Origin: an uncultured Actinomycetes bacterium
GTDB lineage: Bacteria; Actinomycetota; Acidimicrobiia; IMCC26256; JACDBD01
Direction of reading: 5' to 3'
Length of the DNA: 64,000 nucleotides
NCBI GenBank assembly: GCA_963781615.1
Contig: CAWAGI010000007.1
Coordinates: 87,652 to 151,651 of the forward strand
Shown here: one piece after another, positions 1 through 64,000 of the stretch
How positions within the stretch are numbered: position 1 is the stretch's first letter
How the letters are laid out: the number at the start of each line of letters is the position of its first letter
Notes under the pieces: model-generated
The model's database searches: none
What the model was told of the DNA's origin: nothing
What the model saw: only the letters and a program-made list of their open reading frames with translations
Made by a program: the position numbers and the translations under genes

Positions 1-567
1 GTCGACGAGGTGATGCAGCGCGCGGTTGCGCCGACGTTGCATGCGCTGGCCGCACGCGACATCACATACCACGGCGTCCTCTACGCCGGGCTCATGCTGA
101 CACCGGACGGGCTCAAGGTGCTCGAGTACAACGTGCGCTTCGGCGATCCCGAGGCCCAGGCGGTGCTGCCACGCCTGGCGAGCGACTTCGGGCAGTTGTG
201 CCACGACGCGGCAGCCGGTAGCTCAGACCTCGCCACGAAGTTCCGGAACGATGCCTGCGTGACGGTCGTGCTCGCAACCGATGGCTACCCGGCGTCTCCG
301 CGCAAGGGCGACGTCATCGAAGGCATCGACAACGCCGAGCAGCTGCCGGGCGTGACGGTGTTTCACGCCGGCACCAAGCAAGCCGACGGGGGGCAGGTGA
401 TGACCGCCGGAGGGCGCGTGCTCGACGTGACGGCCGTCGCGTCCACCCTGGCCGAGGCGCGCGAGCGCGCCTACGAGGCGGCCGGCCGCATCTCGTGGCC
501 CGGCGTCCAGTACCGGCGGGACATCGCGGCCGCGGCCGTAGAATCAGAGGGAAAGGAGCCCGCGTGA
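1..567 (+). CDS. purD: phosphoribosylamine-glycine ligase, C-terminal part (5-prime end outside window)
   Basis: Open in frame from base 1 (ORF track 10..567). LKVLEYNVRFGDPEAQAVLPRL and GGRVLDVTA are typical of the PurD ATP-grasp C-terminal region. The stop overlaps the purB start (GTGA at 564-567). Confidence 0.9.
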   Translation, partial: VDEVMQRAVAPTLHALAARDITYHGVLYAGLMLTPDGLKVLEYNVRFGDPEAQAVLPRLASDFGQLCHDAAAGSSDLATKFRNDACVTVVLATDGYPASPRKGDVIEGIDNAEQLPGVTVFHAGTKQADGGQVMTAGGRVLDVTAVASTLAEARERAYEAAGRISWPGVQYRRDIAAAAVESEGKEPA

Positions 568-1854
568 TCCCCCGGTACGCCCTGCCCGAGATGGCCGAGC
601 TGTTCACCGACGAGGCGCGGCTCGCCACGTGGCTCGACGTCGAGCTCCTCGCGGTCGAGGCGTGGGCGAAGCTCGGAGTCATCCCGCCGGCGGACGCCGA
701 GGCCATCCGCGACCGGGCATCCGTCACCGCCGCCGCCGTCGAGGAGCGAGAGCGCGTCACCGACCACGACGTCGCCGCCTTCGTCGACGTGGTCCAGGAG
801 TCCGTCGGCCTTCCCGCCGGTGCCTGGGTCCACCACGGCCTGACGTCGAGCGACGTCGTCGACACCGCGCTCTCGGTCACCTTGCTGCGGGCGTGCGACC
901 TCCTGCTCGACGCCGTCGCCGCCCTCGAGCGAGCAATCGCCGTACGGGCGCGCGAGTTCCGCGACACGCCGACAGTCGGGCGCACGCACGGAGTCCACGC
1001 CGAGCCGACGACGTTCGGCGCGAAGCTCGCGCTGTGGGCGCTCCAGCTCCGTCGCGACCGCGACCGCCTCGTCCGCGCCCGCGAGTCGGTGGCCGTCGGC
1101 AAGCTGTCGGGCGTCGTCGGGACCTACTCGAACGTGGACCCCGAGGTGGAGGCCTTCGTCTGCGAGCGGCTGGGGCTCACGCCGGTCCCGGCGAACCAGG
1201 TCGTCGCCCGCGACCGGCACGCCGAGTTCCTCTACGCGTGCGCAACGGTGGGGGCGTCGATCGAGAGCTTCGCCCTCGAGATCCGTCACCTCCAGCGCAC
1301 GGAAGTCCGCGAGGTCGAGGAGCCGTTCCGCGAGGGCACCCAGAAGGGCTCGAGCGCGATGCCCCACAAGCGCAACCCGTGGCGCTGCGAGCAGCTGTGC
1401 GGTCTGGCGCGCGTGCTGCGCGCCAACCTCCAGGCCGGCCTCGAGGACATCGCCCTCTGGCACGAGCGCGACATCTCACACTCCTCGGTGGAACGCATCG
1501 TCCTCGCCGACTCGGCGCAGCTCGCGTTCTACGTGCTCGTGCAGTTCCGGAAGATCGTCGAGGGGATGCGCGTGCATCCCGACCGGATGCTCGAGAACCT
1601 CGACTCCTCGTACGGGCTCGTGTTCAGCCAACCCGTGCTGCTGGCGCTCGTCGACGCCGGTCGGTCGCGCGACGACGCCTACCGGATCGTGCAACGCGCC
1701 GCGACGCGCACGTGGGAGGAGCGTGCTTCCGTTCCGCGCCGTGCTCGACGACGATCCCGACGTGCGCGCCACGCTCACGCCCGAGCGTCTCGACGAGTGC
1801 TTCGATCTCGGCCGCGCCCTCGCCCACGCCGGCCGGGCCGTGGATACGCTGTGA
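564..1854 (+). pseudogene. purB: adenylosuccinate lyase, reading frame broken near 1731 as sequenced
   Basis: From GTG 564 within ORF 495..1985: VIPRYALPEMAELF, GKLSGVVGTYSN and SSAMPHKRNP lyase signatures. After TWEERAS the frame becomes Arg-rich nonsense. The +1 frame from 1732 reads FRAVLDDDPDVRATLTPERLDECFDLGRALAHAGRAVDTL with a stop at 1852-1854. Confidence 0.85.
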
Positions 1855-1981
1855 GGGCAGCACCTCGGCCAGGCGCCGGGGCTTCCCCGGCGCCGTACCG
1901 AGAAGATGGTGGGCTGGAGCACTTGCGCTCGCAACTGCGACCAGAAATGTTCGCGCTCGACGTGCCGGCGACGTCCCGCCC

Positions 1982-2896
1982 GTGACGGGCATCGCGCTCC
2001 CGCACGCGTACACCGGCAAAGTCCGCGACCTGTACGACGTCGACCACGACCGCTTGCTGATCGTCGCGTCCGATCGCATCTCCGTCTTCGACGTGGTCCT
2101 CGACGATCTCGTCCCCGACAAGGGCCGGGCGCTGACGGCCCTGTCGACGTTCTGGTTCGAGGAGACCGCCGACCTCGCGCCCAACCACCTGATCTCGTCG
2201 GACCCCACCGACTTCCCGGAGACGGCCGGGTCCGACGTCGCGGGGCGGGCGATGCTGGTGCGCGCCACCCAGCCGGTCCGGCTCGAGTGCATCGGCCGGG
2301 GCTACCTGTTCGGGTCGGCGTGGTCCGAGTACGAGGAGCGGGGGACGGTCTACGGCCGGGCGATGCCGTCCGGGCTGCGTCAGGCCGAGCGCCTCCCGGA
2401 TCCGCTCTTCACGGCGACGACCAAAGCCGAGTCGGGCCACGACGAGCCGTTGACGGACGCCGCCGCCGCCGAGCTGGTGGGCGGGGAGCTCCTCGAGCAG
2501 ATCCGCGACGTCACGTTGCGCGTGTACGGGTTCGGCGCCGCGCTGGCCGAGTCGCGCGGGCTCATCCTCGCCGACACGAAGCTCGAGTTCGGCGTCCTCG
2601 ACGGCCGGCTGCTCGTGATCGACGAGATGCTCACGCCGGACTCCTCGCGCTACTGGCCCGGCGACGAGTACCGCGTCGGCATCTCGCCGCCGAGCTTCGA
2701 CAAGCAGTACGTGCGCGACTACTACCTCGGCACCGACTGGGATCGCAGCTCGCCGGCGCCGCGCCTCCCGGCCGACGTGATCCTCGGCACGCGCTCGCGG
2801 TATGTCGAGGCGTACGAGCTGTTGACTGGGAAGAGCTTCGACGAATGGCACGGCCCCGAGGAACCGAGAATCGAAGATGCCCGCCGGTACGATTGA
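1982..2896 (+). CDS. purC: phosphoribosylaminoimidazole-succinocarboxamide (SAICAR) synthase
   Basis: Last 304 codons of ORF 629..2896, starting at GTG 1982. Motifs: YTGKVRDLYDV, ASDRISVFD, ILADTKLEFG, LTPDSSRYW. Confidence 0.9.
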   Translation: MTGIALPHAYTGKVRDLYDVDHDRLLIVASDRISVFDVVLDDLVPDKGRALTALSTFWFEETADLAPNHLISSDPTDFPETAGSDVAGRAMLVRATQPVRLECIGRGYLFGSAWSEYEERGTVYGRAMPSGLRQAERLPDPLFTATTKAESGHDEPLTDAAAAELVGGELLEQIRDVTLRVYGFGAALAESRGLILADTKLEFGVLDGRLLVIDEMLTPDSSRYWPGDEYRVGISPPSFDKQYVRDYYLGTDWDRSSPAPRLPADVILGTRSRYVEAYELLTGKSFDEWHGPEEPRIEDARRYD

Positions 2897-2902
2897 ATCT
2901 GC

Positions 2903-3172
2903 ATGAAGTACGAAGCGCGCGTCGAGATCACACATCTTCCCGGGATCGCCGATCCGCAGGGCGCCACGGTCGAGCGGTCGTTGCCCGCGCTCGGCTACGA
3001 CAACGTCTCGGACGTGCGTGTCGGCAAGAGCATCCGGTTGGTCGTCGCCGCGGCCGACGAATCCGCCGCCCGTGCCCAAATCGACGAGATGTGCCGCCGG
3101 CTGCTCGCCAACCCGGTGATCGAGGCGTACGCGATCGAGCTCACCGAGCTGGCGTCGGCGTCGGAGGCGTGA
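2903..3172 (+). CDS. purS: FGAM synthase subunit PurS
   Basis: 89-aa ORF (MKYEARVEITHLPGIADPQGATVERSL...) lying between purC and purQ, the usual purS position. Confidence 0.9.
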   Translation: MKYEARVEITHLPGIADPQGATVERSLPALGYDNVSDVRVGKSIRLVVAAADESAARAQIDEMCRRLLANPVIEAYAIELTELASASEA

Positions 3173-3179
3173 GGCCGAG

Positions 3180-3863
3180 GTGAGCGCCCGCGTCGGCATC
3201 GTCGTCTTCCCGGGCACGAACTGCGAGCTCGACGTGGCGTGGGCGATCGAAAAGCTCGGTGGGTCGCCGGAGACGCTCTGGCACGCCGACGCCGAGCTCC
3301 GCGGCGCGGACGCCGTGGTCGTCCCGGGCGGGTTCGCGCACGGCGACTACCTGCGCACCGGTGCGATCGCCCGCTTCTCGCCCGTGATGGAAGCGGTGGC
3401 GCGGTTCGCGGCGGCAGGCGGGCCGGTCGTAGGCATCTGCAACGGCTTCCAGGTGCTCACCGAAGCCGGGTTGCTGCCGGGCGCGCTCCAGAAGAACGCG
3501 GGGCTGAGCTTCCTCTGCGAAACGGTCGAATGCCGGGTGGAGACGAGCCGATCCCCGCTCACGGGGCTCGCCGAGCCCGGGAGCGTGCTTCGTCTCCCGA
3601 TCAACCACTTCGAGGGCAGCTACGTGTGCGACGAGACGACGCGGCGCCGGCTGCGTGACGACGATCGCGTCGTCCTGCGCTACGTGCGCAACCCGAACGG
3701 CAGCATCGACGACATCGCCGGCGTGTGCAGCGAGCAGCACAACGTCGTCGGGCTCATGCCCCATCCGGAGCGTGCCTCCGAGCCACTGCTGGGATCGACG
3801 GATGGCGTCGTGCTCCTCCGCTCGTTGCTCACGACCGCGTCCGAGGGCGTCGCCGTCGCTTAG
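3180..3863 (+). CDS. purQ: FGAM synthase glutaminase subunit PurQ
   Basis: GTG start. Class I amidotransferase motifs: [18 protein letters not shown] (Cys nucleophile) and MPHPER. Confidence 0.9.
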
Positions 3864-4270
3864 CTGCCGCGCGCGATCCCGGCCTTGCGGAGCACGTCGG
3901 GAGAGACGCCCAGCTCGCGCCACGCCGCGTACGAGATGCTCTTGCGCTCGGCGTAGCCCTTGGCCACCTTCACGAAGTCGCGCTCGAGCCCGGTGAGGTC
4001 GTCGGCGGCGTCGATCCGATCGAGCTCGCGTTCGAGGTCCATGCGCTCCTGGACGAGTTGCAGCCGGTGCAGCGGTGCCGCGTCGGCCAGCTCGGATTCG
4101 ACCGCCTTCAGGCGCTTCTCGATGGATGCCGGCGTGCGCGGGCGACCGCGCCGCGGGCGGTTCTGGTCCAGCGCCTCGAGGTAGGAGCGCACCGCGCGTC
4201 CCTCTGCGCGGCCCTGGGCCAGCGCCCGCTTGTGCTCGGCGGTCATCGTGCTCTTTCGAGCTGCGGCCAT
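3860..4270 (-). CDS. hypothetical charged coiled-coil protein
   Basis: ORF track 3860..4297. I prefer the ATG at 4270, which is preceded by GGGAGGGG. Sequence: [24 protein letters not shown] ... [26 protein letters not shown] recognise no family. Confidence 0.55.
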
Positions 4271-4285
4271 TCGGCGACCCCTCCC

Positions 4286-4317
4286 TTGCGATTTCACGCC
4301 TTTTGCGATTTCACGCC
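4286..4317. repeat. perfect 15-bp tandem direct repeat in a divergent promoter region
   Basis: TTGCGATTTCACGCC occurs at 4286-4300 and again at 4303-4317 (17-nt period), between the minus-strand gene 3860..4270 and purL. Two further ATTTCGG copies lie at 4324 and 4347. Confidence 0.8.
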
Positions 4318-4381
4318 CAGTCTATTTCGGTATTGGGTACAGCTCCATTTCGGGGACGGAGACCGCCGATACCCTGGCGGC

Positions 4382-6619
4382 ATGGAGCCCCTCCACCGCC
4401 GGCTCGGCCTCACCGACGACGAGCTGGCGGCGGTCGTCGAGCTGCTCGGACGCGAGCCGACGGAGCTGGAGCTCGCGATGTTCGCGGTGATGTGGTCGGA
4501 GCACTGCTCGTACAAGTCGTCGCGGGCGCACCTCCGGCGGCTGCCCACCGAGGCGCCGTGGGTGCTCGTCGGCCCGGGCGAGGGCGCCGGGGTCGTCGAC
4601 ATCGGCGACGGCCTTGCGGTCGCGGTCCGGATCGAGAGCCACAACCACCCGTCGGCGGTCGAGCCCTACCAGGGCGCGGCGACGGGAGTCGGCGGCATCA
4701 TTCGCGACATCTTCTCGATGGGCGCGCGCCCTCTTGCGCTCATGGACCCACTCCGCTTCGGCCCACTGGACGACGCACGGACGCGCTACCTGCTCGAAGG
4801 CGTCGTGTCCGGGATCAGCGGCTACGGCAACGCGGTCGGCGTTCCCACCGTCGGCGGCGAGGTCGTGTTCGACGACTGCTACCGCGAGAACCCGCTCGTG
4901 AACGTCCTGTGCCTCGGCCTGCTCCCGCACGACCGGCTCGTGCTCGCCCGCGCCCGCGGCGAGGGGAACCTCGCCGTGCTGCTCGGGTCCTCGACCGGGC
5001 GCGACGGCATCGGCGGCGCCAGCGTGCTCGCGTCGGCCGGGTTCGAGGAGGGCGCGGAGGAGAAGCGCCCATCCGTGCAGGTGGGCGACCCGCTGGAGGA
5101 GAAGAAGCTCATCGAAGCGTGCCTCGCGCTGCTCGACGCCGGTCTGGCCGTCGGTGTGCAGGATCTGGGCGCCGCCGGGCTCTCGTGCGCGGCTTCGGAG
5201 ACGGCCGCCAAGGCCGGCGCCGGCATGGACGTCGACGTGGCGCGCGTGCGCCGCCGCGAGCCGGGCATGAGCGCGGTCGAGGTCATGACCTCCGAGAGTC
5301 AGGAGCGGATGCTCGTGATCGTGCAGCCCGACGATCTCGACGAGGTGCTCGGCCTGTGCGACCGGTGGGAGATCGATGCGTCCGTGGTCGGCCGGGTGAC
5401 CGACAGCCGGCGGTTCCGGGTGTTCGACGGGGTGTTCGACGAGCCCGGCGGCGCAGACGGTGACGCCGAGCCGCTGGCCGACGTCCCCGTCGAGAGCCTG
5501 GGCGACGGCCCTCTCTACGACCGGCCGCGCGCCCGCCCCGAGGGACAGGATGCGCTGCAAGCGGCCGACCCGGCGCCCGAGCTCGTTGCCCGTCTCCCCG
5601 CCGGCGCCGATGTCTCGGGTGAGCTCCTGGCGCTGCTCGCAACGCCGACGATCGCGGACAAGTCGTGGGTGTGGCGCCAGTACGACCATCAACTGTTCCT
5701 CAACACCGTCGCCGGCCCCGGCGGGGACGCCGCCGTCCTGCGCCTGAAGGGGACGGACCGCGCGCTCGCGCTCACGACCGACGGCAAGGGCCGGTTCTGC
5801 CGCCTCGACCCGCGCACCGGCGGTCGGCTCGCCGTGCTCGAGGCCGCCCGCAACGTCGCCTGTGTCGGCGCCCGGCCCCTCGCCCTTGTCAACTGCTTGA
5901 ACTTCGGCAATCCCGAGCATCCCGAGGTGATGTGGCAGTTCACCGAGGTGGTCGAGGGCATGAGCGAGGCGGCCGCCGGGCTCGAGATCCCGATCGTCGG
6001 CGGCAACGTCAGCTTCTACAACGAGTCACTCGGTCACGACATCGACCCGACCCCGGTCGTCGGGCTCCTCGGCCTGGTCGACGAGCTGGACGACCGCCCG
6101 CCGCCCGCGACCCTCGTCGAGGGAACGCGCATCGTCGTGCTCGGCGAGACGGCGACCGAGCTCGGCGGGTCGGAGTGGGCCGCCGTCGTCCACGGCCTCG
6201 ACGGCGGGATGCCACCCCGCGCCGACGTGGCCGCGGCGCGGGCCGTCAACGAGGTGGTGCGCACGCTCGTGGCCGGGGGTCTCGTCGACGGCGTGCACGA
6301 CTGCGCCGACGGTGGCCTCGCGGTCGCGCTGGCCGAGATGGCGGTCGCCGGCGAGTGCGGGTTCGACGTTGCGATCGGCGGCGCGCTCGAGTGCTTCTCC
6401 GAGTCCGCGTCGCGTGTCGTGTGCGCGGTCGACCCGGCGCTCGTCGGCGAGGTGCTGTCTCGAGCCGGCTCGGCCGGTGTCCCCGCTGTCGACGTCGGCG
6501 AGGCAAGGAGTGACCGGCTCGTCGCCCACGACGCGTTCGACGTGGCGCTGTCCGACGCGTCCCGCGCCTGGCGCGACGCGATCCCGGACGCGCTCGGCGC
6601 CGACGTCGTCGCGCGCTAG
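4382..6619 (+). CDS. purL: FGAM synthase II (large subunit)
   Basis: ATG 4382 inside ORF 3725..6619. Motifs: [50 protein letters not shown]. Confidence 0.92.
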
Positions 6620-7461
6620 GGCCGGCGCGACTCGAGCTCGGCCAGGTACTCGTCGGGCACGCGTAGGTCGCCCCGCCCGACGCCGACGAAGAGACCGGGC
6701 TTGTTCTCGCCGTGGTAGTCGGACCCTCCGCTCCGCGCGAGCCCGTGGCGCCGGGCCAGCTCGTGGAAGGGCGCCCGCTCCTCGGGGGTGTACGCCCCGT
6801 ACTCGCACTCGAGGCCGTCGAGCCCTGCACCGGCGAGCTCGCCGACGAACGCGTCGAGCGCGCCGTCGGTCAGCTCCAGTGAGCCGGGATGCGCGACTGC
6901 GCACACACCGCCGGACGCGTGCGTGAGGTCGATGGCGTCCTCCGGACGAAGGCGGTCGCGCTCGAAGTACGCGGGCTGCCCCTTGCCCAGCCACACGTCG
7001 AAGGCCTCCTGTATCGAACTGACGTAGCCGGCCTCCATGAGCACGCGGGCGATGTGCGGACGGCCGACCGAGCCGGGACCCGCCTGTGCGCGTACCGCAT
7101 CCTCCGTGATCGGGACGCCGTTCTCGTTCAGCGCGTCCACGATCTGGACGTTGCGCTCGTTCCGGGCGACCTGGAGCTCAGCCAGCCGGTCCTGGAGCTC
7201 GCCCGCGCCGTCGTCGACGAAGAACACGAGGAGGTGCATGGTTCCCGGCGCCCGCCCGCCGAGCTCGCACGAGATCTCGCATCCCGGGACCAATCGCATC
7301 GCGCGCGCCTCGGCCGCCGCGCGCGCTTCGGCCACGTGCTCGAGCGTGTCGTGGTCGGTGAGGGCGAGCGCCGAGACGCCTGCCTCGCCTGCCAACTCGA
7401 CCACTCTGCTCGGCGTGTCGGTGCCGTCCGACATGGTCGAGTGGCTGTGGAGGTCGATCAC
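6616..7461 (-). CDS. PHP-family metal-dependent phosphoesterase (TrpH/YciV type)
   Basis: N-terminal [12 protein letters not shown] and [11 protein letters not shown] motifs. Its start overlaps the cysC stop by 4 nt. Confidence 0.8.
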
Positions 7462-8018
7462 GAGCGCGCTTCCGCCGTCCGCGGTGCCGGGCCCGTCAGA
7501 CCGGCGCTTTCGAGGTACTCGATCACCGCCGCCGCCGATGCCGGCACGTCACGATCGTGGGTGACGACCCTCACCTCGGGCGCGCGCGGGGGCTCGTAGG
7601 GGTCCGACACTCCCGTGAACTCGGGGATCGCACCGGCGCGCGCCTTCTCGTACAAGCCTTTGACGTCCCGCTCCTCACAGACGTCGATCGGGGTGTCGAC
7701 GTACACCTCGACGAACCGGTCGACCTTCGCCCGCACCTCGTCCCGGACGGAGCGGTATGGGGAGATCGCCGCCGTCACGGCCACGACCCCGTTGCGGGCG
7801 AGCAGCGCCGCGACCCAGCCGATGCGGCGGATGTTGGTGTCGCGGTCGGCCTTCGAGAAGCCGAGGCCGGCGGACAGGTTCTCTCGCACCTCGTCGCCGT
7901 CGAGCAGCTCGACCCGATGGCCGCGCCGGCGCAACTCGCCCACCACGGCCGCCGCGATCGTGCTCTTGCCCGAGCCGGACAGGCCGGTGAACCACAAGCA
8001 GAAGCCCGTGCTCGCCAC
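7458..8018 (-). CDS. cysC: adenylylsulfate (APS) kinase
   Basis: P-loop [23 protein letters not shown] and [12 protein letters not shown] are typical of APS kinase. Confidence 0.9.
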
Positions 8019-8068
8019 GAATGGAAGTTACCGGAGGGTGAACATCCGTACGGCATACTTGTAGCGAG

Positions 8069-9553
8069 ATGGAGCAGCGTCTCGGCCACGCGTGCGGAGT
8101 CTTCGGTGTCTACGCCCCCGGGAAACCGGTGGCCCACCTCTCCTACCTGGGCCTCTTCGCGCTGCAGCACCGCGGCCAGGAGTCGGCCGGCATCGCCGTC
8201 AGCGACGGCGAGACGATCACGGTCGTCAAGGACATGGGTCTCGTCACCCAGGTGTTCGACGAGCGCCGCCTCGCCCCTCTCGACGGCCACCTGGCGATCG
8301 GGCACAACCGCTACTCGACCACGGGATCGAGCAGCTGGCGCAACGCCCAACCCGTGTACCGGTCGGTCGGCGACGCCGGCTTCGCTCTCGGCCACAACGG
8401 CAACCTCACGAACACGGTGCAGTTGGCGGAGACCGTCGGGATGCTCCCGGGCATGACCGCACCCGAGTTCGATCTCGACTCGACGACCGACTCCGCGCTC
8501 GTCGCCGAGCTGGTGGCCCAGGAGTACTCGCCGTCACCCCGCTCCGACGGTCGTGACCTCGAGGTCGCGCTCGAGCGCGTGCTGCCGCGTCTCGAAGGCG
8601 GGTTCTCGTTCGTCCTCATGGACGATGCCCGCCTGATCGGCGTGCGCGATCCGCACGGGTTCTGGCCGCTCACGCTCGGGCGGATCGCGGGTGGGTGGGT
8701 CCTCGCGAGCGAGAGCGCCGCCCTCGACATCGTCGGGGCGCACTACGTGCGCGACGTCGAACCGGGCGAGATGGTGGTCATCGACGCGTCCGGCCTCCGC
8801 TCGCACCACTTCGCCGAGCCGTCACCGAAGCTCTGCCTGTTCGAGTTCGTGTACTTCTCGCGCCCCGACACCAACCTCTACGGACAAAGCGTTCACGCGG
8901 CGCGTCAACGCATGGGCGAAGAGCTCGCCCGCCAGGCGCCGGTCGACGCCGACATGGTGATGCCGGTGCCGGAATCGGGGATCCCCGCCGCGCAGGGTTT
9001 CGCCCGCGCGTCGGGCATCCCGTACGGCGACGGCGTCGTGAAGAACCGCTACATCGGCCGCACGTTCATCGCGCCGACGCCCGAGACGCGTGCCGCCGGC
9101 GTCCGGCTCAAGCTGAACCCGATCCGGGAGAACATCGCCGGGAAGCGCCTCGTCGTCGTCGACGACTCCATCGTCCGTGGGACCACGCAGCTGACGCTCA
9201 CCCGGATGCTGCGCGAGGCGGGAGCGGCGGAGGTGCACCTGCGGGTGACTTCGCCGCCGTACCGGTGGCCGTGCTTCTACGGCATGGACACCGGACGGCG
9301 CCCCGAGCTCGTCGCCGCCGACCTCGAGGTCGGCGAGATCCGGGAGTACCTGGGCGTCGACTCCCTCGCCTACCTCGAGCTGGATCGACTCGTCGGCGCC
9401 ACCGGATCGAGCCCCGAGTCGTTCTGCACCGCCTGCCTCAGCGGTGTGTACCCCGTCCCCGTGCCCGACGCGGACACGAAGCTCGCCCTCGAGGAGGAGA
9501 AGGTCCGCTCGCCCGGAGCCGCAGCCGAGGCGCCCGCCCGCATCGAGCCGTGA
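8069..9553 (+). CDS. purF: amidophosphoribosyltransferase
   Basis: HACGVFGV (Cys nucleophile after a short propeptide), LQHRGQESAGIA, PRTase loop VVVDDSIVRGTT. Confidence 0.92.
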   Translation: MEQRLGHACGVFGVYAPGKPVAHLSYLGLFALQHRGQESAGIAVSDGETITVVKDMGLVTQVFDERRLAPLDGHLAIGHNRYSTTGSSSWRNAQPVYRSVGDAGFALGHNGNLTNTVQLAETVGMLPGMTAPEFDLDSTTDSALVAELVAQEYSPSPRSDGRDLEVALERVLPRLEGGFSFVLMDDARLIGVRDPHGFWPLTLGRIAGGWVLASESAALDIVGAHYVRDVEPGEMVVIDASGLRSHHFAEPSPKLCLFEFVYFSRPDTNLYGQSVHAARQRMGEELARQAPVDADMVMPVPESGIPAAQGFARASGIPYGDGVVKNRYIGRTFIAPTPETRAAGVRLKLNPIRENIAGKRLVVVDDSIVRGTTQLTLTRMLREAGAAEVHLRVTSPPYRWPCFYGMDTGRRPELVAADLEVGEIREYLGVDSLAYLELDRLVGATGSSPESFCTACLSGVYPVPVPDADTKLALEEEKVRSPGAAAEAPARIEP

Positions 9554-10602
9554 CCCGGCGCGATCGGGAGCGCGAGCCGCTCACCTACACCGACGCCGGC
9601 GTCGACACCGGCGCGGGCGAGAAGGCCGTCGAGCTCATCAAGCAGCACGTCCGGTCGACCTTCCGCCCCGAGGTGGTCGGCGACGTCGGCGGCTTCGGGG
9701 GGCTCTTCGCATTCCCGCACGGGCGGTTCCGCGACCCGCTGCTCGTCGCGTCGACGGACGGGGTGGGCACGAAGGCCGTCGTCGCCCAGCTGACGGGCCG
9801 CTACCGCACCATCGGCATCGATTGCGTCGCCATGTCGGTCGACGACGTCGCCGCCAACGGCGCCGAGCCGCTCTTCTTCCTCGACTACATCTCGGTTGGC
9901 AAGCTCGTCCCGGAGACGATCGACGAGCTCGTCGCCGGCGTCGCCGACGGATGCCGCCAAGCCGGATGCGCGTTGCTCGGAGGTGAGATGTCCGAGCACG
10001 GCGGGGTCATGGAGCCGGGCGAGTTCGACCTCGTCGGCTTCGCCGTCGGCGTGGTCGAACGGTCCCGTGTGCTCCCTGCCGATGTCCGTCCCGGCGACGC
10101 GGTCGTCGGCTTCGCCAGCGGCGGCCTGCGCTGCAACGGCTACTCCCTGGCGCGGCGAGCGTTGCTCGACGTCGACGGACGGGACCTCGACGGCCCGGCG
10201 TGGGCGGACGCGGACCGCTCGCTCGCCGACGAGCTCCTACGGCCCAGCGTGATCTACGCGCCGTCGATGCTCGAGCTTCGACGCGATGTCGAGGTGCACG
10301 CGTTCGCGCACGTGACGGGTGGAGGGATCGTCGGGAACCTCGCCCGCGTCCTGCCCGACGATTGCGACGCCGTCGTGTGGCACGACGCCTGGGAGCGGCC
10401 CCGCATCTTCGCCGAGGTCCAGACGGCGGGCGCCGTGCCCGACACGGAGATGGAGCATGTGTTCAACCTCGGGCTCGGAATGTTGGCCGTCGTGCCCGGC
10501 AACGCCGTGCAGCCCACCCTCGACGCCGTGCGGGCCGCAGGCCACGAGGCGTGGATCGTGGGGGAGATCACGGCGGGCCACGGCCATGCCCAGATCGGGT
10601 GA
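9550..10602 (+). CDS. purM: phosphoribosylformylglycinamidine cyclo-ligase (AIR synthase)
   Basis: GTG 9550 overlaps the purF stop (GTGA), inside ORF 8695..10602. Motifs: LTYTDAGVD, ASTDGVGTK, FLDYISVGKL, LLGGEMSEH. Confidence 0.9.
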   Translation: MTRRDREREPLTYTDAGVDTGAGEKAVELIKQHVRSTFRPEVVGDVGGFGGLFAFPHGRFRDPLLVASTDGVGTKAVVAQLTGRYRTIGIDCVAMSVDDVAANGAEPLFFLDYISVGKLVPETIDELVAGVADGCRQAGCALLGGEMSEHGGVMEPGEFDLVGFAVGVVERSRVLPADVRPGDAVVGFASGGLRCNGYSLARRALLDVDGRDLDGPAWADADRSLADELLRPSVIYAPSMLELRRDVEVHAFAHVTGGGIVGNLARVLPDDCDAVVWHDAWERPRIFAEVQTAGAVPDTEMEHVFNLGLGMLAVVPGNAVQPTLDAVRAAGHEAWIVGEITAGHGHAQIG

Positions 10603-10820
10603 CCGGGAGCGAGGGGGCACAGATCGGGACGAATAACTAGTCCCATCGCGTTGGACATTTGGTCCCGATGGGCTATCCCCTCCGGATACTTCGCAGGCTA
10701 CCCTCAATGCACGATTCGGACACGGACAAATCGGGTAGGTCGCACAAGTGGGGCCTCCAGGACGCCGAGGCTCCGGACCGCACAGGGGTAGGGAACGCGA
10801 GAAGCGAGAGTGAGGAAGCA

Positions 10821-11027
10821 ATGGCGATGGACGCGAGTTCTGAGCACGAGGCCCTTCTGACCCCGTCAGAGGTCGCCGCGATGTTCAGGGTCAACCCGAA
10901 GACGGTCACCCGCTGGGCCCGTGCCGGAAAGATCTCGGCCATCCGGACTCTCGGCGGCCACCGACGCTTCCGGGCGTCGGAGATTCGTCGGTTCTTGGAG
11001 CAAGTCGAGGAAGGCTCCGAGGTCTAA
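10821..11027 (+). CDS. bldC: BldC-family small MerR-like DNA-binding protein
   Basis: ATG 10821 preceded by GAGGAAG, inside ORF 10659..11027. LLTPSEVAAMFRVNPKTVTRWARAGKISAIRTLGGHRRFRASEIR closely matches my recollection of Streptomyces BldC. Confidence 0.85.
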   Translation: MAMDASSEHEALLTPSEVAAMFRVNPKTVTRWARAGKISAIRTLGGHRRFRASEIRRFLEQVEEGSEV

Positions 11028-11049
11028 GCCGACAGCACAGCTTGTGCGA

Positions 11050-11077
11050 CGACCCGGGCCGAGGCCCGGGTCGTTTG
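11050..11077 (+). terminator. intrinsic terminator after bldC
   Basis: CGACCCGGG CCGAGG CCCGGGTCG hairpin (9-bp stem) followed by TTTG. Confidence 0.6.
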
Positions 11078-11101
11078 CTGTCCGGCTCTTCCTCCTCGTT
11101 G

Positions 11102-11174
11102 TGGCCGGGGACGGCGTCGATCCGTCGACCCCACGCTTTTCAGGCGTGTGCTCTGCCAACTGAGCTACCCGGCC
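11102..11174 (-). tRNA. tRNA-Phe (GAA)
   Basis: The reverse complement is GGCCGGGTAGCTCAGTTGGCAGAGCACACGCCTGAAAAGCGTGGGGTCGACGGATCGACGCCGTCCCCGGCCA. It has a 7-bp acceptor stem, anticodon arm CACGC-CTGAAAA-GCGTG, and an unusual A at T-loop position 54. No CCA is encoded. Confidence 0.85.
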
Positions 11175-11203
11175 GGGAGCGGGCCGCGCACGCAGCCCGC
11201 CGG

Positions 11204-11278
11204 CGGTCCTGACGGGATTTGAACCCGCGAGCTCCGCCTTGACAGGGCGGCGTGCTAACCAGACTGCACCACAGGACC
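11204..11278 (-). tRNA. tRNA-Asp (GTC)
   Basis: The reverse complement is GGTCCTGTGGTGCAGTCTGGTTAGCACGCCGCCCTGTCAAGGCGGAGCTCGCGGGTTCAAATCCCGTCAGGACCG. Anticodon arm CCGCC-CTGTCAA-GGCGG, T-loop TTCAAAT. Confidence 0.9.
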
Positions 11279-11316
11279 ATGTCTCCGACGCTCGACGTTC
11301 GCGCCGCCGGCGCCTG

Positions 11317-11389
11317 TGCCCCCAGGGGAATTCGAATCCCCGCTACCGCCTTGAAAGGGCGGCGTCCTAGACCGCTAGACGATGGGGGC
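11317..11389 (-). tRNA. tRNA-Glu (TTC)
   Basis: The reverse complement is GCCCCCATCGTCTAGCGGTCTAGGACGCCGCCCTTTCAAGGCGGTAGCGGGGATTCGAATTCCCCTGGGGGCA. Anticodon arm CCGCC-CTTTCAA-GGCGG. Confidence 0.9.
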
Positions 11390-11491
11390 CCGTAGCTCCA
11401 CCGGGAGCATCGCATCGTATCAGCCACCCTTTCTCGTCCCGCCGGGCGATCAGTAGGGTCGGGGGAGTCGCCGCGGGCAGGAAAGAGAGAG

Positions 11492-11926
11492 ATGCGCCGA
11501 TTTCGGACCGTCGTCGCCGGGACACTCGTCTCGGCCATGACGCTCGTGACCTACCAGGTCGCCGCGGCGGGCACGACCGCCCGGCCCGCGCAATCGACGT
11601 CGGCTTTCTGCACGACTGCCCAACGGCTTCAGAGTGAGATCCAGGGCCTCGACGACATCGACCTCGAGTCCCTGAGCGTGCGGAGCATCAAGGCGATGTA
11701 CCGGCGCGACGTGAGCCTCATCAAGCAGCTCCAGAAGGAAGCTCCTCAGGAGCTGAAGGACGCGTTCAAGCGGCTGCGCCGCCTGTACCAGCGGGTCGTG
11801 GACGGAAAGCTCAAGCTCGGACAGTTGCCGAGCGCGATCTCGAGAGCAGCCGATGACCTCTCGACGATCTTCACGTATCTCGAAGACGAGTGCGGCATCA
11901 CATTCGAGACGACGACCACCACCTGA
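11492..11926 (+). CDS. hypothetical secreted protein
   Basis: 144-aa ORF with signal-like N-terminus MRRFRTVVAGTLVSAMTLVTYQVAAAG and a helical charged body. GAAAGAGAGAG lies upstream of the ATG. No family recognised. Confidence 0.55.
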   Translation: MRRFRTVVAGTLVSAMTLVTYQVAAAGTTARPAQSTSAFCTTAQRLQSEIQGLDDIDLESLSVRSIKAMYRRDVSLIKQLQKEAPQELKDAFKRLRRLYQRVVDGKLKLGQLPSAISRAADDLSTIFTYLEDECGITFETTTTT

Positions 11927-11957
11927 GCGGCGGCCGATCCGTCGTACGATCGCCCCG

Positions 11958-12030
11958 GGGCCGCTAGCTCAGTTGGCAGAGCAACGGACTTTTAATCCGA
12001 TGGTCCGGGGTTCGATTCCCCGGCGGCCCA
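11958..12030 (+). tRNA. tRNA-Lys (TTT)
   Basis: GGGCCGCTAGCTCAGTTGGCAGAGCAACGGACTTTTAATCCGATGGTCCGGGGTTCGATTCCCCGGCGGCCCA. Acceptor GGGCCGC/GCGGCCC, anticodon loop CTTTTAA, T-arm CGGGG-TTCGATT-CCCCG. Confidence 0.9.
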
Positions 12031-12073
12031 CCTGGAATCCGACGAGACACGCGAGCCTCCGCCTCGTGGCCAC

Positions 12074-12586
12074 TCACGTCGATGACGTGCTGCCTGCGCC
12101 TCCGCTCTCCAAGCTGACGATCACGTAGGTGGTGCCGTCGTTGCTGACGACGACGGTGTTGCCGGTGTAGGCGCCCGAGAACTCCACGGTTCCGACGAAG
12201 GCGCTCCCGGCGCCGGCCGAGGTCGAGTTGTTGACCGTGTACGCGCTGTTGGACTTGTAGAAGTTGAACACGTCGTCGGGCTTGCTCGTCGCGCTGTACA
12301 CGCCGACGAGGACGGTCTTGTTCGTGTTGCCCAGCGAGCCCGAGCCGGCCTTCTTCGTGTCGGGGGCGACCGGGAACCCGGAAGGCCAGCCCGGCGGCAG
12401 CTGACCGTCGAGCGACAGCGACGCCTGACCATCGGGTGTGCTCACCTGGAAGCTCTTGCCACTGCTCTTCGCCGTCGTCGTCGAAGACGACGACTTGTTC
12501 GAGTCGTCGCTCGAGCAACCCGCGACGACTGCGCCGATCAATGCTGCGATCGCCGCCACCCCTGCCAATTTCCGCGTCGTCTTCAC
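12074..12586 (-). CDS. hypothetical lipoprotein
   Basis: Signal peptide plus lipobox (AALIGAVVAGC), followed by a Ser/Thr-rich linker. No family recognised. Confidence 0.65.
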   Translation of the reverse strand: MKTTRKLAGVAAIAALIGAVVAGCSSDDSNKSSSSTTTAKSSGKSFQVSTPDGQASLSLDGQLPPGWPSGFPVAPDTKKAGSGSLGNTNKTVLVGVYSATSKPDDVFNFYKSNSAYTVNNSTSAGAGSAFVGTVEFSGAYTGNTVVVSNDGTTYVIVSLESGGAGSTSST

Positions 12587-12820
12587 GGTTCCCCCTCTCG
12601 AGCGCGCACTGCGAGGCTAACGCCGCTGACAAGTGCGGCCGTGCGCCCGTCGGTTTGTCCAGTACCGACCTCATTCGTCGGAGCTTCAATTTGCCGTGAG
12701 GACGCCGGCGCTCAGTGCTGCCGAACGGCCCTATCTGCGCGCTCGCTGCTCCCGGGAAACTATCCGCCACAAATAGGGCGGGTGCTCGAGCGCGGGTACC
12801 CGGAACACGAAAGGCACGTG

Positions 12821-13666
12821 ATGGGTACTTCCAAACTCTGGCACCTTCCGGTGGTCGGAAGGCTCGGACTGCAGCACGGCCTGCTCGTCGGCTGGTTCCT
12901 TCTGGTCGGCGTGCTCGCGGTGCTGCTCCTCCCGGGCCCGGCAGGGAGCGCGAGCGCTCCGGGATCTCTCGTGGAGGCGCAGGCCGCGACCGTCGACTTC
13001 GGCGGTCAGTCGCACTGCGGAATCGTCGTCGGCATCGGCGCCAGCTTCGGCGGCTCCGGCAGCGGTGACGCGCGGTGCGCGAGCGTCGAGGCCGGTGGCA
13101 ACGCGCAGGTCAACACTGACGGCTTCGGCGACATCGGGATGCAGTTCCAGAACTCTCCGGTGGCTGCGGCCATCTCGAACGTCCACATCTCCAACGAAGG
13201 CGACAACAACTCCAACAACTCGATCATCGGGAACTCCGACTTGATCATCAACGGGAACGCCGGCGCGTCGGCGAACGCCTTCCCGCCGGTGGAGAGTGCC
13301 GCGGCGGCAGCGCTGCCTGCTCCGGCCGCCGTTGATCCACCGGTCACGCCGGATCCGGCGCCACCGGCGTCGGCAGCGGATGTCGGCGGTCAGTCGCACT
13401 GCGGCGTGGTCGTCGGGGTCGGGGCGAGTGGCGGTGGCTCCGGCAGTGGTGACACGCGGTGCGCGAGCATCGAAGCCGGTGGTGACGCGCAGGTCAACAC
13501 CGACGGGTTCGGCGACATCGGGATGCAGTTCCAGAACTCACCCGTGAATGCGCCCATCACCAACGTTCACATCTCGAACGAGGGCAACAACAACTCGAAC
13601 AACACGATCGTCGGTGACAACAACGTGATCATCAACGCCAACTTCGGGATCACGATCAACGTCTGA
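12821..13666 (+). CDS. secreted or membrane-anchored protein with two near-identical Gly/Asn/Cys-containing repeat domains
   Basis: ATG 12821 inside ORF 12641..13666. Hydrophobic N-terminus LLVGWFLLVGVLAVLLLPGPAGSASA. Then come two copies of GGQSHCG-VVG-GAS-GGSGSGD-RCAS-EAGG-AQVNTDGFGDIGMQFQNSPV...NVHISNEG-NNSNN, joined by a Pro/Ala linker. Confidence 0.7.
   Translation: MGTSKLWHLPVVGRLGLQHGLLVGWFLLVGVLAVLLLPGPAGSASAPGSLVEAQAATVDFGGQSHCGIVVGIGASFGGSGSGDARCASVEAGGNAQVNTDGFGDIGMQFQNSPVAAAISNVHISNEGDNNSNNSIIGNSDLIINGNAGASANAFPPVESAAAAALPAPAAVDPPVTPDPAPPASAADVGGQSHCGVVVGVGASGGGSGSGDTRCASIEAGGDAQVNTDGFGDIGMQFQNSPVNAPITNVHISNEGNNNSNNTIVGDNNVIINANFGITINV
13001..13666 (+). repeat. intragenic tandem duplication, two units of about 282 nt with a 384-nt period
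   Basis: GGCGGTCAGTCGCACTGCGG starts both units (13001 and 13385). The units stay alignable at DNA level through GGCGACATCGGGATGCAGTTCCAGAACTC and the Asn-rich tail. Confidence 0.85.
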
Positions 13667-13681
13667 TACCCGTCCGGTAGA

Positions 13682-13717
13682 GGCGCCGGGGAGGGACGTC
13701 GCCCGCTCCCCGGCGCC
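13682..13717. terminator. bidirectional terminator-like hairpin between convergent genes
   Basis: GGCGCCGGGGAG (13682-13693) and CTCCCCGGCGCC (13706-13717) form a perfect 12-bp stem with a 12-nt loop. There is no clear U-tract. Confidence 0.5.
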
Positions 13718-13736
13718 ATCGGCGATCAGCTGAACG

Positions 13737-15158
13737 TCAGTCGAGGCGGGCCGCCACCGGGGACGGTGGAACGGCCGCTTCGACGCGCACGCCTGCGGGT
13801 CGACGCGGGCGCACGATCGTCACGACCAGGGCGACGATGATCGACAGCTCGAAGAGGACGAGGACCACGTTCGACGCGAACAACGTCTGGTACGCGAACG
13901 AAGCCGGGAAGCCCTGGCGATACTGGTACGCCACCAGAGAGAGCGCCGACTGCGCGAGCACGAGGCGGGTGAGCCCGGAGCGCCACTCGAGCACGAGCAC
14001 CGGCAACGCCCACGCCACGTACCACGGCAGCACGTACATCGACGCGAGCAGGTACGCCACGAGGGCGCTCCCGACCACTAGGGTCGGCGTCCGATCATGC
14101 AACCTGCTCGCGACGAGGACGCCGGCGAGGACGAGCACGGCGATGATCGACAGCGTCGCCACCGGCCGTAGGAACTCGGGAGAGAGCGGGACACGGTCGA
14201 GCCCGAACAGGCGCGCCCGCCCGTGCGAGCCGCTCAGCAACCAGATCGAGTTGCGGCTCATCTGGAGGCGCGCCGCTTCGAGGGGTTTGAGCGCGTCGAA
14301 ACCGCCGCTGACCGCGTAGCCGGCGGCGACGACGCCTCCCGCCAACCCGGCCGAGGCGATCGCCGGCCGCGGGCCGCGCCGGCGCCAGATCCAGACGACG
14401 AGCGCGACGAGACCGAGCAGTGCGACGAGCTTCACGAGCGCGCCGAGCGCGATGCACAGCGCGGCGAGCTTGAACCGTTCCTGTGTCGCGAGGAGGACGC
14501 CCGCCAGAAGCGCCAGACCGACGAGCGCGTCGTTGTGCCCGCCGTTCACGATGTCGTAGACGACGAGCGGGTTCAGGCCGATGAGCGCGACTGCAGCAGG
14601 CGCGCGCGTCCTCCTGGCGACGAGCAGCGCCGCCAGGAACACGGACAGGGCCGCCAGCCCCTGGAAGATGAGCCGGGTCGAATGGATGTCCGTGTTCGCG
14701 AACGCCACGACCCCGGCCGAGATGCCGTTCCACAGGGGGCCGTACACCGAGGGCGTGTTCTGCCACATGGGCTTGACGCGCCGGACCGCCCTGTCGTTCG
14801 GGTATTCGACCGGCACGTGCCGGTACGGGCTGGCGCCGTAGTGCGAGACCATGCGTCCGTACGCGGCGTAGGCCCAGATGTCGCTCGAGTTCCGAGGCCA
14901 GTACGTGACCGCCACGACGAGGAGCGCGAGGGCCACGACGAACACGGTGCGCATCCCGAGCGCCCGGCGCCACCGCTCGACGCCGAGGGCGAGTCCGAGG
15001 GCCGCGAACGCCAGCGCCAGCAGGCCGGCTCGGCCCAGCGACGAGAACTCGCGCGCGATCGTGATCGCAGTGGCAGAGGCCGAGACGAGCACGAGCGTGA
15101 GGACCGTGACGCGGTCGGCGACGGTGGGCGCGTCCGCGCCCGCGGGGTCGGGCGGCAC
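13737..15158 (-). CDS. integral membrane GT-C type glycosyltransferase (DUF2029/GT87-like mannosyltransferase family)
   Basis: 473-aa polytopic protein. Periplasmic-loop motifs YGPLW and NPLVVYDIVNGGHNDALV resemble the PimE/MptA-like polyprenol-phosphate-sugar transferases of actinobacteria. Confidence 0.6.
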   Translation of the reverse strand: MPPDPAGADAPTVADRVTVLTLVLVSASATAITIAREFSSLGRAGLLALAFAALGLALGVERWRRALGMRTVFVVALALLVVAVTYWPRNSSDIWAYAAYGRMVSHYGASPYRHVPVEYPNDRAVRRVKPMWQNTPSVYGPLWNGISAGVVAFANTDIHSTRLIFQGLAALSVFLAALLVARRTRAPAAVALIGLNPLVVYDIVNGGHNDALVGLALLAGVLLATQERFKLAALCIALGALVKLVALLGLVALVVWIWRRRGPRPAIASAGLAGGVVAAGYAVSGGFDALKPLEAARLQMSRNSIWLLSGSHGRARLFGLDRVPLSPEFLRPVATLSIIAVLVLAGVLVASRLHDRTPTLVVGSALVAYLLASMYVLPWYVAWALPVLVLEWRSGLTRLVLAQSALSLVAYQYRQGFPASFAYQTLFASNVVLVLFELSIIVALVVTIVRPRRPAGVRVEAAVPPSPVAARLD

Positions 15159-15211
15159 GGCCGGGAGTCTGCCCGAGCGCCGATGAGACTCGGATGAAAG
15201 CGGGCAAACAG

Positions 15212-15847
15212 CTAGGGAACGATGCGGGCAGCTGCGGCGTCGGGCCCGATCACGACGTCGAACCCGTCTCGAGCCGCGAGCCAGTCGCGATTGGCACGAT
15301 GCACCGGGTCCTGCTCGTCGTAGCCGTTCAGCACCACGGCCACGGGTGCGTCCGCGAAGGCGTCGACCGACATCCGCACCGCATTGATCGTGCCGAGCCC
15401 GGCGTCGGCGACGAGAAGCACGAGTTCGGGGGCGACCGCCGACGCCATCGCCACGTTGTCACCGTCGACCGCGATCGGCGACCGAGGTCCGCCGGCACCC
15501 TCGACCAGCCCGACGTCGATGTCTGCGGGCCAGGAGAGCTCGTCGAGCAGGTCGGCGACCGTGAACGGCGGCGCGCCCAGCGCGGCCGCCGCCATTGGTG
15601 GGGCCAGCGCCCGCGTGTACCAGCGGTGCGGTGGGCACACGTCGTGGGGCGACTCACCCGTCGCGGCCGCGAGCACGTCGGCGTCCGTGTGCGTGTCTGC
15701 GGCATCGAACGACTGTGCGGGCTTGCGCGCGCTGACGCGCCTGCCCGCATCCCGCAAGCGCCTCAGCACTGCGGCAGCGATCCATGTCTTGCCGACTTCA
15801 GTGCCGGTGCCGGCCACGAAGACGACGCATGGGGGTCGCGCCGTCAC
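15212..15847 (-). CDS. bioD: dethiobiotin synthase
   Basis: VAGTGTEVGKTWIAAAV P-loop and VEGAGG motif. The start overlaps the bioF stop. Confidence 0.85.
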   Translation of the reverse strand: MTARPPCVVFVAGTGTEVGKTWIAAAVLRRLRDAGRRVSARKPAQSFDAADTHTDADVLAAATGESPHDVCPPHRWYTRALAPPMAAAALGAPPFTVADLLDELSWPADIDVGLVEGAGGPRSPIAVDGDNVAMASAVAPELVLLVADAGLGTINAVRMSVDAFADAPVAVVLNGYDEQDPVHRANRDWLAARDGFDVVIGPDAAAARIVP

Positions 15848-16947
15848 AACTCGGTGAGCGCTGCTGCCAGCTCGTCCACTTGCGCGAGCGAATGCGCCGC
15901 CGACAACGCGACCCGAAGTCGAGAGGTGCCCGGCGGAACGGTCGGCGGTCGTATCGCGGGCACCAGCATGCCTTCGTCGAGCAGCGCGGCGGCGGCGGCA
16001 CGAGTTCGTGCCTCGCCGCCGAAGACGATGGGCACGATCGGCGACTCGTGACCAGGCCGAAGTCGTGCCACGTTCGCACGCAGGCGCGCGGTGAGCTCGG
16101 CGCCCTCGTCAGAGCGGATCACCCCGATCGCGGCGAGGGCCGCGGCCGTGTCCGCCGGCGAGAGGGCCGTCGTGAAGATGTACGAGCGGGCTCGGTTCAC
16201 GACCATCTCGGTGTAGCGCGCCGGGCCGGCGACGAAGCCGCCGAGAGCGCCCGCCGTCTTCGACAGCGTGCCGACGCGAACGGCGTCGATTCCGGTGAGG
16301 TCGGGGTCCGGGCCGAGCACGGCATGCGCCTCGTCGAGCACGAGCAGCGCGCCGTGGCCGGCGCACAGGTCGACCAGGCCGTCGACGTCGGCGACGTCGC
16401 CGTCCATCGAGAACACCGTGTCGGTGACGACGATCGCTCGCTCGGCCGCCACCGTGGCGAGCAGGTGCTCGAGATGGTGGAGGTCCCGGTGCCGGTACAC
16501 CTCGACCCGGGCGCGGCTGAGGCGGCAGCCGTCGATGATCGACGCGTGGTTCAGCTCGTCGGAGCAGATGAGCACGCCCGGCGCGCCGAACGTGGTGAGG
16601 ACGCCGAGGTTGGTCGCGAACCCGGTGGGGAAGAGGACGGCTCGTTCAGCGTGCTTCCAGTCCGCCAGCGCCGCTTCGAGGTCGGCGTGCACGGGGCGCG
16701 AGCCCACGATCAGGCGCGCCGAGCCGGATCCGGCGCCCCACCGGTCGAGCGCGGCGTGGGCCGCCGCCACGACGTCCGGATGCTGGGTGAGGCCGAGGTA
16801 GTCGTTCGACGCGAACGACACGACGGGACGTCCGTCGGGGGCGAGCTTCCCTTCGGGGCCGGCGGCGTCGAGGTCGCGCGGCTCCCGCCAGCGGCCCGCG
16901 CCCCGGATGGCGCGGGACTCGCCGTCGGCCCAGTCGCGCCAGGTCAC
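15844..16947 (-). CDS. bioF: 8-amino-7-oxononanoate synthase
   Basis: From GTG (16945-16947, GTGA overlap with the bioA stop) inside ORF 15844..17520. Motifs: SNDYLGL, DELNHASIIDG, DEAHA, PLP-lysine motif GTLSKTAG. Confidence 0.9.
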   Translation of the reverse strand: MTWRDWADGESRAIRGAGRWREPRDLDAAGPEGKLAPDGRPVVSFASNDYLGLTQHPDVVAAAHAALDRWGAGSGSARLIVGSRPVHADLEAALADWKHAERAVLFPTGFATNLGVLTTFGAPGVLICSDELNHASIIDGCRLSRARVEVYRHRDLHHLEHLLATVAAERAIVVTDTVFSMDGDVADVDGLVDLCAGHGALLVLDEAHAVLGPDPDLTGIDAVRVGTLSKTAGALGGFVAGPARYTEMVVNRARSYIFTTALSPADTAAALAAIGVIRSDEGAELTARLRANVARLRPGHESPIVPIVFGGEARTRAAAAALLDEGMLVPAIRPPTVPPGTSRLRVALSAAHSLAQVDELAAALTEL

Positions 16948-18239
16948 GCAGCCGCCACCTCGTCGAGCGCGCCTGAGAGCGCGTCGACGATCCGGTGCAG
17001 CTCGGGCGAGGTGATCGTGAGCGGCGGCATGACGACGACGACGTCGCCGAGCGGGCGGAGCAGGACGCCCCGCTCGACGGCGGCGGCGCAGACACGCCGG
17101 CCCCACCGCAGTCCGTCGCGCGGTGGGGCGAGCTCGATCCCGCTCATCAGCCCCTGGAGCCGCACCTCGCGAACTGCCGCATGAGGCGCCACGCGCCCCT
17201 CGAGCAGACCGCGCAGCTCGGCGGATCGGGCGCGGACGTTGGCAAGCACGTCCCGCTCGTCGAGCAGCTCGAGATGCCGGCGCGCCACCGCGCACGCGAG
17301 CGCGTTCCCTCCGTACGAATGCCCGTGATAGAGCGTGCGGTCGGAGAGGTCGGGCCCGAGGAAGGCGTCGAAGACGCGCTGGCTGGCGACCGTCACCGAC
17401 TGCGGCAGGTACCCGCCGGTGAGCCCCTTGCCCAGGCAGAGCACGTCGGGTCGGAGCCCGCACTGCTCTGACGCGAAGAGCGTTCCAGTGCGGCCGAATC
17501 CCGTCGCCACCTCGTCGCACACGAGAAGCACCCCGTGGTCGCGACAGGCCTCGGCGATGGGCGCGAACGCCTCCGCGGGCGCGATCTGCATACCGGCCGC
17601 GCCCTGCACCAAGGGCTCGACGACCACCGCCGCCAGCTCATGACCGTGGTCGGCGACCATCTGCGCCGCCACGTCGAAACAGCCGGGGTCGTCGAACCCC
17701 GGGGCGCGCAGCACCGGGAACCGGAGCGGGTCGAAGATCTCCGTGCCGAACCCGCCGGCGCCGAGCGAGAGCCCGCCCACGGTGTCGCCGTGGTACGCGC
17801 CGCCGAACGCGAGGTACGTCGTCCGCCCCTCGACGCCGCAGTTGACCCAGTACTGGAACGCGATCTTCAGGGCCTGCTCGACGGCGGCGGCGCCGTCCGA
17901 CGCGAACACGAAGTGCGGCCCGTCGACCGGCACCACGCGCGCCAGCGCCTCGGCGAGCTCGATCGCGGCGCGATTGCCGTTCCCGAGCATGGTGGAGTGG
18001 GCGACGCGGTCGAGCTGATCGCGCAGCGCCTGGTCGAGCTCGGGGACGCGGTGGCCGAGCGTGTTGACCCAGAGCGAGGAGATCGCATCGAGGTACCGGC
18101 GCCCGTCGACGTCGACGAGCTCGTGTCCGTCCGCCGACTCGACGATGACCGGCGCGTTCTCCGTGTAGCTGGCCATCTGGGTGAAGCCGTGCCAGACGAC
18201 GGCCGCGTCACGCTTCGCCCACTGCTCCCCCGAGCTCAC
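16944..18239 (-). CDS. bioA: adenosylmethionine-8-amino-7-oxononanoate aminotransferase
   Basis: VWHGFTQM, YLDAISSLWVNTLGH, LVCDEVATGFGRTG and LGKGLTGGYLP are class III aminotransferase (BioA) features. Confidence 0.9.
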   Translation of the reverse strand: MSSGEQWAKRDAAVVWHGFTQMASYTENAPVIVESADGHELVDVDGRRYLDAISSLWVNTLGHRVPELDQALRDQLDRVAHSTMLGNGNRAAIELAEALARVVPVDGPHFVFASDGAAAVEQALKIAFQYWVNCGVEGRTTYLAFGGAYHGDTVGGLSLGAGGFGTEIFDPLRFPVLRAPGFDDPGCFDVAAQMVADHGHELAAVVVEPLVQGAAGMQIAPAEAFAPIAEACRDHGVLLVCDEVATGFGRTGTLFASEQCGLRPDVLCLGKGLTGGYLPQSVTVASQRVFDAFLGPDLSDRTLYHGHSYGGNALACAVARRHLELLDERDVLANVRARSAELRGLLEGRVAPHAAVREVRLQGLMSGIELAPPRDGLRWGRRVCAAAVERGVLLRPLGDVVVVMPPLTITSPELHRIVDALSGALDEVAAA

Positions 18240-18290
18240 GGGGGGCGATGTTAGGGGCGCGCCCCGTCGGCCCGTCCAAAGAGGATGGCG

Positions 18291-18713
18291 CTAGTCGGCG
18301 ACCCCGTCGGCGGTGAGGTCGCGCAGGGCGGCGCGGATCTGCTCGGCCGCCGCGTCGAGGGAACCCGCGGCCGGGTCGGGATCGGCGTGCGCGAACGACA
18401 GCTCACCGGCCGAGTTGATCGGGACGACGTGAATGTGGGCGTGCGGCACCTCGTCGCCGACGATCATCACGCCGATCCGCCGGGGCCGGAACGCCTGCTC
18501 CTGTGCCTTGCCGATGGTCTGCGCGACGGTGAACAGGTGTCGCGTCACCTCGGGGTCGAGATCGATCCAGTGGTCGACCTCGCGACGCGGCACAACGAGC
18601 GTGTGGCCGGGATTCATGGGCGCGATCGACAGGAACGCGACGCACTCGTCGTCGCGCCAGACGAACACGCCGGGGATCTCGCCGTCGATGATCTTCGTGA
18701 AGATCGAAGGCAC
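18291..18713 (-). CDS. HIT-family (histidine triad) nucleotide hydrolase
   Basis: From GTG 18711-18713: PSIFTKIIDGEIPG and the triad HAHIHVVP. The ORF track shows it fused to the upstream LLM gene only because of a frame break. Confidence 0.8.
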   Translation of the reverse strand: MPSIFTKIIDGEIPGVFVWRDDECVAFLSIAPMNPGHTLVVPRREVDHWIDLDPEVTRHLFTVAQTIGKAQEQAFRPRRIGVMIVGDEVPHAHIHVVPINSAGELSFAHADPDPAAGSLDAAAEQIRAALRDLTADGVAD

Positions 18714-18724
18714 GCGCGTGGAGG

Positions 18725-19640
18725 CTACCCAGATGCCGCCGCGCGCACGGCCGGCGCAACGTCGGCCATGAACCGTTCGAGCGTGCCGGCGTCGCCGAAG
18801 TCGTGGAACTGCAGCACGAACCCGCGAACGCCCGCGCTCGACGTCGGCCACGAGCGCGGCCGCCACCTCATCCGCAGTGCCGGTCACCACGCCGCCCCAA
18901 CTGCCGAAGCGGCGTCGCGCCACCTCTTCGACCTCCTGGCGGTCGCCGGCTCCCGCCGCCAACCCGATCGGGTGCTGCACGGAGACGCGCGCGTCACCCG
19001 CGAGGGTGGCGAGGTCGCCGATCCGGTCGGTGGCATACGACGGGCAGTTCCACCAGTCGGCGTATTCGCGCACGAGCGGCATCGTGAGCCTCGGGCCGGC
19101 CCCGCCGATGTGCACGGGGATGTGCGCTTGCGCGGGGACGGGCCGGCCGATCGCACCCTCGAGCCGGTAGTGCTCGCCCGTGTAGTCGAACGGCTCACCG
19201 GCGAACATCCGCGGGAGGATCTCGAGCGTCTCGCGGAGCCGAGCGGCCCGCTCCGGCGCCGGCCGGGCGTCGATGCCGAAGGCGCGGAACTCGGCGTCGA
19301 CCGAGCCCCAGCCGAGGCCGAGCTCGAGGCGTCCGTTGCTCAGCGCGTCGACGGTTGCGGCCATTTTCCCCAGCACCGCAGGGTGGCGGAACGGGTCCGC
19401 CGTGACCAGGTGGCCGAGGCGGATCCCGTTCGTGCGCGTGGCGAGCCCGGCCGCGAGCGTCCAGCCCTCGAACGTGTCCCATTGCGGCGCGGCGGGCGCC
19501 GCCAGGTGGTCCATGAGCCAGACCGAGTCGAACCCGGCCGTCTCCGCCGCGAGCGTGCGCTCGAGGATCGTGTCGAACGACATGCGCAGCTGCGGAAGAA
19601 ACAGCCCGAACCACACGCTGACGTCGCTGACAGTCGACAC
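18725..19640 (-). pseudogene. LLM-class (luciferase-like) flavin/F420-dependent oxidoreductase, frame broken near 18830 as sequenced
   Basis: The N-terminal 270 codons of ORF 18291..19640 are typical (AGFDSVWLMDHL, LGLGWG). After VADVERG the shifted frame gives VRGFVLQFHDFGDAGTLERFMADVAPAVRAAASG, with stop TAG at 18725-18727, a typical LLM C-terminus. Confidence 0.75.
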
Positions 19641-19728
19641 GACGGGACGTTACCGTCGTGGAGACGGCCGCTTCGCCGACCGCCGGAGCCGAGCCGGAGC
19701 TCGCCGACGGCGCCAAAGGAGGACTCCG

Positions 19729-20478
19729 GTGAACCTGGAAGGAACCGTCGCCATGATCACCGGGGGCGCGAGCGGCATCGGCGCCGCCACCGCCACCCGG
19801 CTCCGCGCCGCCGGGGCGCGCGTCGCCGTCCTCGACCTGCAGGCGCAGGACGGGCAGGGCGACCTGGCCGTGAAGTGCGACGTCGGTGACGAGGGCGACG
19901 TCGTCGCGGCCGTGCAGCAGGTGGTCGACGAGCTCGGCGCGCCCGACGTCGCCGTGCTGGCGGCCGGGGTGGGCGGCATGTCCCCGATCCTGCAGATGAG
20001 CGCGGACGAGTGGGACCGGGTCCAACGCGTGAACATCCGCGGCGTGTTCCTGTGCCTGCGCGAGGCGGCGCGGGCGATGGTGGCCGCCGGACAGCCCGGT
20101 GCCATCGTCGCGACCGGGTCGGTCTCGGGGATCGTCAGCGATCGGGGCATCGTCCACTACTCGACGTCGAAGGCAGCCGTGCACCAGCTGGTGCGGGTGG
20201 CGGCGGCCGAGATGGGCCACCACGGCATCCGCGTCAACGCGATCGCCCCCGGATGCACCGACACGCCGATGTTCGCGGTCACGGATCAGCTGCCGGGCTA
20301 CCGCGAGCTCGTCTCGGAACGCGCCGCGCTCGGACGGGTCGGGACCGCGGACGACATCGCCCGGGCGATCCTGGCGCTCCTCGAGCTGGACTGGGTCACC
20401 GGCAACGTGCTCGTCGCCGATGGTGGTATCACACTCCGGAGCCCGCTCGATCCCACCGAAATGCTCGAGGGCGCCTGA
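19729..20478 (+). CDS. SDR-family oxidoreductase
   Basis: GTG 19729 after AAAGGAGGA. Motifs: TGGASGIGAAT, YSTSKAAV, PGCTDTPM. Confidence 0.85.
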   Translation: MNLEGTVAMITGGASGIGAATATRLRAAGARVAVLDLQAQDGQGDLAVKCDVGDEGDVVAAVQQVVDELGAPDVAVLAAGVGGMSPILQMSADEWDRVQRVNIRGVFLCLREAARAMVAAGQPGAIVATGSVSGIVSDRGIVHYSTSKAAVHQLVRVAAAEMGHHGIRVNAIAPGCTDTPMFAVTDQLPGYRELVSERAALGRVGTADDIARAILALLELDWVTGNVLVADGGITLRSPLDPTEMLEGA

Positions 20479-20479
20479 C

Positions 20480-20929
20480 GTGGCGCACGTCCACCACAGC
20501 GCGATCTACGCGCGCGACGTCGACGCCAGTCTCCTCTTCTACCGCGACGGGCTCGGCCTCGAGGTGCTGATGGACCACGAGTTCGACGGCGACTGGGGCA
20601 CGTTGTTCGACGCTCCCGCCGATCGGTTGCGCTCGGTGTTCCTCGGTGACCCCGCCGCCCCCGACGCCGGGATCGTCGAGCTGGTGACGTTCGCCGGCGC
20701 CGGCGCCGATCGTGTGCCGCGGCCAGCTTCGCCTCGCCCCGGCTTCCTCCTCCTCTCGTTCTTCGTCGACGTCGACGCCACGCTGGCGCGGCTCGCGGCG
20801 CTCGGGCTCGGCGGCCAGGAACGGCGGATCCGTGTGCCCGGTCCCGGTGGCGACGTCGACATGGTCACGGTCCGTGACCCCGACGGCGTGCTCGTCGAGC
20901 TCGTCGGGATCACGAGGATGCCGACGTAA
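20480..20929 (+). CDS. VOC-family (glyoxalase/bleomycin resistance/dioxygenase) protein
   Basis: GTG 20480, two nt after the SDR stop. VHHSAIYARDVDASLLFYRDGLGLEV and DPDGVLVEL are VOC hallmarks. Confidence 0.75.
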   Translation: MAHVHHSAIYARDVDASLLFYRDGLGLEVLMDHEFDGDWGTLFDAPADRLRSVFLGDPAAPDAGIVELVTFAGAGADRVPRPASPRPGFLLLSFFVDVDATLARLAALGLGGQERRIRVPGPGGDVDMVTVRDPDGVLVELVGITRMPT

Positions 20930-20936
20930 GAACGCG

Positions 20937-21683
20937 TCAGGCGATGGTCGCGCCGCCGTCGACCGCGATGGTCTGGCCCGTGACGTCGGCGGCCGCATCG
21001 GAGAGCAGGAACGCGGCCACCGACGCGATCTCCTCCGGCTGCGCCACCCGCTGCAGCGGTACCGAACGCTCGATCCGCCGCCGCGCCTCGGGCGTGCTCC
21101 ACGCGCCCATCGTCATCGGAGTATCGACGCTGCCGGGACAGATGCAGTTGACCCGGACGCCCTGCGGCCCGTACTGCACCGCGGCGATCCGCGTGAGCGC
21201 CGCCACCCCGCCCTTGCTCGCCGTGTAGCCCGGGCCGTAGCCGTGGCCCTTGAGGGCGGCGGTCGACGCGATCGTCACGACCGCGCCCCGGCGTTCGACG
21301 AGGTGCGGCAGGGCGTGCTTGACGGCGAGGAACGTGCCCACGAGGTTCACGCGCAGCACGAACAGGAAGTCGTCGAGCTCGACCTCGCCGAGCGGGCGAA
21401 GGTCGTTGCCGTGGAAGACACCGGCGCTGGTGAGCACGCCGTCGAGCCCGCCGAAGGCGTCGACTGCGGCGGCGACCGCCGCCTCGACCTCGCCCTCGCT
21501 CCCGACGTCGGCGGGCACGGCAAGCGCGGTGCCGCCACCGTCGGTGATCTCGCGTGCGACGTCGCGAGCGGCGTCGGCGGCGCGGTCGACCACGGTGACC
21601 GATGCGCCGTCACGCGCCAGCAGACGCGCAGCCGCGCGCCCCATGCCGCTCGCGCCTCCGGTGACGAGCATGCTCCGGGCCAT
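20937..21683 (-). CDS. SDR-family oxidoreductase
   Basis: TGGASGMGRAAA, YTASKGGV and PGSVDTPM motifs. Confidence 0.85.
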   Translation of the reverse strand: MARSMLVTGGASGMGRAAARLLARDGASVTVVDRAADAARDVAREITDGGGTALAVPADVGSEGEVEAAVAAAVDAFGGLDGVLTSAGVFHGNDLRPLGEVELDDFLFVLRVNLVGTFLAVKHALPHLVERRGAVVTIASTAALKGHGYGPGYTASKGGVAALTRIAAVQYGPQGVRVNCICPGSVDTPMTMGAWSTPEARRRIERSVPLQRVAQPEEIASVAAFLLSDAAADVTGQTIAVDGGATIA

Positions 21684-22764
21684 GAGTCGCGCACGCTATC
21701 CCGCTACCGTTCGACGCGTGAGCGAGCCCGCGCTGGTCGGCATCGTCCGCATCTACCAGCTCGCGTGCAGCGGCATGGGGTCACCCTTCTATGCCGGCCT
21801 CCTCGAGCGCATGGCCGACGACGTCGTCACCGGCGGACCGATCGGCCGCTTCCTCGCCGAGCAGCTCGATTCCACCTACGAGGACGCGGTGCCGCTGCGC
21901 TTCCTCGGGGGCGTCCACCGGTTGGTGCTCGCCGGGAGCGCACCCGAGCTCGCGGCGCGTTTCCCGTCGGTCGGCGGCGACGGCGACGCCGGTGCCGCGT
22001 GGCCCGCCGTGCTCGCGGTGCTCGACGAGCACGAGGCCGCGATCCGCGACGCGCTCACGCGGCCACCCCAGACGAACGAGGTGGGCCGCTCGGCGGCGCT
22101 CGTCGGGGGCTTTCTCCTCGTGGCGCGCGACGCGCGACTCCCGTTGCGCGTGCTCGAAGTGGGCAGCAGCGCAGGACTGAACCTGCGGTTCGACCGCTAC
22201 TGGTACGAGTCGGACGGCGCCGGGTACGGGGACGCAGCGTCGCCCGTGCGCTTCGCCGGCCTGTGGGAGGAGGGCCGGCCCCCGTTCGACGCCGAGCTCA
22301 CGATCGCCGAACGCCGCGGCTGTGACCGCGACCCGATCGACGCCGGTGCCGAGGACGGCCGGCTCACGCTCCTCTCCTATGTGTGGCCGGGTCAGACCCA
22401 TCGCTTCGAGATGCTGCGCGCCGCACTCGACGTGGCGCGTGCCGTCCCGGTCACGATCGACCGTGCCGACATCCCCGACTGGCTCGGACGTCAGCTCGGC
22501 GAGCCCGCGCCCGGCCGCGCCACGGTCGTCTTCCACTCCATCGTGTGGCAGTACCTGACCGACGAGGAGCGCGCGACGGCGGAGGCGGCGCTGGCGGCCG
22601 CCGGCCGGGCGGCGACCGGCGACGCGCCGCTGGCGTGGCTGCGGCTCGAGCCGTCAGCCGACCTCACGCACGCCGAGTTGCGCCTCACGACGTGGCCGGG
22701 TGGCGCGGAGCAGCTCCTCGCCCGGTGCCACTACCACCTCGGGCCCGTGCAATGGGTGGCCTGA
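21682..22764 (+). CDS. DUF2332-like protein
   Basis: In frame within ORF 21250..22764. The start is uncertain (ATG 21682 or GTG 21718). SPFYAGLLERMADDV, NEVGRSAAL, LEVGSSAGLNL and SYVWPGQ resemble DUF2332. Confidence 0.6.
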   Translation: MSRARYPATVRRVSEPALVGIVRIYQLACSGMGSPFYAGLLERMADDVVTGGPIGRFLAEQLDSTYEDAVPLRFLGGVHRLVLAGSAPELAARFPSVGGDGDAGAAWPAVLAVLDEHEAAIRDALTRPPQTNEVGRSAALVGGFLLVARDARLPLRVLEVGSSAGLNLRFDRYWYESDGAGYGDAASPVRFAGLWEEGRPPFDAELTIAERRGCDRDPIDAGAEDGRLTLLSYVWPGQTHRFEMLRAALDVARAVPVTIDRADIPDWLGRQLGEPAPGRATVVFHSIVWQYLTDEERATAEAALAAAGRAATGDAPLAWLRLEPSADLTHAELRLTTWPGGAEQLLARCHYHLGPVQWVA

Positions 22765-22774
22765 GTGGCCGCGC

Positions 22775-23450
22775 TCAGGCCGCCGGCGCCGGGCTCCGGA
22801 GCATCACGATCCCGACGACCAGCATCCACAGCACGAACAGGGCCAGCGGGATGAAGAACAAGCCCCCGAGGAGGACGATGACGCCGGCCACGTAGCCGGT
22901 GATCACGAGCCACCGTGGGAGCAGGGCGGAGCGGCCTCCCGCTGCCGACGACGTGATGATGAGCAAGCCGGCTGCGGCTGCCCCGAACAGGACCAGAGCG
23001 CCGATCCCGAGGCTCTCGAAGGTGCGGAGGACGTCGGCGTCTCGAACGACCGGGGCATCGCCGAACTCGACGCTGGCCGAGACGGAGGCGGTGCCGAGCG
23101 CCGCGACCGCGAGCATCGCCACGAACAGCAATCCGCTCGCGAACGCCGTCGTGCCGACCCATTCGCGCGCCGGATCCCGCGTTCCGAAGGCGTTCTCGGA
23201 GCACGCCGAGGAAGACGAGGAAGGCCAGCGCGGCGAGCGCCAGCACGATCGCGCCGATGATGATCATCCTGCGGTTGTCGCTGTCGGCGTAATACCGGAG
23301 CCACTTCAGGTTCGACTCGTCCCCGTCCGGCGTGTCCGAGACGAACAGGAAGCCGACGACGAACAGCACCGCGAACACGATCGCGGCGATGCCGCCCCAC
23401 AGATGCGATGAACCGCGCGTCGACGTCCTCGGAGTCGCTGGAGTTGCCAT
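22775..23450 (-). pseudogene. hypothetical multi-pass membrane protein, frame broken near 23165 as sequenced
   Basis: ATG 23450 after GAGGAGGA gives MATPATPRTSTRGSSHLWGGIAAIVFAVLFVVGF...VLRERLRNAGSG. The other frame continues with EWVGTTAFASGLLFVAMLAVAALG... (ORF 22775..23131). Together they make about 225 aa with four hydrophobic helices. Confidence 0.6.
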
Positions 23451-23522
23451 GTGTTCCTCCTCAGCCCGTAGGCACTTTCCGCCGGGTGACCGTCTAGTCC
23501 ACGCCCGACGCTCTCGCAACGG

Positions 23523-24329
23523 TCACGTGCCGAGCGCGCCGAGCATCTGCGTGAGGCGGTCGATGCTGCGCCGGCATGCCGACTCGTATCCCTCCTCGTC
23601 GATGCGGGGACCGATGAGCTCGAGGTCGAAGCAGCCGTCGTAACCCGCTGCCAGCACGTCGGCGAGGATCCCCTCGAGGGGGATGTCGCCGTCACCGGGG
23701 ACGAGCCGGTTGGGTGTCGACAGCGTTCCGACGGCGTAGTCGCTGACCTGGACCAGTCGCAGGACGTCGGCCCCCGCCGTGATCGTCTCGGCGAGGCCCC
23801 TCTCGGCCCAGCACACGTTGACCTCCATGCAGACGCCGGCGTCGAGGCGCCGGGCGAGGTCGATCGCGTCGGCGAGGGTGTGGACGAAGCCGACGTCGAC
23901 CCGGAGCGGGTTGGTGTGCTCGATCGCGAACGGCACCTGGCGGGAGCGCGCTTCGGGGAGCACCGGCGCCAGCGCCGCCTCGAGCGCGTCGGCCGCCTCG
24001 TCCCACGGGAGCGGGCCGGCGGGACCGGTCGTGAACACGAGGCACTCGGCGCCGACGTCGGTCGCCGTGTCGAGGGCCCGCACGATCCGTTCCCGCTGTG
24101 CGCCCCAGCGGGCGGGCTCGGCGAGATGGAACGGGCCGAGGCCGATGAGGTTCGTCACCCGCAACCCGGCGTCGGCCACCCGGCGCGCGCCGTCTTCCCA
24201 GCCGAATCGCTCGAGCTTCGCGACCGAGATGCCCACGTTCGTGATCCCGGCGTCGGCGTAGAACGCGAGGTCCGCGTCGAGCTCCCACGAGAAGGTCGAG
24301 ATCGCGCTGAGCGAGACCCGCGCGTGCAT
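23523..24329 (-). CDS. sugar phosphate isomerase/epimerase (xylose isomerase-like TIM barrel)
   Basis: 268-aa ORF with AIEHTNP, CMEVNVCW and DGCFDLEL patterns typical of AP endonuclease 2 / xylose isomerase-like barrels. Confidence 0.7.
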   Translation of the reverse strand: MHARVSLSAISTFSWELDADLAFYADAGITNVGISVAKLERFGWEDGARRVADAGLRVTNLIGLGPFHLAEPARWGAQRERIVRALDTATDVGAECLVFTTGPAGPLPWDEAADALEAALAPVLPEARSRQVPFAIEHTNPLRVDVGFVHTLADAIDLARRLDAGVCMEVNVCWAERGLAETITAGADVLRLVQVSDYAVGTLSTPNRLVPGDGDIPLEGILADVLAAGYDGCFDLELIGPRIDEEGYESACRRSIDRLTQMLGALGT

Positions 24330-24335
24330 GGGCGG

Positions 24336-25151
24336 TCAGCCCAGCGTCAGTCCACGCGCCGCGCTGCCGCCGCCGTCGAGCGCGAGGTTGACGCCGGTGA
24401 CGAACTCGGACTCGCGGCTGGCGAGGTATACGGCGGCGTGTGCGACGTCGCTCGCCTCCCCGAGGCGCGTGAGGTGCATGCCTTCGAGGCGGGCGCGCCG
24501 TTCGTCGCCGAGCTCGGCGTCACGCCGTTCGTTGAGGACGTATCCGGGGCTGATCGTGTTGCACCGGACGTTGCCTTCGGCGTAGTCGACGGCGATCGAA
24601 CGGGTCAGCGCGTTGAGCCCTCCCTTGGCGGCGATGTAGGCGGAGAGCCCCGGGCTCGCCCGCTCCGCGGCGCGCGACGAGATGTTGACGATCGAACCGT
24701 GCCCGGCCTCGATCATGTGCGGGATCGCGGCGCGCGCGAGCCACATCGGAGCCGTGAGGCCCACTCGCAACGTGGCCTCCCAGCTCGACGTGGTCAATGC
24801 GGCGACGGGGCCGTCGGCTTCGTCGACGGTGGACCCCACGGCGTTGTTGACGAGCACGGTGAGCCCGCCCCACTGCTCGACGGCGGCGGAGACGAGCTGG
24901 GAGCACGCCGCCTCGTCGGAAAGGTCGGCGGCATGGAACGCGGCGTCGCCGCCGCTTCCGGTGATCGTGTCGACGACGGCTGCGCCGCGTCCTTCGTCGC
25001 GCCCCGTGACGACGACGCGGGCTCCTTCCGCCGCGAACGCGTTTGCGATCGCCTTCCCGATGCCGGCGGTGGAGCCGGTCACGAGCGCGATCTCCCCCTC
25101 GAGGCGCACGGCGGGACCGTACACCGGGCCCTCGACGAGGACGGTGGGCAT
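24336..25151 (-). CDS. SDR-family oxidoreductase
   Basis: ATG 25149-25151 inside ORF 24336..25595. Motifs: TGSTAGIGKAIA, NNAV, YIAAKGGL. Confidence 0.85.
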   Translation of the reverse strand: MPTVLVEGPVYGPAVRLEGEIALVTGSTAGIGKAIANAFAAEGARVVVTGRDEGRGAAVVDTITGSGGDAAFHAADLSDEAACSQLVSAAVEQWGGLTVLVNNAVGSTVDEADGPVAALTTSSWEATLRVGLTAPMWLARAAIPHMIEAGHGSIVNISSRAAERASPGLSAYIAAKGGLNALTRSIAVDYAEGNVRCNTISPGYVLNERRDAELGDERRARLEGMHLTRLGEASDVAHAAVYLASRESEFVTGVNLALDGGGSAARGLTLG

Positions 25152-25181
25152 GGCCGCCGTCGCCGCGACCAGACTGCGCCG

Positions 25182-26505
25182 GTGGCGCACGCCCATGGGG
25201 ACGGACGGGTCGCGATACCTCGGCGGACGCGCCGTCTCCTCACGACGGTGTCCGTCGTGCTCGGCATCGCGACCCTGACCGGGGTCGTGCTCCTGCGATC
25301 GCCGGGCGACGTCGGCAAGCGGACCGGTCCCGACATCGGTCTGGTCAGCCGTGTCTACGACGCGACCGTCGCCTCCACCCGGACGGGGCCGTGCGCGAAC
25401 ACGACGGAAGCCGATCGCATCCCCTGCGAGCACGTCCGCTTCCGGCTCAATCAGGGCCCGGACAAGGGCAAGACCACGTCGATCGACTTCCCGCGCTCGC
25501 CGACGACGCCCCACCTCGACAAGGGCGATGACGTGGTCCTGTCGTACGAGCCGAGGGCGGAGCCGGGCTTCCGGTACCAGTTCGCCGACCGGCAACGCCG
25601 GCCGGTGCTGCTGTGGCTGGCGGTCATCTTCGCCGTGGCCGTCGTGGCGCTCGGACGCCTGCGCGGTCTCGCCGCGCTGGTCGGGCTGGCCGCCAGCATC
25701 GTCGTGCTGTTGACGTTCGTCTTACCCGCGATCCTCGACGGTCGGAGCCCGGTGCTCGTCGCCGTGTTCGGCGCAAGCGCGATCGCCTACCTGGCGCTGT
25801 ACCTCGCGAACGGGGTCAACACCCGGACGACGGTCGCACTGCTCGGCACGCTCGCCACGCTCGCGCTCACCGTGCTGCTCGCAAGCGTGTTCACGTCCCT
25901 CGCGCAGATCTCCGGATTCGCGAGCGAGGAAGCGCTGCTCGTGAAGATCGGGGAACGAGGCCTCGACCTCAGCGGCGTCGTCCTCGGCGGGATGGTGATC
26001 GGCGCGCTGGGCGCGCTCGACGACATGACGGTCACGCAGGCGGCGGCGGTGTGGGAGCTCCGATCGGCCAACCCACAGCTCCCACGTGGCGCGATCTTTC
26101 GCTCGGCCATGCGGATCGGGCGCGACCACGTCGCGTCGACGGTCAACACGCTCGCCCTCGCGTATGCGGGCGCCGCCTTGCCGTTGCTGATCCTGTTCGT
26201 GCAGTCGAGACAGTCGCTGGGAACAGTGGCGAACAGCGAAACGGTCGCGACGGAGATCCTCGAGCGCGCTCGTCGGCAGCATCGGCATCGTGGCATCGGT
26301 TCCACTCACGACGTGGCTCGCGGCGCGGGTCGTGGGCGAAGGCGGCCCACCCGGCCGTCGTCGGCGCGGCAGGGGCCCGAGGGAGCGCCCGTCGTCCCGA
26401 GCGCCCGTACCGCCCGATACGGAGTCCGAGTTCTGGGACGGACCCGGCGAGGACCACCCCGTGACGCCCTGGTCGGCGGCGCCACGGGGTCGCGAGCAGG
26501 ATTGA
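25182..26505 (+). pseudogene. YibE/F-family membrane protein, frame broken near 26268 as sequenced
   Basis: From GTG 25182 inside ORF 23880..26528: signal-anchor, periplasmic domain, then polytopic region (GALDDMTVTQAAAVWEL, HVASTVNTLALAYAGAALPLL). After TEILER the next frame gives LVGSIGIVASVPLTTWLAARVV... (ORF 26290..26505). Confidence 0.7.
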
Positions 26506-26600
26506 GGGCGGCACCGGGGACCGTCTAGCGTCGTGCGCCCATCTCTGGGTCGAAGGGCGGTCGCCGAGGCGGAGTCGGCGCGGCTGGTCTGGCGGGTGCG

Positions 26601-27470
26601 GTGGCGCTCGCCGTGCTCGCCGGCGTGTCGATCGGCTCTGCGCCCGCGCTCGCAGGCCCCGGCTCGGATCCGCAGAAGGCATCCGACTCCGCCGCCGCCA
26701 GCTACGAGGAGGCGCAGGTCCGGGTCGGCGAGCTCGACGGCGAGATCCGGCAGCTCGAGCAGCAGATCGCCGTGCTGAGAGCCGCGGCGCAGCGACGAGC
26801 CGTCAGCGCGTACAAAGACTCGGGTTCGAGCGCCGACCTCCTCACCGCGAGCGACGCGCCGATCGACGCCGCCCGGCGCGAGAAGCTGCTCAACGAGGCC
26901 AACGCGAGCGACAACGACGCCGTGATTCGTCTGGCGCGCGTGCAGGACGCGCTCAAGGCGCGTCGAGCCGAACAACAGGCGGCGCTCGACAAGTTCCGCG
27001 AGCAAGCCGCCCGTCTCGCGGCCGCCCAGAAGGCGCAGGCCGGGTACGCGCGCGACAACGCTCCGTCTCCCTCGTCCGCCGACGGGCTCATCTGTCCCGT
27101 CAGAGGCCCGGTGTCGTTCGTCGACTCCTGGCACGCGCCCCGTCCCGGCGGCCGGCCACACGAAGGCGTCGACCTCATGGCCCCGAGGGGCACGCCCAAC
27201 GTCGCCGTGGTCTCGGGCTCCGTGACGATGAAGTCGGGTGGCATCTCCGGCAACGGCGTGCATCTGCAGGGCGACAACGGTGACCTCTACTACTACTTCC
27301 ACCTCGACGCCTACGAGGGTGGCTCGCGCCGGGTCGCGCAGGGCGAAGTGATCGGATACACGGGCAACACCGGCGACGCGTCGGGCGGGGCGACCCACAC
27401 GCACTTCGAGGTCCACCCGGGAGGGGGCGGCGCGGTGAACCCGTATCCCGTCGTCCGCGGCATCTGCTGA
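26601..27470 (+). CDS. M23-family peptidoglycan metalloendopeptidase with N-terminal coiled coil
   Basis: LytM motifs HEGVDL and THTHFEV, plus a long coiled-coil N-terminal half. The start is uncertain (GTG 26601 leaves a short signal peptide). Confidence 0.8.
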   Translation: MALAVLAGVSIGSAPALAGPGSDPQKASDSAAASYEEAQVRVGELDGEIRQLEQQIAVLRAAAQRRAVSAYKDSGSSADLLTASDAPIDAARREKLLNEANASDNDAVIRLARVQDALKARRAEQQAALDKFREQAARLAAAQKAQAGYARDNAPSPSSADGLICPVRGPVSFVDSWHAPRPGGRPHEGVDLMAPRGTPNVAVVSGSVTMKSGGISGNGVHLQGDNGDLYYYFHLDAYEGGSRRVAQGEVIGYTGNTGDASGGATHTHFEVHPGGGGAVNPYPVVRGIC

Positions 27471-27491
27471 CGCCCCCGCTCGCGACGCTCC

Positions 27492-28361
27492 TCAGCCGGG
27501 CCCCGACAGGAGGGTGCCGGCGTCTTCGGAAGCGCGGCCCCGACGCAGGGCGGCGGCGATCGACGCAGCGGCGAACAGAGCGACTGTCACGAGCACGATC
27601 GCACCCCCGGCGGCGAGCGCCCACAGCCGGGCCGCGGCCAGACCGAGGACGACCGCGACCACGCCGACCGCGGCCGCGCCGAGTGTCGTGGTGCGGAACG
27701 ACCGCGCAACGACCCGGCTGGCGGCGACGGGCAGCACCATGAGCGCGGCGATGAGGAGCACGCCCGTCACCCGCATAGCGGCGGCGACGGTCACTGCCGT
27801 CAGCGCCGCGAGCAGAGCGTTCAGCGCCCCCACCGGGATGCCGGCGACGTGGGCGGCTTCCTCGTCGAGCACGACCGCGAGGAGCCCCCGCCGCGTGATC
27901 GCGATCGCGCCGATGATCAGCGCGCCGAGCGCGACGACCGTGTAGACGTCGTTCTCGGTCACGGTGAGGATCGAGCCGAAGAGGTACGGCTGCAGGTTGG
28001 TGTTGGTCGCCGAGCGCCCTGCGAGCACGACGCCGGCGGCGATGCCGCCGTAGAAGAACAGCGCCAGCGCCAGGTCGCCCGAGGTGCGCCCCCGCGACCG
28101 CAACCACTCGAGGGCCAATGCCGCGATGACGGCGACGACCAACGCCGTCCAGACGGGCGAGGTGCCGAACAGCAGTCCCGCGCCGATTCCGGCGACGGCG
28201 ACGTGGCCGATCCCGTCGCCGAGCAGCGACAGGCGCTTCTGCACCAGATACGTCCCGATGAGTGGAGCCGACGCGCCCACGGCGACACCGGCGATCAGCG
28301 CCAGCTGCATGTAGGTGGTGTCGAACGGCCACGGGAGGGGCCACGGCATCCCGGGCATCAC
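27492..28361 (-). CDS. znuB: metal (zinc/manganese) ABC transporter permease
   Basis: Polytopic ABC-3 family sequence (LLGDGIGHVAVAGIG, DEEAAHVAGIPV). The start overlaps the znuC stop. Confidence 0.85.
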   Translation of the reverse strand: MMPGMPWPLPWPFDTTYMQLALIAGVAVGASAPLIGTYLVQKRLSLLGDGIGHVAVAGIGAGLLFGTSPVWTALVVAVIAALALEWLRSRGRTSGDLALALFFYGGIAAGVVLAGRSATNTNLQPYLFGSILTVTENDVYTVVALGALIIGAIAITRRGLLAVVLDEEAAHVAGIPVGALNALLAALTAVTVAAAMRVTGVLLIAALMVLPVAASRVVARSFRTTTLGAAAVGVVAVVLGLAAARLWALAAGGAIVLVTVALFAAASIAAALRRGRASEDAGTLLSGPG

Positions 28362-29134
28362 GTCCCGCCGTTCTCGGTGAGCTCCTCCAACCAGCGGGGC
28401 AGGTCGTCTCGGTGCACTCCGAGGCTCACACCGGTCGCGGCGAGCTCGGCCGGCTTGCCGTCGAACTGCACGCGGCGACGCAAGACCACGACACGATCGA
28501 GATCGTCGGCGACCGCGCCGAGCTCGTGCGAGACGAGCAGGACGGCGGCGCCGTGCTCGCGCAGCAGATGCACGAGCGAATCGCGGAACAGTCGCTGCGC
28601 CTGCGCGTCGACACCGGCGATCGGCTCGTCGAGGATGAGCAGCTCGGGCTCCGTGACCAGCGCCTTGGCGATGAGCACGCGCTGCTGCTGCCCCCCGGAC
28701 AGCTCGGTCACCCGATGACTGCGCAGGTCGGCGAGCGCCACCGACTCCAGGGCGTGCGTGACTGCGTCACGGTCGACCGGTCGGGTCCGCCGCCACCACC
28801 CCTGTTTGGCGAGACGACCGGCGGCGACGACCTCCTCGACCGTGGCCGGCAGGTCGGGCGCCAACCGGGGGCGCTGGGGCACGTACCCCAGGCGCCAGCG
28901 CTCCGAGAGGCGGCGGGGCGGAGAGCCGAACAGCTCGACCCGGCCCGCCTGCGGGGACAGCAGTCCGAGCACGATGCGCAGGAACGTCGACTTCCCGGCG
29001 CCGTTCGGGCCGACGAGGGCGATGAACTCGCCCCGTGAGACCTCGAGCCCGACGTCCTCGAGGACGCGATGGGTGCCGAAGGCGAACGAGACGCCCTCTG
29101 CGCACAAGAGGGGATCGGCTACGGAGGTCTTCAT
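28358..29134 (-). CDS. znuC: metal ABC transporter ATP-binding protein
   Basis: Walker A GPNGAGKST, signature LSGGQQQRV, Walker B LLILDEP. Confidence 0.88.
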   Translation of the reverse strand: MKTSVADPLLCAEGVSFAFGTHRVLEDVGLEVSRGEFIALVGPNGAGKSTFLRIVLGLLSPQAGRVELFGSPPRRLSERWRLGYVPQRPRLAPDLPATVEEVVAAGRLAKQGWWRRTRPVDRDAVTHALESVALADLRSHRVTELSGGQQQRVLIAKALVTEPELLILDEPIAGVDAQAQRLFRDSLVHLLREHGAAVLLVSHELGAVADDLDRVVVLRRRVQFDGKPAELAATGVSLGVHRDDLPRWLEELTENGGT

Positions 29135-30115
29135 ATGAGATCGATTCCCATCCTAGGCCCGAGTGTGATAAGACTCATTCTCATCATGCGCAGACGGTTG
29201 CCTCCCATCCTCGTCGCCGTTGCCATCGTGGCCATCGTCACGACCGCGTGGCGCGCCGAACCGGCGAGTGCGTCCCGCAGCAAGGTGAGCGTCGCGGCCG
29301 CGTTCTATCCCGTGGCGTTCGCTGCGCAGACGGTGGGCGGGACTCGTGTCGGTGTCACGAACCTCACCCCGGTGGGGGCGGAGCCGCATGACCTCGAGCT
29401 GAACTCGGACCAGCTCGACGAGCTGCTGGAAGCGAAGGTCGCCTTCGTGCTCGGCAGCGATTTCCAGCCCGCGGTCGAGAAGGCGGCCAAACGGCGCGAC
29501 GGACCGACGGTCGAGCTGCTGCCCAAGCTCGTCGACGCCAAGGGGAAGCGGGTCGCCAAGGAGGGGGAGACCGGCGGCCTCGACCCGCACGTGTGGCTGG
29601 ACCCGGTCCTCATGTCGCAGCTCGTCGGCGAGGTCGAGCGTGGCCTCGCGAAGGCTGATCCCAAGGGCGCGGCCGCGTACGAGCAGAACGCACGAGCGCT
29701 TCAAGACCAGCTTGCAGCTCTCGACGCCCGCTATCGCGAGCGGCTCACCGGCTGCGAGCGCAATCTTCTCGTCACGTCGCACGAGGCATTCGCGTACCTC
29801 GCCGCCCGCTACGGGCTCCGACAAGAAGCCGTGGCCGGCCTGTCGCCCGACACCGAGCCCGACCCGGCCCGACTCGGCCAGCTCGCGGACCTTGCCCGCG
29901 ACCAGGGCGTCACGACGGTGTTCACGGAGGAGACGGTCTCGCCCCGCATCGCCGAGACGCTCGCCCGCGATGCGGGCGGACTCCGCACCGAGGTGCTGAG
30001 CCCGCTCGAGAGCCTGTCGAAGAAGGAGCGCGACGACCACGCGACGTACTTCACCCTGATGAACGCCAATCTCGACAAGCTCAGTACCGCCCTCGGGTGC
30101 CCGCCTCGCTCGTAG
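29135..30115 (+). CDS. znuA: metal ABC transporter substrate-binding protein
   Basis: In frame within ORF 29069..30115. ATG 29135 or, more plausibly, ATG 29186 (MRRRLPPILVAVAIVAIV signal). Motifs: GAEPHDLEL, LDPHVWLDP, SHEAFAYL. Confidence 0.85.
   Translation: MRSIPILGPSVIRLILIMRRRLPPILVAVAIVAIVTTAWRAEPASASRSKVSVAAAFYPVAFAAQTVGGTRVGVTNLTPVGAEPHDLELNSDQLDELLEAKVAFVLGSDFQPAVEKAAKRRDGPTVELLPKLVDAKGKRVAKEGETGGLDPHVWLDPVLMSQLVGEVERGLAKADPKGAAAYEQNARALQDQLAALDARYRERLTGCERNLLVTSHEAFAYLAARYGLRQEAVAGLSPDTEPDPARLGQLADLARDQGVTTVFTEETVSPRIAETLARDAGGLRTEVLSPLESLSKKERDDHATYFTLMNANLDKLSTALGCPPRS
29166..29186. promoter_or_regulatory. candidate Zur/Fur-family operator
   Basis: TGATAAGACTCATTCTCATCA is a 21-nt imperfect palindrome (8 of 10 arm pairs complementary). 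It is the most AT-rich stretch in the znuC/znuA divergent region and overlaps the alternative znuA start. Confidence 0.5.
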
Positions 30116-30125
30116 CATCGAACCC

Positions 30126-31055
30126 GTGGCGCCATCGCACGGGCACGGACACGGGCACGATCACGCCACGCCGGCGGGTCGCGCCGGGGCGCGCTACGCC
30201 GGGCGCCTCCGCGCCGCGTTCGTCCTCGCCGTCGCGTTCCTCGTCGTCGAGGCGGTCACCGCGTTCGTCGCCGGATCCTTGGCGCTGCTGTCGGACGCCG
30301 CCCACCTGCTCACGGACGCGGTCGGCATCGGCATGGCGCTGGCCGCGATCCGCCTCGCCGATCGCGCCGGTGGCGACCGATCGCGCACGTTCGGGCTGTA
30401 CCGGCTCGAGATCCTCGCCGCCCTCGCGAACGCGATCTTCCTCTTCGTCGTCACCGGGTACGTCCTCGTCGAAGCGGTCCTGCGCCTCGGCTCGGAGCCG
30501 TCCGTGGACGCAGGCCCGATGCTCGTGGTGGCGGTGCTCGGCCTGATCGTGAACGTCGTCTCGGTCGTCCTTCTCCGCAGCGGCGCCGGGCAGAGCCTGA
30601 ATGTCGAGGGTGCGTACCTCGACGTGCTCGCCGACTCGGTGGCGTCGCTCGGCGTCATCGTCGCCGGCGTCGTCATCGCGGTGACGGATTGGGAGCCGAT
30701 CGACGCGATCGTCGCCGTCGCGATCGGCCTGTGGATCGTGCCCCGGGCCTGGCGTCTCGCTTCTAGTGCGCTGCGCATCCTCATCCAGGCCGCGCCGGCC
30801 GGATTCGACGTCGGCCGCCTCCACACCGATCTGGCGGCGGTACCGGGGGTCGTCGACGTGCACGATCTGCACGTCTGGACGCTGACCTCCGAGATGGACG
30901 TCGCCAGTGCGCACCTGATGGTCACGGCCGGGACCGATGCGCACGGCGTGCTCGACCGGGCGCGCGACGTGCTGCGGGAGGGGTACGACATCGCGCACGC
31001 GACGCTCCAGGTCGAGCCGGACGACCACACGGGCTGTGCCGAGGTGACGTGGTGA
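30126..31055 (+). CDS. cation diffusion facilitator family divalent-metal exporter
   Basis: His-rich N-terminus HGHGHGHDH. CDF signatures LLSDAAHLLTD, TFGLYRLEIL and DVLADSVASLGV. Confidence 0.85.
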   Translation: MAPSHGHGHGHDHATPAGRAGARYAGRLRAAFVLAVAFLVVEAVTAFVAGSLALLSDAAHLLTDAVGIGMALAAIRLADRAGGDRSRTFGLYRLEILAALANAIFLFVVTGYVLVEAVLRLGSEPSVDAGPMLVVAVLGLIVNVVSVVLLRSGAGQSLNVEGAYLDVLADSVASLGVIVAGVVIAVTDWEPIDAIVAVAIGLWIVPRAWRLASSALRILIQAAPAGFDVGRLHTDLAAVPGVVDVHDLHVWTLTSEMDVASAHLMVTAGTDAHGVLDRARDVLREGYDIAHATLQVEPDDHTGCAEVTW

Positions 31056-31095
31056 CGCGCGGGAACCGGCGCGGGATTGTGATCGACTACGGGTT

Positions 31096-31602
31096 GTGCG
31101 CTCTCCCGACACGCTGACCGCGCCCCGCCGTATCCCGGCCAAGTGGTGGCCGTGGTGCTCGACCGCCGCCCGCCTCGTGCTGGCCGGCGTCTGGGCATGG
31201 GCCGGCGTCGCAAAGCTCGGCGATCCCGACGCGGCCGTGCGCGCCGTCCGCGCCTACGACATCCTGCCCGAGGCGTTCGTGAAGCCGTTCGCCTGGGGGT
31301 TGCCGTTCGTCGAGCTGGCACTGGCGGTGCTGCTGCTCCTCGGCTTGGCCACGCGGCCGGCGGCCTGGGCGTCGGTCGTGGTTCTTCTCGTGTTCATCGG
31401 CGCCACTGCCTCGGTGTGGGCGCGCGGCCTCCAGATCGACTGCGGCTGCTTCGGCGGCGGCGGCCAAGCCGCGGCCGATTCCGCCAGCTACCTGCGGGAC
31501 ATGGGGCGCGACGGCCTGCTCCTGTGCCTGGCCCTCCTCGTCGCGGCCGGTGCACCGAGCCGTTTCGCGCTCGACGACGTCGCCCGACCGGAAGGCCGCT
31601 GA
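31096..31602 (+). CDS. MauE/DoxX-family membrane protein
   Basis: Four hydrophobic helices and IDCGCFGGGG, typical of MauE-like redox-associated membrane proteins. Followed directly by a DsbA-like gene. Confidence 0.7.
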   Translation: MRSPDTLTAPRRIPAKWWPWCSTAARLVLAGVWAWAGVAKLGDPDAAVRAVRAYDILPEAFVKPFAWGLPFVELALAVLLLLGLATRPAAWASVVVLLVFIGATASVWARGLQIDCGCFGGGGQAAADSASYLRDMGRDGLLLCLALLVAAGAPSRFALDDVARPEGR

Positions 31603-31603
31603 C

Positions 31604-32327
31604 GTGCCACCGCAACGTTCACGTTCCCGCGCCGTCGCCGCCGCTCGGAAGGGTAGGACCCGCGCGTGGATGTGGTGGGTGCTCGGCGGGGTCGTCATCG
31701 CCGCCGTCGTGATCGGCGTCGTGGTCCAACAGAGTCGCTCGTCGACCGAGCACGCCAAGGCCGTCAAGCCGGCGAGCGCGGTCGGTCCCAACGGGGGTGT
31801 ACTGGTTGGCGACGCGAACGCGCCGGTGACGATCACGGAGTACGGCGACTTCCAGTGCCCGGCTTGCGCCGAGCTCCACCAGCTGTGGGAGCCGACGCTC
31901 GAACAGCTCATCCAGCAGGGAAACGTGAAGTTCGAGTTCGTCGGCCTCGAGTATCTCGACCGCGGGACGACGGAGTCGCTGCGATCGGCCGCCGCCGCGA
32001 CGTGCGCGGCCGACGCCGACAAGTTCCTCGACTACTACAACGCCCTCTACAACGGCCAGTCGCGCGAGCGAGAACTCAGGGTTCCTGACGAACGAGCAGC
32101 TCAAGAGCTTCGGCAGATCCGTCGGGCTCACTGATCCCGCCTTTACACGCTGCGTCGACGCGGGCAAGTACACCGGATGGGTGACGAAGAACACCGACGG
32201 CGCTTCGCAACGTGGTGTCACGTCCACGCCGACCGTGCTCGTGAACGACAAGGTGATCAGCAACTCGGTCGCGGCCGATCCGGAGCGCCTGACCGATGCC
32301 GTGAACCAGGCTGCCGGTCAGGGCTAG
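31604..32327 (+). pseudogene. DsbA-family thiol:disulfide oxidoreductase, frame broken near 32065 as sequenced
   Basis: GTG 31604 inside ORF 31550..32134: membrane anchor, then TEYGDFQCPACAE (CPAC active site). After YNALYNGQ the next frame gives ENSGFLTNEQLKSFGRSVGLTDPAFTRCVDAGKYTGWVTKNTDGASQRGVTSTPTVLVND..., with stop TAG at 32325-32327. Confidence 0.75.
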
Positions 32328-32331
32328 CGCG

Positions 32332-32796
32332 TCACGCGCAGCGCGCGCACAGCCCGACCAGGTCCACCCGGTGACGCTGCGTGTGGAATCCGGTCGAGCG
32401 GGCGATCTGGCTGGCTGCGGTCCGCACGGACTGCTCGAGCCCGGCGGACGCCGGCACGTCCTCGACCGTCCCGCAGTTGGCGCAGATGAGATGGTGGTGA
32501 TGCTCGGTGAGGTCCTCGGCCAGCTCGAAGCGGGCGAACTCGCCGTCGGTGACGATGCGGTGCACGAGCCCGGCCTGCTCGAGCACGAGGAGGTTCCGGT
32601 AGACGGAGCTCTGTGCCAGGCCCCGGCCCCCGGGCGAGTCGAGGAGCTCGGGGATGGTCATCGGGCGGGACGCGGTGGACAGCGCGCCGACGATCGCCTT
32701 GCGGTTGGCCGTCACCCGCTGGTTGACACCGCGAAGGCGCGTGGAAACCGTGTCGTGCAGATCGTCTGACAGTGCCGCGCGTTTGCCACCTGCCAT
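32332..32796 (-). CDS. zur: Fur-family metalloregulator, probably zinc uptake regulator
   Basis: ATG 32794-32796 inside ORF 32332..32913. Winged helix VYRNLLVLEQAGLV, HHHHLICANCG and C-terminal CARC metal sites. It lies next to the znu/CDF locus. Confidence 0.75.
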   Translation of the reverse strand: MAGGKRAALSDDLHDTVSTRLRGVNQRVTANRKAIVGALSTASRPMTIPELLDSPGGRGLAQSSVYRNLLVLEQAGLVHRIVTDGEFARFELAEDLTEHHHHLICANCGTVEDVPASAGLEQSVRTAASQIARSTGFHTQRHRVDLVGLCARCA

Positions 32797-32817
32797 GAGC
32801 GCAGTGTACGGAGGAAT

Positions 32818-33597
32818 GTGGACGCGACCGAGCGCTTCGCGGACCTCGTGCGCCGGCCGCCGGACGAGGTCCCGTTGGACGAGACCGCGCTGCTCATCGC
32901 CAAGCACGCGCACCCCGACCTCGATCTCGCCGGCCCGCTCGCCGAGCTCGACCGGCTGGCCGACGCCGTGCCCGACGCAACCGCCGAAGACATCGGCGGC
33001 ACCCTGTTCGGCGAAGGCGGGCTCGCCGGCAACACCGTCGACTACGCCGACCCGCGCAACTCGTATCTCGACGACGTGCTCGCGCGACGGCTCGGCATCC
33101 CGATCTCACTGTCGGTCGTGATGATCGAGGTCGGTCGACGCCGCGGCGTACCGATCTACGGCGTCGGCATGCCCGGCCATTTCCTCGTGCAGCCGGTCGG
33201 CGAGCCGGACGTCTGGTACGACCCGTTCCACCGCGGGCGGCGCCTCGACGAAACGGGCTGCCGCGAGCTGTACGAGGAGATGCAGCTCGACGTGCCGTTC
33301 ACGCTCGAGCTACTGCGCGCCGTCGACACGCGCCGCATCCTCAGCCGGATGCTGGCGAACCTCCAACAGACGTTCATGCGACGCGACCCGGCGTCGCTCG
33401 CTTGGGCAGCGCGGCTGCGACTCTGCATCCCGGAGCTCCTGCCCGGTGAGCGGCGTCAGCTGGCAGGTCTGCTCGGCGGCGTAGGGAGGTTCCTCGAGGC
33501 GGCGGCCGAGCTCGAGGCAGTGGCGTCGGACCTCGAGGGTGACGATGCCGAGCAGGTGGCACGCGATGCAACCGCCCTCCGGTCACGCGCCAATTGA
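32818..33597 (+). CDS. SirB1/UPF0162-like transglutaminase-fold plus TPR-like protein
   Basis: PISLSVVMIEVGRRRGVPIYGVGMPGHFLV and a helical C-terminal half resemble the SirB1 family. Confidence 0.55.
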   Translation: MDATERFADLVRRPPDEVPLDETALLIAKHAHPDLDLAGPLAELDRLADAVPDATAEDIGGTLFGEGGLAGNTVDYADPRNSYLDDVLARRLGIPISLSVVMIEVGRRRGVPIYGVGMPGHFLVQPVGEPDVWYDPFHRGRRLDETGCRELYEEMQLDVPFTLELLRAVDTRRILSRMLANLQQTFMRRDPASLAWAARLRLCIPELLPGERRQLAGLLGGVGRFLEAAAELEAVASDLEGDDAEQVARDATALRSRAN

Positions 33598-33625
33598 CGC
33601 GCGGCTGGGAAGTACGGTGCCGTGC

Positions 33626-34252
33626 ATGCGGGCCGGCCGGACGCTTCCCATGTTCCCGCTCGGCAGCGTGCTGTTCCCGCATGCGCAGCTGCCGCTCCAC
33701 GTGTTCGAGCCGCGCTACCGCGCGCTCGCGGAATCGTGCCTGGCGGGCGACGGCGAGTTCGGCGTCGTGCTCATCGAGCGGGGCAGCGAAGTCGGCGGTG
33801 GCGACACTCGCTTCTCGGTCGGGACCGTTGCTCGAATCGTCGCCGCCGGGCGGCTCCCCGACGGCCGGTACCTCCTCGCTACGGAGGGCACCCGCCGTCT
33901 GCGCGTCCGCGAATGGCTCCCCGACGATCCGTACCCGCGGGCGGAGATCGAGCTGCTCGGCGAGCCGGGGGCGCCGAGCGACGCCGGCGCCGCGCGCGAC
34001 GACGTCGAGCGCCTGTTGAAGCGCGTGCTGGCCATGGCGGCGGAGCTGGGCGACGCCCCGCAGTCCATCGACGTCGTGCTCGACGACGACCCTGCCCACG
34101 CTGCCTTCGAGGCGGCGGCGGCGGCGCCGATCGGTCCGCTCGACGCGCAGCGCCTGCTCGAGCTCGACGACCCCCGAGAACGCCTCGCCCAGCTGCATGC
34201 GCTGCTCACCGACTGCGAATCGGTGTTCGAGCTGCGCCTGTCGGGGGCGTGA
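33626..34252 (+). CDS. LON substrate-binding (N-terminal) domain protein
   Basis: ATG 33626 inside ORF 33539..34252. LPMFPLGSVLFPHAQLPLHVFEPRYR is the canonical LON N-domain start. Confidence 0.8.
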   Translation: MRAGRTLPMFPLGSVLFPHAQLPLHVFEPRYRALAESCLAGDGEFGVVLIERGSEVGGGDTRFSVGTVARIVAAGRLPDGRYLLATEGTRRLRVREWLPDDPYPRAEIELLGEPGAPSDAGAARDDVERLLKRVLAMAAELGDAPQSIDVVLDDDPAHAAFEAAAAAPIGPLDAQRLLELDDPRERLAQLHALLTDCESVFELRLSGA

Positions 34253-34355
34253 CAGTCCCGGGTGGCGCCCGGCCGGTTTAGCCTCGCGGTGGCGGCGGCT
34301 TTGCCGACCGCCATCGCAGAGCCCGAGCCTGCGAGGGCGCCAAAGGAGGTTGTGC

Positions 34356-34766
34356 ATGAGCGCAGATCCCGATGACGCGCGTAGGCGCGTGATGGACGAG
34401 AAGGCCCGCGTCGAAGGCCTCATCCACAATCTCAAGGACGAGCTCGGCGACGGGACCGAGAACGACGAGCTCTCGGAGCTCTCTGACTACGACCAGCATC
34501 CCGCCGACACGGCGAGCGAGACGTTCGAGCGCGAGAAGGACGTCTCGATCCTGGAGCGGCTCGAGGAGGAGCTCGCCGAGTTGCAGGCCGCGCTCGAGCG
34601 CATCGACGACGGCACCTACGGGATCGACGAGGTGACGGGCGAGCCCATCGCGCCGGAACGTCTCGAGGCGCGGCCGACCGCGCGTACCAATGTCGAGACC
34701 GAAGCCCCACGGGAAGCTGACGGTAGGCTCCGGCCCACCGGTGCCGGGGACCCAGAGGAGTATTGA
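34356..34766 (+). CDS. DksA/TraR-family protein lacking the Cys4 zinc finger
   Basis: ATG 34356 after AAAGGAGG. Coiled-coil region with DxxDxA-like acidic tip (DYDQHPADTASE), then RIDDGTYGIDEVTGEPI where the CxxC...CxxC cysteines normally sit. Confidence 0.7.
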   Translation: MSADPDDARRRVMDEKARVEGLIHNLKDELGDGTENDELSELSDYDQHPADTASETFEREKDVSILERLEEELAELQAALERIDDGTYGIDEVTGEPIAPERLEARPTARTNVETEAPREADGRLRPTGAGDPEEY

Positions 34767-35617
34767 TGCAGTTCGCGATCGACGAAGTCGGGCAGTGGTC
34801 CGACGAGCAGGAGTTCAAGGTCGACGCCGAGCGGATCAAGCAGTACGCCGCCGCCACCAACGACCCGATCCCGGCGCACGCCGACGGAGAGCTCGCACCG
34901 CCCGTGTTCTCGGTGGTCCCGGTGTGGGACGTGATGGGCGGCGCCGTGGGCGCGGTGACGCCGGCCGAGGCGTTCCCGTTCGTCGTCCACGGCGAGCAGG
35001 ACATGTACTTCCACCAGCCGATCGTCCCCGGCGCGGTGCTGCGGTCGCGGGCGGCGCCGATCGGCATCCACGTGAAGCAGTCGGGCACCACGGTCGTCAG
35101 CCGGATGGAGACGCACGACGAGAGCGGCGCACTGGTGAACGAGCAGTACTCGGTGACGTTCTTCCGCGGCGTCACCGGCGGCGAGGGAAAGGGCGACGCT
35201 GCGCCCGAGCACCGCTTCCCCGAGGAGCTTCGTAGCGCCGAGCCCGTCGCGGTCGCGGAGCAGACCTTCGACGCCGACCAGACCTACCGCTACTCGAAGG
35301 CATCCGGTGACACGGTGCCGATCCACCTCGACGAGGAGTTCGCCAAGTCGGTCGGACTGCCCGGCATCATCATCCACGGCCTCTGCACGATGGCGTTCAC
35401 GAGCTGGGCGGCGATCGGCGAGCTCGCCGCCGGCGAGCCGAAGCTGCTCAAGCGGCTGGCGGTGCGCTTCTCGAAGCCGGTGCTGCCCGGCGAGACGATG
35501 ACCACCCGGTTCTGGACCGTCGGCGAGCGGGACGGCACGACCGCGTACGCGTTCGAGAGCACCAACCCGGCCGGTGACGCCGTCATCAAGGACGGCGTGG
35601 CGGAGATAGCGATCTGA
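34766..35617 (+). CDS. MaoC-family double hot-dog dehydratase
   Basis: ATG 34766 overlaps the preceding stop. N-terminal and C-terminal hot-dog halves, with ASGDTVPIHLDEEFAKSVGLPGIIIHGL as a MaoC motif. Confidence 0.8.
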   Translation: MQFAIDEVGQWSDEQEFKVDAERIKQYAAATNDPIPAHADGELAPPVFSVVPVWDVMGGAVGAVTPAEAFPFVVHGEQDMYFHQPIVPGAVLRSRAAPIGIHVKQSGTTVVSRMETHDESGALVNEQYSVTFFRGVTGGEGKGDAAPEHRFPEELRSAEPVAVAEQTFDADQTYRYSKASGDTVPIHLDEEFAKSVGLPGIIIHGLCTMAFTSWAAIGELAAGEPKLLKRLAVRFSKPVLPGETMTTRFWTVGERDGTTAYAFESTNPAGDAVIKDGVAEIAI

Positions 35618-35859
35618 GCGTCCGGCTGCGGCTGTTCGCACAGGCGCGCGAGGCGGCAGGGCGCGCCGACGACACCTTCGAGGCCGCCACACTCGGCGAG
35701 CTGCTGGCGGCGGCGGGTTCCGTCTACGGCGCGCCATTCCGCGCCGTGCTGGCGTCGGCGAGGGTGTGGGTGAACGGCGAAGAGCCCGAGCACGACGACG
35801 ACACGCCCCTTCGTGACGGCGACGAGGTCGCGGTCATCCCCCCGGTGAGTGGTGGCTGA
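35614..35859 (+). CDS. MoaD/ThiS-family sulfur-carrier protein (non-canonical start, absent from ORF track)
   Basis: The frame from 35614 translates to [81 protein letters not shown]-stop. This is a textbook MoaD pattern ending in GG. The only N-terminal candidate start is CTG 35614, which overlaps the MaoC stop (CTGA). Confidence 0.75.
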
Positions 35860-35896
35860 CCGCCGGGTCCGCCCGGCCGATCACGCGTCGTAGCGG

Positions 35897-36509
35897 CTAC
35901 AGCAACTTCAGGTGCCGGGCGTTGTCGAACCGGGTGGCGACGTCGGGCCAGTTGACGATGTTCCAGAACGCGTCGACCCAGTCGGCCTTCACGTTCTTGT
36001 ACTGCAGGTAGTACGCGTGCTCCCACATGTCGAGCACGAGCAGCGGGGGCGCCCCCTGCCCGACGTTGCTCTGGTGGTCGTACACCTGCTCGACGATGAG
36101 CCGCTGCGCGACGGGCTCCCACGTCGAGCGCGCCCCAACCCGACCCCTGGACGTTGAGCGACGCCTCGCTGAGCTGGTTGCGGAATCCCTCGAAGGTGCC
36201 GAACGACTCCTCGATCGCGGCCGCGAGGTCGCCGTCGGGCTTGTCGCCGCCGTCGGGGCTCATGTTGTTCCAGAACAGCGAGTGCAGGACGTGTCCCGAC
36301 AGGTTGAAGGCCAGGTTCTTCTGGAGCTGGTTGATCGTGCCGAACTCTTCGCTCTCGCGCGCAGCGGCGAGCTTCTCGAGCGCAGTGTTGGCGCCCTTCA
36401 CGTACGTCGCATGGTGCTTGTCGTGGTGCAGCTCGAGGATCTGGGCGGAGTAGTGCGGCTCGAGGGCCGCGTAGTCGTAGGGCAGGTCGGGCAGCGTGTA
36501 CTCGGGCAT
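35897..36509 (-). pseudogene. sodA: Fe/Mn superoxide dismutase, frame broken near 36123 as sequenced
   Basis: ATG 36507-36509 after GGAGGA: [34 protein letters not shown]. The C-terminal part lies in another frame: [43 protein letters not shown] (ORF 35897..36085 and its upstream extension). Confidence 0.85.
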
Positions 36510-36665
36510 CGGTCCTCCCTCGGGGGTCTGGGCGCGAAACGGGGGTCGCGCCATTGTCTCGCTCGCACCTTCAAACGTCCTTCCCTCCGCTGGGATTCCG
36601 GAAACGTCCTGGTCAGGCGGCTCGCCATTGCCCGCGCCGTGCTGGCCTGACTAGCGTGCGGCTCC

Positions 36666-37679
36666 GTGCGAGTGGGCCGAAAGTGGGTGGTTTGTCGCGT
36701 TCTCTTGACGGTCGCCGCCCTGAGTGTGGCCGCGCCTCTCGCGACATCCACCGCCGGTGCGCAGCCTGCCCCCGATCCCGACGCCGAGATGAACGCGCTG
36801 AAGCAGCGCGCCGACGAGGCCCGGCGAGAGGCCAACGACGCTGCCGAGCGTTACACGAACGCCCAGTCCTCGTTCGAAGACCTCGGCAACAAGATCGCCG
36901 AGCTCGACCAGAAGATCGCCGCGGGAGAGGCGCGCCGCGCGGAGCTGCGCGCCATCGCCGAACGACGGGCGATCATCGCGTACAAGCACCAGGCCAGTGA
37001 TCGTGACGTCGTCCTGGACGCCGCGAACCCGACAGAGGGCGCCCGCTCGTCGGTGCTCCTCGACCGGGCGAACGAGGCCGACAACGCGGCCGTTGCCGAG
37101 ATGGCGGCGCTCAACGCGCAGCTCGCGGCACAGCGCGCTCGGCACGCCGAGGATTCCAAGGACTACAACGCGTACCGTCAACGCCTCGCCGACGAACACA
37201 AGCTCCTCGACGCGAAGGTGGCGGAGGCGGATCTCGCGTTCCGCTCGCTCCAGGCGAAGCGTGTTGCCGCGGGCCTCGGTGCACAGGTCGTCGACGGTCT
37301 GGTTTGCCCTGTGCCCGGTGCCGCGTTCAGCAGCGACTTCGGATCGCCGCGTACCGGCCACACCCACCAGGGCAACGACATGTTCGCGCCGATGGGGACG
37401 CCCAACCTCGCGGTCGTCGGCGGCAACATCACGTATGGCCCCGGCGGCTCGGGCGGCAACGGCGCGTACCTCGAGGGCGACAACGGCGTGACCTACGTCT
37501 ACTACCACCTGTCGGAGTACGTCGGCGGTCCGCGGCGCGTGGCGCAGGGCGAGGTGGTCGCCAGGCTCGGCATGACCGGCAACGCCGGCGCACCGCACAC
37601 GCACTTCGAGATCCGCCCCGGCGGCCGCACAGCCCCCGCGACGAACCCGTACCCGACGCTTGTAAAGATCTGTCAGTAG
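36666..37679 (+). CDS. M23-family peptidoglycan metalloendopeptidase with N-terminal coiled coil (paralogue of 26601..27470)
   Basis: Signal peptide, coiled coil, HQGNDM and PHTHFEI LytM motifs. Same architecture and C-terminal NPYP motif as 26601..27470. Confidence 0.8.
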   Translation: MRVGRKWVVCRVLLTVAALSVAAPLATSTAGAQPAPDPDAEMNALKQRADEARREANDAAERYTNAQSSFEDLGNKIAELDQKIAAGEARRAELRAIAERRAIIAYKHQASDRDVVLDAANPTEGARSSVLLDRANEADNAAVAEMAALNAQLAAQRARHAEDSKDYNAYRQRLADEHKLLDAKVAEADLAFRSLQAKRVAAGLGAQVVDGLVCPVPGAAFSSDFGSPRTGHTHQGNDMFAPMGTPNLAVVGGNITYGPGGSGGNGAYLEGDNGVTYVYYHLSEYVGGPRRVAQGEVVARLGMTGNAGAPHTHFEIRPGGRTAPATNPYPTLVKICQ

Positions 37680-37691
37680 CGCGCTGGTACG

Positions 37692-38216
37692 GTGAGCGCC
37701 ATGAGCGAGCACCGACGTCGTATCGACAAGGTGCTCGATCCGGGCTTCCTCACCGATCTTCCCGAATGGCCGCTCGGCGAGTTGCGCCGCCGTCACGCCG
37801 AGTGCCTCGAGATCGAGACCGAGGTGTCGTACGTCCGTCGCGTGACGCAGGCGCGCATCGACATTCTCGAGGCCGAGCTCGATCGCCGCGCCAGTGGTGG
37901 CTCCATCGGTGATCTCATCGCGGCACTGCCCGAGATCCTTGCCGACGAGGGACCGCGCGCCCCGGTCGAGAAGAGCCGGTTGAGCCGCCGCCTTGCTCCG
38001 TCGATGGACATCGAATGGCGCCGCGGCCGCGAGCACCTCATCACCGACGACACGCTCGCGACCCTGCCGAACCTCGACGACGACGCGCTGCGTTCGACGC
38101 TTCGTCAGCTCGGAGAGCTGGAGCAGGAGGTGTCGGGGCAGCGTCGTCACCTGCACCAGGTCATCGACCGCATGGAGACCGACCTGGCCGCCCGGCACAA
38201 GGTGGGCCAGGCGTGA
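37692..38216 (+). CDS. RsiG-like anti-sigma factor candidate (c-di-GMP-binding coiled coil)
   Basis: The first helix contains ETEVSYVRRVTQARID, a perfect E(X)3S(X)2R(X)3Q(X)3D. The C-terminal helix contains EQEVSGQRRHLHQVID, a near match. The N-terminal LGELRRRHAECLEIE and ILEAELDRR resemble my recollection of RsiG proteins. Confidence 0.6.
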   Translation: MSAMSEHRRRIDKVLDPGFLTDLPEWPLGELRRRHAECLEIETEVSYVRRVTQARIDILEAELDRRASGGSIGDLIAALPEILADEGPRAPVEKSRLSRRLAPSMDIEWRRGREHLITDDTLATLPNLDDDALRSTLRQLGELEQEVSGQRRHLHQVIDRMETDLAARHKVGQA

Positions 38217-38229
38217 CCGCGCACCGCAG

Positions 38230-38613
38230 ATGACCCCGGACCTCGAGACGAGGCTGCGCGATCTCGGAGAGTTCATCCGCGACCAGCGGCGGACCGCACG
38301 CCTGTCGTTGCGCAAGCTGAGCGAGCTCGCCGGGATCTCGAATCCCTACCTCAGCCAGATCGAGCGGGGCCTACGCAAGCCGAGCGCCGAGATCCTGCAG
38401 GCGATCGCCCGCGCGCTGCGTATCTCGTCGGAGACGCTCTACGTACGCGCCGGGATCCTCGAGGAGCGCGACACCGACGCCGATCTCGTCGGCGGCATCC
38501 TGCGCGACCGCACGCTGACCGAAGGCCAGAAGCAGGCACTGGTCGAGATCTACCGTTCGTTCCAGCGTGAGCGAGTCGAGGAGACCGAGGCGCCGAACGC
38601 CGACGCACGGTGA
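38230..38613 (+). CDS. XRE-family helix-turn-helix transcriptional regulator
   Basis: ATG 38230 inside ORF 37993..38613. LSLRKLSELAGISNPYLSQIERGLRKPSAEILQAIARAL is a classic HTH_3 motif. Confidence 0.8.
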   Translation: MTPDLETRLRDLGEFIRDQRRTARLSLRKLSELAGISNPYLSQIERGLRKPSAEILQAIARALRISSETLYVRAGILEERDTDADLVGGILRDRTLTEGQKQALVEIYRSFQRERVEETEAPNADAR

Positions 38614-38651
38614 ACGGGGCGCGATCCCCTCACCGGTAGGCTCTCCTTTCG

Positions 38652-39876
38652 ATGTCGGCCCAGCGCGTCGCCATGATCAGCGTCCACACATCGCCGCTCG
38701 CACAGCCGGGCGCCGGTGACGGCGGCGGCATGAACGTCTACGTCCGCTCGCTGGCGTCGAACCTCGCCCGCGCCGGCGTGCCGTGCGACGTCCTGACCCG
38801 CGCCGAGCACGCCGAGCAGCCGCCGGTCGTAGAGGTCGAGCACGGGTTTCGGGTCGTGCACCTGGCGGCGGGGCCGAGCGCGCCGGTTCCGAAGCAGTCG
38901 CTGCCCGACCTCGTCGACCCGTTCGTCGAGGCCGCGCTGGCCTTCTTCGCCGCCGACGGCGACAGGCCCGACATCCTGCACGCCAACTACTGGGTCTCCG
39001 GCGCGGTCGGGCACCGCCTCAAGCACGAGCTGGACCTGCCGCTCGTCGCGACGTTCCACACCCTCGATCGCGTCAAGGCCGAAGCCGGCGTGGGCGATGA
39101 TCCCGAGACGCGCGCGGGTGGAGAGCGAGATCGTCAATTGCGCCGACATGGTGATCGCCGCGACCGACGACGAACGCCGGCAGCTCGTCACGCTCTACGG
39201 GGCCGCGCGCGACCGGGTCGAGATCGTGCCACCCGGCGTCGATCACCGCGTCTTCGCCCCCGGTGACCGCGGCTCGGCACGGCGCCGGCTGCGGCTCGAC
39301 CCGGACGGGCCGGTGCTCCTCTACGTCGGGCGGATCCAGCCGCTCAAGGGCGCCGACCTCGCGGTGCGGACCCTCGCGGAGCTCGACGGGGACGTCTCGC
39401 TCCTCGTGGTGGGCGGACCGAGCGGCAGCGACGGGGAAGAGGAGATGCTCGGCCTCCGCACGCTCGTGGCCGAGCTGGACCTCGACGAGCAGGTGCGCTT
39501 CGTCCCGCCCCAGCCCCATGAGCAGCTCGTCGCCTACTACCAGGCCGCGGACGTGTGCCTCGTCCCTTCGCGCACGGAGTCGTTCGGGCTCGTCGCCCTG
39601 GAGGCGGCGGCGTGCGGGACGCCGGTCGTCGCCGCCGACGTCGGCGGCCTGCGATCGGTGGTCGACGACGGGCACACGGGCTTCCTCGTCGAAGGGCGCG
39701 CCGCCGTCGACTACGCGGCGCCCGTCGACGTGCTGCTCTCCGATCCCGATCTCGCCCGGACGATGGGCTCGAGCGCGCTGGCGCGCTCAGGCCGGTACAT
39801 GTGGAGCATCGCGGCGGCGCGGTTGCGACGGCTGTACGGCGACCTCGCGACCCGAGCGCCGGTGGAGTGCTCGTAG
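38652..39876 (+). pseudogene. mshA: D-inositol-3-phosphate glycosyltransferase (mycothiol biosynthesis), frame broken near 39110 as sequenced
   Basis: ORF 38652..39266 gives VAMISVHTSPLAQPGAGDGGGMNVYV and HANYWVSG. ORF 39097..39876 gives RVESEIVNCADMVIA, VGRIQPLKG, PSRTESFGLVALEAAACGTPVVAADVGGL. The two halves join between DDPE and RARVESE. Confidence 0.85.
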
Positions 39877-39882
39877 GCGACG

Positions 39883-40335
39883 TTGACGCTCGACGAGGCC
39901 CACGATCTGATCGCCCGCCACCTCGAAGGTCCGGTCGCGGCGGCCGAGTACACACAGCACGTCGAGTACGACCCCGAGCTGCGTCGCTGGTACGTCCGGT
40001 TCGGTTGCGACGGTCGCGACGCCACGACCATCTACTTCGACCTGCACGAGCGGACGCTGCGCTACGAGGTGTACTTCCTGCCCGACCCGCCCGCGAACCA
40101 CCTCGAGCTCTACCGCTACCTCCTGCGGCGCAACCACACGATGTACGGCACGCGCTTCTCGATCGGGCCCGACGGCGACCTCTATCTCGTCGGTAGGGTG
40201 GCGCTCGAGCACTTGAGCGTGGAGGAGCTCGACCGCATCATCGGCGTGATCTACGAGATCGTCGAGACGTGGTTCCAGCCCGTCGTGGCGATCGCCTTCG
40301 GGCGCCGTGCCGCTCCTCGATCTCAGACTGTCTGA
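39883..40335 (+). CDS. YbjN-domain protein
   Basis: 150-aa ORF directly after mshA, a pairing I recall as conserved in actinobacteria. WYVRFGCDGRDATTIYFDLHERTLRYEVYF and DLYLVGRV fit the YbjN fold family. Confidence 0.65.
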   Translation: MTLDEAHDLIARHLEGPVAAAEYTQHVEYDPELRRWYVRFGCDGRDATTIYFDLHERTLRYEVYFLPDPPANHLELYRYLLRRNHTMYGTRFSIGPDGDLYLVGRVALEHLSVEELDRIIGVIYEIVETWFQPVVAIAFGRRAAPRSQTV

Positions 40336-40506
40336 AATCCTCACTGCTTGCGCCAGGTGGCGTGAGAGGGTAAGGTTCGGAAGTCGGGCCCGAGGTGCGG
40401 GACGGTCGGCCTCGTTCGGGGAAGTGCGAGGTGGACCCGAAGGTTCCTCGGGCCCGGTCGCGCCGCCGTTACCCTCCCAGGCGGGACGGCGACAGGAGAC
40501 ACCTTG

Positions 40507-41313
40507 ATGCAACTCGCGCTGCTCGGCGGTGGCCGCATGGGCGAGGCCCTGCTCGCGGGGTTGCTCGACGCCGGCTGGGACACCGACGCCCTCGCCGTGG
40601 CCGAGGTCGACCCGGAGCGGCGCCGCCTGATCGAGCAGCGGTTCCGGGGCGTGCGGGTCGTGCCGAGCCCGGCGTGGGCGGTGGCCGAGAGCGACGTCGT
40701 GGTGGTGGCGGTGAAGCCCGGCGACATCGGCGCCGCGCTCGAGCAGTGCCTCACGTCGCTGAAGACCGACGCGCTGGTGCTGTCGATCGCGGCCGGCGTC
40801 ACGCTGGCCACCCTCGAGGAGGCGGTTCCCGACCGCCCGGTCGTGCGGGCGATGCCCAACACCGCCGCGCTCGTCCGCAAGGGCGCGGCCGCGATCGCGG
40901 GCGGGCGTCACGCCACCGAAGCGCATCTCGACGAGGCCGAACGGATCCTCGGGTCGGTCGGCGTGGTCGTGCGCGTCCCCGAGCCGCTGCTCGACGCCGT
41001 CACCGGCCTGTCCGGCTCGGGGCCGGCATACGTGTTCCTGGTCGCCGAGGCGATGGTGGAGGCGGGCGTCCTCGTCGGGCTGCCCCGCGAGACCGCGGCC
41101 ACCCTCGTGCACCAGACCCTCGTCGGCGCCGCCGCCCTGCTCGTCGACGGGACCGAGGGGCCGGAGGCACTCCGGGCGGCGGTGACCTCGCCCGGCGGGA
41201 CAACCGCCGCCGGCCTCGCCCGGCTCGAGGCCCACGGCGTCCGGGCAGCCTTCCTCGAGGCGGTCGAGGCCGCCACCCGCCGCTCCCGGGAGATGGGTCG
41301 CCCCGGCGAGTAA
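40507..41313 (+). CDS. proC: pyrroline-5-carboxylate reductase
   Basis: LLGGGRMGEALLAGL NAD(P) fold, VRAMPNTAALV, GLSGSGPAYVF, SPGGTTAAGL. Confidence 0.9.
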   Translation: MQLALLGGGRMGEALLAGLLDAGWDTDALAVAEVDPERRRLIEQRFRGVRVVPSPAWAVAESDVVVVAVKPGDIGAALEQCLTSLKTDALVLSIAAGVTLATLEEAVPDRPVVRAMPNTAALVRKGAAAIAGGRHATEAHLDEAERILGSVGVVVRVPEPLLDAVTGLSGSGPAYVFLVAEAMVEAGVLVGLPRETAATLVHQTLVGAAALLVDGTEGPEALRAAVTSPGGTTAAGLARLEAHGVRAAFLEAVEAATRRSREMGRPGE

Positions 41314-41434
41314 CCCTCTCCGGGTGGACTCGCCGTCCACAGGTCTCGACACCGGCGCGCTCGGCTCACGCTAGACAACAGGGGCATCGTCGCCCTACGC
41401 TCCGATCCGCAGCGGGCTGGAGTAGCAAGGGGTA

Positions 41435-41635
41435 TTGACCGTGGCGGAGTCCTTCGCCAAAGCGCGATTCCTGACGGTGCAGGAAGTCGCGAGGCTCATG
41501 CGGGTCTCTTCGATGACGGTCTACCGCCTGATCAAGGCGGGGGACCTGCCGGCGGTGCGCGTCGGGCGCTCGTTCCGGGTGCGCGACGTCGACGTCGACG
41601 CCTATCTGGAGTCGCGGTACACGCAGGCCGGATAG
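41435..41635 (+). CDS. excisionase/MerR-like small helix-turn-helix DNA-binding protein
   Basis: FLTVQEVARLMRVSSMTVYRLIKAGDLPAVRVGRSFRV. A small HTH gene directly after proC is an arrangement I recall from mycobacteria. Confidence 0.8.
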   Translation: MTVAESFAKARFLTVQEVARLMRVSSMTVYRLIKAGDLPAVRVGRSFRVRDVDVDAYLESRYTQAG

Positions 41636-41657
41636 GCGCGAAGAGGACGAAGCGCCC

Positions 41658-42594
41658 TTGGCGACCACCCCGGCTCGGCGGTTCGTCTCCTTCCTGTCCG
41701 ACTACGGCCACGCCGACGAGTTCGTCGGCGTGTGCAAGTCGGTGATGCTGAGCCTCGTCCCCGACCTGCAGATCATCGACATCACCCACGACCTCCCTCC
41801 GCACGACGTGCGCGCCGGCGCGCTCACGCTGGTCCGCGCCGCGCAGTACCTCCCGGACGGCGGCATCGTCCTCGCCGTCGTCGACCCGGGCGTCGGCACC
41901 GACCGCCGGCTGGTGGCGGTCGAGGTCGAGCACGGAGTCCTGCTCGGTCCGGACAACGGCCTGCTGGCGCCGGGCGTCGCCATCCTCGGTGGCGCGCGGC
42001 GCGTGGTTTCCCTCACGAACACCGAGCACCACCTGCCGGCGCCCGGCCCGACGTTCGCCGGGTCGCGACGTCCTCGCGCCCGCCGCCGCGCACCTCGCGG
42101 CCGGCGTCGACGCCGACGAGCTGGGCGACGAGGTCGATCCCGCCGGGCTCGTCCCCGGCCTCGTCTCACTGCCCCAGCACGACGAGGGCGGCGCGATCCA
42201 CGGCGAGGTGTGGTGGATCGACCGGTTCGGCAACTGCCAGCTCAACATCGACCCCGACGAGCTGCGCGCCCACGGCGCCGAACCGGGCGCGCCGGTCGAG
42301 GTCCGCTTTTCTCCCGGCGCCCCTCCCAGCGCCCTCGCAAGCTCGGGCTCTGCTCCGACGGTCGGCAAAGCCGCCGTCTCCGCGGGTGAACAGGCGCGCT
42401 CGGTGCGCTGGGTGCACACGTACGGCGACGCCAAACCCGCTGAGCTCGTCCTGCTCGTCGACTCCTACGGCCTGACGTCACTCGCCCTCGACCGCGGCTC
42501 GGCCGCTTCCGAGTGCAAGCTCGAGCCGGCATCGCCGGTCACGCTCGTCCCGCCCGGCGCCACCGTCACCGGCACGAGCCGGGACGGCGCGTAG
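41658..42594 (+). pseudogene. SAM hydrolase / SAM-dependent halogenase family (DUF62) protein, frame broken at about 42063 as sequenced
   Basis: ORF 41658..42389 starts FLSDYGHADEFVGVCKSVM, VVDPGVGT, GPDNGLL. After PTFAG, skipping t42063 gives RDVLAPAAAHLAAG..., then WWIDRFGNCQLN and LVDSYGLTSLAL (ORF 41989..42594). Confidence 0.8.
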
Positions 42595-42596
42595 CC

Positions 42597-42689
42597 GTGC
42601 GCCCCGGCACCACGATCGCCATCGCGGTCCTGCTCTTCATCATCCTCGCGGCGGCGTTCGCCCAGTTCGTGTTGCGCCTCGGGCCCTGA
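42597..42689 (+). CDS. possible 30-aa single-pass membrane peptide
   Basis: GTG lies 3 nt after the DUF62 stop. Sequence VRPGTTIAIAVLLFIILAAAFAQFVLRLGP-stop. It is below the ORF-track size cutoff and there is no homology evidence. Confidence 0.3.
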   Translation: MRPGTTIAIAVLLFIILAAAFAQFVLRLGP

Positions 42690-42870
42690 CAACCCACGGG
42701 GCGAGGAATCGGGGCTCCGGCCGTGGGTGTGGTGCTTGGGGCGGGCTGGGAGGCTGTTCCACGAGCGCCACCCCATGACAGCGCGGCGCCCGCGGCCCCC
42801 ACACCCACGGACCGGAACCCCGAATCGCGCGGGGCATCGACCGGGCCGCCTCGCGCCTTTCGTGGGTTGT
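42689..42870. other. 182-nt nested imperfect inverted repeat (candidate structured RNA or palindromic element)
   Basis: Nested pairings: 42689-42698 with 42861-42870 (10/10); 42701-42706 with 42849-42854 (6/6); 42707-42720 with 42812-42825 (12/14); 42721-42732 with 42799-42810 (12/12). An unpaired 23-nt insert sits at 42826-42848. Confidence 0.6.
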
Positions 42871-42974
42871 ACCACGGAGCGTGAGACCACGCACGCGAGG
42901 GTGCGAATCGCCCAGGCGTCCAAGATCGGGCGGCGGGCGGGCGCGGCTGGCGGGCGCGGCGGTACGTTCCGGCT

Positions 42975-44276
42975 GTGCGTGTCCCCGAGCGTCAGGCCGA
43001 CGTGCTCGCCGATGCCGACGTGGTCGTGGCCGGGGGTGGGCCGGCGGGGCTCGGCGCGGCGGTCGCCGCCGCCCGTGCGGGCGCCCGCGTCGTCCTCTGC
43101 GAGCGATACGGGTTCCTCGGCGGCAACCTCACCGTGGCCAAGGTCGGCACGATCTGCGGCCTCTATGTCGGCGACGACGCCGGCGAGTTCGACTTCGTCG
43201 TCGGCGGGATCGCCCGCGAGGTCGCGGAGGCGCTCGCGCGCGCCGGCGCCGGTGTCGGGCCGGTGCCGTTCAAGGAGACGGCCGTGTTCCTGTACGCGCC
43301 GTGGGCAGTCAAACGCCTCGCCGACCACCTCGTCACCGACGAGGAGTCGGTGGACGTGCTGCTCCACGCGCTCGTCGCCGACGCCCTCGTCGACGACGGC
43401 GCGTTGCGCGCGCTGGTGCTCGCGACCAAACGCGGACCGCGCGCACTGACGGGGAAGGTGTTCGTCGACTGCACCGGCGACGCCGACGTCGCCACCTTCG
43501 CCGGCGTCCCGACCGAGCTCGGTCCGCCCGGCCACCGCCAGTTCGGGTCGATGCAGTTCGTGATGCAGCACGTCGACGCGGCGGCGGCGCTCGCCGCGGT
43601 TCCCGCGCTCGGCGACCTGATCGCCGAGCACGGCGCCCACCTGTCGCGCGACGGGGGTGCCGTCATCCCGACGTTCCGGCCCGGTGAGTTCGTCGGCGCG
43701 ATGACGCGCGTCCGCAATCCCGACGGCAGCCCCGTCGACGTCACCGACGTCCGCCAGGCGACGTGGGGCGAGCTCGAAGGCCGCCGGCTCGCGGAGGAAG
43801 CAGCCGCGTTCCTCCAGGAGCACGTCCCCGGCTTCTCGGACGCCTTCCTCGACGACACCGCCACCGCGCTGGGCGTGCGCGAGACGCGACGGGTGGTCGG
43901 CGACTACGTGCTCACCGGGAACGACGTCGCCCGCGGGGCGACCTTCGACGACGCCGTCGCGCGCGGCGCGTGGCCGCGCGAGTACCACGTGCACGGACGC
44001 ACGACCGAGTACGAGTTCCTGCCCGCCGGGGTCAGCTATCAGGTGCCGTTCGCCAGCCTGCGACCCCGCGGGGTGCCGAACCTCCTGGTCGCCGGGCGCT
44101 GCCTGTCCGCCGACCACGACGCCCTGGCGTCGATCCGCGTCATGGGCCCGAGCCTGGCGCTGGGCCAGGCGGCCGGCACCGCCGCCGCCCTGGCCGCGCG
44201 CGACGGCGTCGCCGTCGCCGACGTCGCGGTAGACGAGCTGCAGGCGTCACTGTCGAAGCAGGGAGCGGTCCTGTGA
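42975..44276 (+). CDS. FAD-dependent oxidoreductase
   Basis: Dinucleotide fold DVVVAGGGPAGLGAAVAAARAGARVVLCE. CTGDADV and a C-terminal GRCLSAD motif are typical of the FAD_oxidored family. Confidence 0.75.
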   Translation: MRVPERQADVLADADVVVAGGGPAGLGAAVAAARAGARVVLCERYGFLGGNLTVAKVGTICGLYVGDDAGEFDFVVGGIAREVAEALARAGAGVGPVPFKETAVFLYAPWAVKRLADHLVTDEESVDVLLHALVADALVDDGALRALVLATKRGPRALTGKVFVDCTGDADVATFAGVPTELGPPGHRQFGSMQFVMQHVDAAAALAAVPALGDLIAEHGAHLSRDGGAVIPTFRPGEFVGAMTRVRNPDGSPVDVTDVRQATWGELEGRRLAEEAAAFLQEHVPGFSDAFLDDTATALGVRETRRVVGDYVLTGNDVARGATFDDAVARGAWPREYHVHGRTTEYEFLPAGVSYQVPFASLRPRGVPNLLVAGRCLSADHDALASIRVMGPSLALGQAAGTAAALAARDGVAVADVAVDELQASLSKQGAVL

Positions 44277-45694
44277 CGAACCTCGCCGACGTGCTCCTGG
44301 CGCCCGCCCGGACCACGCCCGACGCGATCGCGCTGCGGGCCGGGCCCGACGCCGTGACCTATCGCGATCTCGAGTCGCGGGCCGCGCGGGTGGCGGGCGC
44401 GCTCCGGGCCGAGGGCGTCGACCCCGGCGCCCGGGTGACGATCGAAGGCCACAACACGATCGCGTTCGTCGCGTCGTATCTGGGCGTGCTGCGAGCGGGC
44501 GCGGTCGCCGTCCCGCTCAACCCGCTTGCACCCGACCCGGAGCTCGACCGCGAGCTCGCGACGGTCGAGCCTGCCGTCGTGCTCGGACGCCCGCTCGACG
44601 GCGCCGGCGTCGCCGAGCCGGCCGCGACCGTGGCGCGGGACGACTCCGACATCGCGGTGCTGCTGTTCACGGCGGGCACCGCCGGCGCACCGAAAGCCGC
44701 CATGCTCACCCATGGGAACCTCGTCGCGAACATCCGCCAGGTGCTCGACCACCCCGGCCTCGCCTTGAACGCCGGCGACGTGAGCCTCGGCGTGCTGCCG
44801 CTCTTCCACGTGTTCGGGCTCAACGCGGTGCTGGGCATCGGCCTCGCCGCCGGTGCGTCGACCGTCCTGCTCGAGCACTTCGACGCCGCCACCGCCGTGC
44901 GCGCCGTGCGCGACCATCTCGTCTCGGTCGTCGCGGGCGTTCCCGCCATGTATCACGCCTTCCTCGAGCTCGACGACGACGCCGCGCCGGCGGAGGCGTT
45001 CCAGTCCGTGCGCTTGGCGGTGTCGGGCGCAGCGCCGATCGACGAGGAGGTGCTCGAGGGGATGCGCAAGCGGTTCGGCGTCGTCGTGCACGAGGGCTAC
45101 GGCCTCACCGAGGCGGCCCCGATCGTGACCACGTCGGCGATCGGGCGGCGGGAGCCCGCCGCCGGGTCGATCGGCCCGGCGCTCCCGGGCGTCGAGGTGC
45201 GCCTGGTCGACGCCGACGGCGGCGACGTGCTCCCGGGCGACCCGGGCGAGATCTGGGTGCGCGGCCCGAACGTGTTCCCCGGCTACTGGCGCGATCCCGA
45301 CGCCACCTCCCGCGCGCTCAGCCGCGACGGATGGCTGCGAACGGGCGACGTCGCCGTCGCCGACGACGACGGCGAGCTCAGCCTCGTCGACCGGGCCAAG
45401 GACCTCGTGATCGTGTCCGGGTTCAACGTCTACCCGGCCGAGGTCGAGGAGGCGCTGCTCGAGCACCCGGACGTGGCCGAGGCAGCCGTGGTGGGCGAGC
45501 CCGACCCTCGCACCGGCGAGGCGATCGTGGCGTTCGTCGTGCCCGAGCCGGGTGCCCGGCCCGACCCCGCCGCGCTGCTCGCCCACTGCGCCCGGACTCT
45601 GGCTCGGTACAAGTGCCCGACACGCGTCGAGATCGTCGACGCGCTGCCCCGGTCCTTCGCCGGCAAGGTCCTCCGCCGCGAGCTCCGCCCCTGA
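44273..45694 (+). CDS. AMP-dependent acyl-CoA synthetase/ligase
   Basis: GTG 44273 overlaps the preceding stop (GTGA). AMP-binding motifs LLFTAGTAGAPKAAMLTH, EGYGLTE, TGDVAV, KVLRREL. Confidence 0.88.
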   Translation: MTNLADVLLAPARTTPDAIALRAGPDAVTYRDLESRAARVAGALRAEGVDPGARVTIEGHNTIAFVASYLGVLRAGAVAVPLNPLAPDPELDRELATVEPAVVLGRPLDGAGVAEPAATVARDDSDIAVLLFTAGTAGAPKAAMLTHGNLVANIRQVLDHPGLALNAGDVSLGVLPLFHVFGLNAVLGIGLAAGASTVLLEHFDAATAVRAVRDHLVSVVAGVPAMYHAFLELDDDAAPAEAFQSVRLAVSGAAPIDEEVLEGMRKRFGVVVHEGYGLTEAAPIVTTSAIGRREPAAGSIGPALPGVEVRLVDADGGDVLPGDPGEIWVRGPNVFPGYWRDPDATSRALSRDGWLRTGDVAVADDDGELSLVDRAKDLVIVSGFNVYPAEVEEALLEHPDVAEAAVVGEPDPRTGEAIVAFVVPEPGARPDPAALLAHCARTLARYKCPTRVEIVDALPRSFAGKVLRRELRP

Positions 45695-45718
45695 GCCCCG
45701 CCGCGACCGCACGGGACT

Positions 45719-45736
45719 TTGAGAACGATTGCACAA
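45719..45736. promoter_or_regulatory. candidate Rex operator (ROP)
   Basis: TTGAGAACGATTGCACAA lies 54 nt upstream of the rex ATG. Its half-sites TTGAGAA and TGCACAA each match 6 of 7 positions of the TTGTGAA-N4-TTCACAA consensus. Confidence 0.55.
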
Positions 45737-45789
45737 GCGGGGGGTATCCTCGGCGGACGCCCGGCGACGGCCGGGGTTTCGACCGAGGA

Positions 45790-46497
45790 ATGCAGCAGGA
45801 AGCGAACGGAGTGCCCTCCGCCCGACGAATTCCCGAGGCGACGGTCGCCCGCCTGCCCCTCTACTACCGGGCCCTGCTCGAGACGGCCGACCAGCACGTC
45901 GGCACGGTCTCGTCCGAGCGGCTGGCGTCGCTGGCGGGTGTGAACGCGGCGAAGGTGCGCAAGGACCTCTCGTACCTCGGCTCCTACGGGACCCGGGGCG
46001 TGGGCTACGACGTCGAGTTCCTCCTCCACCAGATCTCCCGCGAGCTCGGCCTCACCCACGACTGGCCCGTCGTGATCGTCGGTGTCGGGAACCTGGGCCA
46101 CGCGCTGGCCAACTACAAGGGGTTCGGCGCCCGCGGGTTCCAGATCGTCGCCCTCGTCGACGCCGACCCGGCGAAGGTGGGGACGCACATCGGTGACCTC
46201 ACGGTCGCCGCCCTCGACGACCTGCCGCGCGTCGTCGCCGATTGCGGCATCGCCATCGGGATCGTCGCCACTCCGGCGGTGGCGGCGCAGGAGGTCGCCG
46301 ACCGGCTGGTCGACGCCGGCGTGACGTCGATCCTCAACTTCGCCCCTGCGGTCGTCACGGTGCCGCCCGGCGTGTCGCTGCGGAAGGTCGATCTCGCGAT
46401 CGAGCTCCAGATCCTGTCCTTCTACCAACAGCGCAAGGTGCCGGCCGTCGACGGGCAGCGCGGTGACGGGCCCCGCGCCAAGGAGCGCGTGCGGTGA
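45790..46497 (+). CDS. rex: redox-sensing transcriptional repressor Rex
   Basis: ATG 45790 inside ORF 45331..46497. Motifs: IPEATVARLPLYYRAL, SYLGSYGTRGVGYDV, VVIVGVGNLGHALANY, ILNFAP. Confidence 0.9.
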   Translation: MQQEANGVPSARRIPEATVARLPLYYRALLETADQHVGTVSSERLASLAGVNAAKVRKDLSYLGSYGTRGVGYDVEFLLHQISRELGLTHDWPVVIVGVGNLGHALANYKGFGARGFQIVALVDADPAKVGTHIGDLTVAALDDLPRVVADCGIAIGIVATPAVAAQEVADRLVDAGVTSILNFAPAVVTVPPGVSLRKVDLAIELQILSFYQQRKVPAVDGQRGDGPRAKERVR

Positions 46498-47147
46498 CGA
46501 CCACCCGCCGGTCGCTGCTCGGCTACCCGGTGAACCTCGTGGTGTCGGGGCGCCGCTGCGTCGTGGTGGGTGCGGGGCGCATCGCGGCACGCAAGGTGGA
46601 CGGCCTGCTCGCGGCGGGCGCCGACGTCCACGTCGTGGCGCCGCACCTCGGCGATCAGGTGCGCGAGCGGCTCGACGACGGCCGCATCACGGCGGTCGAG
46701 CGGGCGTTCGAGCCCGAGGACCTCGACGGCGCGTGGCTGGCGACCACCGCCACCGACGAAGCCTCGGTGAACCACGCCGTCTTCGAGGCGGGGGATGCCC
46801 GCGGCGTCTGGGTCAACTCCGCCGACGACCCGGACAACTGCTCGTTCACGCTCATGTCGGTCATCCGGCGGGGCGACCTCGTCGTCACCGTCGGCACCGG
46901 CGGGCGCAGCCCGGCGCTGGCGACGTGGCTGAAGGAGCGCATCACGGCCGAGATCGGGCCCGAGTACGAGACGCTCGTGGAGCTGCTGTCGGACGCCCGG
47001 GATGCGATGCAGGCCGACGGGCGTTCCACGGAGGAGGCCGATTGGAAACGGGCTCTCGATTCCGGCATGCTCGATCTCATTCGGGCCGGTCGGGTGGATG
47101 ACGCCAAGGAGCTGCTGCGGTCGTGTCTCTCGTCGTCATTGGCCTGA
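46494..47147 (+). CDS. precorrin-2 dehydrogenase / sirohydrochlorin ferrochelatase (SirC/CysG N-domain type)
   Basis: The GTG overlaps the rex stop. Motifs: VVVGAGRIAARKVDGLLAAGADVHVVAP, VWVNSADDPDNCSF, GGRSPALA. Confidence 0.75.
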   Translation: MTTTRRSLLGYPVNLVVSGRRCVVVGAGRIAARKVDGLLAAGADVHVVAPHLGDQVRERLDDGRITAVERAFEPEDLDGAWLATTATDEASVNHAVFEAGDARGVWVNSADDPDNCSFTLMSVIRRGDLVVTVGTGGRSPALATWLKERITAEIGPEYETLVELLSDARDAMQADGRSTEEADWKRALDSGMLDLIRAGRVDDAKELLRSCLSSSLA

Positions 47148-48424
47148 ACCACCGCACGACCCCGGTCGCGCTCCTCGAGCGGATGGCCGTGCCGGCTACC
47201 GAGCTGCCCAAGGCGCTGCACACCCTCGAGCGGAGCGAGAACCTCGCCGAGGTCGCGGTGCTGTCGACCTGCAACCGCACCGAGGTCTACGCCCGCTGCA
47301 CGCGGTTCCATCCTGCGGTGGAGGACGTGAGGAACTTCCTGACCGACCAGTCGTCGCTCGATCCCGACACGATCAGCGACCACCTGTACACGTACCACGA
47401 CGACGCCGCGGTGACGCACCTGTTCGGCGTGGCGGCCGGTGTCGACTCGATGATCGTCGGCGAGGGCGAGATCCTCGGGCAGGTGCGCGAGGCGTGGCAG
47501 ATCGCAGAGCAGGAGTCGATGATCGGACCGCTCGTCTCGCGCGTGTTCCGGCAGGCCGTCGAGGTCGGCAAGCGCGCCCGCACCGAGACCGCCATCGGCC
47601 GGCACGCGGTGTCGGTGTCCTCGGCGGCGGTCGCGGTCGCCGGTGAGCGCCTCGGCGGTCTCGAGGGGCGGCGCGTGCTCGTGGTCGGCGCCGGAGACGT
47701 CGGCGCCGGGATGGCGATCGCGCTCAAGGGCGCCGGCGTGAGCGACATCGTGGTCGCCAATCGTTCACCCGAACGCGGCGCCGAGCTCGCGACGCGCGTC
47801 GGCGGCCGGGCCATCGGTCTCGACGGCGTGCTCGACAACCTGGTCGAGACGGACGTGCTGCTCGCCTCGACGGGCGCGGCCGACGTGCTCCTCGACCGCG
47901 GCGACATCGAATCGGCCATGTCCCGCCGCGGCGACCGCGCGCTCCTGATCGTCGACATCGCCGTGCCGCGCAACGTCGACCCGGGGGTGAGCCAGGTCTT
48001 CGGCGTCACGCTCCTCGACATCGACGACCTCAAGGCGTTCGCCGCGCAGTCGCTCGAGCAACGCCGGCAGGAGATCGGCACGGTGCGCGACATCATCACC
48101 GAGGAGCTCGACCGCTTCCGGCTCGAACGCTCGGCGCGCGAGGTCGCACCGTTGATCTCCTCGTTGCGCGCCCGGGCCGAGGACCTCCGCACCGCCGAGC
48201 TGGCGCGGTTCCGTTCCCGCCTCGGTGCGCTCGATCCCGCCGCGCGGGAGGCGGTCGACGCGTTGACGCGGGGCCTCGTCAACAAGCTCCTGCACGACCC
48301 CACGGTGCGCGTCAAGGACGCCGCCGGCACCGCCGAGGGCGACCAGTACGCGGACGCGCTGGCGGCATTGTTCGGTCTCGAAGCCGCTCCCGACACTGCC
48401 GATCCGCCCACCGACGAGCCGTAG
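47123..48424 (+). CDS. hemA: glutamyl-tRNA reductase
   Basis: VIGLNHRTTPV, LSTCNRTEVY (catalytic Cys), GEGEILGQV, VVGAGDVG. Confidence 0.9.
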   Translation: MSLVVIGLNHRTTPVALLERMAVPATELPKALHTLERSENLAEVAVLSTCNRTEVYARCTRFHPAVEDVRNFLTDQSSLDPDTISDHLYTYHDDAAVTHLFGVAAGVDSMIVGEGEILGQVREAWQIAEQESMIGPLVSRVFRQAVEVGKRARTETAIGRHAVSVSSAAVAVAGERLGGLEGRRVLVVGAGDVGAGMAIALKGAGVSDIVVANRSPERGAELATRVGGRAIGLDGVLDNLVETDVLLASTGAADVLLDRGDIESAMSRRGDRALLIVDIAVPRNVDPGVSQVFGVTLLDIDDLKAFAAQSLEQRRQEIGTVRDIITEELDRFRLERSAREVAPLISSLRARAEDLRTAELARFRSRLGALDPAAREAVDALTRGLVNKLLHDPTVRVKDAAGTAEGDQYADALAALFGLEAAPDTADPPTDEP

Positions 48425-49312
48425 ATGCCGCTGCGGGTGGCGACGCGCGGCAGCGCGCTGGCCCGCCGGCAAGCCGAGCGGGTGGTCGAGATGCTGGGCG
48501 TCGAGGCCGAGTACGTGATCGTGTCCACCCGTGGCGACGAGCGGCGGGACGTCCCGATCCACACCATGGGCGGGACGGGCGTCTTCGTGAAGGAGGTCGA
48601 GCAGACGGTGCTCGACGGGCGGGCGGACGTCGCCGTGCACTCGGCCAAGGACCTCCCGTCGGAGACCGCCGCCGAGCTCGTGCTGGGAGCGCTGCCCGAA
48701 CGGGCCGATCCTCGGGACGCGCTCGTCGGGCGGGCGCTCGACGACGTCCCGACGGGTGGCCGCGTCGGGACCGGGTCGGTCCGGAGGAGGGCGCAGCTCG
48801 CATCGGTGCGTCCCGACCTCGGCTTCGGCGAGCTGCGAGGCAACATCCCCACCCGGCTCGAGAAGGCGAGCGCGTTCGACGCCATCGTGGTGGCGGCGGC
48901 GGCACTCGACCGGCTCGGACTCGCCGACCGCATCGCCGAGCGGGTGGAGCCCGGGATCGTGCTGCCCCAGGTCGCGCAAGGCGCGCTGGCAGTGGAGTGC
49001 CGCGCCGACGACAGCGGGACCCGCGAGCTTCTCGCCCGCATCGACGACGCCGACGTGCGGACGGCCGTCACCGCCGAACGCGCCTATCTCGCGGAGCTCG
49101 GCGGCGGCTGCAACCTCCCGTGCGGCGCCTTGGCCGAGGCCGGCGACGGCGGCGAGGTGCGGCTCGACGCGCTCCTGGGATCACTCGACGGGCGCATCTC
49201 GCTGCGCGTGCGCGTCGAGGGGAGCGATCCGACGGCCGTCGGCGCCGAAGCGGCGCGGCGCCTCGTCGACGAGGAAGGCGGCCGCGTCGTGTTGGACGAC
49301 GAGATGGTGTGA
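48425..49312 (+). CDS. hemC: hydroxymethylbilane synthase (porphobilinogen deaminase)
   Basis: LRVATRGSALARRQ, GGTGVFVKEVE, HSAKDLP, RGNIPTRL, GGCNLPCGA. Confidence 0.9.
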   Translation: MPLRVATRGSALARRQAERVVEMLGVEAEYVIVSTRGDERRDVPIHTMGGTGVFVKEVEQTVLDGRADVAVHSAKDLPSETAAELVLGALPERADPRDALVGRALDDVPTGGRVGTGSVRRRAQLASVRPDLGFGELRGNIPTRLEKASAFDAIVVAAAALDRLGLADRIAERVEPGIVLPQVAQGALAVECRADDSGTRELLARIDDADVRTAVTAERAYLAELGGGCNLPCGALAEAGDGGEVRLDALLGSLDGRISLRVRVEGSDPTAVGAEAARRLVDEEGGRVVLDDEMV

Positions 49313-49325
49313 GGAGACTGATCCA

Positions 49326-50795
49326 GTGACGGTGTACCTCGTCGGCGCCGGTCCCGGAGATCCGGGCCTGCTCACGGTGCGCGGCGCCGAGGCGCTGCGC
49401 CGCGCCGACGTCGTGGTCTACGACCGGCTGGTGGCGTCGACGCTGCTCGACCTTGCACCGTCGGGCGCCGAGCGCGTCTACGCGGGCAAGGCGCCGGGGC
49501 GGAACGAGATGGACCAGGGTGACATCAACGCGCTGCTCGTCGACCGCGGCCGCCGCGGGCAGGCCGTCGTCCGGCTCAAGGGCGGCGACCCGTTCGTGTT
49601 CGGCCGCGGCGGTGAAGAGGCCGAAGCGCTCGCGGCCGCCGGGGTCCCGTTCGAGGTCGTGCCCGGCATCACCAGCGCCATCGGCGCGCCGGCGTACGCC
49701 GGGATCCCGGTCACGCACCGGGGCACCTCGACGCACTTCACGGTCGTGACCGGACACGAGGATCCGACCAAGAAGAGCGCCGACGTCGACTGGGACGCGC
49801 TCGCCAAGTCCGGCGGCACGCTCGTGATCCTCATGGGCGCGGGCCGCGTCGGCGACATCGCGGAGCGACTCGTCTCCGGCGGTCTACCGCCCGAGACCCC
49901 GGTTGCGGCCGTGTGCAACGGCACTCGTCCCGACCAGGTGACCGTGCGGGCGACGTTGGACACGGTGTCCGAAGCCGGGGTGCGGGCGCCGGCGGCGATC
50001 GTCGTCGGCGACGTCGCCGGCCTCGACCTCGCATGGTTCGAGAATCAGCCGCTGTTCGGTCGATCGGTCGTGGTGACACGCGCCCGCGAGCAGGCAAGTG
50101 AGCTCCGGCGACGCCTCGAAGGCCTCGGCGCCGAGGTCGTCGAGCTGCCTGCGATCACGATCGAGGCCGTCCCCTTCGTCCTGCCCGACCTCCACCGGTA
50201 CCGCTGGATCGTCTTCACGTCGGCGAACGGCGTGGACGCGTTCCTCGAGCGCGGGCTCACGGCCGCCGGACTCGACGCGCGCGCTCTCGCGGGGATCCGG
50301 GTGGCGGCGATCGGGCCGGGCACCGCCGCCGCCCTCGCCGGGCACGGGCTGCACCCCGACCTGCTCCCGGAGCGCTTCGTCGCCGAGTCGCTCCTCGAGG
50401 CCTTCCCGCCGCCGGCCGCCGACGGGGAGCGTGTGTTGCTCGCCCGGGCCGAACAGGCGCGCGACGTCCTTCCGGCCGGCCTGGCGGAACGCGGCTACGA
50501 GGTCGAGGTGCTCGCGGTGTACCGCACGGTGACCGCGACGCCGGACGCCACGTCGCTCGAACGGGTACGGCGGGGCGACGTGGATGCGCTCACGTTCACG
50601 TCGTCGTCGACGGTCACGAACCTGTGCGACCTGCTCGGCGCGGTCCCGGCGCCGCAGCCGCTCGTCGTGTCGATCGGCCCCGTCACGTCGAAGACGGCGA
50701 TGGAGCGGGGGCTGCGCGTCGACGCCGAGGCGACGGAGCACACGATCGACGGCCTCGTGGAAGCGCTCCTCCGCGCGCTCCCCGGACGCGGGTAA
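49326..50795 (+). CDS. bifunctional uroporphyrinogen-III C-methyltransferase / uroporphyrinogen-III synthase
   Basis: GTG 49326 after GAGGAG. The N-terminal half has VYLVGAGPGDPGLLT, LKGGDPFVFGRGGEE and VPGITSA (CobA). The C-terminal half, from about 50060, is HemD-like (VVVTRAREQASEL, FTSANGV, FTSSSTV). Confidence 0.85.
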   Translation: MTVYLVGAGPGDPGLLTVRGAEALRRADVVVYDRLVASTLLDLAPSGAERVYAGKAPGRNEMDQGDINALLVDRGRRGQAVVRLKGGDPFVFGRGGEEAEALAAAGVPFEVVPGITSAIGAPAYAGIPVTHRGTSTHFTVVTGHEDPTKKSADVDWDALAKSGGTLVILMGAGRVGDIAERLVSGGLPPETPVAAVCNGTRPDQVTVRATLDTVSEAGVRAPAAIVVGDVAGLDLAWFENQPLFGRSVVVTRAREQASELRRRLEGLGAEVVELPAITIEAVPFVLPDLHRYRWIVFTSANGVDAFLERGLTAAGLDARALAGIRVAAIGPGTAAALAGHGLHPDLLPERFVAESLLEAFPPPAADGERVLLARAEQARDVLPAGLAERGYEVEVLAVYRTVTATPDATSLERVRRGDVDALTFTSSSTVTNLCDLLGAVPAPQPLVVSIGPVTSKTAMERGLRVDAEATEHTIDGLVEALLRALPGRG

Positions 50796-50849
50796 GGCGC
50801 TCTCCGCCGACCGGGGTGACGTGTTCATACACGCTGTACCCTTTGTCGC

Positions 50850-51830
50850 GTGGCGTTCCCCGAACACCGGTCGCGGCGGCTCCGTCGCACGCCTGCGCTG
50901 CGCCGCCTCGTCGGCGAGACGCACGTCACCGTCGACGACCTCGTCGCGCCGCTCTTCGTGAAGGACGGCATCGACACGCCCGAGCCGGTGGCGTCGATGC
51001 CCGGCGTGCTCCAGCACACCCAGGAGAGCCTTCGCAAGGAGGTGCGCGGCCTCGCCGACCTCGGAATTCCCGCGGTCGTCCTCTTCGGCGTGCCGGCGGC
51101 GAAGGACGCCACCGGATCGGGCGCCGACGCACCCGACGGCGTCGTGCAGGTCGCGTTGCGCTCGCTGCGCGACGAGGTCGGTGACGACCTCGTGCTCGTC
51201 GCCGACAACTGCCTCGACGAGTACACCGATCACGGTCACTGCGGCGTCCTGACGCCCGACGGCGAGGTCGACAACGACGTCACCATCGAGCGCTACGCCG
51301 AGATCGCGGTGTCGCAGGCCGACGCGGGTGCCGACGTCGTCGCCCCGTCGGGGATGATGGACGGACAGGTCGGCGCGATCCGCGCCGCGCTCGACTCCGC
51401 GTCACACACCGGCACCGCCATCCTGGCGTACTCGGCGAAGTACGCCTCGGCCCTGTACGGCCCCTTCCGGGACGCGGCCGAGTGCGCGCCTCAGTTCGGT
51501 GACCGCCGCGGCTATCAGATGGACCCGCGGAACGCCCGTGAGGCCGTCGACGAGACGGTGCTCGACGTCGACGAAGGCGCCGACATGGTCATGGTGAAAC
51601 CGGCGCTCGCGTACCTCGACGTGATCAGCGCCGTACGCGAGTCCGTCGACGTCCCCGTCGCTGCATTCCACGTGAGCGGCGAGTACGCGATGGTGAAGGC
51701 AGCGGCGGAGCTCGGCTGGCTCGACGGTGACGCCGTCGGGTTCGAGCATCTCGTCGCGATCAAACGTGCCGGGGCCGACTTCGTCTTGACATACCTCGCG
51801 CGCGAGGCCGCCGAGCGGCTCAACAGCTGA
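50850..51830 (+). CDS. hemB: porphobilinogen synthase
   Basis: [49 protein letters not shown] (Schiff-base Lys). Confidence 0.9.
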
Positions 51831-51831
51831 C

Positions 51832-53110
51832 TTGGAATCGCTCTTCGATCGGGCGCTGGCGCGCATTCCCGGTGGAGTGAATTCCCCGGTACGCGCGTTC
51901 GGTGCGGTCGGAGGCGAACCGTTCTTCGTCGCCCGCGGCGAAGGCGCATACGTCGTCGACACCGACGGACGGCGCTACGTCGATTATGTGCAGTCGTGGG
52001 GTGCGTCGATCCTCGGGCACGCGCATCCGAAGGTCGTCGAAGCTGTGCAGCGCGCCGCCGCCGACGGCACGTCGTACGGCGCGCCGACGACGTGCGAGGT
52101 GGAACTGGCCGAAGCCATCTGCGAGCGGGTCCCCGCGGTCGAAAAGGTGCGACTCGTCTCGTCGGGGACCGAAGCGGCCATGACCGCGATCCGGCTCGCA
52201 CGCGGCGCGACCGGCCGGTCGAAGATCGTCAAGTTCGCCGGCTGCTACCACGGTCACCTCGACGCCCTGCTCGTCGCGGCCGGGAGCGGCGTCGCGACGT
52301 TCGGGCTCCCGGGCAGTGCCGGGGTCACCGAGGGCACGGTCGCCGACACGATCGTCGTGCCATACAACGACGCCGACGCGGTGGACGAGCTGTTCGCCCG
52401 TCTCGGCGGCGAGGTGGCGGCGGTGCTGGTCGAACCGGTGGCGGCGAACATGGGCCTCGTTCCCGCCGGCGACGCGTTCCTCGCCGCGCTCCGTCGCGGC
52501 TGCGACGAGCACGACGCCCTGCTCGTCTTCGACGAGGTGATCACGGGCTTCCGGGTGGGGCCGGCCGGCGCGCAGGGGCTCCTCGGCGCGTCGCCCGACC
52601 TGTCGTTGTTCGGCAAGGTCGTCGGCGGCGGGCTCCCGCTCGCCGCGGTCGGCGGACGCGCCGACGTGATGGACGAGCTCGCCCCGGTCGGGCCCGTGTA
52701 CCAGGCCGGCACGCTGTCCGGGAACCCGCTCGCCACCGCCGCCGGGCTCGCCGCGCTCTCGCTGCTCGACGACGATGCCTACGCGCGCCTCGAGGCGATC
52801 GCGACCCGCCTCGCCGGGGGCCTGGCCGAAGTGCTCGACGGCGCCGGCGTGACCGCACAAGTGCCTCGAGTCGCAAACGCTGGTCGGGCTCTTCTTCGCC
52901 GACCGCCCGGTGCGGAACTACGACGACGCGCACGCCGCCGACCACAAGGCGTACGCGTCCTTCTTCCACGGCTTGCTCGACCGGGGCGTCTACATCGCAC
53001 CGAGTGGCTACGAGGTGATGTTCCCGAGCCTCGCCCACGGCGACGTCGAGCTCGACCACACTTTCAGTGCCGCGACCGATGCGCTGCCGCGGCTCACCGT
53101 CGGCGGCTGA
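51832..53110 (+). pseudogene. hemL: glutamate-1-semialdehyde 2,1-aminomutase, frame broken near 52872 as sequenced
   Basis: [31 protein letters not shown] and [11 protein letters not shown] are in ORF 51832... After GVTAQVPR the next frame gives [55 protein letters not shown]..., with a stop at 53108-53110 (ORF 52910..53110). Confidence 0.85.
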
Positions 53111-53223
53111 CCCGCAGCGCGCCCCGTTCGCGCCGATCTGAGCGGTTTCGGGCGGTAGACGGGGCGCGGTCGGTTGCCTCATCATGCCTGCAAGGCACGA
53201 CCCGGCAACGGATCGAGGCCAGC

Positions 53224-53889
53224 TTGGACGGCGGGACGCGCGTCTTGATCGTCGACGACCACGCCATGCTGCGCGACGCCATGCGCGTGGCGCTCGAGCT
53301 TGCCGGCCACGACGTCATCGGCGAAGCCGGCAACGGCAACGAAGCGCTGCATCTCGTCGCGGAGCTCCGGCCCTCCGTGGTCCTGATGGACGTGTCGCTT
53401 CCCGGCCTCGACGGGATCGAGGTCACCCGGAGGTTGTGCGCACACGACGCCGACCTCCGTGTCGTCATGGTGACGATGCACGCCAACCCGGCGCTGGTTG
53501 CGCGAGCGGTTCGCGCCGGAGCGTGCGCCTACCTCACGAAGGACTTCGCCATGCAGGAGGTCGTGTCGACGGTGGAGAAGGTCGCCGCCGGGGACGTCGT
53601 GCTGTCACCGAACCTGGCGGGCTCCATGCTCCGGGAGCTCACCGCTCCCGACGACGTCAGGCATGACCTGATCACGAAGCGCGAAGCCGACGCGCTCCAG
53701 CTCCTCGCCGACGGGTACTCGACGCACGAGGTGGCGTCGCGCCTTCTCGTGAACGACCGCACCGTCTCCCGCGACCTGTCGTCGGCCTACGCGAAGCTCG
53801 ACGCCCGGCACCGCACCGAGGCGATGGTCGACCGGGTGCACTGGGGAATCATCGCCCGCGAGGTCTCGTCGGCCGCGGACGGGCAGTAG
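53224..53889 (+). CDS. NarL/FixJ (LuxR-type) two-component response regulator
   Basis: TTG 53224 in the tail of ORF 51832..53889. Receiver domain [13 protein letters not shown]...[13 protein letters not shown]...YLTKD and a LuxR HTH ([30 protein letters not shown]). No adjacent histidine kinase. Confidence 0.8.
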
Positions 53890-53890
53890 T

Positions 53891-54130
53891 TCAGCGCTGC
53901 TGTTCGCGCTCCTGCGCCGCTTCGCGGCGCCGGCGAACTCGGTCCATGGCGAACAGCACCGCGAACGTGACCCCGACGAGAGCGGCGAACAGCACGAAGG
54001 CGAGCGCGCCGCCTCCGTTCTCCTTCCCGGCGTCGACGAGCTGCTGGGCGCCGGCAGGGGAGGCCACGAGGACGAGCGCGACGGTCGACGAGACGGCCAG
54101 CACCAGAAGGTCGCGGAGGCGACGGGTCAC
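53891..54130 (-). CDS. small secreted/C-terminally anchored hypothetical protein, last gene of the bc cluster
   Basis: GTG 54128-54130 follows GAGGAGG with 6-nt spacing. Sequence VTRRLRDLLVLAVSSTVALVLVASPAGAQQ..., then a hydrophobic helix ALAFVLFAALVGVTFAVLFAM and a basic tail. It starts 11 nt after the upstream stop. Confidence 0.55.
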   Translation of the reverse strand: MTRRLRDLLVLAVSSTVALVLVASPAGAQQLVDAGKENGGGALAFVLFAALVGVTFAVLFAMDRVRRRREAAQEREQQR

Positions 54131-54141
54131 GGTGATCCTCC

Positions 54142-54972
54142 TCACGTCCGCGCCGGAACGGGCGCCGGACCGCCCGTCTCCTGCTGCCGCGCCCGCTCGG
54201 CTTCGTCCCGCTCCCGCCAGTGGAGGCCGAGCAGACCGAGGCCGAAGAGCACGCCGGAGGCGAGGAAAGCGAGGATGGGCGGCAGCCGCAGCTGACCGAG
54301 ATCCTTGGTCAGCACCACGAAGCCGTTCTTGTCGGAGGTCGGGTCGCAGACGGGCTTCGGGGGTGGCACGCCGAACGGCGTGTTGACGGGCTGCACCGCG
54401 CACACCTCGACCACCGCGACGAGCGGCTTGTGGGTGAACTGGAAGTCCAGGAACTCCGGGTCGCTGCCGCCGATCTCGTACGTGTTGACCGTCTGGTAGT
54501 CGGTCACCTTGTCGAACTTGGCGAACTTGTTCTGCTCCGGGGTGGGCTTCAGGACGGCCGTCGGCTGAAGGGTGACGAGGCGTGCGTCGACGGCGGCCTT
54601 CACGTTCGCCGCCTCGATCGGGTCGACCTTCTCCTTCTTCGTGAGCTTCTTGGCCTGCGGGTACTTGATGGCGTCCGTCTTGCTGACGAACTGCTGCACG
54701 TTCCACGCGGGGATGCGGCCCTTCAGCGTGTTGAGCGGCGACGACGTGGTGATCCACAGCGTGCTGAGGATCACCATGAACCCCGCGAGGCCGGTGAAGG
54801 CGACGAGGAACCCGAGCCGGGCACCGAGGTTCGTCCCGAGCAGCAGGTAGATCGAGCCGCAGAACAGCCCGATGCCCGCCACGACTACGAGGATCCCGAG
54901 GATCGTCGGGTACCAGAGGTCCTTCGGGATGTTCTCGGTCGGCTGCGCCTGGGCGAGGAGGGACGTGATCAC
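54142..54972 (-). CDS. hypothetical membrane protein of the bc cluster
   Basis: 276-aa ORF with N-terminal hydrophobic helices, a roughly 150-aa extracytoplasmic domain and a C-terminal helix. It follows the dihaem cytochrome c gene after a 19-nt gap. No family recognised. Confidence 0.6.
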   Translation of the reverse strand: MITSLLAQAQPTENIPKDLWYPTILGILVVVAGIGLFCGSIYLLLGTNLGARLGFLVAFTGLAGFMVILSTLWITTSSPLNTLKGRIPAWNVQQFVSKTDAIKYPQAKKLTKKEKVDPIEAANVKAAVDARLVTLQPTAVLKPTPEQNKFAKFDKVTDYQTVNTYEIGGSDPEFLDFQFTHKPLVAVVEVCAVQPVNTPFGVPPPKPVCDPTSDKNGFVVLTKDLGQLRLPPILAFLASGVLFGLGLLGLHWRERDEAERARQQETGGPAPVPART

Positions 54973-54991
54973 TTCTTCCGGCTCCCGTGCA

Positions 54992-56059
54992 TCACAAGCC
55001 CCGCTCGTAGTCGACGATCGCCTGGATCTGGTCCTTGGTCAGGGTGTTGCCGAAGTGGGGCATGCGACCGGAGGAGATCCCGCGCGTGCCGTACGCCTCG
55101 TTGGCGGGCTTGCCCGCCGTGATCCAGTCGACGTGGTCCTGGACGCCCGTCGGGCCCGCGAACTGGCGCACCGTGTCGCCGCCAGTGAGGTTGGGCCCGA
55201 ACGCCCCACCGCCCTGCGGACCGGGCAGCGGCCCGGGCCCGGGGTTGCTCGGGTCGTAGAAGGACCAGTTCTTGGTGTGGCACCGCGCGCACTGCAGCTG
55301 GAAGAGCAGCTCCCCGTCGCTCTTGCCCGGGTTCTTCGCCCGTGCGTCGGCGAGCTGCTTCGTGAACCGGTCCTTCGCCTTCTCAGGAGAGATCTGGATG
55401 CTCTCGACGTAGTTGACGACGTCGTCGATGCCCTGCTGGTTGAGCACGCCCTTGCCGCTCGCAACCCCCCACGGGGGCATGGGCGTCCCCGGTCTGCCGT
55501 ACGTGACGATCTGCTTCACCTCGTCCTTCGAGTACCGGAGCATCTCGACGTCCAGGGGCGGCGCCTGCCACGTGACCTGGACCGGGAGGCAGTAACTCGG
55601 CGTCTCGGCCGTGACCGCGGCCGCCGGGTCGCAGCGGGCGTCGTCCGACTTGATCGTGTAGTTCGTGCTGCCGCCCGAGCCGTCGACGCCGTGGCAGTTC
55701 GCGCACAGGAGCGAACGCGTCGGGTCGTAAGCCTTGCTCTGGTCGTTCGCGAACAGGATCGCACCCCGTTCGATCGACTGGTCCTTGAACTGCTTCTCCG
55801 CGTTCGCCTCTCGGGACGGCTCGAACACGTAGTACGCGAAGAGCGTGAGCGCGATGAGCGCGGTCGTGAGGAGCGCGATCCCGAGCACGCGCTCGAGCTT
55901 GCGGCCTTCGAGCTCCTCGTCGGGCAGGAACGGGGTCAGGTTCTGCGGCGGGCGCGGCTCCGGGTTCCGGCGCAGGCTGACGACCCGCCACAACAGGATG
56001 ATCCCGATGACGGCGAACGCCGCCAGGTTGACGAGGATGATGACGAGTCGGAGGTTCAC
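54992..56059 (-). CDS. qcrC: membrane-anchored dihaem cytochrome c (QcrC-like)
   Basis: Two haem c sites, CANCH and CARCH, and two N-terminal hydrophobic helices. Confidence 0.85.
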   Translation of the reverse strand: MNLRLVIILVNLAAFAVIGIILLWRVVSLRRNPEPRPPQNLTPFLPDEELEGRKLERVLGIALLTTALIALTLFAYYVFEPSREANAEKQFKDQSIERGAILFANDQSKAYDPTRSLLCANCHGVDGSGGSTNYTIKSDDARCDPAAAVTAETPSYCLPVQVTWQAPPLDVEMLRYSKDEVKQIVTYGRPGTPMPPWGVASGKGVLNQQGIDDVVNYVESIQISPEKAKDRFTKQLADARAKNPGKSDGELLFQLQCARCHTKNWSFYDPSNPGPGPLPGPQGGGAFGPNLTGGDTVRQFAGPTGVQDHVDWITAGKPANEAYGTRGISSGRMPHFGNTLTKDQIQAIVDYERGL

Positions 56060-56071
56060 GGCGTGTGGACC

Positions 56072-56926
56072 TCACACACAGGGCGCCCCCTCGGCCGTCT
56101 GCCCCGTGGTGTCCGTGCCGATCGGCGGGCCCTGGACGAGCGACGACGCCGCGGTGTCGACGGTGATCTGCCCACCCGACACCTCGAGCACGAAACGGTC
56201 GAGACCGCGCGGCGCGGGCCCGCCCTTCTTCTCGCCCACGCGGTTGTACTTCGAGCCGTGGCATGGGCACTCGAACCACTGCGACGACTCGCACCACGGC
56301 ACCCGGCAGCCGAGGTGCACGCACTTCTGGTACAGGGCGACGTACCCCTTCTCCATGCCGGCGACGATGCGGGGGTCGTACACCGTCTTCGCCTTGGCGA
56401 TGTCGTCCTCCGGGTACGGCTGGATGTACGTGCGGGCGGCGGCGTTGTAGAAGGGCAGCTTCTTGTCGAACTGCTGCTTTGCGTCGTCCTCGGACCCGAC
56501 GACGATCTTGGCGCCGAACCCGCCTGCGCTTCCCGGCCACAGGAAGCCGAGCATCGCCGCTCCCATGCCGGCGGCGAAGATGCCCAGCCCGGCGAGGATC
56601 CCGCGGTTGAAGAACTGGCGCCGGGTGAGCCCGATCTCCTCCTCTTCGACGGGCACGTACTCGACCGGCGCGCGGGCGCCGGCCGGCTCGAGCGCCTGCC
56701 GCGACTCGTCGGCGTGCGCCCGTGCATCCTCGTCGAGCTCGGCCACGCCGGTGCCCACCGTCGCGGGAACGCGCGACTCCTTCTCCGGCATCGAGCGGTC
56801 GCTCTTGCGCGTCTCGCGGCTGAGGCGTCCGGTGGTCGAGCGACGCCGACCCTCGGCCACGATCGCGACGGCGGCGAGGATCAGTAGTGCGGGGATGGCG
56901 ATGATGAGAACAGTCGAAGAGTCCAC
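56072..56926 (-). CDS. qcrA: Rieske 2Fe-2S subunit (QcrA-like)
   Basis: Rieske boxes CVHLGC and CPCHGS, a twin-arginine-like LTRRQFF, and N-terminal membrane helices. Confidence 0.88.
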   Translation of the reverse strand: MDSSTVLIIAIPALLILAAVAIVAEGRRRSTTGRLSRETRKSDRSMPEKESRVPATVGTGVAELDEDARAHADESRQALEPAGARAPVEYVPVEEEEIGLTRRQFFNRGILAGLGIFAAGMGAAMLGFLWPGSAGGFGAKIVVGSEDDAKQQFDKKLPFYNAAARTYIQPYPEDDIAKAKTVYDPRIVAGMEKGYVALYQKCVHLGCRVPWCESSQWFECPCHGSKYNRVGEKKGGPAPRGLDRFVLEVSGGQITVDTAASSLVQGPPIGTDTTGQTAEGAPCV

Positions 56927-56940
56927 GAACTACAAACGCC

Positions 56941-57825
56941 CTACAGGTCGAAGAAGATCCCGTTGTTCCACGGGAACACGAAGTTGAAGCCCGGGCCGCG
57001 GAAGAACGAGCCGATGATGACGAGCACGGCCCAGAGCATCAGGAACAAGGTGAAGATCGAGATCGCGAACTTCCGGTCGGTCGGCGCGTGCGACGGGTTC
57101 TTGTCGATGAACGGCGCGACCCCCAGCAGGAACAACCCCATGCCGGGGATCGTCACTCCCGCGATCATCGGGTGGAACATCGTGAGCAGCTCCTGGAGGC
57201 CCAGGAAGTACCACGGCGCCTTCGACGGGTTCGGCGTCTTGTTGAAGTCGGCCAACCCGAGCAACGGCGCGCGCACGAGCGCCGAGAACACCAGCATGCC
57301 CGCCGTCACGACCAGCACCGCCGCGAACTCGATGACCAGCAGGTGCGGCCACACGTGGACCTTGTCCTGCGCCTCGGCGCGGGTCTGTTGGATCGAGCCC
57401 GACTTGACGACCGTGAGCAGCCGCTGCGTGTGACCACCGGGACCGGTGGCCGTCGGGGTGGGCTTCGGCGCGGTCGCGGTGGCGGTGGCCCCCCCGCCGG
57501 TGGTGGCGGCGGCCGCCGCCGCCGGTTCCGCCGCTCCGCCGTCGCCACCGTCGCCAGCGAGTTGCGCCCGCCGGCGCTTCGACCGCTCGAGCAGGTGGGC
57601 GGGAACGCCGCTCGCAGCAGCAGCGGCGGCGGTGTCGTCGCCTTCGGCTGAGGCGGGCGCGGCCGCGGCGGGTGCCTCCGCGGCCGTCTCGCCGGCGGCT
57701 TCCGCCGGTGCCTCGGGCGCGCCGGCCTCGGCGCCTTCGTCGCCCTCCTCGCCCGGGACGGGGAGACCCAGCGCCTTGCGCCGTTCCCGGCTGCGGCGGA
57801 GCAGGTGCTCGGGGACTTCGGTCAT
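56941..57825 (-). CDS. cytochrome b C-terminal domain / subunit IV-like protein with a 140-aa N-terminal extension
   Basis: The C-terminal 150 aa have three helices and a Qo-site PEWY-type motif, APWYFLGLQELL. The N-terminal part is Ala/Glu/Pro-rich, with a duplicated basic motif. Confidence 0.8.
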   Translation of the reverse strand: MTEVPEHLLRRSRERRKALGLPVPGEEGDEGAEAGAPEAPAEAAGETAAEAPAAAAPASAEGDDTAAAAAASGVPAHLLERSKRRRAQLAGDGGDGGAAEPAAAAAATTGGGATATATAPKPTPTATGPGGHTQRLLTVVKSGSIQQTRAEAQDKVHVWPHLLVIEFAAVLVVTAGMLVFSALVRAPLLGLADFNKTPNPSKAPWYFLGLQELLTMFHPMIAGVTIPGMGLFLLGVAPFIDKNPSHAPTDRKFAISIFTLFLMLWAVLVIIGSFFRGPGFNFVFPWNNGIFFDL

Positions 57826-57841
57826 CGAACCCTTCTCATCC

Positions 57842-58636
57842 TTACAGCGGCCCGGAGAGCCCGCCGTCCTTGCGGACTCGCCAGAAGTGCACGGCCATGA
57901 AGATGACGATCACGAACGGGAGGAGTAACACGTGCAACGTGTACCAGCGTAAGAGGGTGTCGTTGGATATCTCAGACGAGCCGAGCAGCACGAACTTGAC
58001 CTGGGAGCCGAAGACCGGCGTGTAGCCCATCATGTTCGTGCCCACGGTGACCGCCCACAGCGCGAGCTGGTCCCACGGCAGCAGGTAGCCGGTGAACGAG
58101 AGCAGCAGCGTCAGCGTCAGCAGGATGACGCCGATGACCCAGTTGAACTCGCGGGGTGACTTGTAGGCGCCGTGGTAGAAGACCCGGCTCATGTGCAGGA
58201 ACACGGTCAGCACCATGAGGTGCGCCGCCCATCGATGCATGTTCCGCACGATCGAGCCGAACGTCACCGCCGTTTCCAACGTCTGCACGGTGTCCCAGGC
58301 CGACGCCGCCGTCGGGCGGTAGAAGAACATCAGGAAGATGCCGGTGATGGTCAGCAGGATGAACAGGAAGAACGAGATGCCGCCGAGGCAGAGCGTGTAA
58401 GAGACCTTCACCGCGTGCCGCTTCACCTTGACGGGGTGAAGGTGGTACAGCACGTTGTTCATGATCACGTAGGAGCGGTTGCGGGGACTGTCCGTGTACC
58501 CGCGCCGGAACACCGAGCCCGGCCGGAAGATCGACGTCCACGCCTGCGAGCCGCGAACCTTCTGGTCGGCCGTCTCGAGGGCCTTGGTGAGCCGCCGCTC
58601 CCCGTTCCCGTTCGCTCCGTTACCTCGCTTGGCCAC
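57842..58636 (-). CDS. qcrB: cytochrome b N-terminal domain (b6-like, four-helix) protein
   Basis: Haem-ligand histidine pairs in RNMHRWAAHLMVLTVFLH and YTLHVLLLPFVIVIFMAVH. The protein ends after helix D, so cytochrome b is split. Confidence 0.85.
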   Translation of the reverse strand: MAKRGNGANGNGERRLTKALETADQKVRGSQAWTSIFRPGSVFRRGYTDSPRNRSYVIMNNVLYHLHPVKVKRHAVKVSYTLCLGGISFFLFILLTITGIFLMFFYRPTAASAWDTVQTLETAVTFGSIVRNMHRWAAHLMVLTVFLHMSRVFYHGAYKSPREFNWVIGVILLTLTLLLSFTGYLLPWDQLALWAVTVGTNMMGYTPVFGSQVKFVLLGSSEISNDTLLRWYTLHVLLLPFVIVIFMAVHFWRVRKDGGLSGPL

Positions 58637-58724
58637 GAACCCGTCTCCTAAGTAAGCGAGCTTCGCTTCGCTGCGCCGTCTGCTCGTCCCTGCTTCGGTG
58701 CCGCGTCGAGTGTCGGACGGTCCA

Positions 58725-59138
58725 TCAGAACCTCACGCCGTAGGAGTAGCCGTGGCGGTCGGTGCGGGTGTGGGGGTCGCCTTCGGCGATCTGTTGGGAG
58801 ATCTTGCCGAGGATGATGACGCCGGTGGGGCAGCGGTCGACGCAGAGGGCGCAGCGGGTGCAGACGTCTTCGTCGACGATGAAGGCGACGTGGTCGCTGG
58901 GGTCTTCGCCGGGCTGTTCGGTGTCGGTGGCATCCGAGATGGCGTCGACCGAGACCATGTGGATGCATTTCCAGGGGCAGATGTCGACGCAGCCTTCGCA
59001 GAGGATGCATTCGGCCTGGTCGATGTGGAGGAACTGCTTGGGCTTGACCGCCGAGGTGAGGAACGCCGGGTCGACTTCTTGGAGCTCGTAGTCGGTGACG
59101 AAGTCCGGCATCGGCGGGTTCGCGTCGGTCTTGGCCAT
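58725..59138 (-). CDS. 2x[4Fe-4S] ferredoxin-domain protein
   Basis: CILCEGCVDICP and CTRCALCVDRCP cluster motifs. The gene sits 88 nt upstream of the cytochrome b gene on the same strand. Confidence 0.8.
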   Translation of the reverse strand: MAKTDANPPMPDFVTDYELQEVDPAFLTSAVKPKQFLHIDQAECILCEGCVDICPWKCIHMVSVDAISDATDTEQPGEDPSDHVAFIVDEDVCTRCALCVDRCPTGVIILGKISQQIAEGDPHTRTDRHGYSYGVRF

Positions 59139-59142
59139 CTCG

Positions 59143-59802
59143 TTACGCCTTCGACTTCACGGGTCGGCCGAACCGAGACGTGCGCAAGACCTTGCCCTCT
59201 TCGTCGACCGCCTCCGGCTTGGGCACGAGCCGGCTCTGCCACATCACGAACAACCGCAGGTTGAGGAGGAAGAAGACGCCGTAGATCGCCACGACGATGA
59301 AGTCGCGCAACTGCTGGTAGTTCGGCTTGATCGCGTACGTCTCGAACAGGACCTTGTCCGGCGTCCACTGCAGGTACTTGTCAGAGAACGTGATCCACTC
59401 GTGCGGGATGACGCCGTACGCCAGCGTCAAGAGGAAGAACGTTCCGACCGCGCCCGCCATGGCCTCGGCCCAGGTGGTCGGTCGGTCCTGGGGCCGCGGA
59501 TCGCGCGACACGACCATCGCCAGGGCGAGCGCGACGACCCCGAAGACGATCGTCCAGACCATGAGGATCTGGATCGCCGGGAAGAAGCCACCGATCAGGT
59601 AGCAGCCGATGATGAGCAGGATCGCGAGGGGCACACCCTGCTTCGGCTTCAGGATCTTGGTCTGGAGCGGCGGCCGGATCAGTGCGAACACGAACGCGAG
59701 CCCGATGGCGATCGCCAGCAACGAGAAGATGAGCCGCCCCGCCGGGTGCGCCCACCCGAAGAACCAGCGGTCCAGGACGCTCTGCGGAATCAGGTTGGGC
59801 AT
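59143..59802 (-). CDS. hypothetical multi-pass membrane protein, first gene of the bc cluster
   Basis: 219-aa ORF with several hydrophobic helices. It ends 4 nt before the ferredoxin start. No family recognised, and it does not resemble CtaE. Confidence 0.6.
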   Translation of the reverse strand: MPNLIPQSVLDRWFFGWAHPAGRLIFSLLAIAIGLAFVFALIRPPLQTKILKPKQGVPLAILLIIGCYLIGGFFPAIQILMVWTIVFGVVALALAMVVSRDPRPQDRPTTWAEAMAGAVGTFFLLTLAYGVIPHEWITFSDKYLQWTPDKVLFETYAIKPNYQQLRDFIVVAIYGVFFLLNLRLFVMWQSRLVPKPEAVDEEGKVLRTSRFGRPVKSKA

Positions 59803-60020
59803 GAGCCCGAGTGCCCTCCCGTCGCACGGCGCCGCGCTCCACGCCGCCGCGGCTCCGAATACGTCGTCGTGTTACCACGCTAGAGGAGGCTTGGGCACAT
59901 TGGGCAACGGGACGACACGAGGCGCGTGCACCAAGCCTTGTGAACTTGTGCGACGAGGGGTGCGTGCGACCGGTCGGGGCGCGCTGTGACACCATTCGAC
60001 GGTGCGACGGGGACGTCCTG

Positions 60021-61268
60021 ATGGCTGATCGCTTCGACGTGCTGGTGATCGGCGGAGGGCCGTCGGGCGCCGCCGCCGCGTACTGGCTCGCCCAGCGCGG
60101 GCGGCGGGTGCTCGTCGTCGAGAAGAAGCGGTTCCCCCGTGAGAAGACCTGCGGCGACGGGCTGACGCCCCGGGCGGTGCGTGAGCTCCACGACATGGGT
60201 CTCGCCGAGCCGCTGGCCGACTACCTGCGCTACGACGGCCTGCGGTCGATCGCCCACGGCGTCACGCTCGAGCTCGCCTGGCCGGACCACCCCGAGTTCC
60301 CCCCGTACGGCTACGTCATCCGCCGCCGGGAGCTCGACGAGATGGTCGCCGGCCAGGCGGTGAAGGCCGGGGCCACGCTCTGGCCGGCCGCCGAGGCCAC
60401 CGAGCCCCTGGTCGAGGGCGGCCTCGTGACGGGGGCGATCGTCCACCGCAAGGAGAGCGGCACGCGGGAGCCGGTCCGAGCCCGCTACCTCGTCGTCGCC
60501 GACGGCGCGAACTCCCGGTTCGGCCGGGCGCTCGGCGCGGCACGCGATCGCTCGTACCCGCTGGGGATGGCGGTACGCGGCTACTTCCGGAGCCCGTACC
60601 ACGACGACCCGTGGATCGAGAGCCACCTCGACCTGCGCGACCGCGACGGCAACCACCTGCCCGGGTACGGGTGGGTGTTCCCGGTGGGGGACGGCACCGT
60701 GAACGTCGGGGTCGGCCTGCTGTCGACGTTCGCGGGCTGGAAGTCCGTGAACACCAGTCACCTGATGGACGCGTTCACGGCCACCGCGCCGGCGCGCTGG
60801 GGTATCAGCCCGGAGACGTCGTGCGGTCCTCCGACCGGCGGCAAGCTCCCGACCGGCGGGTCCGTGCGGCCCGCGACCGGTCCGACGTGGGTCGTCGTCG
60901 GCGACGCCGGCGCCGCGATCAACCCGTTCAACGGCGAGGGGATCGCCTACGCCTACGCGACGGGACGGCTCGCGGCCGACTCGCTCGAGCTCGCCCTCGC
61001 CAGCGGCGACGGGCTCGCCCTGCAGCGCTACCCCGAGCGGCTCCAGGAGCTGTACGGGCTCTACTTCAAGGTTGCTCGCGCGTTCGTGAAGGCGATCGGG
61101 AACCCGGCCGTGATGCGCGAGCTCACCCGGGTCGGGATGCGCTCCCGCACGCTGATGGAGTGGGTGCTGCGGATCATGGCCAACCTGCTCCGCCCCGACG
61201 AGCTCGGCCCGGCCGAAGCCGCGTACAAAGCGTTGGCCGCGCTCGTCGCCGTCGCGCCGGAGCCGTAG
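60021..61268 (+). CDS. geranylgeranyl reductase family flavoprotein (MenJ-like)
   Basis: ATG 60021 inside ORF 59811..61268. Motifs: FDVLVIGGGPSGAAAAYWLAQRG, FPREKTCGDGLTPRAV, VVGDAGAAINPFNGEGI. Confidence 0.8.
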   Translation: MADRFDVLVIGGGPSGAAAAYWLAQRGRRVLVVEKKRFPREKTCGDGLTPRAVRELHDMGLAEPLADYLRYDGLRSIAHGVTLELAWPDHPEFPPYGYVIRRRELDEMVAGQAVKAGATLWPAAEATEPLVEGGLVTGAIVHRKESGTREPVRARYLVVADGANSRFGRALGAARDRSYPLGMAVRGYFRSPYHDDPWIESHLDLRDRDGNHLPGYGWVFPVGDGTVNVGVGLLSTFAGWKSVNTSHLMDAFTATAPARWGISPETSCGPPTGGKLPTGGSVRPATGPTWVVVGDAGAAINPFNGEGIAYAYATGRLAADSLELALASGDGLALQRYPERLQELYGLYFKVARAFVKAIGNPAVMRELTRVGMRSRTLMEWVLRIMANLLRPDELGPAEAAYKALAALVAVAPEP

Positions 61269-61345
61269 TCGCAGCTTGAGCCGCGTCGGCGGCACCGCGG
61301 TAGCCTGCGCGCGCCAGGCCACCGGAACGGTGACATGGGAGCGAG

Positions 61346-61812
61346 ATGACCGCCTACCTGCCGATCCTGACGATGATCTGTCTGGTCGTGGTGTTCATCG
61401 CGGCGTCGTTTCTCGCTCGCAGCTGCTCGGACCGCGACGGCCGACGTCGGCGAAGCAGGCGCCCTACGAGTCCGGGATCGTGCCCGAGCAGGAGCCGACC
61501 GAGCGCTTCCCGGTGAAGTTCTATCTCGTCGCGATGACGTTCATCGTCCTCGACGTCGAGATCATCTTCCTCTATCCCTTCACGACGATCTTCCGGAACT
61601 TCGTACCGGCCGCGTACGGGCTCGTCATCATGGGCGTGTTCCTGCTCACGCTGCTCGTGCCGTTCGCGTACCTGCTGTCGACGGGCGCGCTCGACTGGGG
61701 CCCCGTGCGCCGGCTCGTGGGCCGGGCGAGCGCGGGCGTGCTGCGCGCGTCGGGGAAGCCCGGTGCGCGCGGTCTTGATCCCGCCGGCGAGCGCGAGACG
61801 GAAGCAGCCTGA
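61346..61812 (+). pseudogene. nuoA: NADH-quinone oxidoreductase subunit A, frame broken at about 61421 as sequenced
   Basis: ATG 61346 gives MTAYLPILTMICLVVVFIAASFLAR. The next frame (ORF 61276..61812) continues with [52 protein letters not shown]. One base appears to be missing between them. Confidence 0.85.
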
Positions 61813-62365
61813 TGGGGCTCGACCAGGTCCCGTACTCGTTCCTCACCGGGCGACTCGAAGATCTCGTGAAGTGGGCGCGCCGCAACTCGGTGTGGCCGGC
61901 CACATTCGGGCTCGCGTGCTGCGCGCTCGAGATGATGGCAGCGGGCGCCGCGCACTACGACCTCGCGCGCTACGGGATGGAGGTCTTCCCGCGAGTCCCC
62001 GCCAGGCCGACCTCATGATCGTCGCCGGCCGAGTCAGCCAGAAGATGGGGCCGGTGCTGCGCCAGGTGTACGACCAGATGGTCGAGCCCAAGTGGGTCAT
62101 CTCGATGGGCGTGTGCGCGAGCACGGGCGGGATGTTCAACAACTACGCGCTCGTGCAGGGCGTCGACCAGATCGTGCCCGTCGACATCTACGTTCCCGGT
62201 TGCCCGCCCGGTCCCGAGACGCTCATGTACGGGATCCTCATGCTCCACGACGAGATCCGGAGCGGCGAGATCATGAAGCGGCGCGCCCGCACCAGCCACG
62301 GCGGCGCCGGCATCCAGGTCGAGCAGCGCGACGGCACCCCGGCCGACAACTTGGCCACCCGGTAG
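61812..62365 (+). pseudogene. nuoB: NADH-quinone oxidoreductase subunit B, frame broken at about 61989 as sequenced
   Basis: ORF 61812..62018 gives [16 protein letters not shown]...YGMEVF. ORF 61763..62365 continues with [38 protein letters not shown]. One base appears to be missing after EVF. Confidence 0.85.
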
Positions 62366-62391
62366 GACGGCGTCCCGAGGACCACGACACG

Positions 62392-62991
62392 ATGCCTGAT
62401 GACGACGCTCGTGAAGACGCTCACAAGAACGCCGACGCGGACGTAGAAGATGTAGAAGATAAGGAGAAGAGCGCGCCGCCTCCCCCTGACGACGAGGTGG
62501 CGGCGGCCGTCGTCGAGAGGTTCCCGGGCACGGTGTTCCACCGCTCCCACGGCCAGCCCGTCGTGTACGTCGACCGCGCGGTGTGGGCGGACCTGGGTGG
62601 GTTCCTGCGTGACGAGCAGCAGTTCACCCAGTGCGTCGACGTGACCGCCGTCGACCATCTCGTCGACGCCGCCCGGCTCTCGGTACCGGGCGTAGCGCCG
62701 GAGCGCTTCGAGGTGGTCGCGAACTTCCTCTCGCACCCCCGCAACCGGCGCATCCGGGCGATCTGCGAGGTGCCGGCCGACGACGCGTCGGTGCCGAGCC
62801 TCACCCGGACGTTCCCGGGCGTGAACTTCGGCGAACGCGAGGTCTACGACCTGTTCGGCATCACGTTCACCGACCATCCCGACCTCACCCGAATCCTCAT
62901 GCCCGACGACTGGGTGGGGTACCCGCTGCGCAAGGACGACGCCCCCGCCCGCGTGCCCGTCACGTTCAAAGAAGACCCGAGGCCGCGATGA
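62392..62991 (+). CDS. nuoC: NADH-quinone oxidoreductase subunit C
   Basis: ATG 62392 inside ORF 62092..62991. Motifs: FTQCVDVTAVDHL, FEVVANFLSH, EREVYDLFGITFTDHPDLTRILMPDDW. Confidence 0.88.
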   Translation: MPDDDAREDAHKNADADVEDVEDKEKSAPPPPDDEVAAAVVERFPGTVFHRSHGQPVVYVDRAVWADLGGFLRDEQQFTQCVDVTAVDHLVDAARLSVPGVAPERFEVVANFLSHPRNRRIRAICEVPADDASVPSLTRTFPGVNFGEREVYDLFGITFTDHPDLTRILMPDDWVGYPLRKDDAPARVPVTFKEDPRPR

Positions 62992-64000
62992 GTGAAACCC
63001 GAGACCCCACCGATGGCACCGAAGACCGGACGAAGCACGTCTTCCTCTCCGACCCGGCCCTGACCCGACTCACCGACGAAGGCTCCCAGGAGCTCGTCGT
63101 CACGGGCGGCCCCTGGCCCGAGGACGAGGCCGAGGGCGACACGATGATCATCAACATGGGCCCGCAACACCCGTCGACCCATGGCGTGCTGCGCGTGATG
63201 CTCGAGCTCGACGCCGAGACGATCATCCGCGCCAAGCCCGTCGTCGGCTACCTCCACACGGGAATGGAGAAGACGGGCGAGGAGCTCACGTACGTGCAGG
63301 GCGCGACGAACGTGACGCGCATGGACTACGCGTCGCCGCTCTCGAACGAGCTCGTGTTCTCGATGGCGGTCGAGCAGCTCCTCGACGTCGAGGTCCCGCC
63401 CCGCGCCACCTGGATCCGCATGTACCTGAGCGAACTCAACCGCATCGCGTCGCACCTGCTGTGGCAGGCCACGAACGGCCTGGACATGGGAGCGCTGTCG
63501 ATGATCATCTACGGCTGGCGCGAGCGGGAAGAGACGCTGCGGCTCCTCGAGAAGATCACCGGGCTCCGGATGAACAACAACTACATCCGCCCCGGCGGTG
63601 TCGCCGCCGAGCTGCCCGACGGTTGGCAGGACGACACACTCGAGCTCTGCAACCTCGTCGAGAAGGGGACTGCCGAGTACGACGAACTGCTCACGGGGAA
63701 CCCGATCTGGCAGGAGCGGCTGCAGGGCGTGGGCGTGATCACCACCGAGCAGGCGCTCGCGCTCAGCGCCACCGGCCCGATCCTCCGCTCGACCGGCTTC
63801 CCGTGGGACTTGCGCAAGTCCCAGCCGTGCCTCGCGTACGACGAGGTCGACTTCGACGTGATCTACACGCAGAACGGCGACTGCTACGACCGCTACCGGC
63901 TTCGGCTCCAGGAGATCCTCGAGTCGGTGAAGATCGTGCGCCAGTGCATCGACAAGATGCCCGCGGGGGACTACCGGGTACAGGACCGGAAGGTCACGCC
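62988..64000 (+). CDS. nuoD: NADH-quinone oxidoreductase subunit D (3-prime end outside window)
   Basis: ATG 62988 overlaps the nuoC stop (ATGA) and the frame stays open to the window end. Motifs: MIINMGPQHPSTHGVLRVMLELD, GYLHTGMEK, RMNNNYIRPGGV. It is absent from the ORF track because no stop is reached. Confidence 0.88.
   Translation, partial: MSETRDPTDGTEDRTKHVFLSDPALTRLTDEGSQELVVTGGPWPEDEAEGDTMIINMGPQHPSTHGVLRVMLELDAETIIRAKPVVGYLHTGMEKTGEELTYVQGATNVTRMDYASPLSNELVFSMAVEQLLDVEVPPRATWIRMYLSELNRIASHLLWQATNGLDMGALSMIIYGWREREETLRLLEKITGLRMNNNYIRPGGVAAELPDGWQDDTLELCNLVEKGTAEYDELLTGNPIWQERLQGVGVITTEQALALSATGPILRSTGFPWDLRKSQPCLAYDEVDFDVIYTQNGDCYDRYRLRLQEILESVKIVRQCIDKMPAGDYRVQDRKVT

Follow-up and report, generated by a model that had tools for sequence, protein, structure and literature searches.

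The window, a 64,000-nt stretch with a GC content of 71% that forms part of a 386,806-bp contig from an Acidimicrobiia bacterium, carries 11 conserved genes with interrupted reading frames, and about one-fifth of its genes are mis-called. Frame breaks are present at all 11 sites named in the original prediction, each within about 10 nt of the position given there. The lesions were placed using gaps parsed from pairwise BLAST alignments with related loci; those covering nuoA and nuoB were gathered through a metagenome scan. The affected genes are listed below, and the support figures give the number of loci that show the net shift relative to the window out of the number of loci spanning the site.

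564..1854, plus strand: purB (adenylosuccinate lyase); extra base at 1724-1725, +1 against 3 of 3 loci
18725..19640, minus strand: LLM-class flavin oxidoreductase; net +1 at 18827-18832, a small garbled patch
22775..23450, minus strand: multi-pass (four-helix) membrane protein; extra base at 23165-23167, +1 against 7 of 8 loci
25210..26505 (start approximate), plus strand: YibE/F-family membrane protein; extra base at 26261-26263, +1 against 2 of 2 loci
31550..32327, plus strand: DsbA-like thioredoxin-fold protein; extra base at 32064-32069, +1 against 11 of 11 loci
35897..36509, minus strand: sodA (Fe/Mn superoxide dismutase); extra base at 36125 (range 36122-36136), +1 against 23 of 24 loci
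38652..39876, plus strand: mshA-type GT4 glycosyltransferase; 2 nt missing at 39108-39116, -2 against 12 of 12 loci
41658..42594, plus strand: DUF62 / SAM hydroxide adenosyltransferase; extra base at 42058-42063, +1 against 15 of 15 loci
51832..53110, plus strand: hemL (glutamate-1-semialdehyde aminomutase); extra base at 52869-52875, +1 against 5 of 5 loci
61346..61812, plus strand: nuoA; base missing after about 61416, -1 against 48 of 51 loci
61812..62365, plus strand: nuoB; base missing at 61989-61991, -1 against 51 of 51 loci

The breaks comprise eight +1 insertions, two -1 deletions and, in mshA, a loss of 2 nt. Both insertions and deletions therefore occur, as had been predicted, and the description of the breaks as single-nucleotide events holds for ten sites but has to be amended for mshA. 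Homopolymers of at least 4 nt are absent from all 11 break sites. In every one of the 11 genes, a single edit suffices to recover an open reading frame free of internal stops, and the restored length matches that of the orthologs wherever it could be checked (304 aa for the LLM oxidoreductase, 155 aa for NuoA and 184 aa for NuoB). Pfam profile coordinates run on continuously over the frame change in six genes (purB, YibE/F, DsbA-like, sodA, mshA and DUF62). Together with the 11 restored frames, this bears out the view that fragments in different frames jointly rebuild conserved proteins. Four short fragments, namely the C-termini of the LLM oxidoreductase and HemL and the N-termini of NuoA and NuoB, matched no Pfam profile, and the lesions in these genes were resolved through DNA alignments to relatives.

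The insertion in purB shifts the last 42 codons or so, and removal of the extra base yields a 429-aa ORF in which Lyase_1 is followed by ADSL_C, whose profile positions 1-37 and 39-77 occupy different frames in the unedited sequence. The gene ends at 1854, which corrects the earlier account, and is about 8 aa shorter than in relatives, owing to a 117-nt element that separates it from purC. In the YibE/F gene the extra base lies in the context CCT[C]GAGCG, and the YibE_F profile is covered from 1 to 220 in the first frame and from 220 to 240 in the second. The DsbA-like protein displays Thioredoxin_4 positions 5-105 and 98-155 on the two sides of its break, plus DSBA 118-180. The sodA insertion reads GCGCT[C]GACG on the coding strand, with Sod_Fe_N present and Sod_Fe_C divided into 1-40 and 43-102; that of DUF62 reads TTCG[C]CGGG, with SAM_HAT_N divided into 1-124 and 120-145 and followed by SAM_HAT_C. 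The multi-pass membrane protein at 22775..23450 has a weak Yip1-like match, and its ortholog alignment shows 73% identity before the break and 92% after it; the corresponding values for hemL are 82% and 77%.

The deletion in nuoA (CTCGC-TCGCAG) detaches the first 24 codons, and Oxidored_q4 6-99 is found in the downstream frame only, as is Oxidored_q6 33-128 in nuoB, where the deletion context is TTCC-CGCGAG. In mshA, one CG unit is lost from a (CG)n run, which makes it the only one of the 11 sites with a change in repeat-unit number. Its Glyco_transf_4 profile continues from 2-109 to 116-168 over the frames and is followed by Glycos_transf_1. The C-terminal fragment, 39097-39876, is annotated as a 259-aa protein of its own in the source record and constitutes a singleton protein cluster known only from the source contig.

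Two of the breaks give rise to chimeric ORFs, both of which had been anticipated as misleading. The first, at 18294-19649 on the minus strand (also delimited as 18291-19640), couples a Bac_luciferase match (20-188) with a HIT domain that belongs to the downstream gene at 18291 to about 18713. The second, at 51790-53886 on the plus strand (also delimited as 51832-53889), contains Aminotran_3 7-338 (of 403) followed by Response_reg and GerE, the latter two from a LuxR-type response regulator located downstream of hemL at about 53182-53889. The component genes are separate in relatives, where hemL and the response regulator encode proteins of 429 aa and 235 aa and the LLM oxidoreductase and HIT protein are likewise encoded apart. 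The LLM-HIT and HemL-response regulator ORFs are not to be taken for fusion proteins.

A comparison with related loci reveals the breaks to be private to this assembly. Multi-locus DNA alignments cover ten of the sites, and in these all or nearly all relatives (from 2 of 2 to 51 of 51 loci) remain in frame. The lesion in the LLM gene is supported by protein alignments to six loci, with orthologs of 304 aa, and by a DNA alignment to L136, a JGI short-read contig that is 96.97% identical to the window over 1618 nt and carries an intact 304-aa LLM gene. The garbled patch at 18827-18832 is the sole indel difference between L136 and the window. Over the approximately 58 kb of the window covered by relatives, no coding breaks beyond the 11 were detected, and the other genes of the window have full-length Pfam matches.

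The same comparison bears on the possibility that the indels are real and very recent, whether through a hypermutator, the onset of genome decay or the consensus of a defective sub-population. The lesions do stand in the deposited sequence, insertions are seen as well as deletions, and the CG-unit loss in mshA is a dinucleotide-repeat contraction of the kind that slippage would give. Real mutation would, however, have inactivated about one-fifth of the genes, including purB, hemL, nuoA, nuoB and sodA, with one lesion each, and a population 97% identical to this one, sampled by short reads, retains the LLM gene intact. Conservation downstream of the breaks is undiminished: for the nine breaks with usable protein alignments, orthologs are 70-96% identical beyond the break, compared with 71-96% before it. 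The secondary lesions and relaxed constraint expected of genuine pseudogenes were found neither in the corrected ORFs nor in the downstream identities. Eight of the corrected proteins were looked up by exact match in a collection of 15 billion sequences and none had an identical counterpart, a result that is uninformative on the cause of the breaks.

Pseudogene-rich reductive genomes, such as those of Mycobacterium leprae and recent endosymbionts, have many frameshifted housekeeping genes, and the window resembles them in this respect. It differs from them in having a single lesion per gene with no extra stops and no deletions, in keeping its similarity to orthologs beyond the breaks, in its normal GC content and coding density, and in the existence of a near-conspecific population with an intact copy (of the LLM gene). 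The distribution of the lesions is also difficult to reconcile with mutation. Eight of the 11 are single-base insertions outside homopolymers and no site lies in a run longer than 3 nt, whereas the 82 homopolymer runs of at least 5 nt in the window are untouched, which speaks against replication slippage, as it would favour such runs. Genuine mutation is, accordingly, considered an improbable source of the breaks.

Full-length proteins might also still be produced from broken frames by programmed ribosomal frameshifting or transcriptional slippage. Recoding is known from the +1 and -1 frameshifting of prfB and dnaX and from transcriptional slippage at the poly(A) tracts of endosymbionts, and in these systems, as in every case described here, two frames jointly encode one complete protein. 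The window, however, offers no common or conserved slippery heptamer and no long homopolymer, the contexts being heterogeneous GC-rich strings, and the net shifts are of three kinds (+1, -1 and -2) that differ in direction and size. The orthologs have no frame change, a single frame being used by all or nearly all relatives at the ten sites, so that no signal is conserved as it is in prfB and dnaX. An explanation by recoding is therefore regarded as scarcely credible.

We further analyzed how frame breaks among relatives depend on sequencing technology. The controls comprised three related Nanopore-only loci (L003, L013 and L035) of about 20 kb each from the Microflora Danica MAGs, which were assembled with Flye and one round of Medaka without short reads (PMC12313526). 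Private indels of a length not divisible by three numbered 15 in L003, 36 in L013 and 76 in L035, equivalent to 7-39 per 10 kb. By contrast, 11 apparently short-read MAG loci, amounting to about 165 kb, contain no coding frame breaks. The difference between 11 breaks in about 58 kb of the window and none in the 165 kb of control sequence corresponds to a Poisson P of about 2e-8, even with the control rate set at its 95% upper limit. The pattern thus follows sequencing technology, which also counts against real mutation.

The type of error found in the Nanopore-only relatives is the same as in the window. Among the events called against short-read loci, 79 of 113 are +1 insertions. The +1 insertions with a resolved context (n=91, with 86 in L003, L013 and L035 and 5 in the window) add a C or a G in 87% of cases, and 68% of them extend no run, in contexts such as C[G]C, T[C]G and G[C]G. 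The inserted base falls within an alternating C/G run of at least 3 nt in 47% of events, compared with 25% of random positions, in agreement with the prediction that the joins sit in alternating G/C strings. One of the events, at position 13231 of L013, is the sodA insertion of the window, with the same base in an identical context. L013 is 89-90% identical to L003 and L035, neither of which has this insertion, and 85% identical to the window. Its recurrence in a MAG that is not a sister of the window indicates a recurrent, context-driven error and not shared ancestry, and is a further argument against genuine mutation.

Residual indels that split genes in Nanopore assemblies form the target of the IDEEL full-length-protein test and are treated by Sereika et al. 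2022 (PMC9262707). The breaks in the window resemble such indels in that they are 1-2 nt long and cut otherwise intact conserved genes into adjacent ORFs, at a density that is higher in related Nanopore-only MAGs and zero in the apparently short-read ones. Nanopore errors classically take the form of deletions in long homopolymers. The window departs from this, since 8 of its 11 lesions are insertions, the sites are non-homopolymeric and alternating C/G is enriched, which is a less documented pattern.

Taken together, the private nature of the lesions, the intact gene in L136 and the Nanopore signature support the earlier reading of base-calling or assembly indels in a GC-rich context. We estimate a probability of about 0.9 that the 11 breaks are a long-read assembly or base-calling artefact and do not represent real gene loss. 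Most probably, the source assembly was built from Nanopore reads only, without short-read polishing, and we infer both this platform and that the source reads would not support the indels. The indirect indications for such a source are the length of the contig (386,806 bp), its origin in a soil-type lineage and its presence at NCBI and ENA with unnamed proteins. In a soil Acidimicrobiia bacterium with 71% GC, the consensus step would have added a base, mostly C or G, at eight scattered non-homopolymer positions and dropped one or two bases at three sites, often within or beside alternating C/G strings. Each such error would cut an intact conserved gene into two ORFs, and at two sites it would fuse the first half to the gene that follows. 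In the organism itself, purB, hemL, nuoA, nuoB, sodA, mshA and the five others are almost certainly intact.

Two further possibilities were considered. In one, several co-existing strains would have been collapsed into a chimeric consensus at polymorphic sites, with no role for base-calling. The LLM and hemL sites do lie in small patches with clustered differences, and soil populations are micro-diverse, but the bias towards +1 insertions of C or G that is common to other Nanopore MAGs would be left unexplained. This very unlikely variant would still amount to an assembly artefact and offers no separate biological reading. In the other, to which we likewise attach very little weight, the indels would be real and corrected at the level of RNA or the ribosome by a widespread mechanism independent of any motif or, in a milder form, an unrecognised modification of CpG-rich DNA in this lineage would trigger the miscalls. 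With such a correction, a living soil population of Acidimicrobiia would make full-length PurB, HemL, NuoA/B, SodA and the other proteins despite the breaks; with the modification, the apparent errors would chart an epigenetic mark.

As consensus errors, the breaks matter for data quality and not for biology. The biology of the locus is ordinary, and purB, hemL, nuoA, nuoB, sodA, mshA and the remaining five genes should be annotated as intact. Mis-calling of about one gene in five is enough to skew analyses of pathway completeness, pseudogenes and protein families, and the situation is worse in the related Nanopore-only MAG loci used as representatives of GTDB species, with 7-39 frameshifting indels per 10 kb. 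Insertion-biased, non-homopolymeric errors would be expected to go unnoticed when coding density is checked, since DNA of high GC content remains open in several frames and gene callers continue to cover it with ORFs. High-GC long-read MAGs of this kind need frameshift-aware annotation or short-read polishing. The finding is of moderate practical relevance for users of such MAGs and of low biological relevance.

A number of additional positions were evaluated as candidate breaks and rejected. Position 4375 is intergenic, upstream of the purL start, and 36616/36660, 41422 and 53087-53196 are each intergenic as well. An Rfam search of the intergenic repeats returned no known family. The ORFs at 53942-54136 and 54172-54972 on the minus strand are separate genes in relatives, and an in-frame stop at about 56060-56074 falls where the Rieske gene adjoins that for cytochrome c. 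The region 1845-1970, a candidate for a second purB frameshift, corresponds to the 117-nt inserted element.

The window has a GC content of 69–73% along its entire length, and a codon-usage frame scan predicts about 60 genes, including a pur operon, a hem cluster, a menaquinol-cytochrome c reductase cluster and the start of a nuo operon. Its nearest public genomes are metagenome-assembled genomes (MAGs) of soil Acidimicrobiia, with 83–85% nucleotide identity and conserved gene order. In the protein database, two proteins of the window find 100% matches, which share a single contig of 386,806 bp. Syntenic loci were collected for most of the window in one genome scan and one metagenome scan, and further loci came from contigs with a homolog of purM, of cytochrome b or of an LLM-class flavin oxidoreductase (LLM). 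A contig labelled as a Bifidobacterium breve MAG (L015; CAMDCC010000006.1; 67.8% GC) aligns over ~10 kb to the Acidimicrobiia region at ~72% nucleotide identity, and is probably mis-binned. The stretch of low coding potential at 10.6–13.7 kb contains four tRNA genes (11102–12030; three on the minus strand, one on the plus strand), flanked by ORFs without a Pfam match; its gene content is unlike that of the relatives, and the region is apparently variable.

All gaps were parsed from BLAST alignments of the window against the syntenic loci, which cover ~58 kb. Net shifts private to the window and near-unanimous across loci were found at ten sites. The eleventh, in LLM, is revealed by L136, a 1646-bp short-read JGI contig that is 96.97% identical to window 18040–19656, has its sole indel patch at 18827–18832 and encodes an intact LLM of 304 aa. 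The eleven frame breaks of the original prediction thus exist, at positions that were right to within 10 nt.

Frame breaks in the window, with the net shift and the number of loci showing it among those covering the site
1724, purB, +1, 3/3 loci
18827–18832, LLM, net +1 in the window, versus L136
23165, four-helix membrane protein, +1, 7/8 loci
26261, YibE/F, +1, 2/2 loci
32064, DsbA-like protein, +1, 11/11 loci
36122, sodA, +1, 23/24 loci
39108, mshA, -2, 12/12 loci
42058, DUF62, +1, 15/15 loci
52869, hemL, +1, 5/5 loci
~61416, nuoA, -1, 48/51 loci
61989, nuoB, -1, 51/51 loci

Only two relatives support the YibE/F break, and only three the purB break. Pfam alone exposes six of the eleven breaks (purB, YibE/F, the DsbA-like protein, sodA, mshA and DUF62), because the profile coordinates carry on over the frame change. 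No further unanimous frameshifting indel was found inside coding regions in the ~58 kb covered by relatives, and genes in the remaining stretches have full-length Pfam matches.

The lesions comprise eight +1 insertions, two -1 deletions and one -2 deletion. Their description as single-nucleotide breaks fails at mshA, where a (CG)n run is one CG unit (2 nt) short. Alternating C/G strings contain or adjoin most of the lesions, as had been noted, and none of the eleven sites lies in a homopolymer longer than 3 nt, yet the window holds 82 runs of at least 5 nt. One edit restores a stop-free ORF in each gene, and after editing LLM, NuoA and NuoB have 304, 155 and 184 aa, the lengths of their orthologs. 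Ortholog identity is 70–96% past the break versus 71–96% ahead of it at the nine sites with usable protein alignments, in keeping with the proposed lack of further decay; for nuoA and nuoB the protein pairs took off-frame ORFs, and both rest on DNA alignments. Two breaks generate the misleading chimeric ORFs that had been pointed out: ORF 18294–19649(-) joins Bac_luciferase (20–188) to a HIT domain, and ORF 51790–53886(+) joins Aminotran_3 (7–338) to Response_reg and GerE. Relatives encode these parts separately, as LLM (304 aa) and HIT (139–140 aa), and as HemL (429 aa) and a regulator (235 aa).

Three of the related loci, L003, L013 and L035, belong to Microflora Danica long-read MAGs, a catalogue for which Nanopore reads went through Flye and a single Medaka round, without short reads (PMC12313526). 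These loci, of ~20 kb each, carry 15, 36 and 76 private indels that are not multiples of 3 (7, 18 and 39 per 10 kb), a density far above that of the window; the other eleven MAG loci carry 0–12, mostly intergenic or lineage-shared. A strict coding-frame-switch test detects 6, 17 and 24 events in L003, L013 and L035 and none in any of the eleven others (~165 kb), and is conservative, recovering two of the five window sites that pass the coverage filter; a sixth, YibE/F, has too few covering loci. From the MEGAHIT-style k141_ contig names of many and from catalogue names, we infer that the eleven control loci are short-read assemblies. All three Nanopore loci sit in the GTDB species-representative collection, and L003 and L035 (94% identical) have some private frameshifting indels at identical sites.

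The Nanopore events share the signature of the window lesions. Against short-read loci, 79 of 113 called events are +1 insertions. The +1 insertions that could be resolved number 91, including five from the window; C or G accounts for 87% of them, and 68% extend no run. They occur most often in the contexts C[G]C, T[C]G and G[C]G, and the inserted base falls within an alternating C/G run of at least 3 nt in 47% of cases versus 25% of random positions. L013 also has the sodA insertion of the window, in exactly the same place (CCCACGT[C]GAGCGCG). The insertion is missing from L003 and L035, although they are nearer to L013 (89–90% identity) than the window is (85%). The coincidence therefore reflects a recurrent context-dependent error rather than inheritance; an overlap of this kind would arise by chance with a probability roughly estimated at 0.03.

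The frame breaks are very probably not a biological feature, and the simplest account is that they are residual consensus errors of a long-read MAG of moderate coverage, probably Nanopore-only. The Nanopore signature and the absence of coding frame breaks from the eleven other loci support the original preference for base-calling or assembly indels in GC-rich context; collapse of strains into one consensus is a sub-type of such an artefact. Genuine recent inactivation in a mutator or decaying lineage is improbable, as it would require that about one fifth of the genes, including some for purine, haem and respiratory functions, each took a single hit from a kind of mutation avoiding homopolymers, and that the indel pattern among relatives follows sequencing technology, whereas a 97%-identical population retains an intact LLM. 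Programmed recoding is more improbable still, because the frame change is not conserved and the sites have no signal in common.

Under the error account, consensus indels of a long-read assembly would split intact genes. Long-read indels are known to frameshift gene calls, and Nanopore R10.4 assemblies need ~40x coverage to be clear of them (PMC9262707). The usual error is a homopolymer deletion, in contrast to the insertion-biased, non-homopolymeric errors of this high-GC window. Coding density served the catalogue authors as an error screen, which flagged mainly low-GC archaeal MAGs (PMC12313526). This check would be insensitive in 70% GC genomes because off-frame ORFs remain open, as in the ORF list of the window. 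The breaks are of low interest apart from this warning on the data quality of high-GC long-read MAGs.

The end of purB differs from the original account. A 117-nt insertion at 1853–1970 separates purB from purC, which overlap in three relatives, and supplies the stop, so that purB ends at 1854, ~8 aa shorter. The insertion holds a perfect 10-bp GC hairpin (GGCGCCGGGG/CCCCGGCGCC), has a relative in the hemL-hemB spacer of locus L052 (6770–6845; 83% over 76 nt), and resembles a small mobile element of intergenic spacers.

A GC-rich two-hairpin repeat of ~55 nt (core CGGCGGCGGCTTTGCCGACCGCCG...AGCCGGAGCTTGCGACGGCG) is dispersed in the intergenic spacers of this lineage, often with a Shine-Dalgarno sequence and a start codon immediately 3' of it. 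Compensatory changes occur in some of its stem pairs, and no Rfam match was found for it.

Copies of the ~55-nt repeat
42310–42384, window, inside the DUF62 coding sequence
34285–34340, window
19665–19713, window
1047–1178, locus L062
Other loci: L066, L008, L010, L058, L137 and others

The copy in the DUF62/SAM_HAT_C coding region is an in-frame 75-nt insertion (+25 aa) absent from nine of nine relatives. Directly 3' of DUF62, at 42597–42689, lies a hydrophobic micro-ORF of 30 codons (MRPGTTIAIAVLLFIILAAAFAQFVLRLGP), whose position and sequence are kept in all aligned relatives; this conservation suggests that it likely encodes a real small membrane peptide.

Follow-up and report, generated by a model that had tools for sequence, protein, structure and literature searches.

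A two-module protein of uncultured soil Acidimicrobiia with a rare GFGD motif and a probable extracytoplasmic beta architecture

The chaplins of Streptomyces are extracytoplasmic actinobacterial proteins and surface-active functional amyloids. The two-module protein encoded in the present window (the whole 64,000-nucleotide stretch of DNA that was analysed) is likewise actinobacterial and probably extracytoplasmic, and resembles them in architecture only. Both have a small beta-prone domain with two conserved cysteines, and both occur in one- and two-domain versions that are, or here appear to be, anchored to the cell. A conserved cysteine pair is found in both window modules and is absent from their single-module relatives. 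In contrast, these modules are acidic and rich in Gly, Asn and Ser, where the chaplin domain has a strongly hydrophobic character. The long chaplins are anchored through a C-terminal sortase signal, whereas the putative anchor here is N-terminal. The window protein has no LAxTG or other C-terminal sorting signal, and the tail of module 2 is its C-terminal end (...NFGITINV followed by the stop).

The curli protein CsgA shares with these modules Gln/Asn/Gly-rich strand-turn-strand units and a G-F-G-[ND] turn flanked by Gln. It differs in having five repeats of 19-23 aa where the window protein has two long modules; no csgB/E/F/G-type genes lie near the window gene, and the host is presumably monoderm. 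Homology to curli through the G-F-G-[ND] turn was considered and rejected, since hhalign of the core profile against CsgA gave a probability of 0.5%. Tandem curli repeats of the form S-x5-Q-x-G-x-G-N-x-A-x3-Q gave no profile match. In an hmmscan of the window protein and 40 orthologues against Pfam-A, neither Chaplin (PF03777) nor Curlin_rpt (PF07012) matched at E <= 1. By its sequence, the window protein belongs to neither the chaplin nor the curli family. RTX/HemolysinCabind (PF00353) also had no Pfam match at E <= 1, and inspection of the sequence shows that the register of G-F-G-D differs from the GGxGxD of the RTX nonapeptide (GGxGxDxUx).

The gene and the parts of its product, in window coordinates, are as follows.

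12821-13666, forward strand: ORF of 281 aa plus stop, with ATG at 12821 and TGA at 13664-13666
12854-12934, forward strand: N-terminal hydrophobic helix, probable signal-anchor (residues 12-38), preceded by K-[LR]-W-x-x-P
13001-13282, forward strand: module 1 (residues 61-154), with a Cys66...Cys86 Gly-rich loop, core and amphipathic Asn-rich tail; HMM domain score 91.8
13106-13192, forward strand: module 1 core motif (Q96-S124)
13283-13384, forward strand: Pro/Ala-rich inter-module linker (residues 155-188)
13385-13663, forward strand: module 2 (residues 189-281), with a Cys194...Cys214 loop, core and tail; HMM domain score 99.5
13490-13576, forward strand: module 2 core motif (Q224-S252)

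The coordinates, start and stop confirm the ORF and translation given in an earlier note on this DNA. The 281-aa product runs from the N-terminal hydrophobic helix through a spacer to module 1, the Pro/Ala linker and module 2. In frame 1 GC3 is 0.85 and the GC content of the window is 71%, which matches the expectation for a real gene. Homologue searching recovered 85 clusters, of which about 57 are nearly full-length, and full-length orthologues are present across dozens of metagenomes. Against its orthologues the window gene has a pN of 0.01-0.07 and a pS of 0.12-0.35. Uncultured soil Acidimicrobiia carry ORF 12821-13666 as a genuine and conserved gene. The alternative of a chance ORF in GC-rich DNA, or of a decaying and non-functional pseudogene, is hardly credible. 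A simple scan found no sigma-70-type promoter, which would suit it, but it is opposed by the in-frame GC3, the wide occurrence of full-length orthologues with pN/pS well under 1, the conserved RBS and upstream region, and a hairpin downstream of the gene.

The surroundings of the gene comprise the following elements.

11101-11389: tRNA-Phe/Asp/Glu cluster
11492-11926: gene for a 144-aa protein, flanked by tRNAs
11958-12032: tRNA-Lys
12704-12820, forward strand: upstream region (promoter, operator or 5' leader) whose DNA is conserved among orthologous loci
13682-13717, no strand assigned: GC-rich hairpin between the convergent stops of the gene and the GT87-like gene, terminator-like, with no U-tract
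13737-15158, reverse strand: GT87-like glycosyltransferase gene, the convergent neighbour

The two-module gene had been placed in a tRNA-flanked block at 11492-13666. Only the 144-aa gene is flanked by tRNAs; tRNA-Lys and a lipoprotein gene of divergent orientation both lie upstream of the two-module gene. The upstream region contains the inverted repeat CCGCC-N9-GGCGG and an RBS (GAAAGG, 12809-12814), and its DNA is conserved although the genes beyond it differ between orthologous loci. For this region Rfam gave no match and RNAalifold no covariation support; a metagenome pattern scan for the element matched at least 120 loci, and among the 120 listed only 5 are true orthologues, all too similar to show covariation. 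On the other side of the gene, an 81-nt stretch that includes the hairpin folds at -43.2 kcal/mol (z = -3.36 against shuffles). Beyond the GT87-like gene lie genes with Pfam hits to AAA_26, Aminotran_1_2 and Aminotran_3, which read as bioD/F/A-like. Among the seven lineages inspected, the convergent GT87-like gene and this run are conserved only in close orthologues, and no lineage has a conserved operon, assembly, secretion or regulatory partner beside the gene. The conserved downstream neighbourhood is synteny, not an operon. An origin from a mobile element was rejected, as tblastn gave no hit in plasmid or phage collections.

Each module consists of a Gly-rich loop, a core and a tail. There are exactly two cysteines per module (C66/C86 and C194/C214), as first noticed, and all four are invariant in 40 orthologues. 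They belong to the Gly-rich loop, which precedes the conserved core, and presumably form a disulfide that closes each loop. The core of the window protein, Q-V-N-T-x-GFGDIGMQFQ-x-S-P-V-x-A-x-I-x-N-V-H-x-S, is nearly invariant. The Asn-rich tail is likewise confirmed; on inspection it alternates hydrophobic (I/V/A/F) and polar (N/T/D) residues. The modules are not both of 94 aa, as had been proposed, since module 2 has 93 aa and is followed by the stop codon. The linker proves to be Pro/Ala-rich as described (35% Ala, 29% Pro), varies in length among orthologues and is the least conserved region of the orthologue alignment, with a majority fraction of 0.54. Module 2 is the most conserved region (core 0.90; module cores 0.86-0.90). 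The ectodomain contains neither Trp nor Tyr and is acidic, with a pI of about 4, 20 Asp/Glu and only 2 basic residues (Lys/Arg) in 235.

A repeat search finds the modules as a direct repeat of 291 nt (12973-13263 and 13357-13647) with 81% identity and a spacing of 384 nt, which is far beyond chance. The earlier description of the modules as near-identical is overstated: 72 of 95 aligned codons give the same residue (76%), and the DNA identity is 81%. Recent duplication or ongoing gene conversion, by which the similarity would be young and of little functional meaning, would agree with the longest exact DNA runs common to both modules (22, 16 and 32 nt). Against this, the inter-module pS is 0.36, with a dS of about 0.48 and a dN/dS of 0.32, and pS is uniform over loop, core and tail. 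This synonymous divergence equals or exceeds that between orthologues of different MAG species. As many as 20 of the 72 identical residues are encoded by different codons, despite the GC3 of 0.85. In a tree of 44 orthologues the module 1s cluster together and the module 2s together, as separate clades down to 53% identity, and diagnostic tail residues keep their module-1 or module-2 identity over the same range. The synonymous divergence between the modules refutes a recent duplication for this lineage, and as a general account it is very improbable. The suggestion of concerted evolution holds for one part of the module. In one subclade the Cys-loops of modules 1 and 2 show parallel changes, and in each of the proteins P0041 and P0046 module 1 clusters with module 2; the tails keep their module identity. 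The modules stem from an old tandem duplication, and the Cys-loop region alone is episodically homogenised between them. To judge from their substitutions, both modules are maintained under purifying selection.

An exhaustive profile search over 1.84 billion representatives yielded only 94 relatives, from Acidimicrobiia and Planctomycetota, with the multi-repeat proteins at E down to 1e-48. A second homologue search with the core profile as query gave short fragments only. The family is defined by Q-x-N-x-x-G-F-G-D-[IV]-G-[ML]-Q-[FW], with V-H-x-S about 12 residues on. This shared 32-aa motif, Q-x-N-x-x-GFGD[IV]G[ML]Q[FW]...VH, aligns between the Acidimicrobiia and Planctomycetota groups with an hhalign probability of 98.5% (E = 3e-15, 32 columns). 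In an alignment of 81 sequences Q, GFG, G and Q are invariant, and D and H are at least 90% conserved. The window protein has two copies of the motif, with HMM scores of 91.8 and 99.5. All subgroups have an N-terminal TM helix or signal, together with Pro/Ala- or Pro/Thr-rich linkers, and proteins of the family are inferred to be extracytoplasmic.

The single-module relatives (P0060-P0085) are membrane-anchored proteins from the same class of bacteria and form MYIEKRWLVP... and MST.QRWQTP... groups. They resemble the window protein in their [KR]-W-x-x-P and TM helix and in a core that includes the continuation N-V-H-I-S-N-x-G-N-N-N-x-x-N. They differ in having one module with no Cys loop, followed by a long, disordered Pro/Thr/Ala/Asp-rich C-terminal tail, and their genomic contexts are unrelated. 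The multi-repeat proteins (P0086-P0114) come from another phylum, Planctomycetota, and are themselves uncharacterised; an example is the 812-aa protein of Tundrisphaera sp. TA3 (NZ_CP195100.1, locus L023 3979-6417), which is the one carrier of the motif in culture. Their homologous 32-aa motif reads Q-[FV]-N-x-x-GFGD[IV]G[ML]Q[WF]-x-x-V-x-V-x-x-x-V-x-x-VH-x-S. As in the window protein, Pro-rich linkers lie between the units, the final unit forms the protein end, and there is no Pfam or NCBIfam match. In contrast, they have 4-9 units in 500-1000 aa, a cleavable-looking N-terminal signal rather than K-W-x-x-P and a TM anchor, and neither the two-Cys loop nor the Asn-rich tail, the motif being followed by ...HNSLSVQPEG..G.I.V.NV.F. 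One multi-repeat relative also bears a Big_5 Ig-like domain, as in surface adhesins. The core motif is best read as defining a small, rare and previously undescribed family with a probable extracytoplasmic beta-domain.

The earlier note recognised no family, and the searches agree: Pfam, NCBIfam, the PDB and AlphaFold2/Foldseek are all negative, and neither the profiles nor the predicted structures gave a confident match to a characterised domain family. Pfam and NCBIfam searches with the window protein and its neighbours, with 40 orthologues and with 8 distant relatives returned only sub-threshold noise (Pol_BBD, E 0.003-0.05). The best PDB matches had E 0.23 by phmmer sequence search, arising from the low-complexity linker, and E 0.9 by profile search. 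AlphaFold2 with 40 orthologues gave a mean pLDDT of 40 for the full protein and was confident for the N-terminal helix only; module 2 alone, with 81 diverse units, reached 57. Both modules are all-beta in these models, at low confidence. Foldseek against the PDB gave 0 matches, a weak test with a query model of pLDDT 57. AlphaFold2 placed no contact with confidence between the modules of the tethered pair, so intramolecular pairing gets no support, and with pLDDT values of 40 and 57 the beta-module picture and any pairing surface remain predicted. A literature search found no paper on an Acidimicrobiia functional amyloid or on the motif string. Two chemical candidates were rejected. A module that has no Lys, and whose Thr is not kept in the units from Planctomycetota, does not suit a Thr-Gln ester or Lys-Asn isopeptide domain. 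As a function of the whole family, a His/Cys metal site fails because the Cys are missing from most members.

The N-terminal segment is the only hydrophobic segment of the protein, with a Kyte-Doolittle 19-residue maximum of 2.53 at residue 21, and AlphaFold2 predicts a helix at residues 12-35 (block pLDDT 70-93). Its majority fraction of 0.86 equals that of the module cores, with W25, G16, Q18 and G20 invariant among orthologues. The distant single-module relatives retain both [KR]-W-x-x-P and the TM segment. With regard to a signal-peptide site, the window protein has A44-S45-A46 and then Pro47, while some orthologues have G-A-A|S, a site that signal peptidase might cut. A helix as conserved as the cores and a Pro after A-S-A favour a membrane anchor that is retained over a signal peptide that is cleaved. 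With no G|F...E motif in the sequence, a type IV pilin-like signal was rejected. The expectation of export is supported by the hydrophobic N-terminus, the acidic ectodomain and the Pro/Ala linkers. Of the label "secreted", the extracytoplasmic location stands, while release is disfavoured by the conserved helix and the Pro after A-S-A. The Pro/Ala linkers here and the Thr/Pro linkers of relatives would fit an ectodomain that spans the wall.

The earlier note called the protein secreted and speculated on surface-layer, amyloid-forming or adhesin-type proteins. In a fuller version of this idea, a Sec signal peptide would be cleaved and the mature protein released to form an amyloid or S-layer-type assembly as a functional analogue of chaplins or curli. 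This would accord with the small residues (A-G-S-A-S-A) after the hydrophobic N-terminus, the cleavable G-A-A|S of some orthologues, the Gly-, Asn- and beta-prone-rich composition, the two-Cys module that recalls the chaplin domain, and the failure of AlphaFold2 on the monomer. The tail ...NANFGITINV, with its apparent resemblance to steric-zipper segments such as NFGAIL of IAPP, may be counted with these. This reading is nevertheless improbable. An N-terminal segment as conserved as the functional core would be unusual for a discarded signal peptide, and [KR]-W-x-x-P is kept in distant relatives; the Pro after A-S-A and the negative chaplin, curlin and CsgA comparisons also count against it, as do the lack of nucleator, secretion or sortase genes nearby and of a C-terminal sorting signal.

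A membrane-anchored cell-envelope protein, with two beta modules that self-associate or adhere through their beta tails and the arc, is the preferred reading, with confidence that falls a little short of even; the sequence weakly suggests the self-associating or adhesive role. A very short N-terminus in the cytoplasm (K-L-W-x-x-P) and a single conserved transmembrane helix would hold the protein in the membrane. The remainder would lie outside the cell as two all-beta modules of roughly 94 aa on a flexible Pro/Ala stalk, each comprising a Cys-closed Gly-rich loop, a beta-arc core and an Asn-rich tail of short strands. The modules would act as display units that pair through the amphipathic beta tails and the conserved Gln/Asn-rich arc, the partner being the other module of the protein or one carried by a neighbouring molecule or cell. 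Such pairing could produce a surface lattice, a fibre or an adhesive layer. The motif is present as a single copy in other Acidimicrobiia proteins with an N-terminal anchor, and large, putatively secreted proteins of Planctomycetota carry 4-9 copies of it, strung like beads on Pro-rich stretches.

A 10-residue motif that hardly varies across two phyla suits a specific site for a ligand or ion no less than a generic surface for self-association. The ligand of the module may instead be a glycan, from the cell wall or the environment, or a metal ion (Ca2+, for example), held by the invariant Asp, Gln and His of the GFGD arc; the protein would then be a receptor, lectin or ion-binding component of the envelope with no self-assembly. 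The conservation of G-F-G-D-x-G-x-Q and the downstream His from Acidimicrobiia to Planctomycetota is typical of a specific binding site, and the excess of Asp/Glu in the ectodomain points the same way. The beads-on-a-string, adhesin-like form of the Planctomycete relatives, one with Big_5, and the GT87-type glycosyltransferase gene that stays adjacent in close orthologues add to this. In contrast, no carbohydrate-binding, RTX/HemolysinCabind or other ion-binding family matches, and the G-F-G-D register is unlike that of RTX. The GT87 gene is convergent and no longer a neighbour in orthologues further removed. As the single-module and Planctomycete proteins lack the Cys pair, the common function of the family is not that of a His/Cys metal site. 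Ligand binding is a doubtful alternative to the envelope protein that self-associates or adheres.

That the monomer could not be modelled with confidence although the sequence is strongly conserved would agree with a fold that arises only when modules associate. In a stronger form of the self-association reading, the GFGD[IV]G[ML]Q unit would be a new extracellular self-assembling beta domain that folds only on homotypic stacking, as a lattice or fibre in Acidimicrobiia and as a multi-unit fibre in Planctomycetota. Folding of this kind would explain the monomer-prediction failure, and little credence is given to it at present. If the protein does self-assemble, it would be a functional counterpart of chaplins and curli with no sequence relation to either.

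The practical gain is modest at present: the motif and alignment could serve as the seed of a Pfam or NCBIfam model for the family, and the duplication is corrected from recent to ancient and selectively maintained. Soil Acidimicrobiia are abundant but uncultured, and to our knowledge almost nothing is known of the surface proteins of Acidimicrobiia as a whole. If the inference is right, the protein belongs to a small undescribed envelope-domain family of two poorly studied phyla, represented by Acidimicrobiia and Planctomycetota, with a remarkably invariant core and natural one-, two- and many-module versions. Envelope proteins of this kind shape the adhesion, aggregation and hydrophobicity of the cell surface.

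The two-module gene at 12821-13666 is real and under selection. GC at its codon positions 1, 2 and 3 is 0.63, 0.51 and 0.85, the pattern of a genuine gene, in a window of 71% GC, and close orthologues occur in metagenome-assembled genomes (MAGs) labelled Acidimicrobiia or Actinomycetota. A longer GTG start at 12641 has no support, as the equivalent Met starts all orthologues and the conserved DNA upstream has indels that are not multiples of three. The locus comprises:

11101-11389, genes for tRNA-Phe, tRNA-Asp and tRNA-Glu
11492-11926, + strand, 144-aa exported protein with a signal-peptide-like N-terminus, without family match
11958-12032, tRNA-Lys, between the genes of the 144-aa and 170-aa proteins
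12074-12586, - strand, 170-aa lipoprotein with lipobox VAG|C and a Ser/Thr-rich linker, without family match
12809-12814, + strand, ribosome-binding site GAAAGG, preceding the ATG
12821-13666, + strand, the two-module gene, ATG start, 281 aa
13682-13717, GC-rich hairpin between the two-module gene and the next gene
13737-15158, - strand, convergent gene for a GT87/MptA_B-family polyprenol-dependent mannosyltransferase-like membrane protein

The 81-nt stretch surrounding the hairpin folds at -43 kcal/mol (z = -3.4). Synteny among close orthologues is confined to the downstream side, the upstream side varying between loci; the convergent GT87/MptA_B gene is followed by genes matching Pfam AAA_26, Aminotran_1_2 and Aminotran_3, as seen in the related loci L003 and L005-L007. 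These three are read as putative bioD/bioF/bioA-like genes, and ORFs beyond the GT87-like gene of the window match that run in size and strand. GT87 enzymes are best known for lipomannan/LAM synthesis in Corynebacteriales, and a link of this gene to glycosylation of the Pro/Ala or Thr/Pro linkers would be pure speculation. The neighbours of a 53%-identical orthologue, of the single-module genes and of the Tundrisphaera gene are unrelated, so the two-module gene is stand-alone and its context offers no functional clue. Plasmid and phage collections contain no counterpart, and no second copy of the core motif, Q-x-N-x-x-GFGD[IV]G[ML]Q[FW]...VH-x-S, occurs elsewhere in the window. The stretch with the four tRNA genes and the two small exported-protein genes has a GC of 0.62-0.69 versus 0.71-0.75 in its flanks. 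This tRNA side may be a variable, tRNA-associated insertion spot, since it is not syntenic in orthologous contigs. Of the genes in the block that the earlier note called tRNA-flanked, the neighbouring 144-aa gene alone has tRNA genes on both sides.

About 120-140 nt immediately upstream of the ATG (window 12704-12820) are conserved as DNA across orthologous loci (the window, L003, L005-L012, L040, L051, L064, L094 and L134), while the genes further upstream differ. The region consists of GATCGGCCCTAT, a short lineage-variable segment that is self-complementary in each lineage, TCCTTGAAACTA, the inverted repeat CCCGCC-N10-12-GGGCGGG with a variable loop, CGCGGGTGCCCC, and the ribosome-binding site. 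It has no match in Rfam, and no compensatory changes were seen among the orthologous loci. It could be a promoter and operator, or an unknown 5' leader.

The window protein has the following layout:

residues 1-11, short N-terminus with K5-L-W7-x-x-P10
residues 12-38, hydrophobic helix
residues 39-60, spacer
residues 61-154, module 1
residues 155-188, Pro/Ala linker
residues 189-281, module 2, the C-terminal end of the protein

The protein is extracytoplasmic and probably membrane-tethered. Conservation of its hydrophobic segment matches that of the module cores (the majority fraction is 0.86 in the segment, 0.86-0.90 in the cores and 0.54 in the linker), and G16, Q18, G20 and W25 are invariant in the helix. 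Because of this conservation, the Pro that follows the sole A-x-A site, and the N-terminal motif kept in distant relatives, the sequence points more to a signal-anchor that stays in place (N-terminus in, C-terminus out) than to a cleaved signal peptide, for which some orthologues have a cleavable-looking site. The ectodomain comprises 16% Gly, 14% Ala and 12% Asn, has a pI of 4.05 with 20 acidic and 2 basic residues, and lacks Trp and Tyr. In both tails (...NTIVGDNNVIINANFGITINV) hydrophobic residues alternate with Asn, Thr or Asp, which reads as short amphipathic strands with Gly/Asn turns between them.

The internal repeat proposed from the sequence is present as a 291-nt direct repeat of 81% identity, and 72 of 95 aligned residues are identical between the modules, for which "near-identical" is too strong a term. 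All four Cys are invariant across 40 orthologues. The duplication is ancient and maintained, and not recent as the earlier note had supposed. Divergence between the modules (Nei-Gojobori) is pS = 0.36 (dS 0.48) and pN = 0.14, with dN/dS 0.32; pS is uniform over loop (0.38), core (0.36) and tail (0.31), and 20 of the 72 identical residues use different codons despite a GC3 of 0.85. The intermodule pS equals or exceeds the pS that separates the window gene from its orthologues in other MAGs (pS 0.12-0.35, pN 0.01-0.07). Neighbour joining of the 88 modules of 44 two-module proteins (53-100% identity to the window protein) puts modules 1 and 2 in separate clades for most of the family, so the duplication is older than the whole group. 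Concerted evolution, also suggested earlier, is supported in part. One subclade (proteins P0036 and P0040-P0047) has changed the Cys-loop in parallel from GAS-x-GGSGSGD to G-x-GEQSG in both modules, and in both P0041 and P0046 module 1 groups with module 2 of the same protein, but the tails of this subclade retain module-1- or module-2-specific residues. An old duplication has been overlaid by concerted evolution that is partial and episodic, or else by co-selection of both loops.

The modules belong to a rare, undescribed domain family common to Acidimicrobiia and Planctomycetota. A homologue search of protein clusters gave 85 clusters, about 57 of them near-full-length two-module orthologues, all metagenome- or MAG-derived. 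The remainder are more distant single-module proteins of 170-270 aa, which retain the N-terminal [KR]-W-x-x-P and the TM helix, have the core Q-I-N-T-R-GFGDIGMQFQ-x-V-x-I-N-A-P-I-T-N-V-H-I-S-N-Q-G-N-N-N, lack the Cys loop, and carry long disordered Pro/Thr/Ala-rich tails. An exhaustive HMM search of 1.84 billion cluster representatives with a 62-column core profile (E <= 0.001) matched only 94 proteins. These include proteins of 500-1000 aa with the motif 4-9 times each (...T-N-S-G-x-I-x-x-S-Q-F-N-D-G-GFGD[IV]G[LM]QW-x-x-V-x-V-x-G-x-V-x-x-VHNSLSV...) and Pro-rich linkers between, one of which also has a Big_5 Ig-like domain. When a single genome of each GTDB species was scanned, the anchored forms with one or two modules came from Acidimicrobiia/Actinomycetota MAGs, and the multi-unit form from Planctomycetota, namely Isosphaeraceae including the cultured Tundrisphaera sp. 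TA3, Pirellulales, and a Planctomicrobium MAG. When Acidimicrobiia units are compared, profile against profile, with Planctomycete units preselected by the Acidimicrobiia profile, the probability is 98.5% (E = 3e-15, 32 columns); preselection has no bearing on the library-wide E-values, which reach down to 1e-48.

The multi-repeat genes on MAG contigs L025-L028 (labelled Pirellulales, Planctomycetia, 'Candidatus Kuenenia stuttgartiensis' and Planctomicrobium piriforme) carry their motif copies at corresponding relative positions, and the copies score very much alike. The likeness points to a single family of closely related genes, in which case at least one label (Kuenenia) would come from a mis-binned contig. 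Four beta-propeller-type repeat proteins (P0142, P0149, P0153 and P0168, library matches from outside the window) are not taken as homologues, their weak matches being confined to the 11-residue string W-x-QVNTDGFGD. Every blade contains W-x-QVNTDGFGD-x-x-N, and over nine residues this is the same as the beginning of the core motif; outside the string the repeat is unrelated, and P0153 has a type IX secretion sorting domain. The string is probably a convergent strand-turn motif, common ancestry with the core motif being possible.

As the earlier note had it, no family is recognisable. Neither Pfam-A nor NCBIfam yields more than noise for the window protein, 40 orthologues or the distant relatives, and sequence and profile searches of the PDB find no match to the window protein. 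Given the whole protein and an alignment of 40 sequences, AlphaFold2 reaches a mean pLDDT of 40 and is confident for helix 12-35 only; both modules are modelled as all-beta at pLDDT below 50. A single module with 81 diverse units reaches a pLDDT of only 57, and this weak model has no Foldseek match in the PDB. The modules share a G-F-G-[ND] turn with curli CsgA, a kinship rejected at an hhalign probability of 0.5%.

The two Cys of each module would form a disulfide stapling the Gly-rich loop, and the modules may be display units at the cell surface, where homotypic beta pairing through their amphipathic tails and their invariant, Gln/Asn-rich arc would give a lattice, a fibre or adhesion. Self-pairing is compatible with relatives that are built like adhesins, as beads on a string, with the occurrence of one, two or many units per protein, with the way both loops co-vary, and with monomer structure prediction failing on so strongly conserved a protein. 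The strongest alternative would be a domain that binds a specific ligand or ion; the near-invariance of the GFGD arc speaks for it at least as much as for self-pairing. A secreted amyloid or S-layer protein, the idea of the first reading, is possible but less likely. Tests for membership in the chaplin and curli families were negative.

Surface proteins that are anchored by their N-terminus and carry tandem beta modules on Pro-rich stalks are well known as a type; the domain of the window protein itself matches nothing described. A new family model could reasonably be started from it, and it is a possible target for structural study.

Follow-up and report, generated by a model that had tools for sequence, protein, structure and literature searches.

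What is the long nested hairpin that lies between a DUF62 gene and a gene for an FAD oxidoreductase in this stretch of DNA? The window, by which we mean the whole stretch of 64,000 nucleotides that was analysed, has a G+C content of 71%, and its protein matches assign it to uncultured Acidimicrobiia. To the left of the hairpin are proC (40504-41313), an HTH_17 gene (41435-41635), the DUF62 (SAM hydrolase) gene (41658-42594) and, starting 3 nt past the DUF62 stop codon, a hydrophobic 30-codon open reading frame on the plus strand (42597-42689; MRPGTTIAIAVLLFIILAAAFAQFVLRLGP). To the right are the FAD oxidoreductase gene (PF12831; 42975-44276) and, beyond it, a gene for an AMP-binding enzyme. 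The element sits between convergent units. The small open reading frame has no Pfam match and was detected by tblastn in 37 loci, distant ones included. An exact-sequence look-up of the FAD protein found no record. Compared with three close relatives, the DUF62 gene has one extra nucleotide near 42061-42065 (TTCGCCGGGTCGCGAC versus TTCG-CGGGGCGCGAC), which breaks it into two reading frames; judged from the sequence, it would be either a pseudogene or the product of an assembly error.

An earlier note on this DNA described the hairpin as a 182-nt element (42689-42870) of four nested helices and offered three identities for it: a 6S-like rod-shaped RNA, an oversized terminator, or a repeated palindromic element of the MITE/REP type. 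It named Rfam (6S, Ms1 and small-RNA models) and covariation among related genomes as means of choosing between them. The pairing is present exactly as described: 42689-98 with 42861-70 (10/10 pairs), GCGAGG at 42701-06 with CCTCGC at 42849-54 (6/6), 42707-20 with 42812-25 (12/14) and 42721-32 with 42799-810 (12/12). The intergenic placement, between the 30-codon reading frame that follows DUF62 and the FAD oxidoreductase gene, is also correct. The pairing exceeds chance, since the 182 nt out-fold their shuffles on both strands (-114.9 kcal/mol, z -4.95, on the plus strand; -120.2 kcal/mol, z -6.31, on the minus strand), and none of 200 shuffles matched the fold energy.

The 182-nt unit is a composite. 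Its inner helices (42707-32 with 42799-825) are conserved; the outer two helices (42689-98/42861-70 and 42701-06/42849-54) occur in this genome and in none of the relatives, and the local hairpin CCCCG..CGGGG proposed within 42826-42848 is likewise kept by no relative. The left arm of the outermost helix (42689-42698) is lineage-specific and lies beyond the 3' end of the RNA that we describe below. Its partner arm (42861-42870) runs into the -35 region, ahead of where transcription is predicted to start, and the 10-bp outer helix exists in the window because that -35 region has changed in this genome. The original coordinates thus combine a conserved RNA with genome-specific helices that run into the promoter. 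As comparison with relatives defines it, the conserved unit has a folded part, 42711-42821, that is smaller than 182 nt, and a putative promoter part that reaches further right, to about 42931.

Conservation at this locus is concentrated in the element. With the FAD protein as query we collected 44 loci from Acidimicrobiia and Actinomycetota genome bins, and 30 of them have the element, each time in the same intergenic region. The conserved stretch corresponds to 42707-42826 of the window. Within it a 19-nt block (42737-42755; TGGGGCGGGCTGGGAGGCT on the plus strand) is essentially invariant, and all 31 sequences share its 17-nt core without a change, including those of relatives whose FAD protein is only 66-79% identical. 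Identity of the RNA region to the window is 95-98% in the nearest relatives and 87-89% in other close relatives; among close relatives it is 83-88% for the FAD gene, 84-91% for proC, 84-92% for the small open reading frame and 76-82% for the sequence directly upstream of the RNA. No other DNA in the neighbourhood is as well conserved as the element. A covariance model (R1) trained on the 31 sequences gives one strong match per locus across 45 sources (711 kb), and its remaining matches there are weak echoes of that site on the reverse strand. The 64-kb window has no second copy, and a search of a plasmid collection with the intergenic region gave no match.

The changes that separate these sequences follow the pairing of a minus-strand RNA. 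In the minus-sense alignment the consensus structure has an energy of -54.6 kcal/mol and 34 pairs, 13 of them with compensatory changes; the plus-sense alignment gives -24.4 kcal/mol and 2 such pairs. In the two main helices, which hold 13 pairs with compensatory changes, 96.7% of cells are paired; none of 500 shuffles reaches any of the five measures, and pairing falls to 42-48% when the partners are slid. When 50 distinct sequences are aligned to the model, an alignment that is biased towards the structure to which it was fitted, 21 of the 34 pairs show compensatory changes. The earlier note had pointed out that one C-A mismatch on the plus strand would be a G-U pair on the minus strand, a hint that is upheld by the comparison across relatives: helix cells on the minus-sense strand hold 163 G-U against 6 A-C. 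Such an asymmetry is impossible from a constraint on double-stranded DNA, and therefore the constraint acts on the minus-strand transcript. Covariation is thus strong (13 to 21 pairs). Together with the G-U/A-C asymmetry, the top local conservation and a promoter-like motif of its own, it bears out the suggestion of a dedicated structured RNA, probably on the minus strand. We think it very probable that the locus is a functional minus-strand RNA gene, as predicted.

The predicted small RNA is about 125 nt long (42705-42828, minus strand, from covariance model R1 and folding), with its 5' end placed by the promoter motif and its 3' end by the end of the closing helix and a short pyrimidine tail. 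R1 matches 42698-42832 on the minus strand with 127 bits, and the minus-strand fold has an energy of -89 kcal/mol (z -6.3). A closing helix of 22 bp is formed by a 5' arm at 42799-42821 and a 3' arm at 42711-42732, which corresponds to the third and fourth helices of the original description; 95-96% of its cells are paired and 9 to 14 of its 22 pairs show compensatory changes. The apical hairpin (42761-42793) varies in sequence and keeps its pairing, with compensatory changes in 4 to 7 of 8 pairs and G-U pairs on the minus-sense strand only. Between the two, on the 3' side of the RNA, lies a single-stranded internal loop of 28 nt (42733-42760, minus strand; GGAACAGCCUCCCAGCCCGCCCCAAGCA) that is unpaired in both the centroid and consensus folds. 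The loop is one-sided, with 0-5 nt on the 5' side versus 26-28 nt on the 3' side. It contains the invariant 17-mer GCCUCCCAGCCCGCCCC (42738-42754, minus strand), identical in all 31 sequences found via the flanking protein, and it is C-rich and includes an anti-Shine-Dalgarno-like CCUCCC. The tail past the closing helix reads GAUUCCUCG in the window and is richer in U in some relatives. A consensus scan of 42300-43300 found no intrinsic terminator.

The family extends beyond the loci collected with the FAD protein. An exact scan of metagenome contigs for the 17-mer returned at least 120 stretches. About 50 of the 120 matches listed are genuine family members and over half of those listed are chance; the matches in viral contigs seem to be chance, inside unrelated, probably coding, sequence. 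The genuine loci share a common plan of 5' arm, hairpin, (A)GCCUCCCAGCCCGCCCC(A) and 3' arm with differing arm sequences, and the model made from the window's variant detects all variants, with 22-131 bits. The energy of the arm-to-arm duplex does not separate real from chance matches in GC-rich DNA. A recognizable neighbour (DUF62, AMP-binding enzyme or CAP) is present in about 45 of the metagenome loci listed, and most of these about 45 have a DUF62 gene that stops, at its 3' end, 100-400 nt short of the RNA and encodes a protein with 50-94% identity to the window's. The RNA and the DUF62 gene are mostly convergent and sometimes run in the same direction. The DUF62 proteins beside what we call variant B are named Acidimicrobiia by NCBI; in variant C, DUF62 is a few kb from the RNA and the proteins are named only 'Actinomycetota bacterium'. 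The RNA is thus shown to be single-copy and nearly always adjoining a DUF62 gene, in Acidimicrobiia and related uncultured Actinomycetota. Rfam has no match at the element in 32 loci (20 at the gathering threshold, 12 at a permissive one).

Variant B has the same architecture and, directly after the rod, a canonical GC hairpin followed by U's, the stem of which has twelve pairs with compensatory changes. Its closing helix is seen in single-sequence folds only, and the MAFFT alignment does not recover it. The apical loop of variant B (for example, in L049 at 5176-5347, minus strand) carries a second conserved block, GGCACGUUC, that is missing from the window's variant and might form a pseudoknot with a GAACG further downstream.

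Upstream of the RNA there is a conserved bipartite motif. In 34 loci it has the form C(T/A)CAAG(G/T/A)-N15/16-CGA(T/A), and its distance to the 5' arm is 8-13 nt in most of the 34, with an extra insert in a minority. CTCAAGG-N16-CGAT lies at a fixed distance from the RNA; the best examples read TCAA-N16-GNCGATAA. Strict matches to CTCAAG[GTA]-N16-CGAT occur 38 times in 1.49 Mb, versus 1.15 expected from dinucleotide shuffles, and nearly all of them precede either the RNA or a CAP-domain gene. The published consensus is T(A/C)AA-N16-GCCGATAA for WhiG2 and CTCA-N16-17-GCCGA for WhiG1, and the central CGA is the most conserved part of the actinobacterial sigma-28-family consensus (PMC12871210, PMC8325347). 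The motif can be written TCAA-N16-G(N)CGATAA or CTCA-N17-(N)CCGA, and in either form it agrees with this sigma-28-family consensus. The window itself has GAAA-N16-GTCGATGC, with one mismatch to the consensus in the -35 and three in the -10. Its -10-like element GTCGATGC (42834-42841, minus strand; consensus GCCGATAA) keeps the central CGA and aligns with the CGAT of the 34 relatives; its -35-like element is a degenerate CGAAAGG (42856-42862, minus strand) where relatives have CTCAAGG, and the spacing is GAAA-N16-GTCGAT. From this fit of the motif we consider it rather likely that the RNA has a promoter of the sigma-28 family (WhiG/FliA). A scan of the window gave no further convincing sigma-28-like motifs.

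Alignment with variant B also set aside two other assignments near the 5' end. GGTACAAAAT had been a candidate -10 element and is displaced by the CTCAAGG-N16-CGAT pair. The hairpin GCGCGAGGC..GCCTCGCGC, an inverted repeat of close relatives that had been a candidate for the 5' end of the RNA, falls inside the promoter spacer and is therefore probably no part of the RNA. The upstream motif fits the CGA-centred consensus of the WhiG/FliA regulons of Actinomycetota. The searches that defined those regulons scored only motifs at most 200 bp from a start codon (PMC8325347, PMC12871210), so that an RNA gene would go unreported as such. A 2026 preprint on WhiG/FliA regulons leaves Acidimicrobiia unmentioned.

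The same motif links the RNA to a secreted protein. In distant relatives an open reading frame of about 216 codons, with a match to the CAP/SCP domain (PF00188, profile positions 2-113 of 117), lies between the promoter motif and the RNA, and it ends inside the RNA structure (L038, 9228-9878, and L019, 9220-9873, both minus strand, and similar loci). There the 5' arm and apical hairpin of the RNA are the codons ...DPGFRYVGVGVVNANGT.YVSEVF at the end of the CAP domain, its last 35 or so codons, the invariant block encodes ASQPAP and the 3' arm falls within a linker rich in Pro, Ala, Ser and Thr. Variant-B genomes have a separate CAP gene, across DUF62 from the RNA, that carries a CTCAAGG-N16-CGAT motif of its own (L139 at about 4510 and L154 at about 962, both minus strand), an arrangement that suggests that the CAP gene and the RNA may belong to one regulon. 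The window's group has lost the CAP reading frame and retained the promoter and the RNA, the 5' arm of which still resembles CAP codons. We infer from these arrangements that the RNA and CAP are probably co-regulated and that, in the window's lineage, the RNA would derive from the 3' end of a CAP transcript. The invariant motif is not conserved as protein: lineages differ in the reading frame over it, a stop codon closes one frame in variant B, and all three codon positions are unvarying.

Several rod-shaped RNAs invite comparison. 6S and Ms1 are RNAs that bind RNA polymerase and have, like the RNA here, a rod-like fold with an internal loop (PMC9130861). However, 6S/Ms1 are 160-300 nt long and this RNA is about 125 nt. 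6S, at 160-200 nt (the shortest cited is about 160 nt; PMC9130861), has two opposed single strands in a central bubble, whereas our RNA, with ends that are inferred, has a loop on one side. Rfam 15 finds only four tRNA genes in the window, clustered at 11102-12030 (three minus-strand, one plus-strand); in the element nothing relevant appears even at E<=10. The 6S model matches neither at its gathering score (window and 20 loci) nor at E<=10 or E<=5 (element region and 12 loci). By blastn, S. coelicolor Ms1 (PMC9130861, supplement) gives chance matches only to the window and all loci and none at the element, and the invariant motif occurs neither in that Ms1 sequence nor in the supplement of the Ms1 paper. 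6S RNA is reported to be missing from Actinobacteria, and the Ms1 survey does not mention Acidimicrobiia. The published Ms1 loci lie between genes for a HAD-IB hydrolase ('inhibition of morphological differentiation') and an oxidoreductase (PMC9130861). The oxidoreductase side agrees in name with our locus, whereas the other side here is DUF62 and the 30-codon reading frame, with no HAD-IB hydrolase. An equation of Rv3661 with a DUF62 protein, which would have pointed to the Ms1 locus, was considered and ruled out; the Ms1 paper uses 'inhibition of morphological differentiation', the phrase attached to Rv3661, for a HAD-IB hydrolase. The label of a 6S- or Ms1-like RNA is thus not one that the comparison favours.

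The element appears to be undescribed. Literature searches (Acidimicrobiia with ncRNA, WhiG with sRNA, DUF62 with RNA) found no description of it, and a full-text search with the motif string gave one irrelevant match. To judge from its sequence and these searches, it represents a small-RNA family, new and uncatalogued, that belongs to Acidimicrobiia and related Actinomycetota.

Other small RNAs resemble this one in parts. The 6C RNA (RF01066; B11 in mycobacteria) and RoxS/RsaE of Firmicutes have C-rich unpaired motifs that pair with G-rich ribosome-binding sites. They share with the RNA described here an unpaired C-rich motif carried on stable helices and very high sequence conservation over a large taxon, and 6C shares its actinobacterial host. 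In 6C the C-rich motifs sit in the apical loops of two short hairpins, whereas here there is one long rod with the motif in a one-sided internal loop and a much longer invariant stretch (17-19 nt), and RF01066 has no match in the element or the loci. MotR, FliX, UhpU and FlgO are sigma-28-dependent small RNAs of E. coli, and MicL, DapZ and CpxQ are small RNAs from the 3' ends of mRNAs. The RNA here resembles these in its sigma-28-type promoter motif, the use of which is predicted, and in being the 3' end of a regulon mRNA in some lineages, although host and sequence are unrelated. Its structure differs in that it overlaps about 35 CAP-domain codons and so reaches beyond the untranslated region.

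What would such an RNA do? The best explanation, which we hold to be fairly likely, is a stand-alone structured small RNA with its own promoter (about 42705-42862, minus strand) and a loop that acts in trans. A promoter of the sigma-28 family (WhiG/FliA) would produce the RNA together with the secreted CAP-domain protein that bears the same motif, and the GC-rich closing helix and pyrimidine tail would end the transcript. The exposed C-rich loop could then base-pair in trans with target mRNAs, at their G-rich ribosome-binding regions, and lower their translation or stability, as is reported for 6C and RoxS/RsaE. The anti-Shine-Dalgarno-like CCUCCC in the loop makes pairing with G-rich ribosome-binding sites the simplest reading. 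By analogy with those RNAs we offer loop pairing as a tentative mode of action, plausible rather than likely. Neither of two candidate targets held up. Complementarity between the loop and the 5' leader of CAP is inconsistent, with a z of -3.9 in one locus and values near 0 in the others. The loop matches the ribosome-binding site of the small open reading frame at chance level (mean z +0.25, n=37), which speaks against a type I toxin-antitoxin pair with the hydrophobic 30-residue peptide. The 17-19 invariant bases are far above what a pairing seed typically needs and point as much to a protein, ribosome or ligand as the partner.

This last point leads to the first of the other readings, in which the RNA binds a protein or large complex instead of mRNAs and the invariant loop serves as a decoy or scaffold. 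Candidate partners would be RNA polymerase, as for 6S and Ms1, or a factor that recognizes the CCUCC-containing 3' end of 16S rRNA. The rod-plus-loop shape is suited to such a role, a run of 17-19 invariant bases fits a protein, ribosome or ligand site better than a pairing seed, and 6S is reported missing from Actinobacteria and the Ms1 survey is silent on Acidimicrobiia. We nevertheless consider this reading unlikely, given the lack of an Rfam 6S match (E<=10) or similarity to S. coelicolor Ms1, a predicted length of about 125 nt against about 160 nt for the shortest 6S cited (PMC9130861), a one-sided loop (0-5 versus 26-28 nt) unlike a mimic of a promoter bubble, and the absence of the Ms1 synteny with its HAD-IB hydrolase. 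A bolder form, distinctly unlikely in our estimation, is that of a class-wide, sigma-28-controlled RNA with an invariant 19-nt loop that mimics the anti-Shine-Dalgarno end of 16S rRNA or engages another universal partner and acts globally. Such an RNA would soak up ribosome-binding sites or a ribosome or polymerase factor. If true, it would do the work of 6S and Ms1 in a lineage that has no known example of either, and would be linked to the WhiG/c-di-GMP lifestyle switch.

Two further classes of explanation do without a trans-acting RNA. The element might be a cis-acting 3' element, either a remnant of the CAP-gene terminator or stabilizer or a two-way terminator. In distant relatives the structure is indeed the 3' end of the CAP mRNA, the window's element lies between convergent units, and its GC-rich closing helix leads into a pyrimidine tail. 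A terminator needs no invariant unpaired loop, however, and the idea of an oversized terminator, which the earlier note had entertained, leaves 17-19 nt that never vary unexplained. Variant B has a separate canonical terminator past the rod, the promoter motif is kept where the CAP gene is absent, and the unit is kept in both orientations relative to its neighbours; taken together, these observations make a cis-acting element very unlikely. It is scarcely credible that the element acts as DNA, as an invertible segment, a recombination site or a palindromic protein-binding site, with the hairpin a by-product. In favour of this reading, close relatives differ in the orientation of the entire unit, which a rough tree explains by at least three flips, and an inverted repeat of about 20 nt brackets the unit in the window (42689-42706 with 42849-42870). 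Against this stand the 163:6 excess of G-U over A-C on one strand, which constraint on double-stranded DNA cannot produce, and the absence of consistent flanking inverted repeats in relatives and of any recombinase among identified neighbours. Orientation is also uniform in the largest inverted clade, which looks like rare fixed events and not switching. Lastly, a dispersed repeat of the REP or MITE type, also entertained at the outset, has the palindromic shape alone in its favour and can practically be dismissed, as the element is present once in the 64-kb window and once at each locus in the 711 kb of relatives, always in the same neighbourhood.

The element bears on a poorly charted group. 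Acidimicrobiia are abundant in soil, freshwater and the sea and almost none have been cultured, and we found no small RNAs described for them in the literature. The element supplies a ready covariance model for a class-wide RNA. An RNA and a secreted CAP-domain protein would join the predicted sigma-28 (WhiG/FliA) regulon, for which published searches scored protein-coding genes only. In some lineages the last 35 codons of the CAP domain are also part of the RNA structure, and in others the RNA outlives that gene. Should the invariant loop bind a universal partner, the RNA could be a global regulator in a phylum reported to be without 6S RNA.

The locus is also a case of a small gene with repeated flips of orientation at one site. 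In nine loci (L001-L006, L018, L023 and L043) the stretch corresponding to 42703-42931/56 of the window is matched by blastn in reverse, with the small open reading frame forward; the comparison also takes in L013 and L014. The small reading frame and the FAD gene stay in place where the RNA unit is inverted, and the region upstream of the promoter (42863-42931, minus strand, by blastn) travels with the RNA. A rough tree made from the FAD protein by neighbour joining requires three or more independent flips. We found no consistent flanking inverted repeats in the relatives, and no recombinase was seen among the identified flanking genes of the window and the metagenome loci. The 3' end of the small reading frame (GCGCCTCGGGCC, 42671-42689) resembles the plus-strand sequence of the promoter spacer (CCGCCTCGCGCC, 42847-42862), and in inverted relatives such as L004 these two segments form a 16-nt inverted repeat, which could be the substrate of inversion or could be due to chance.
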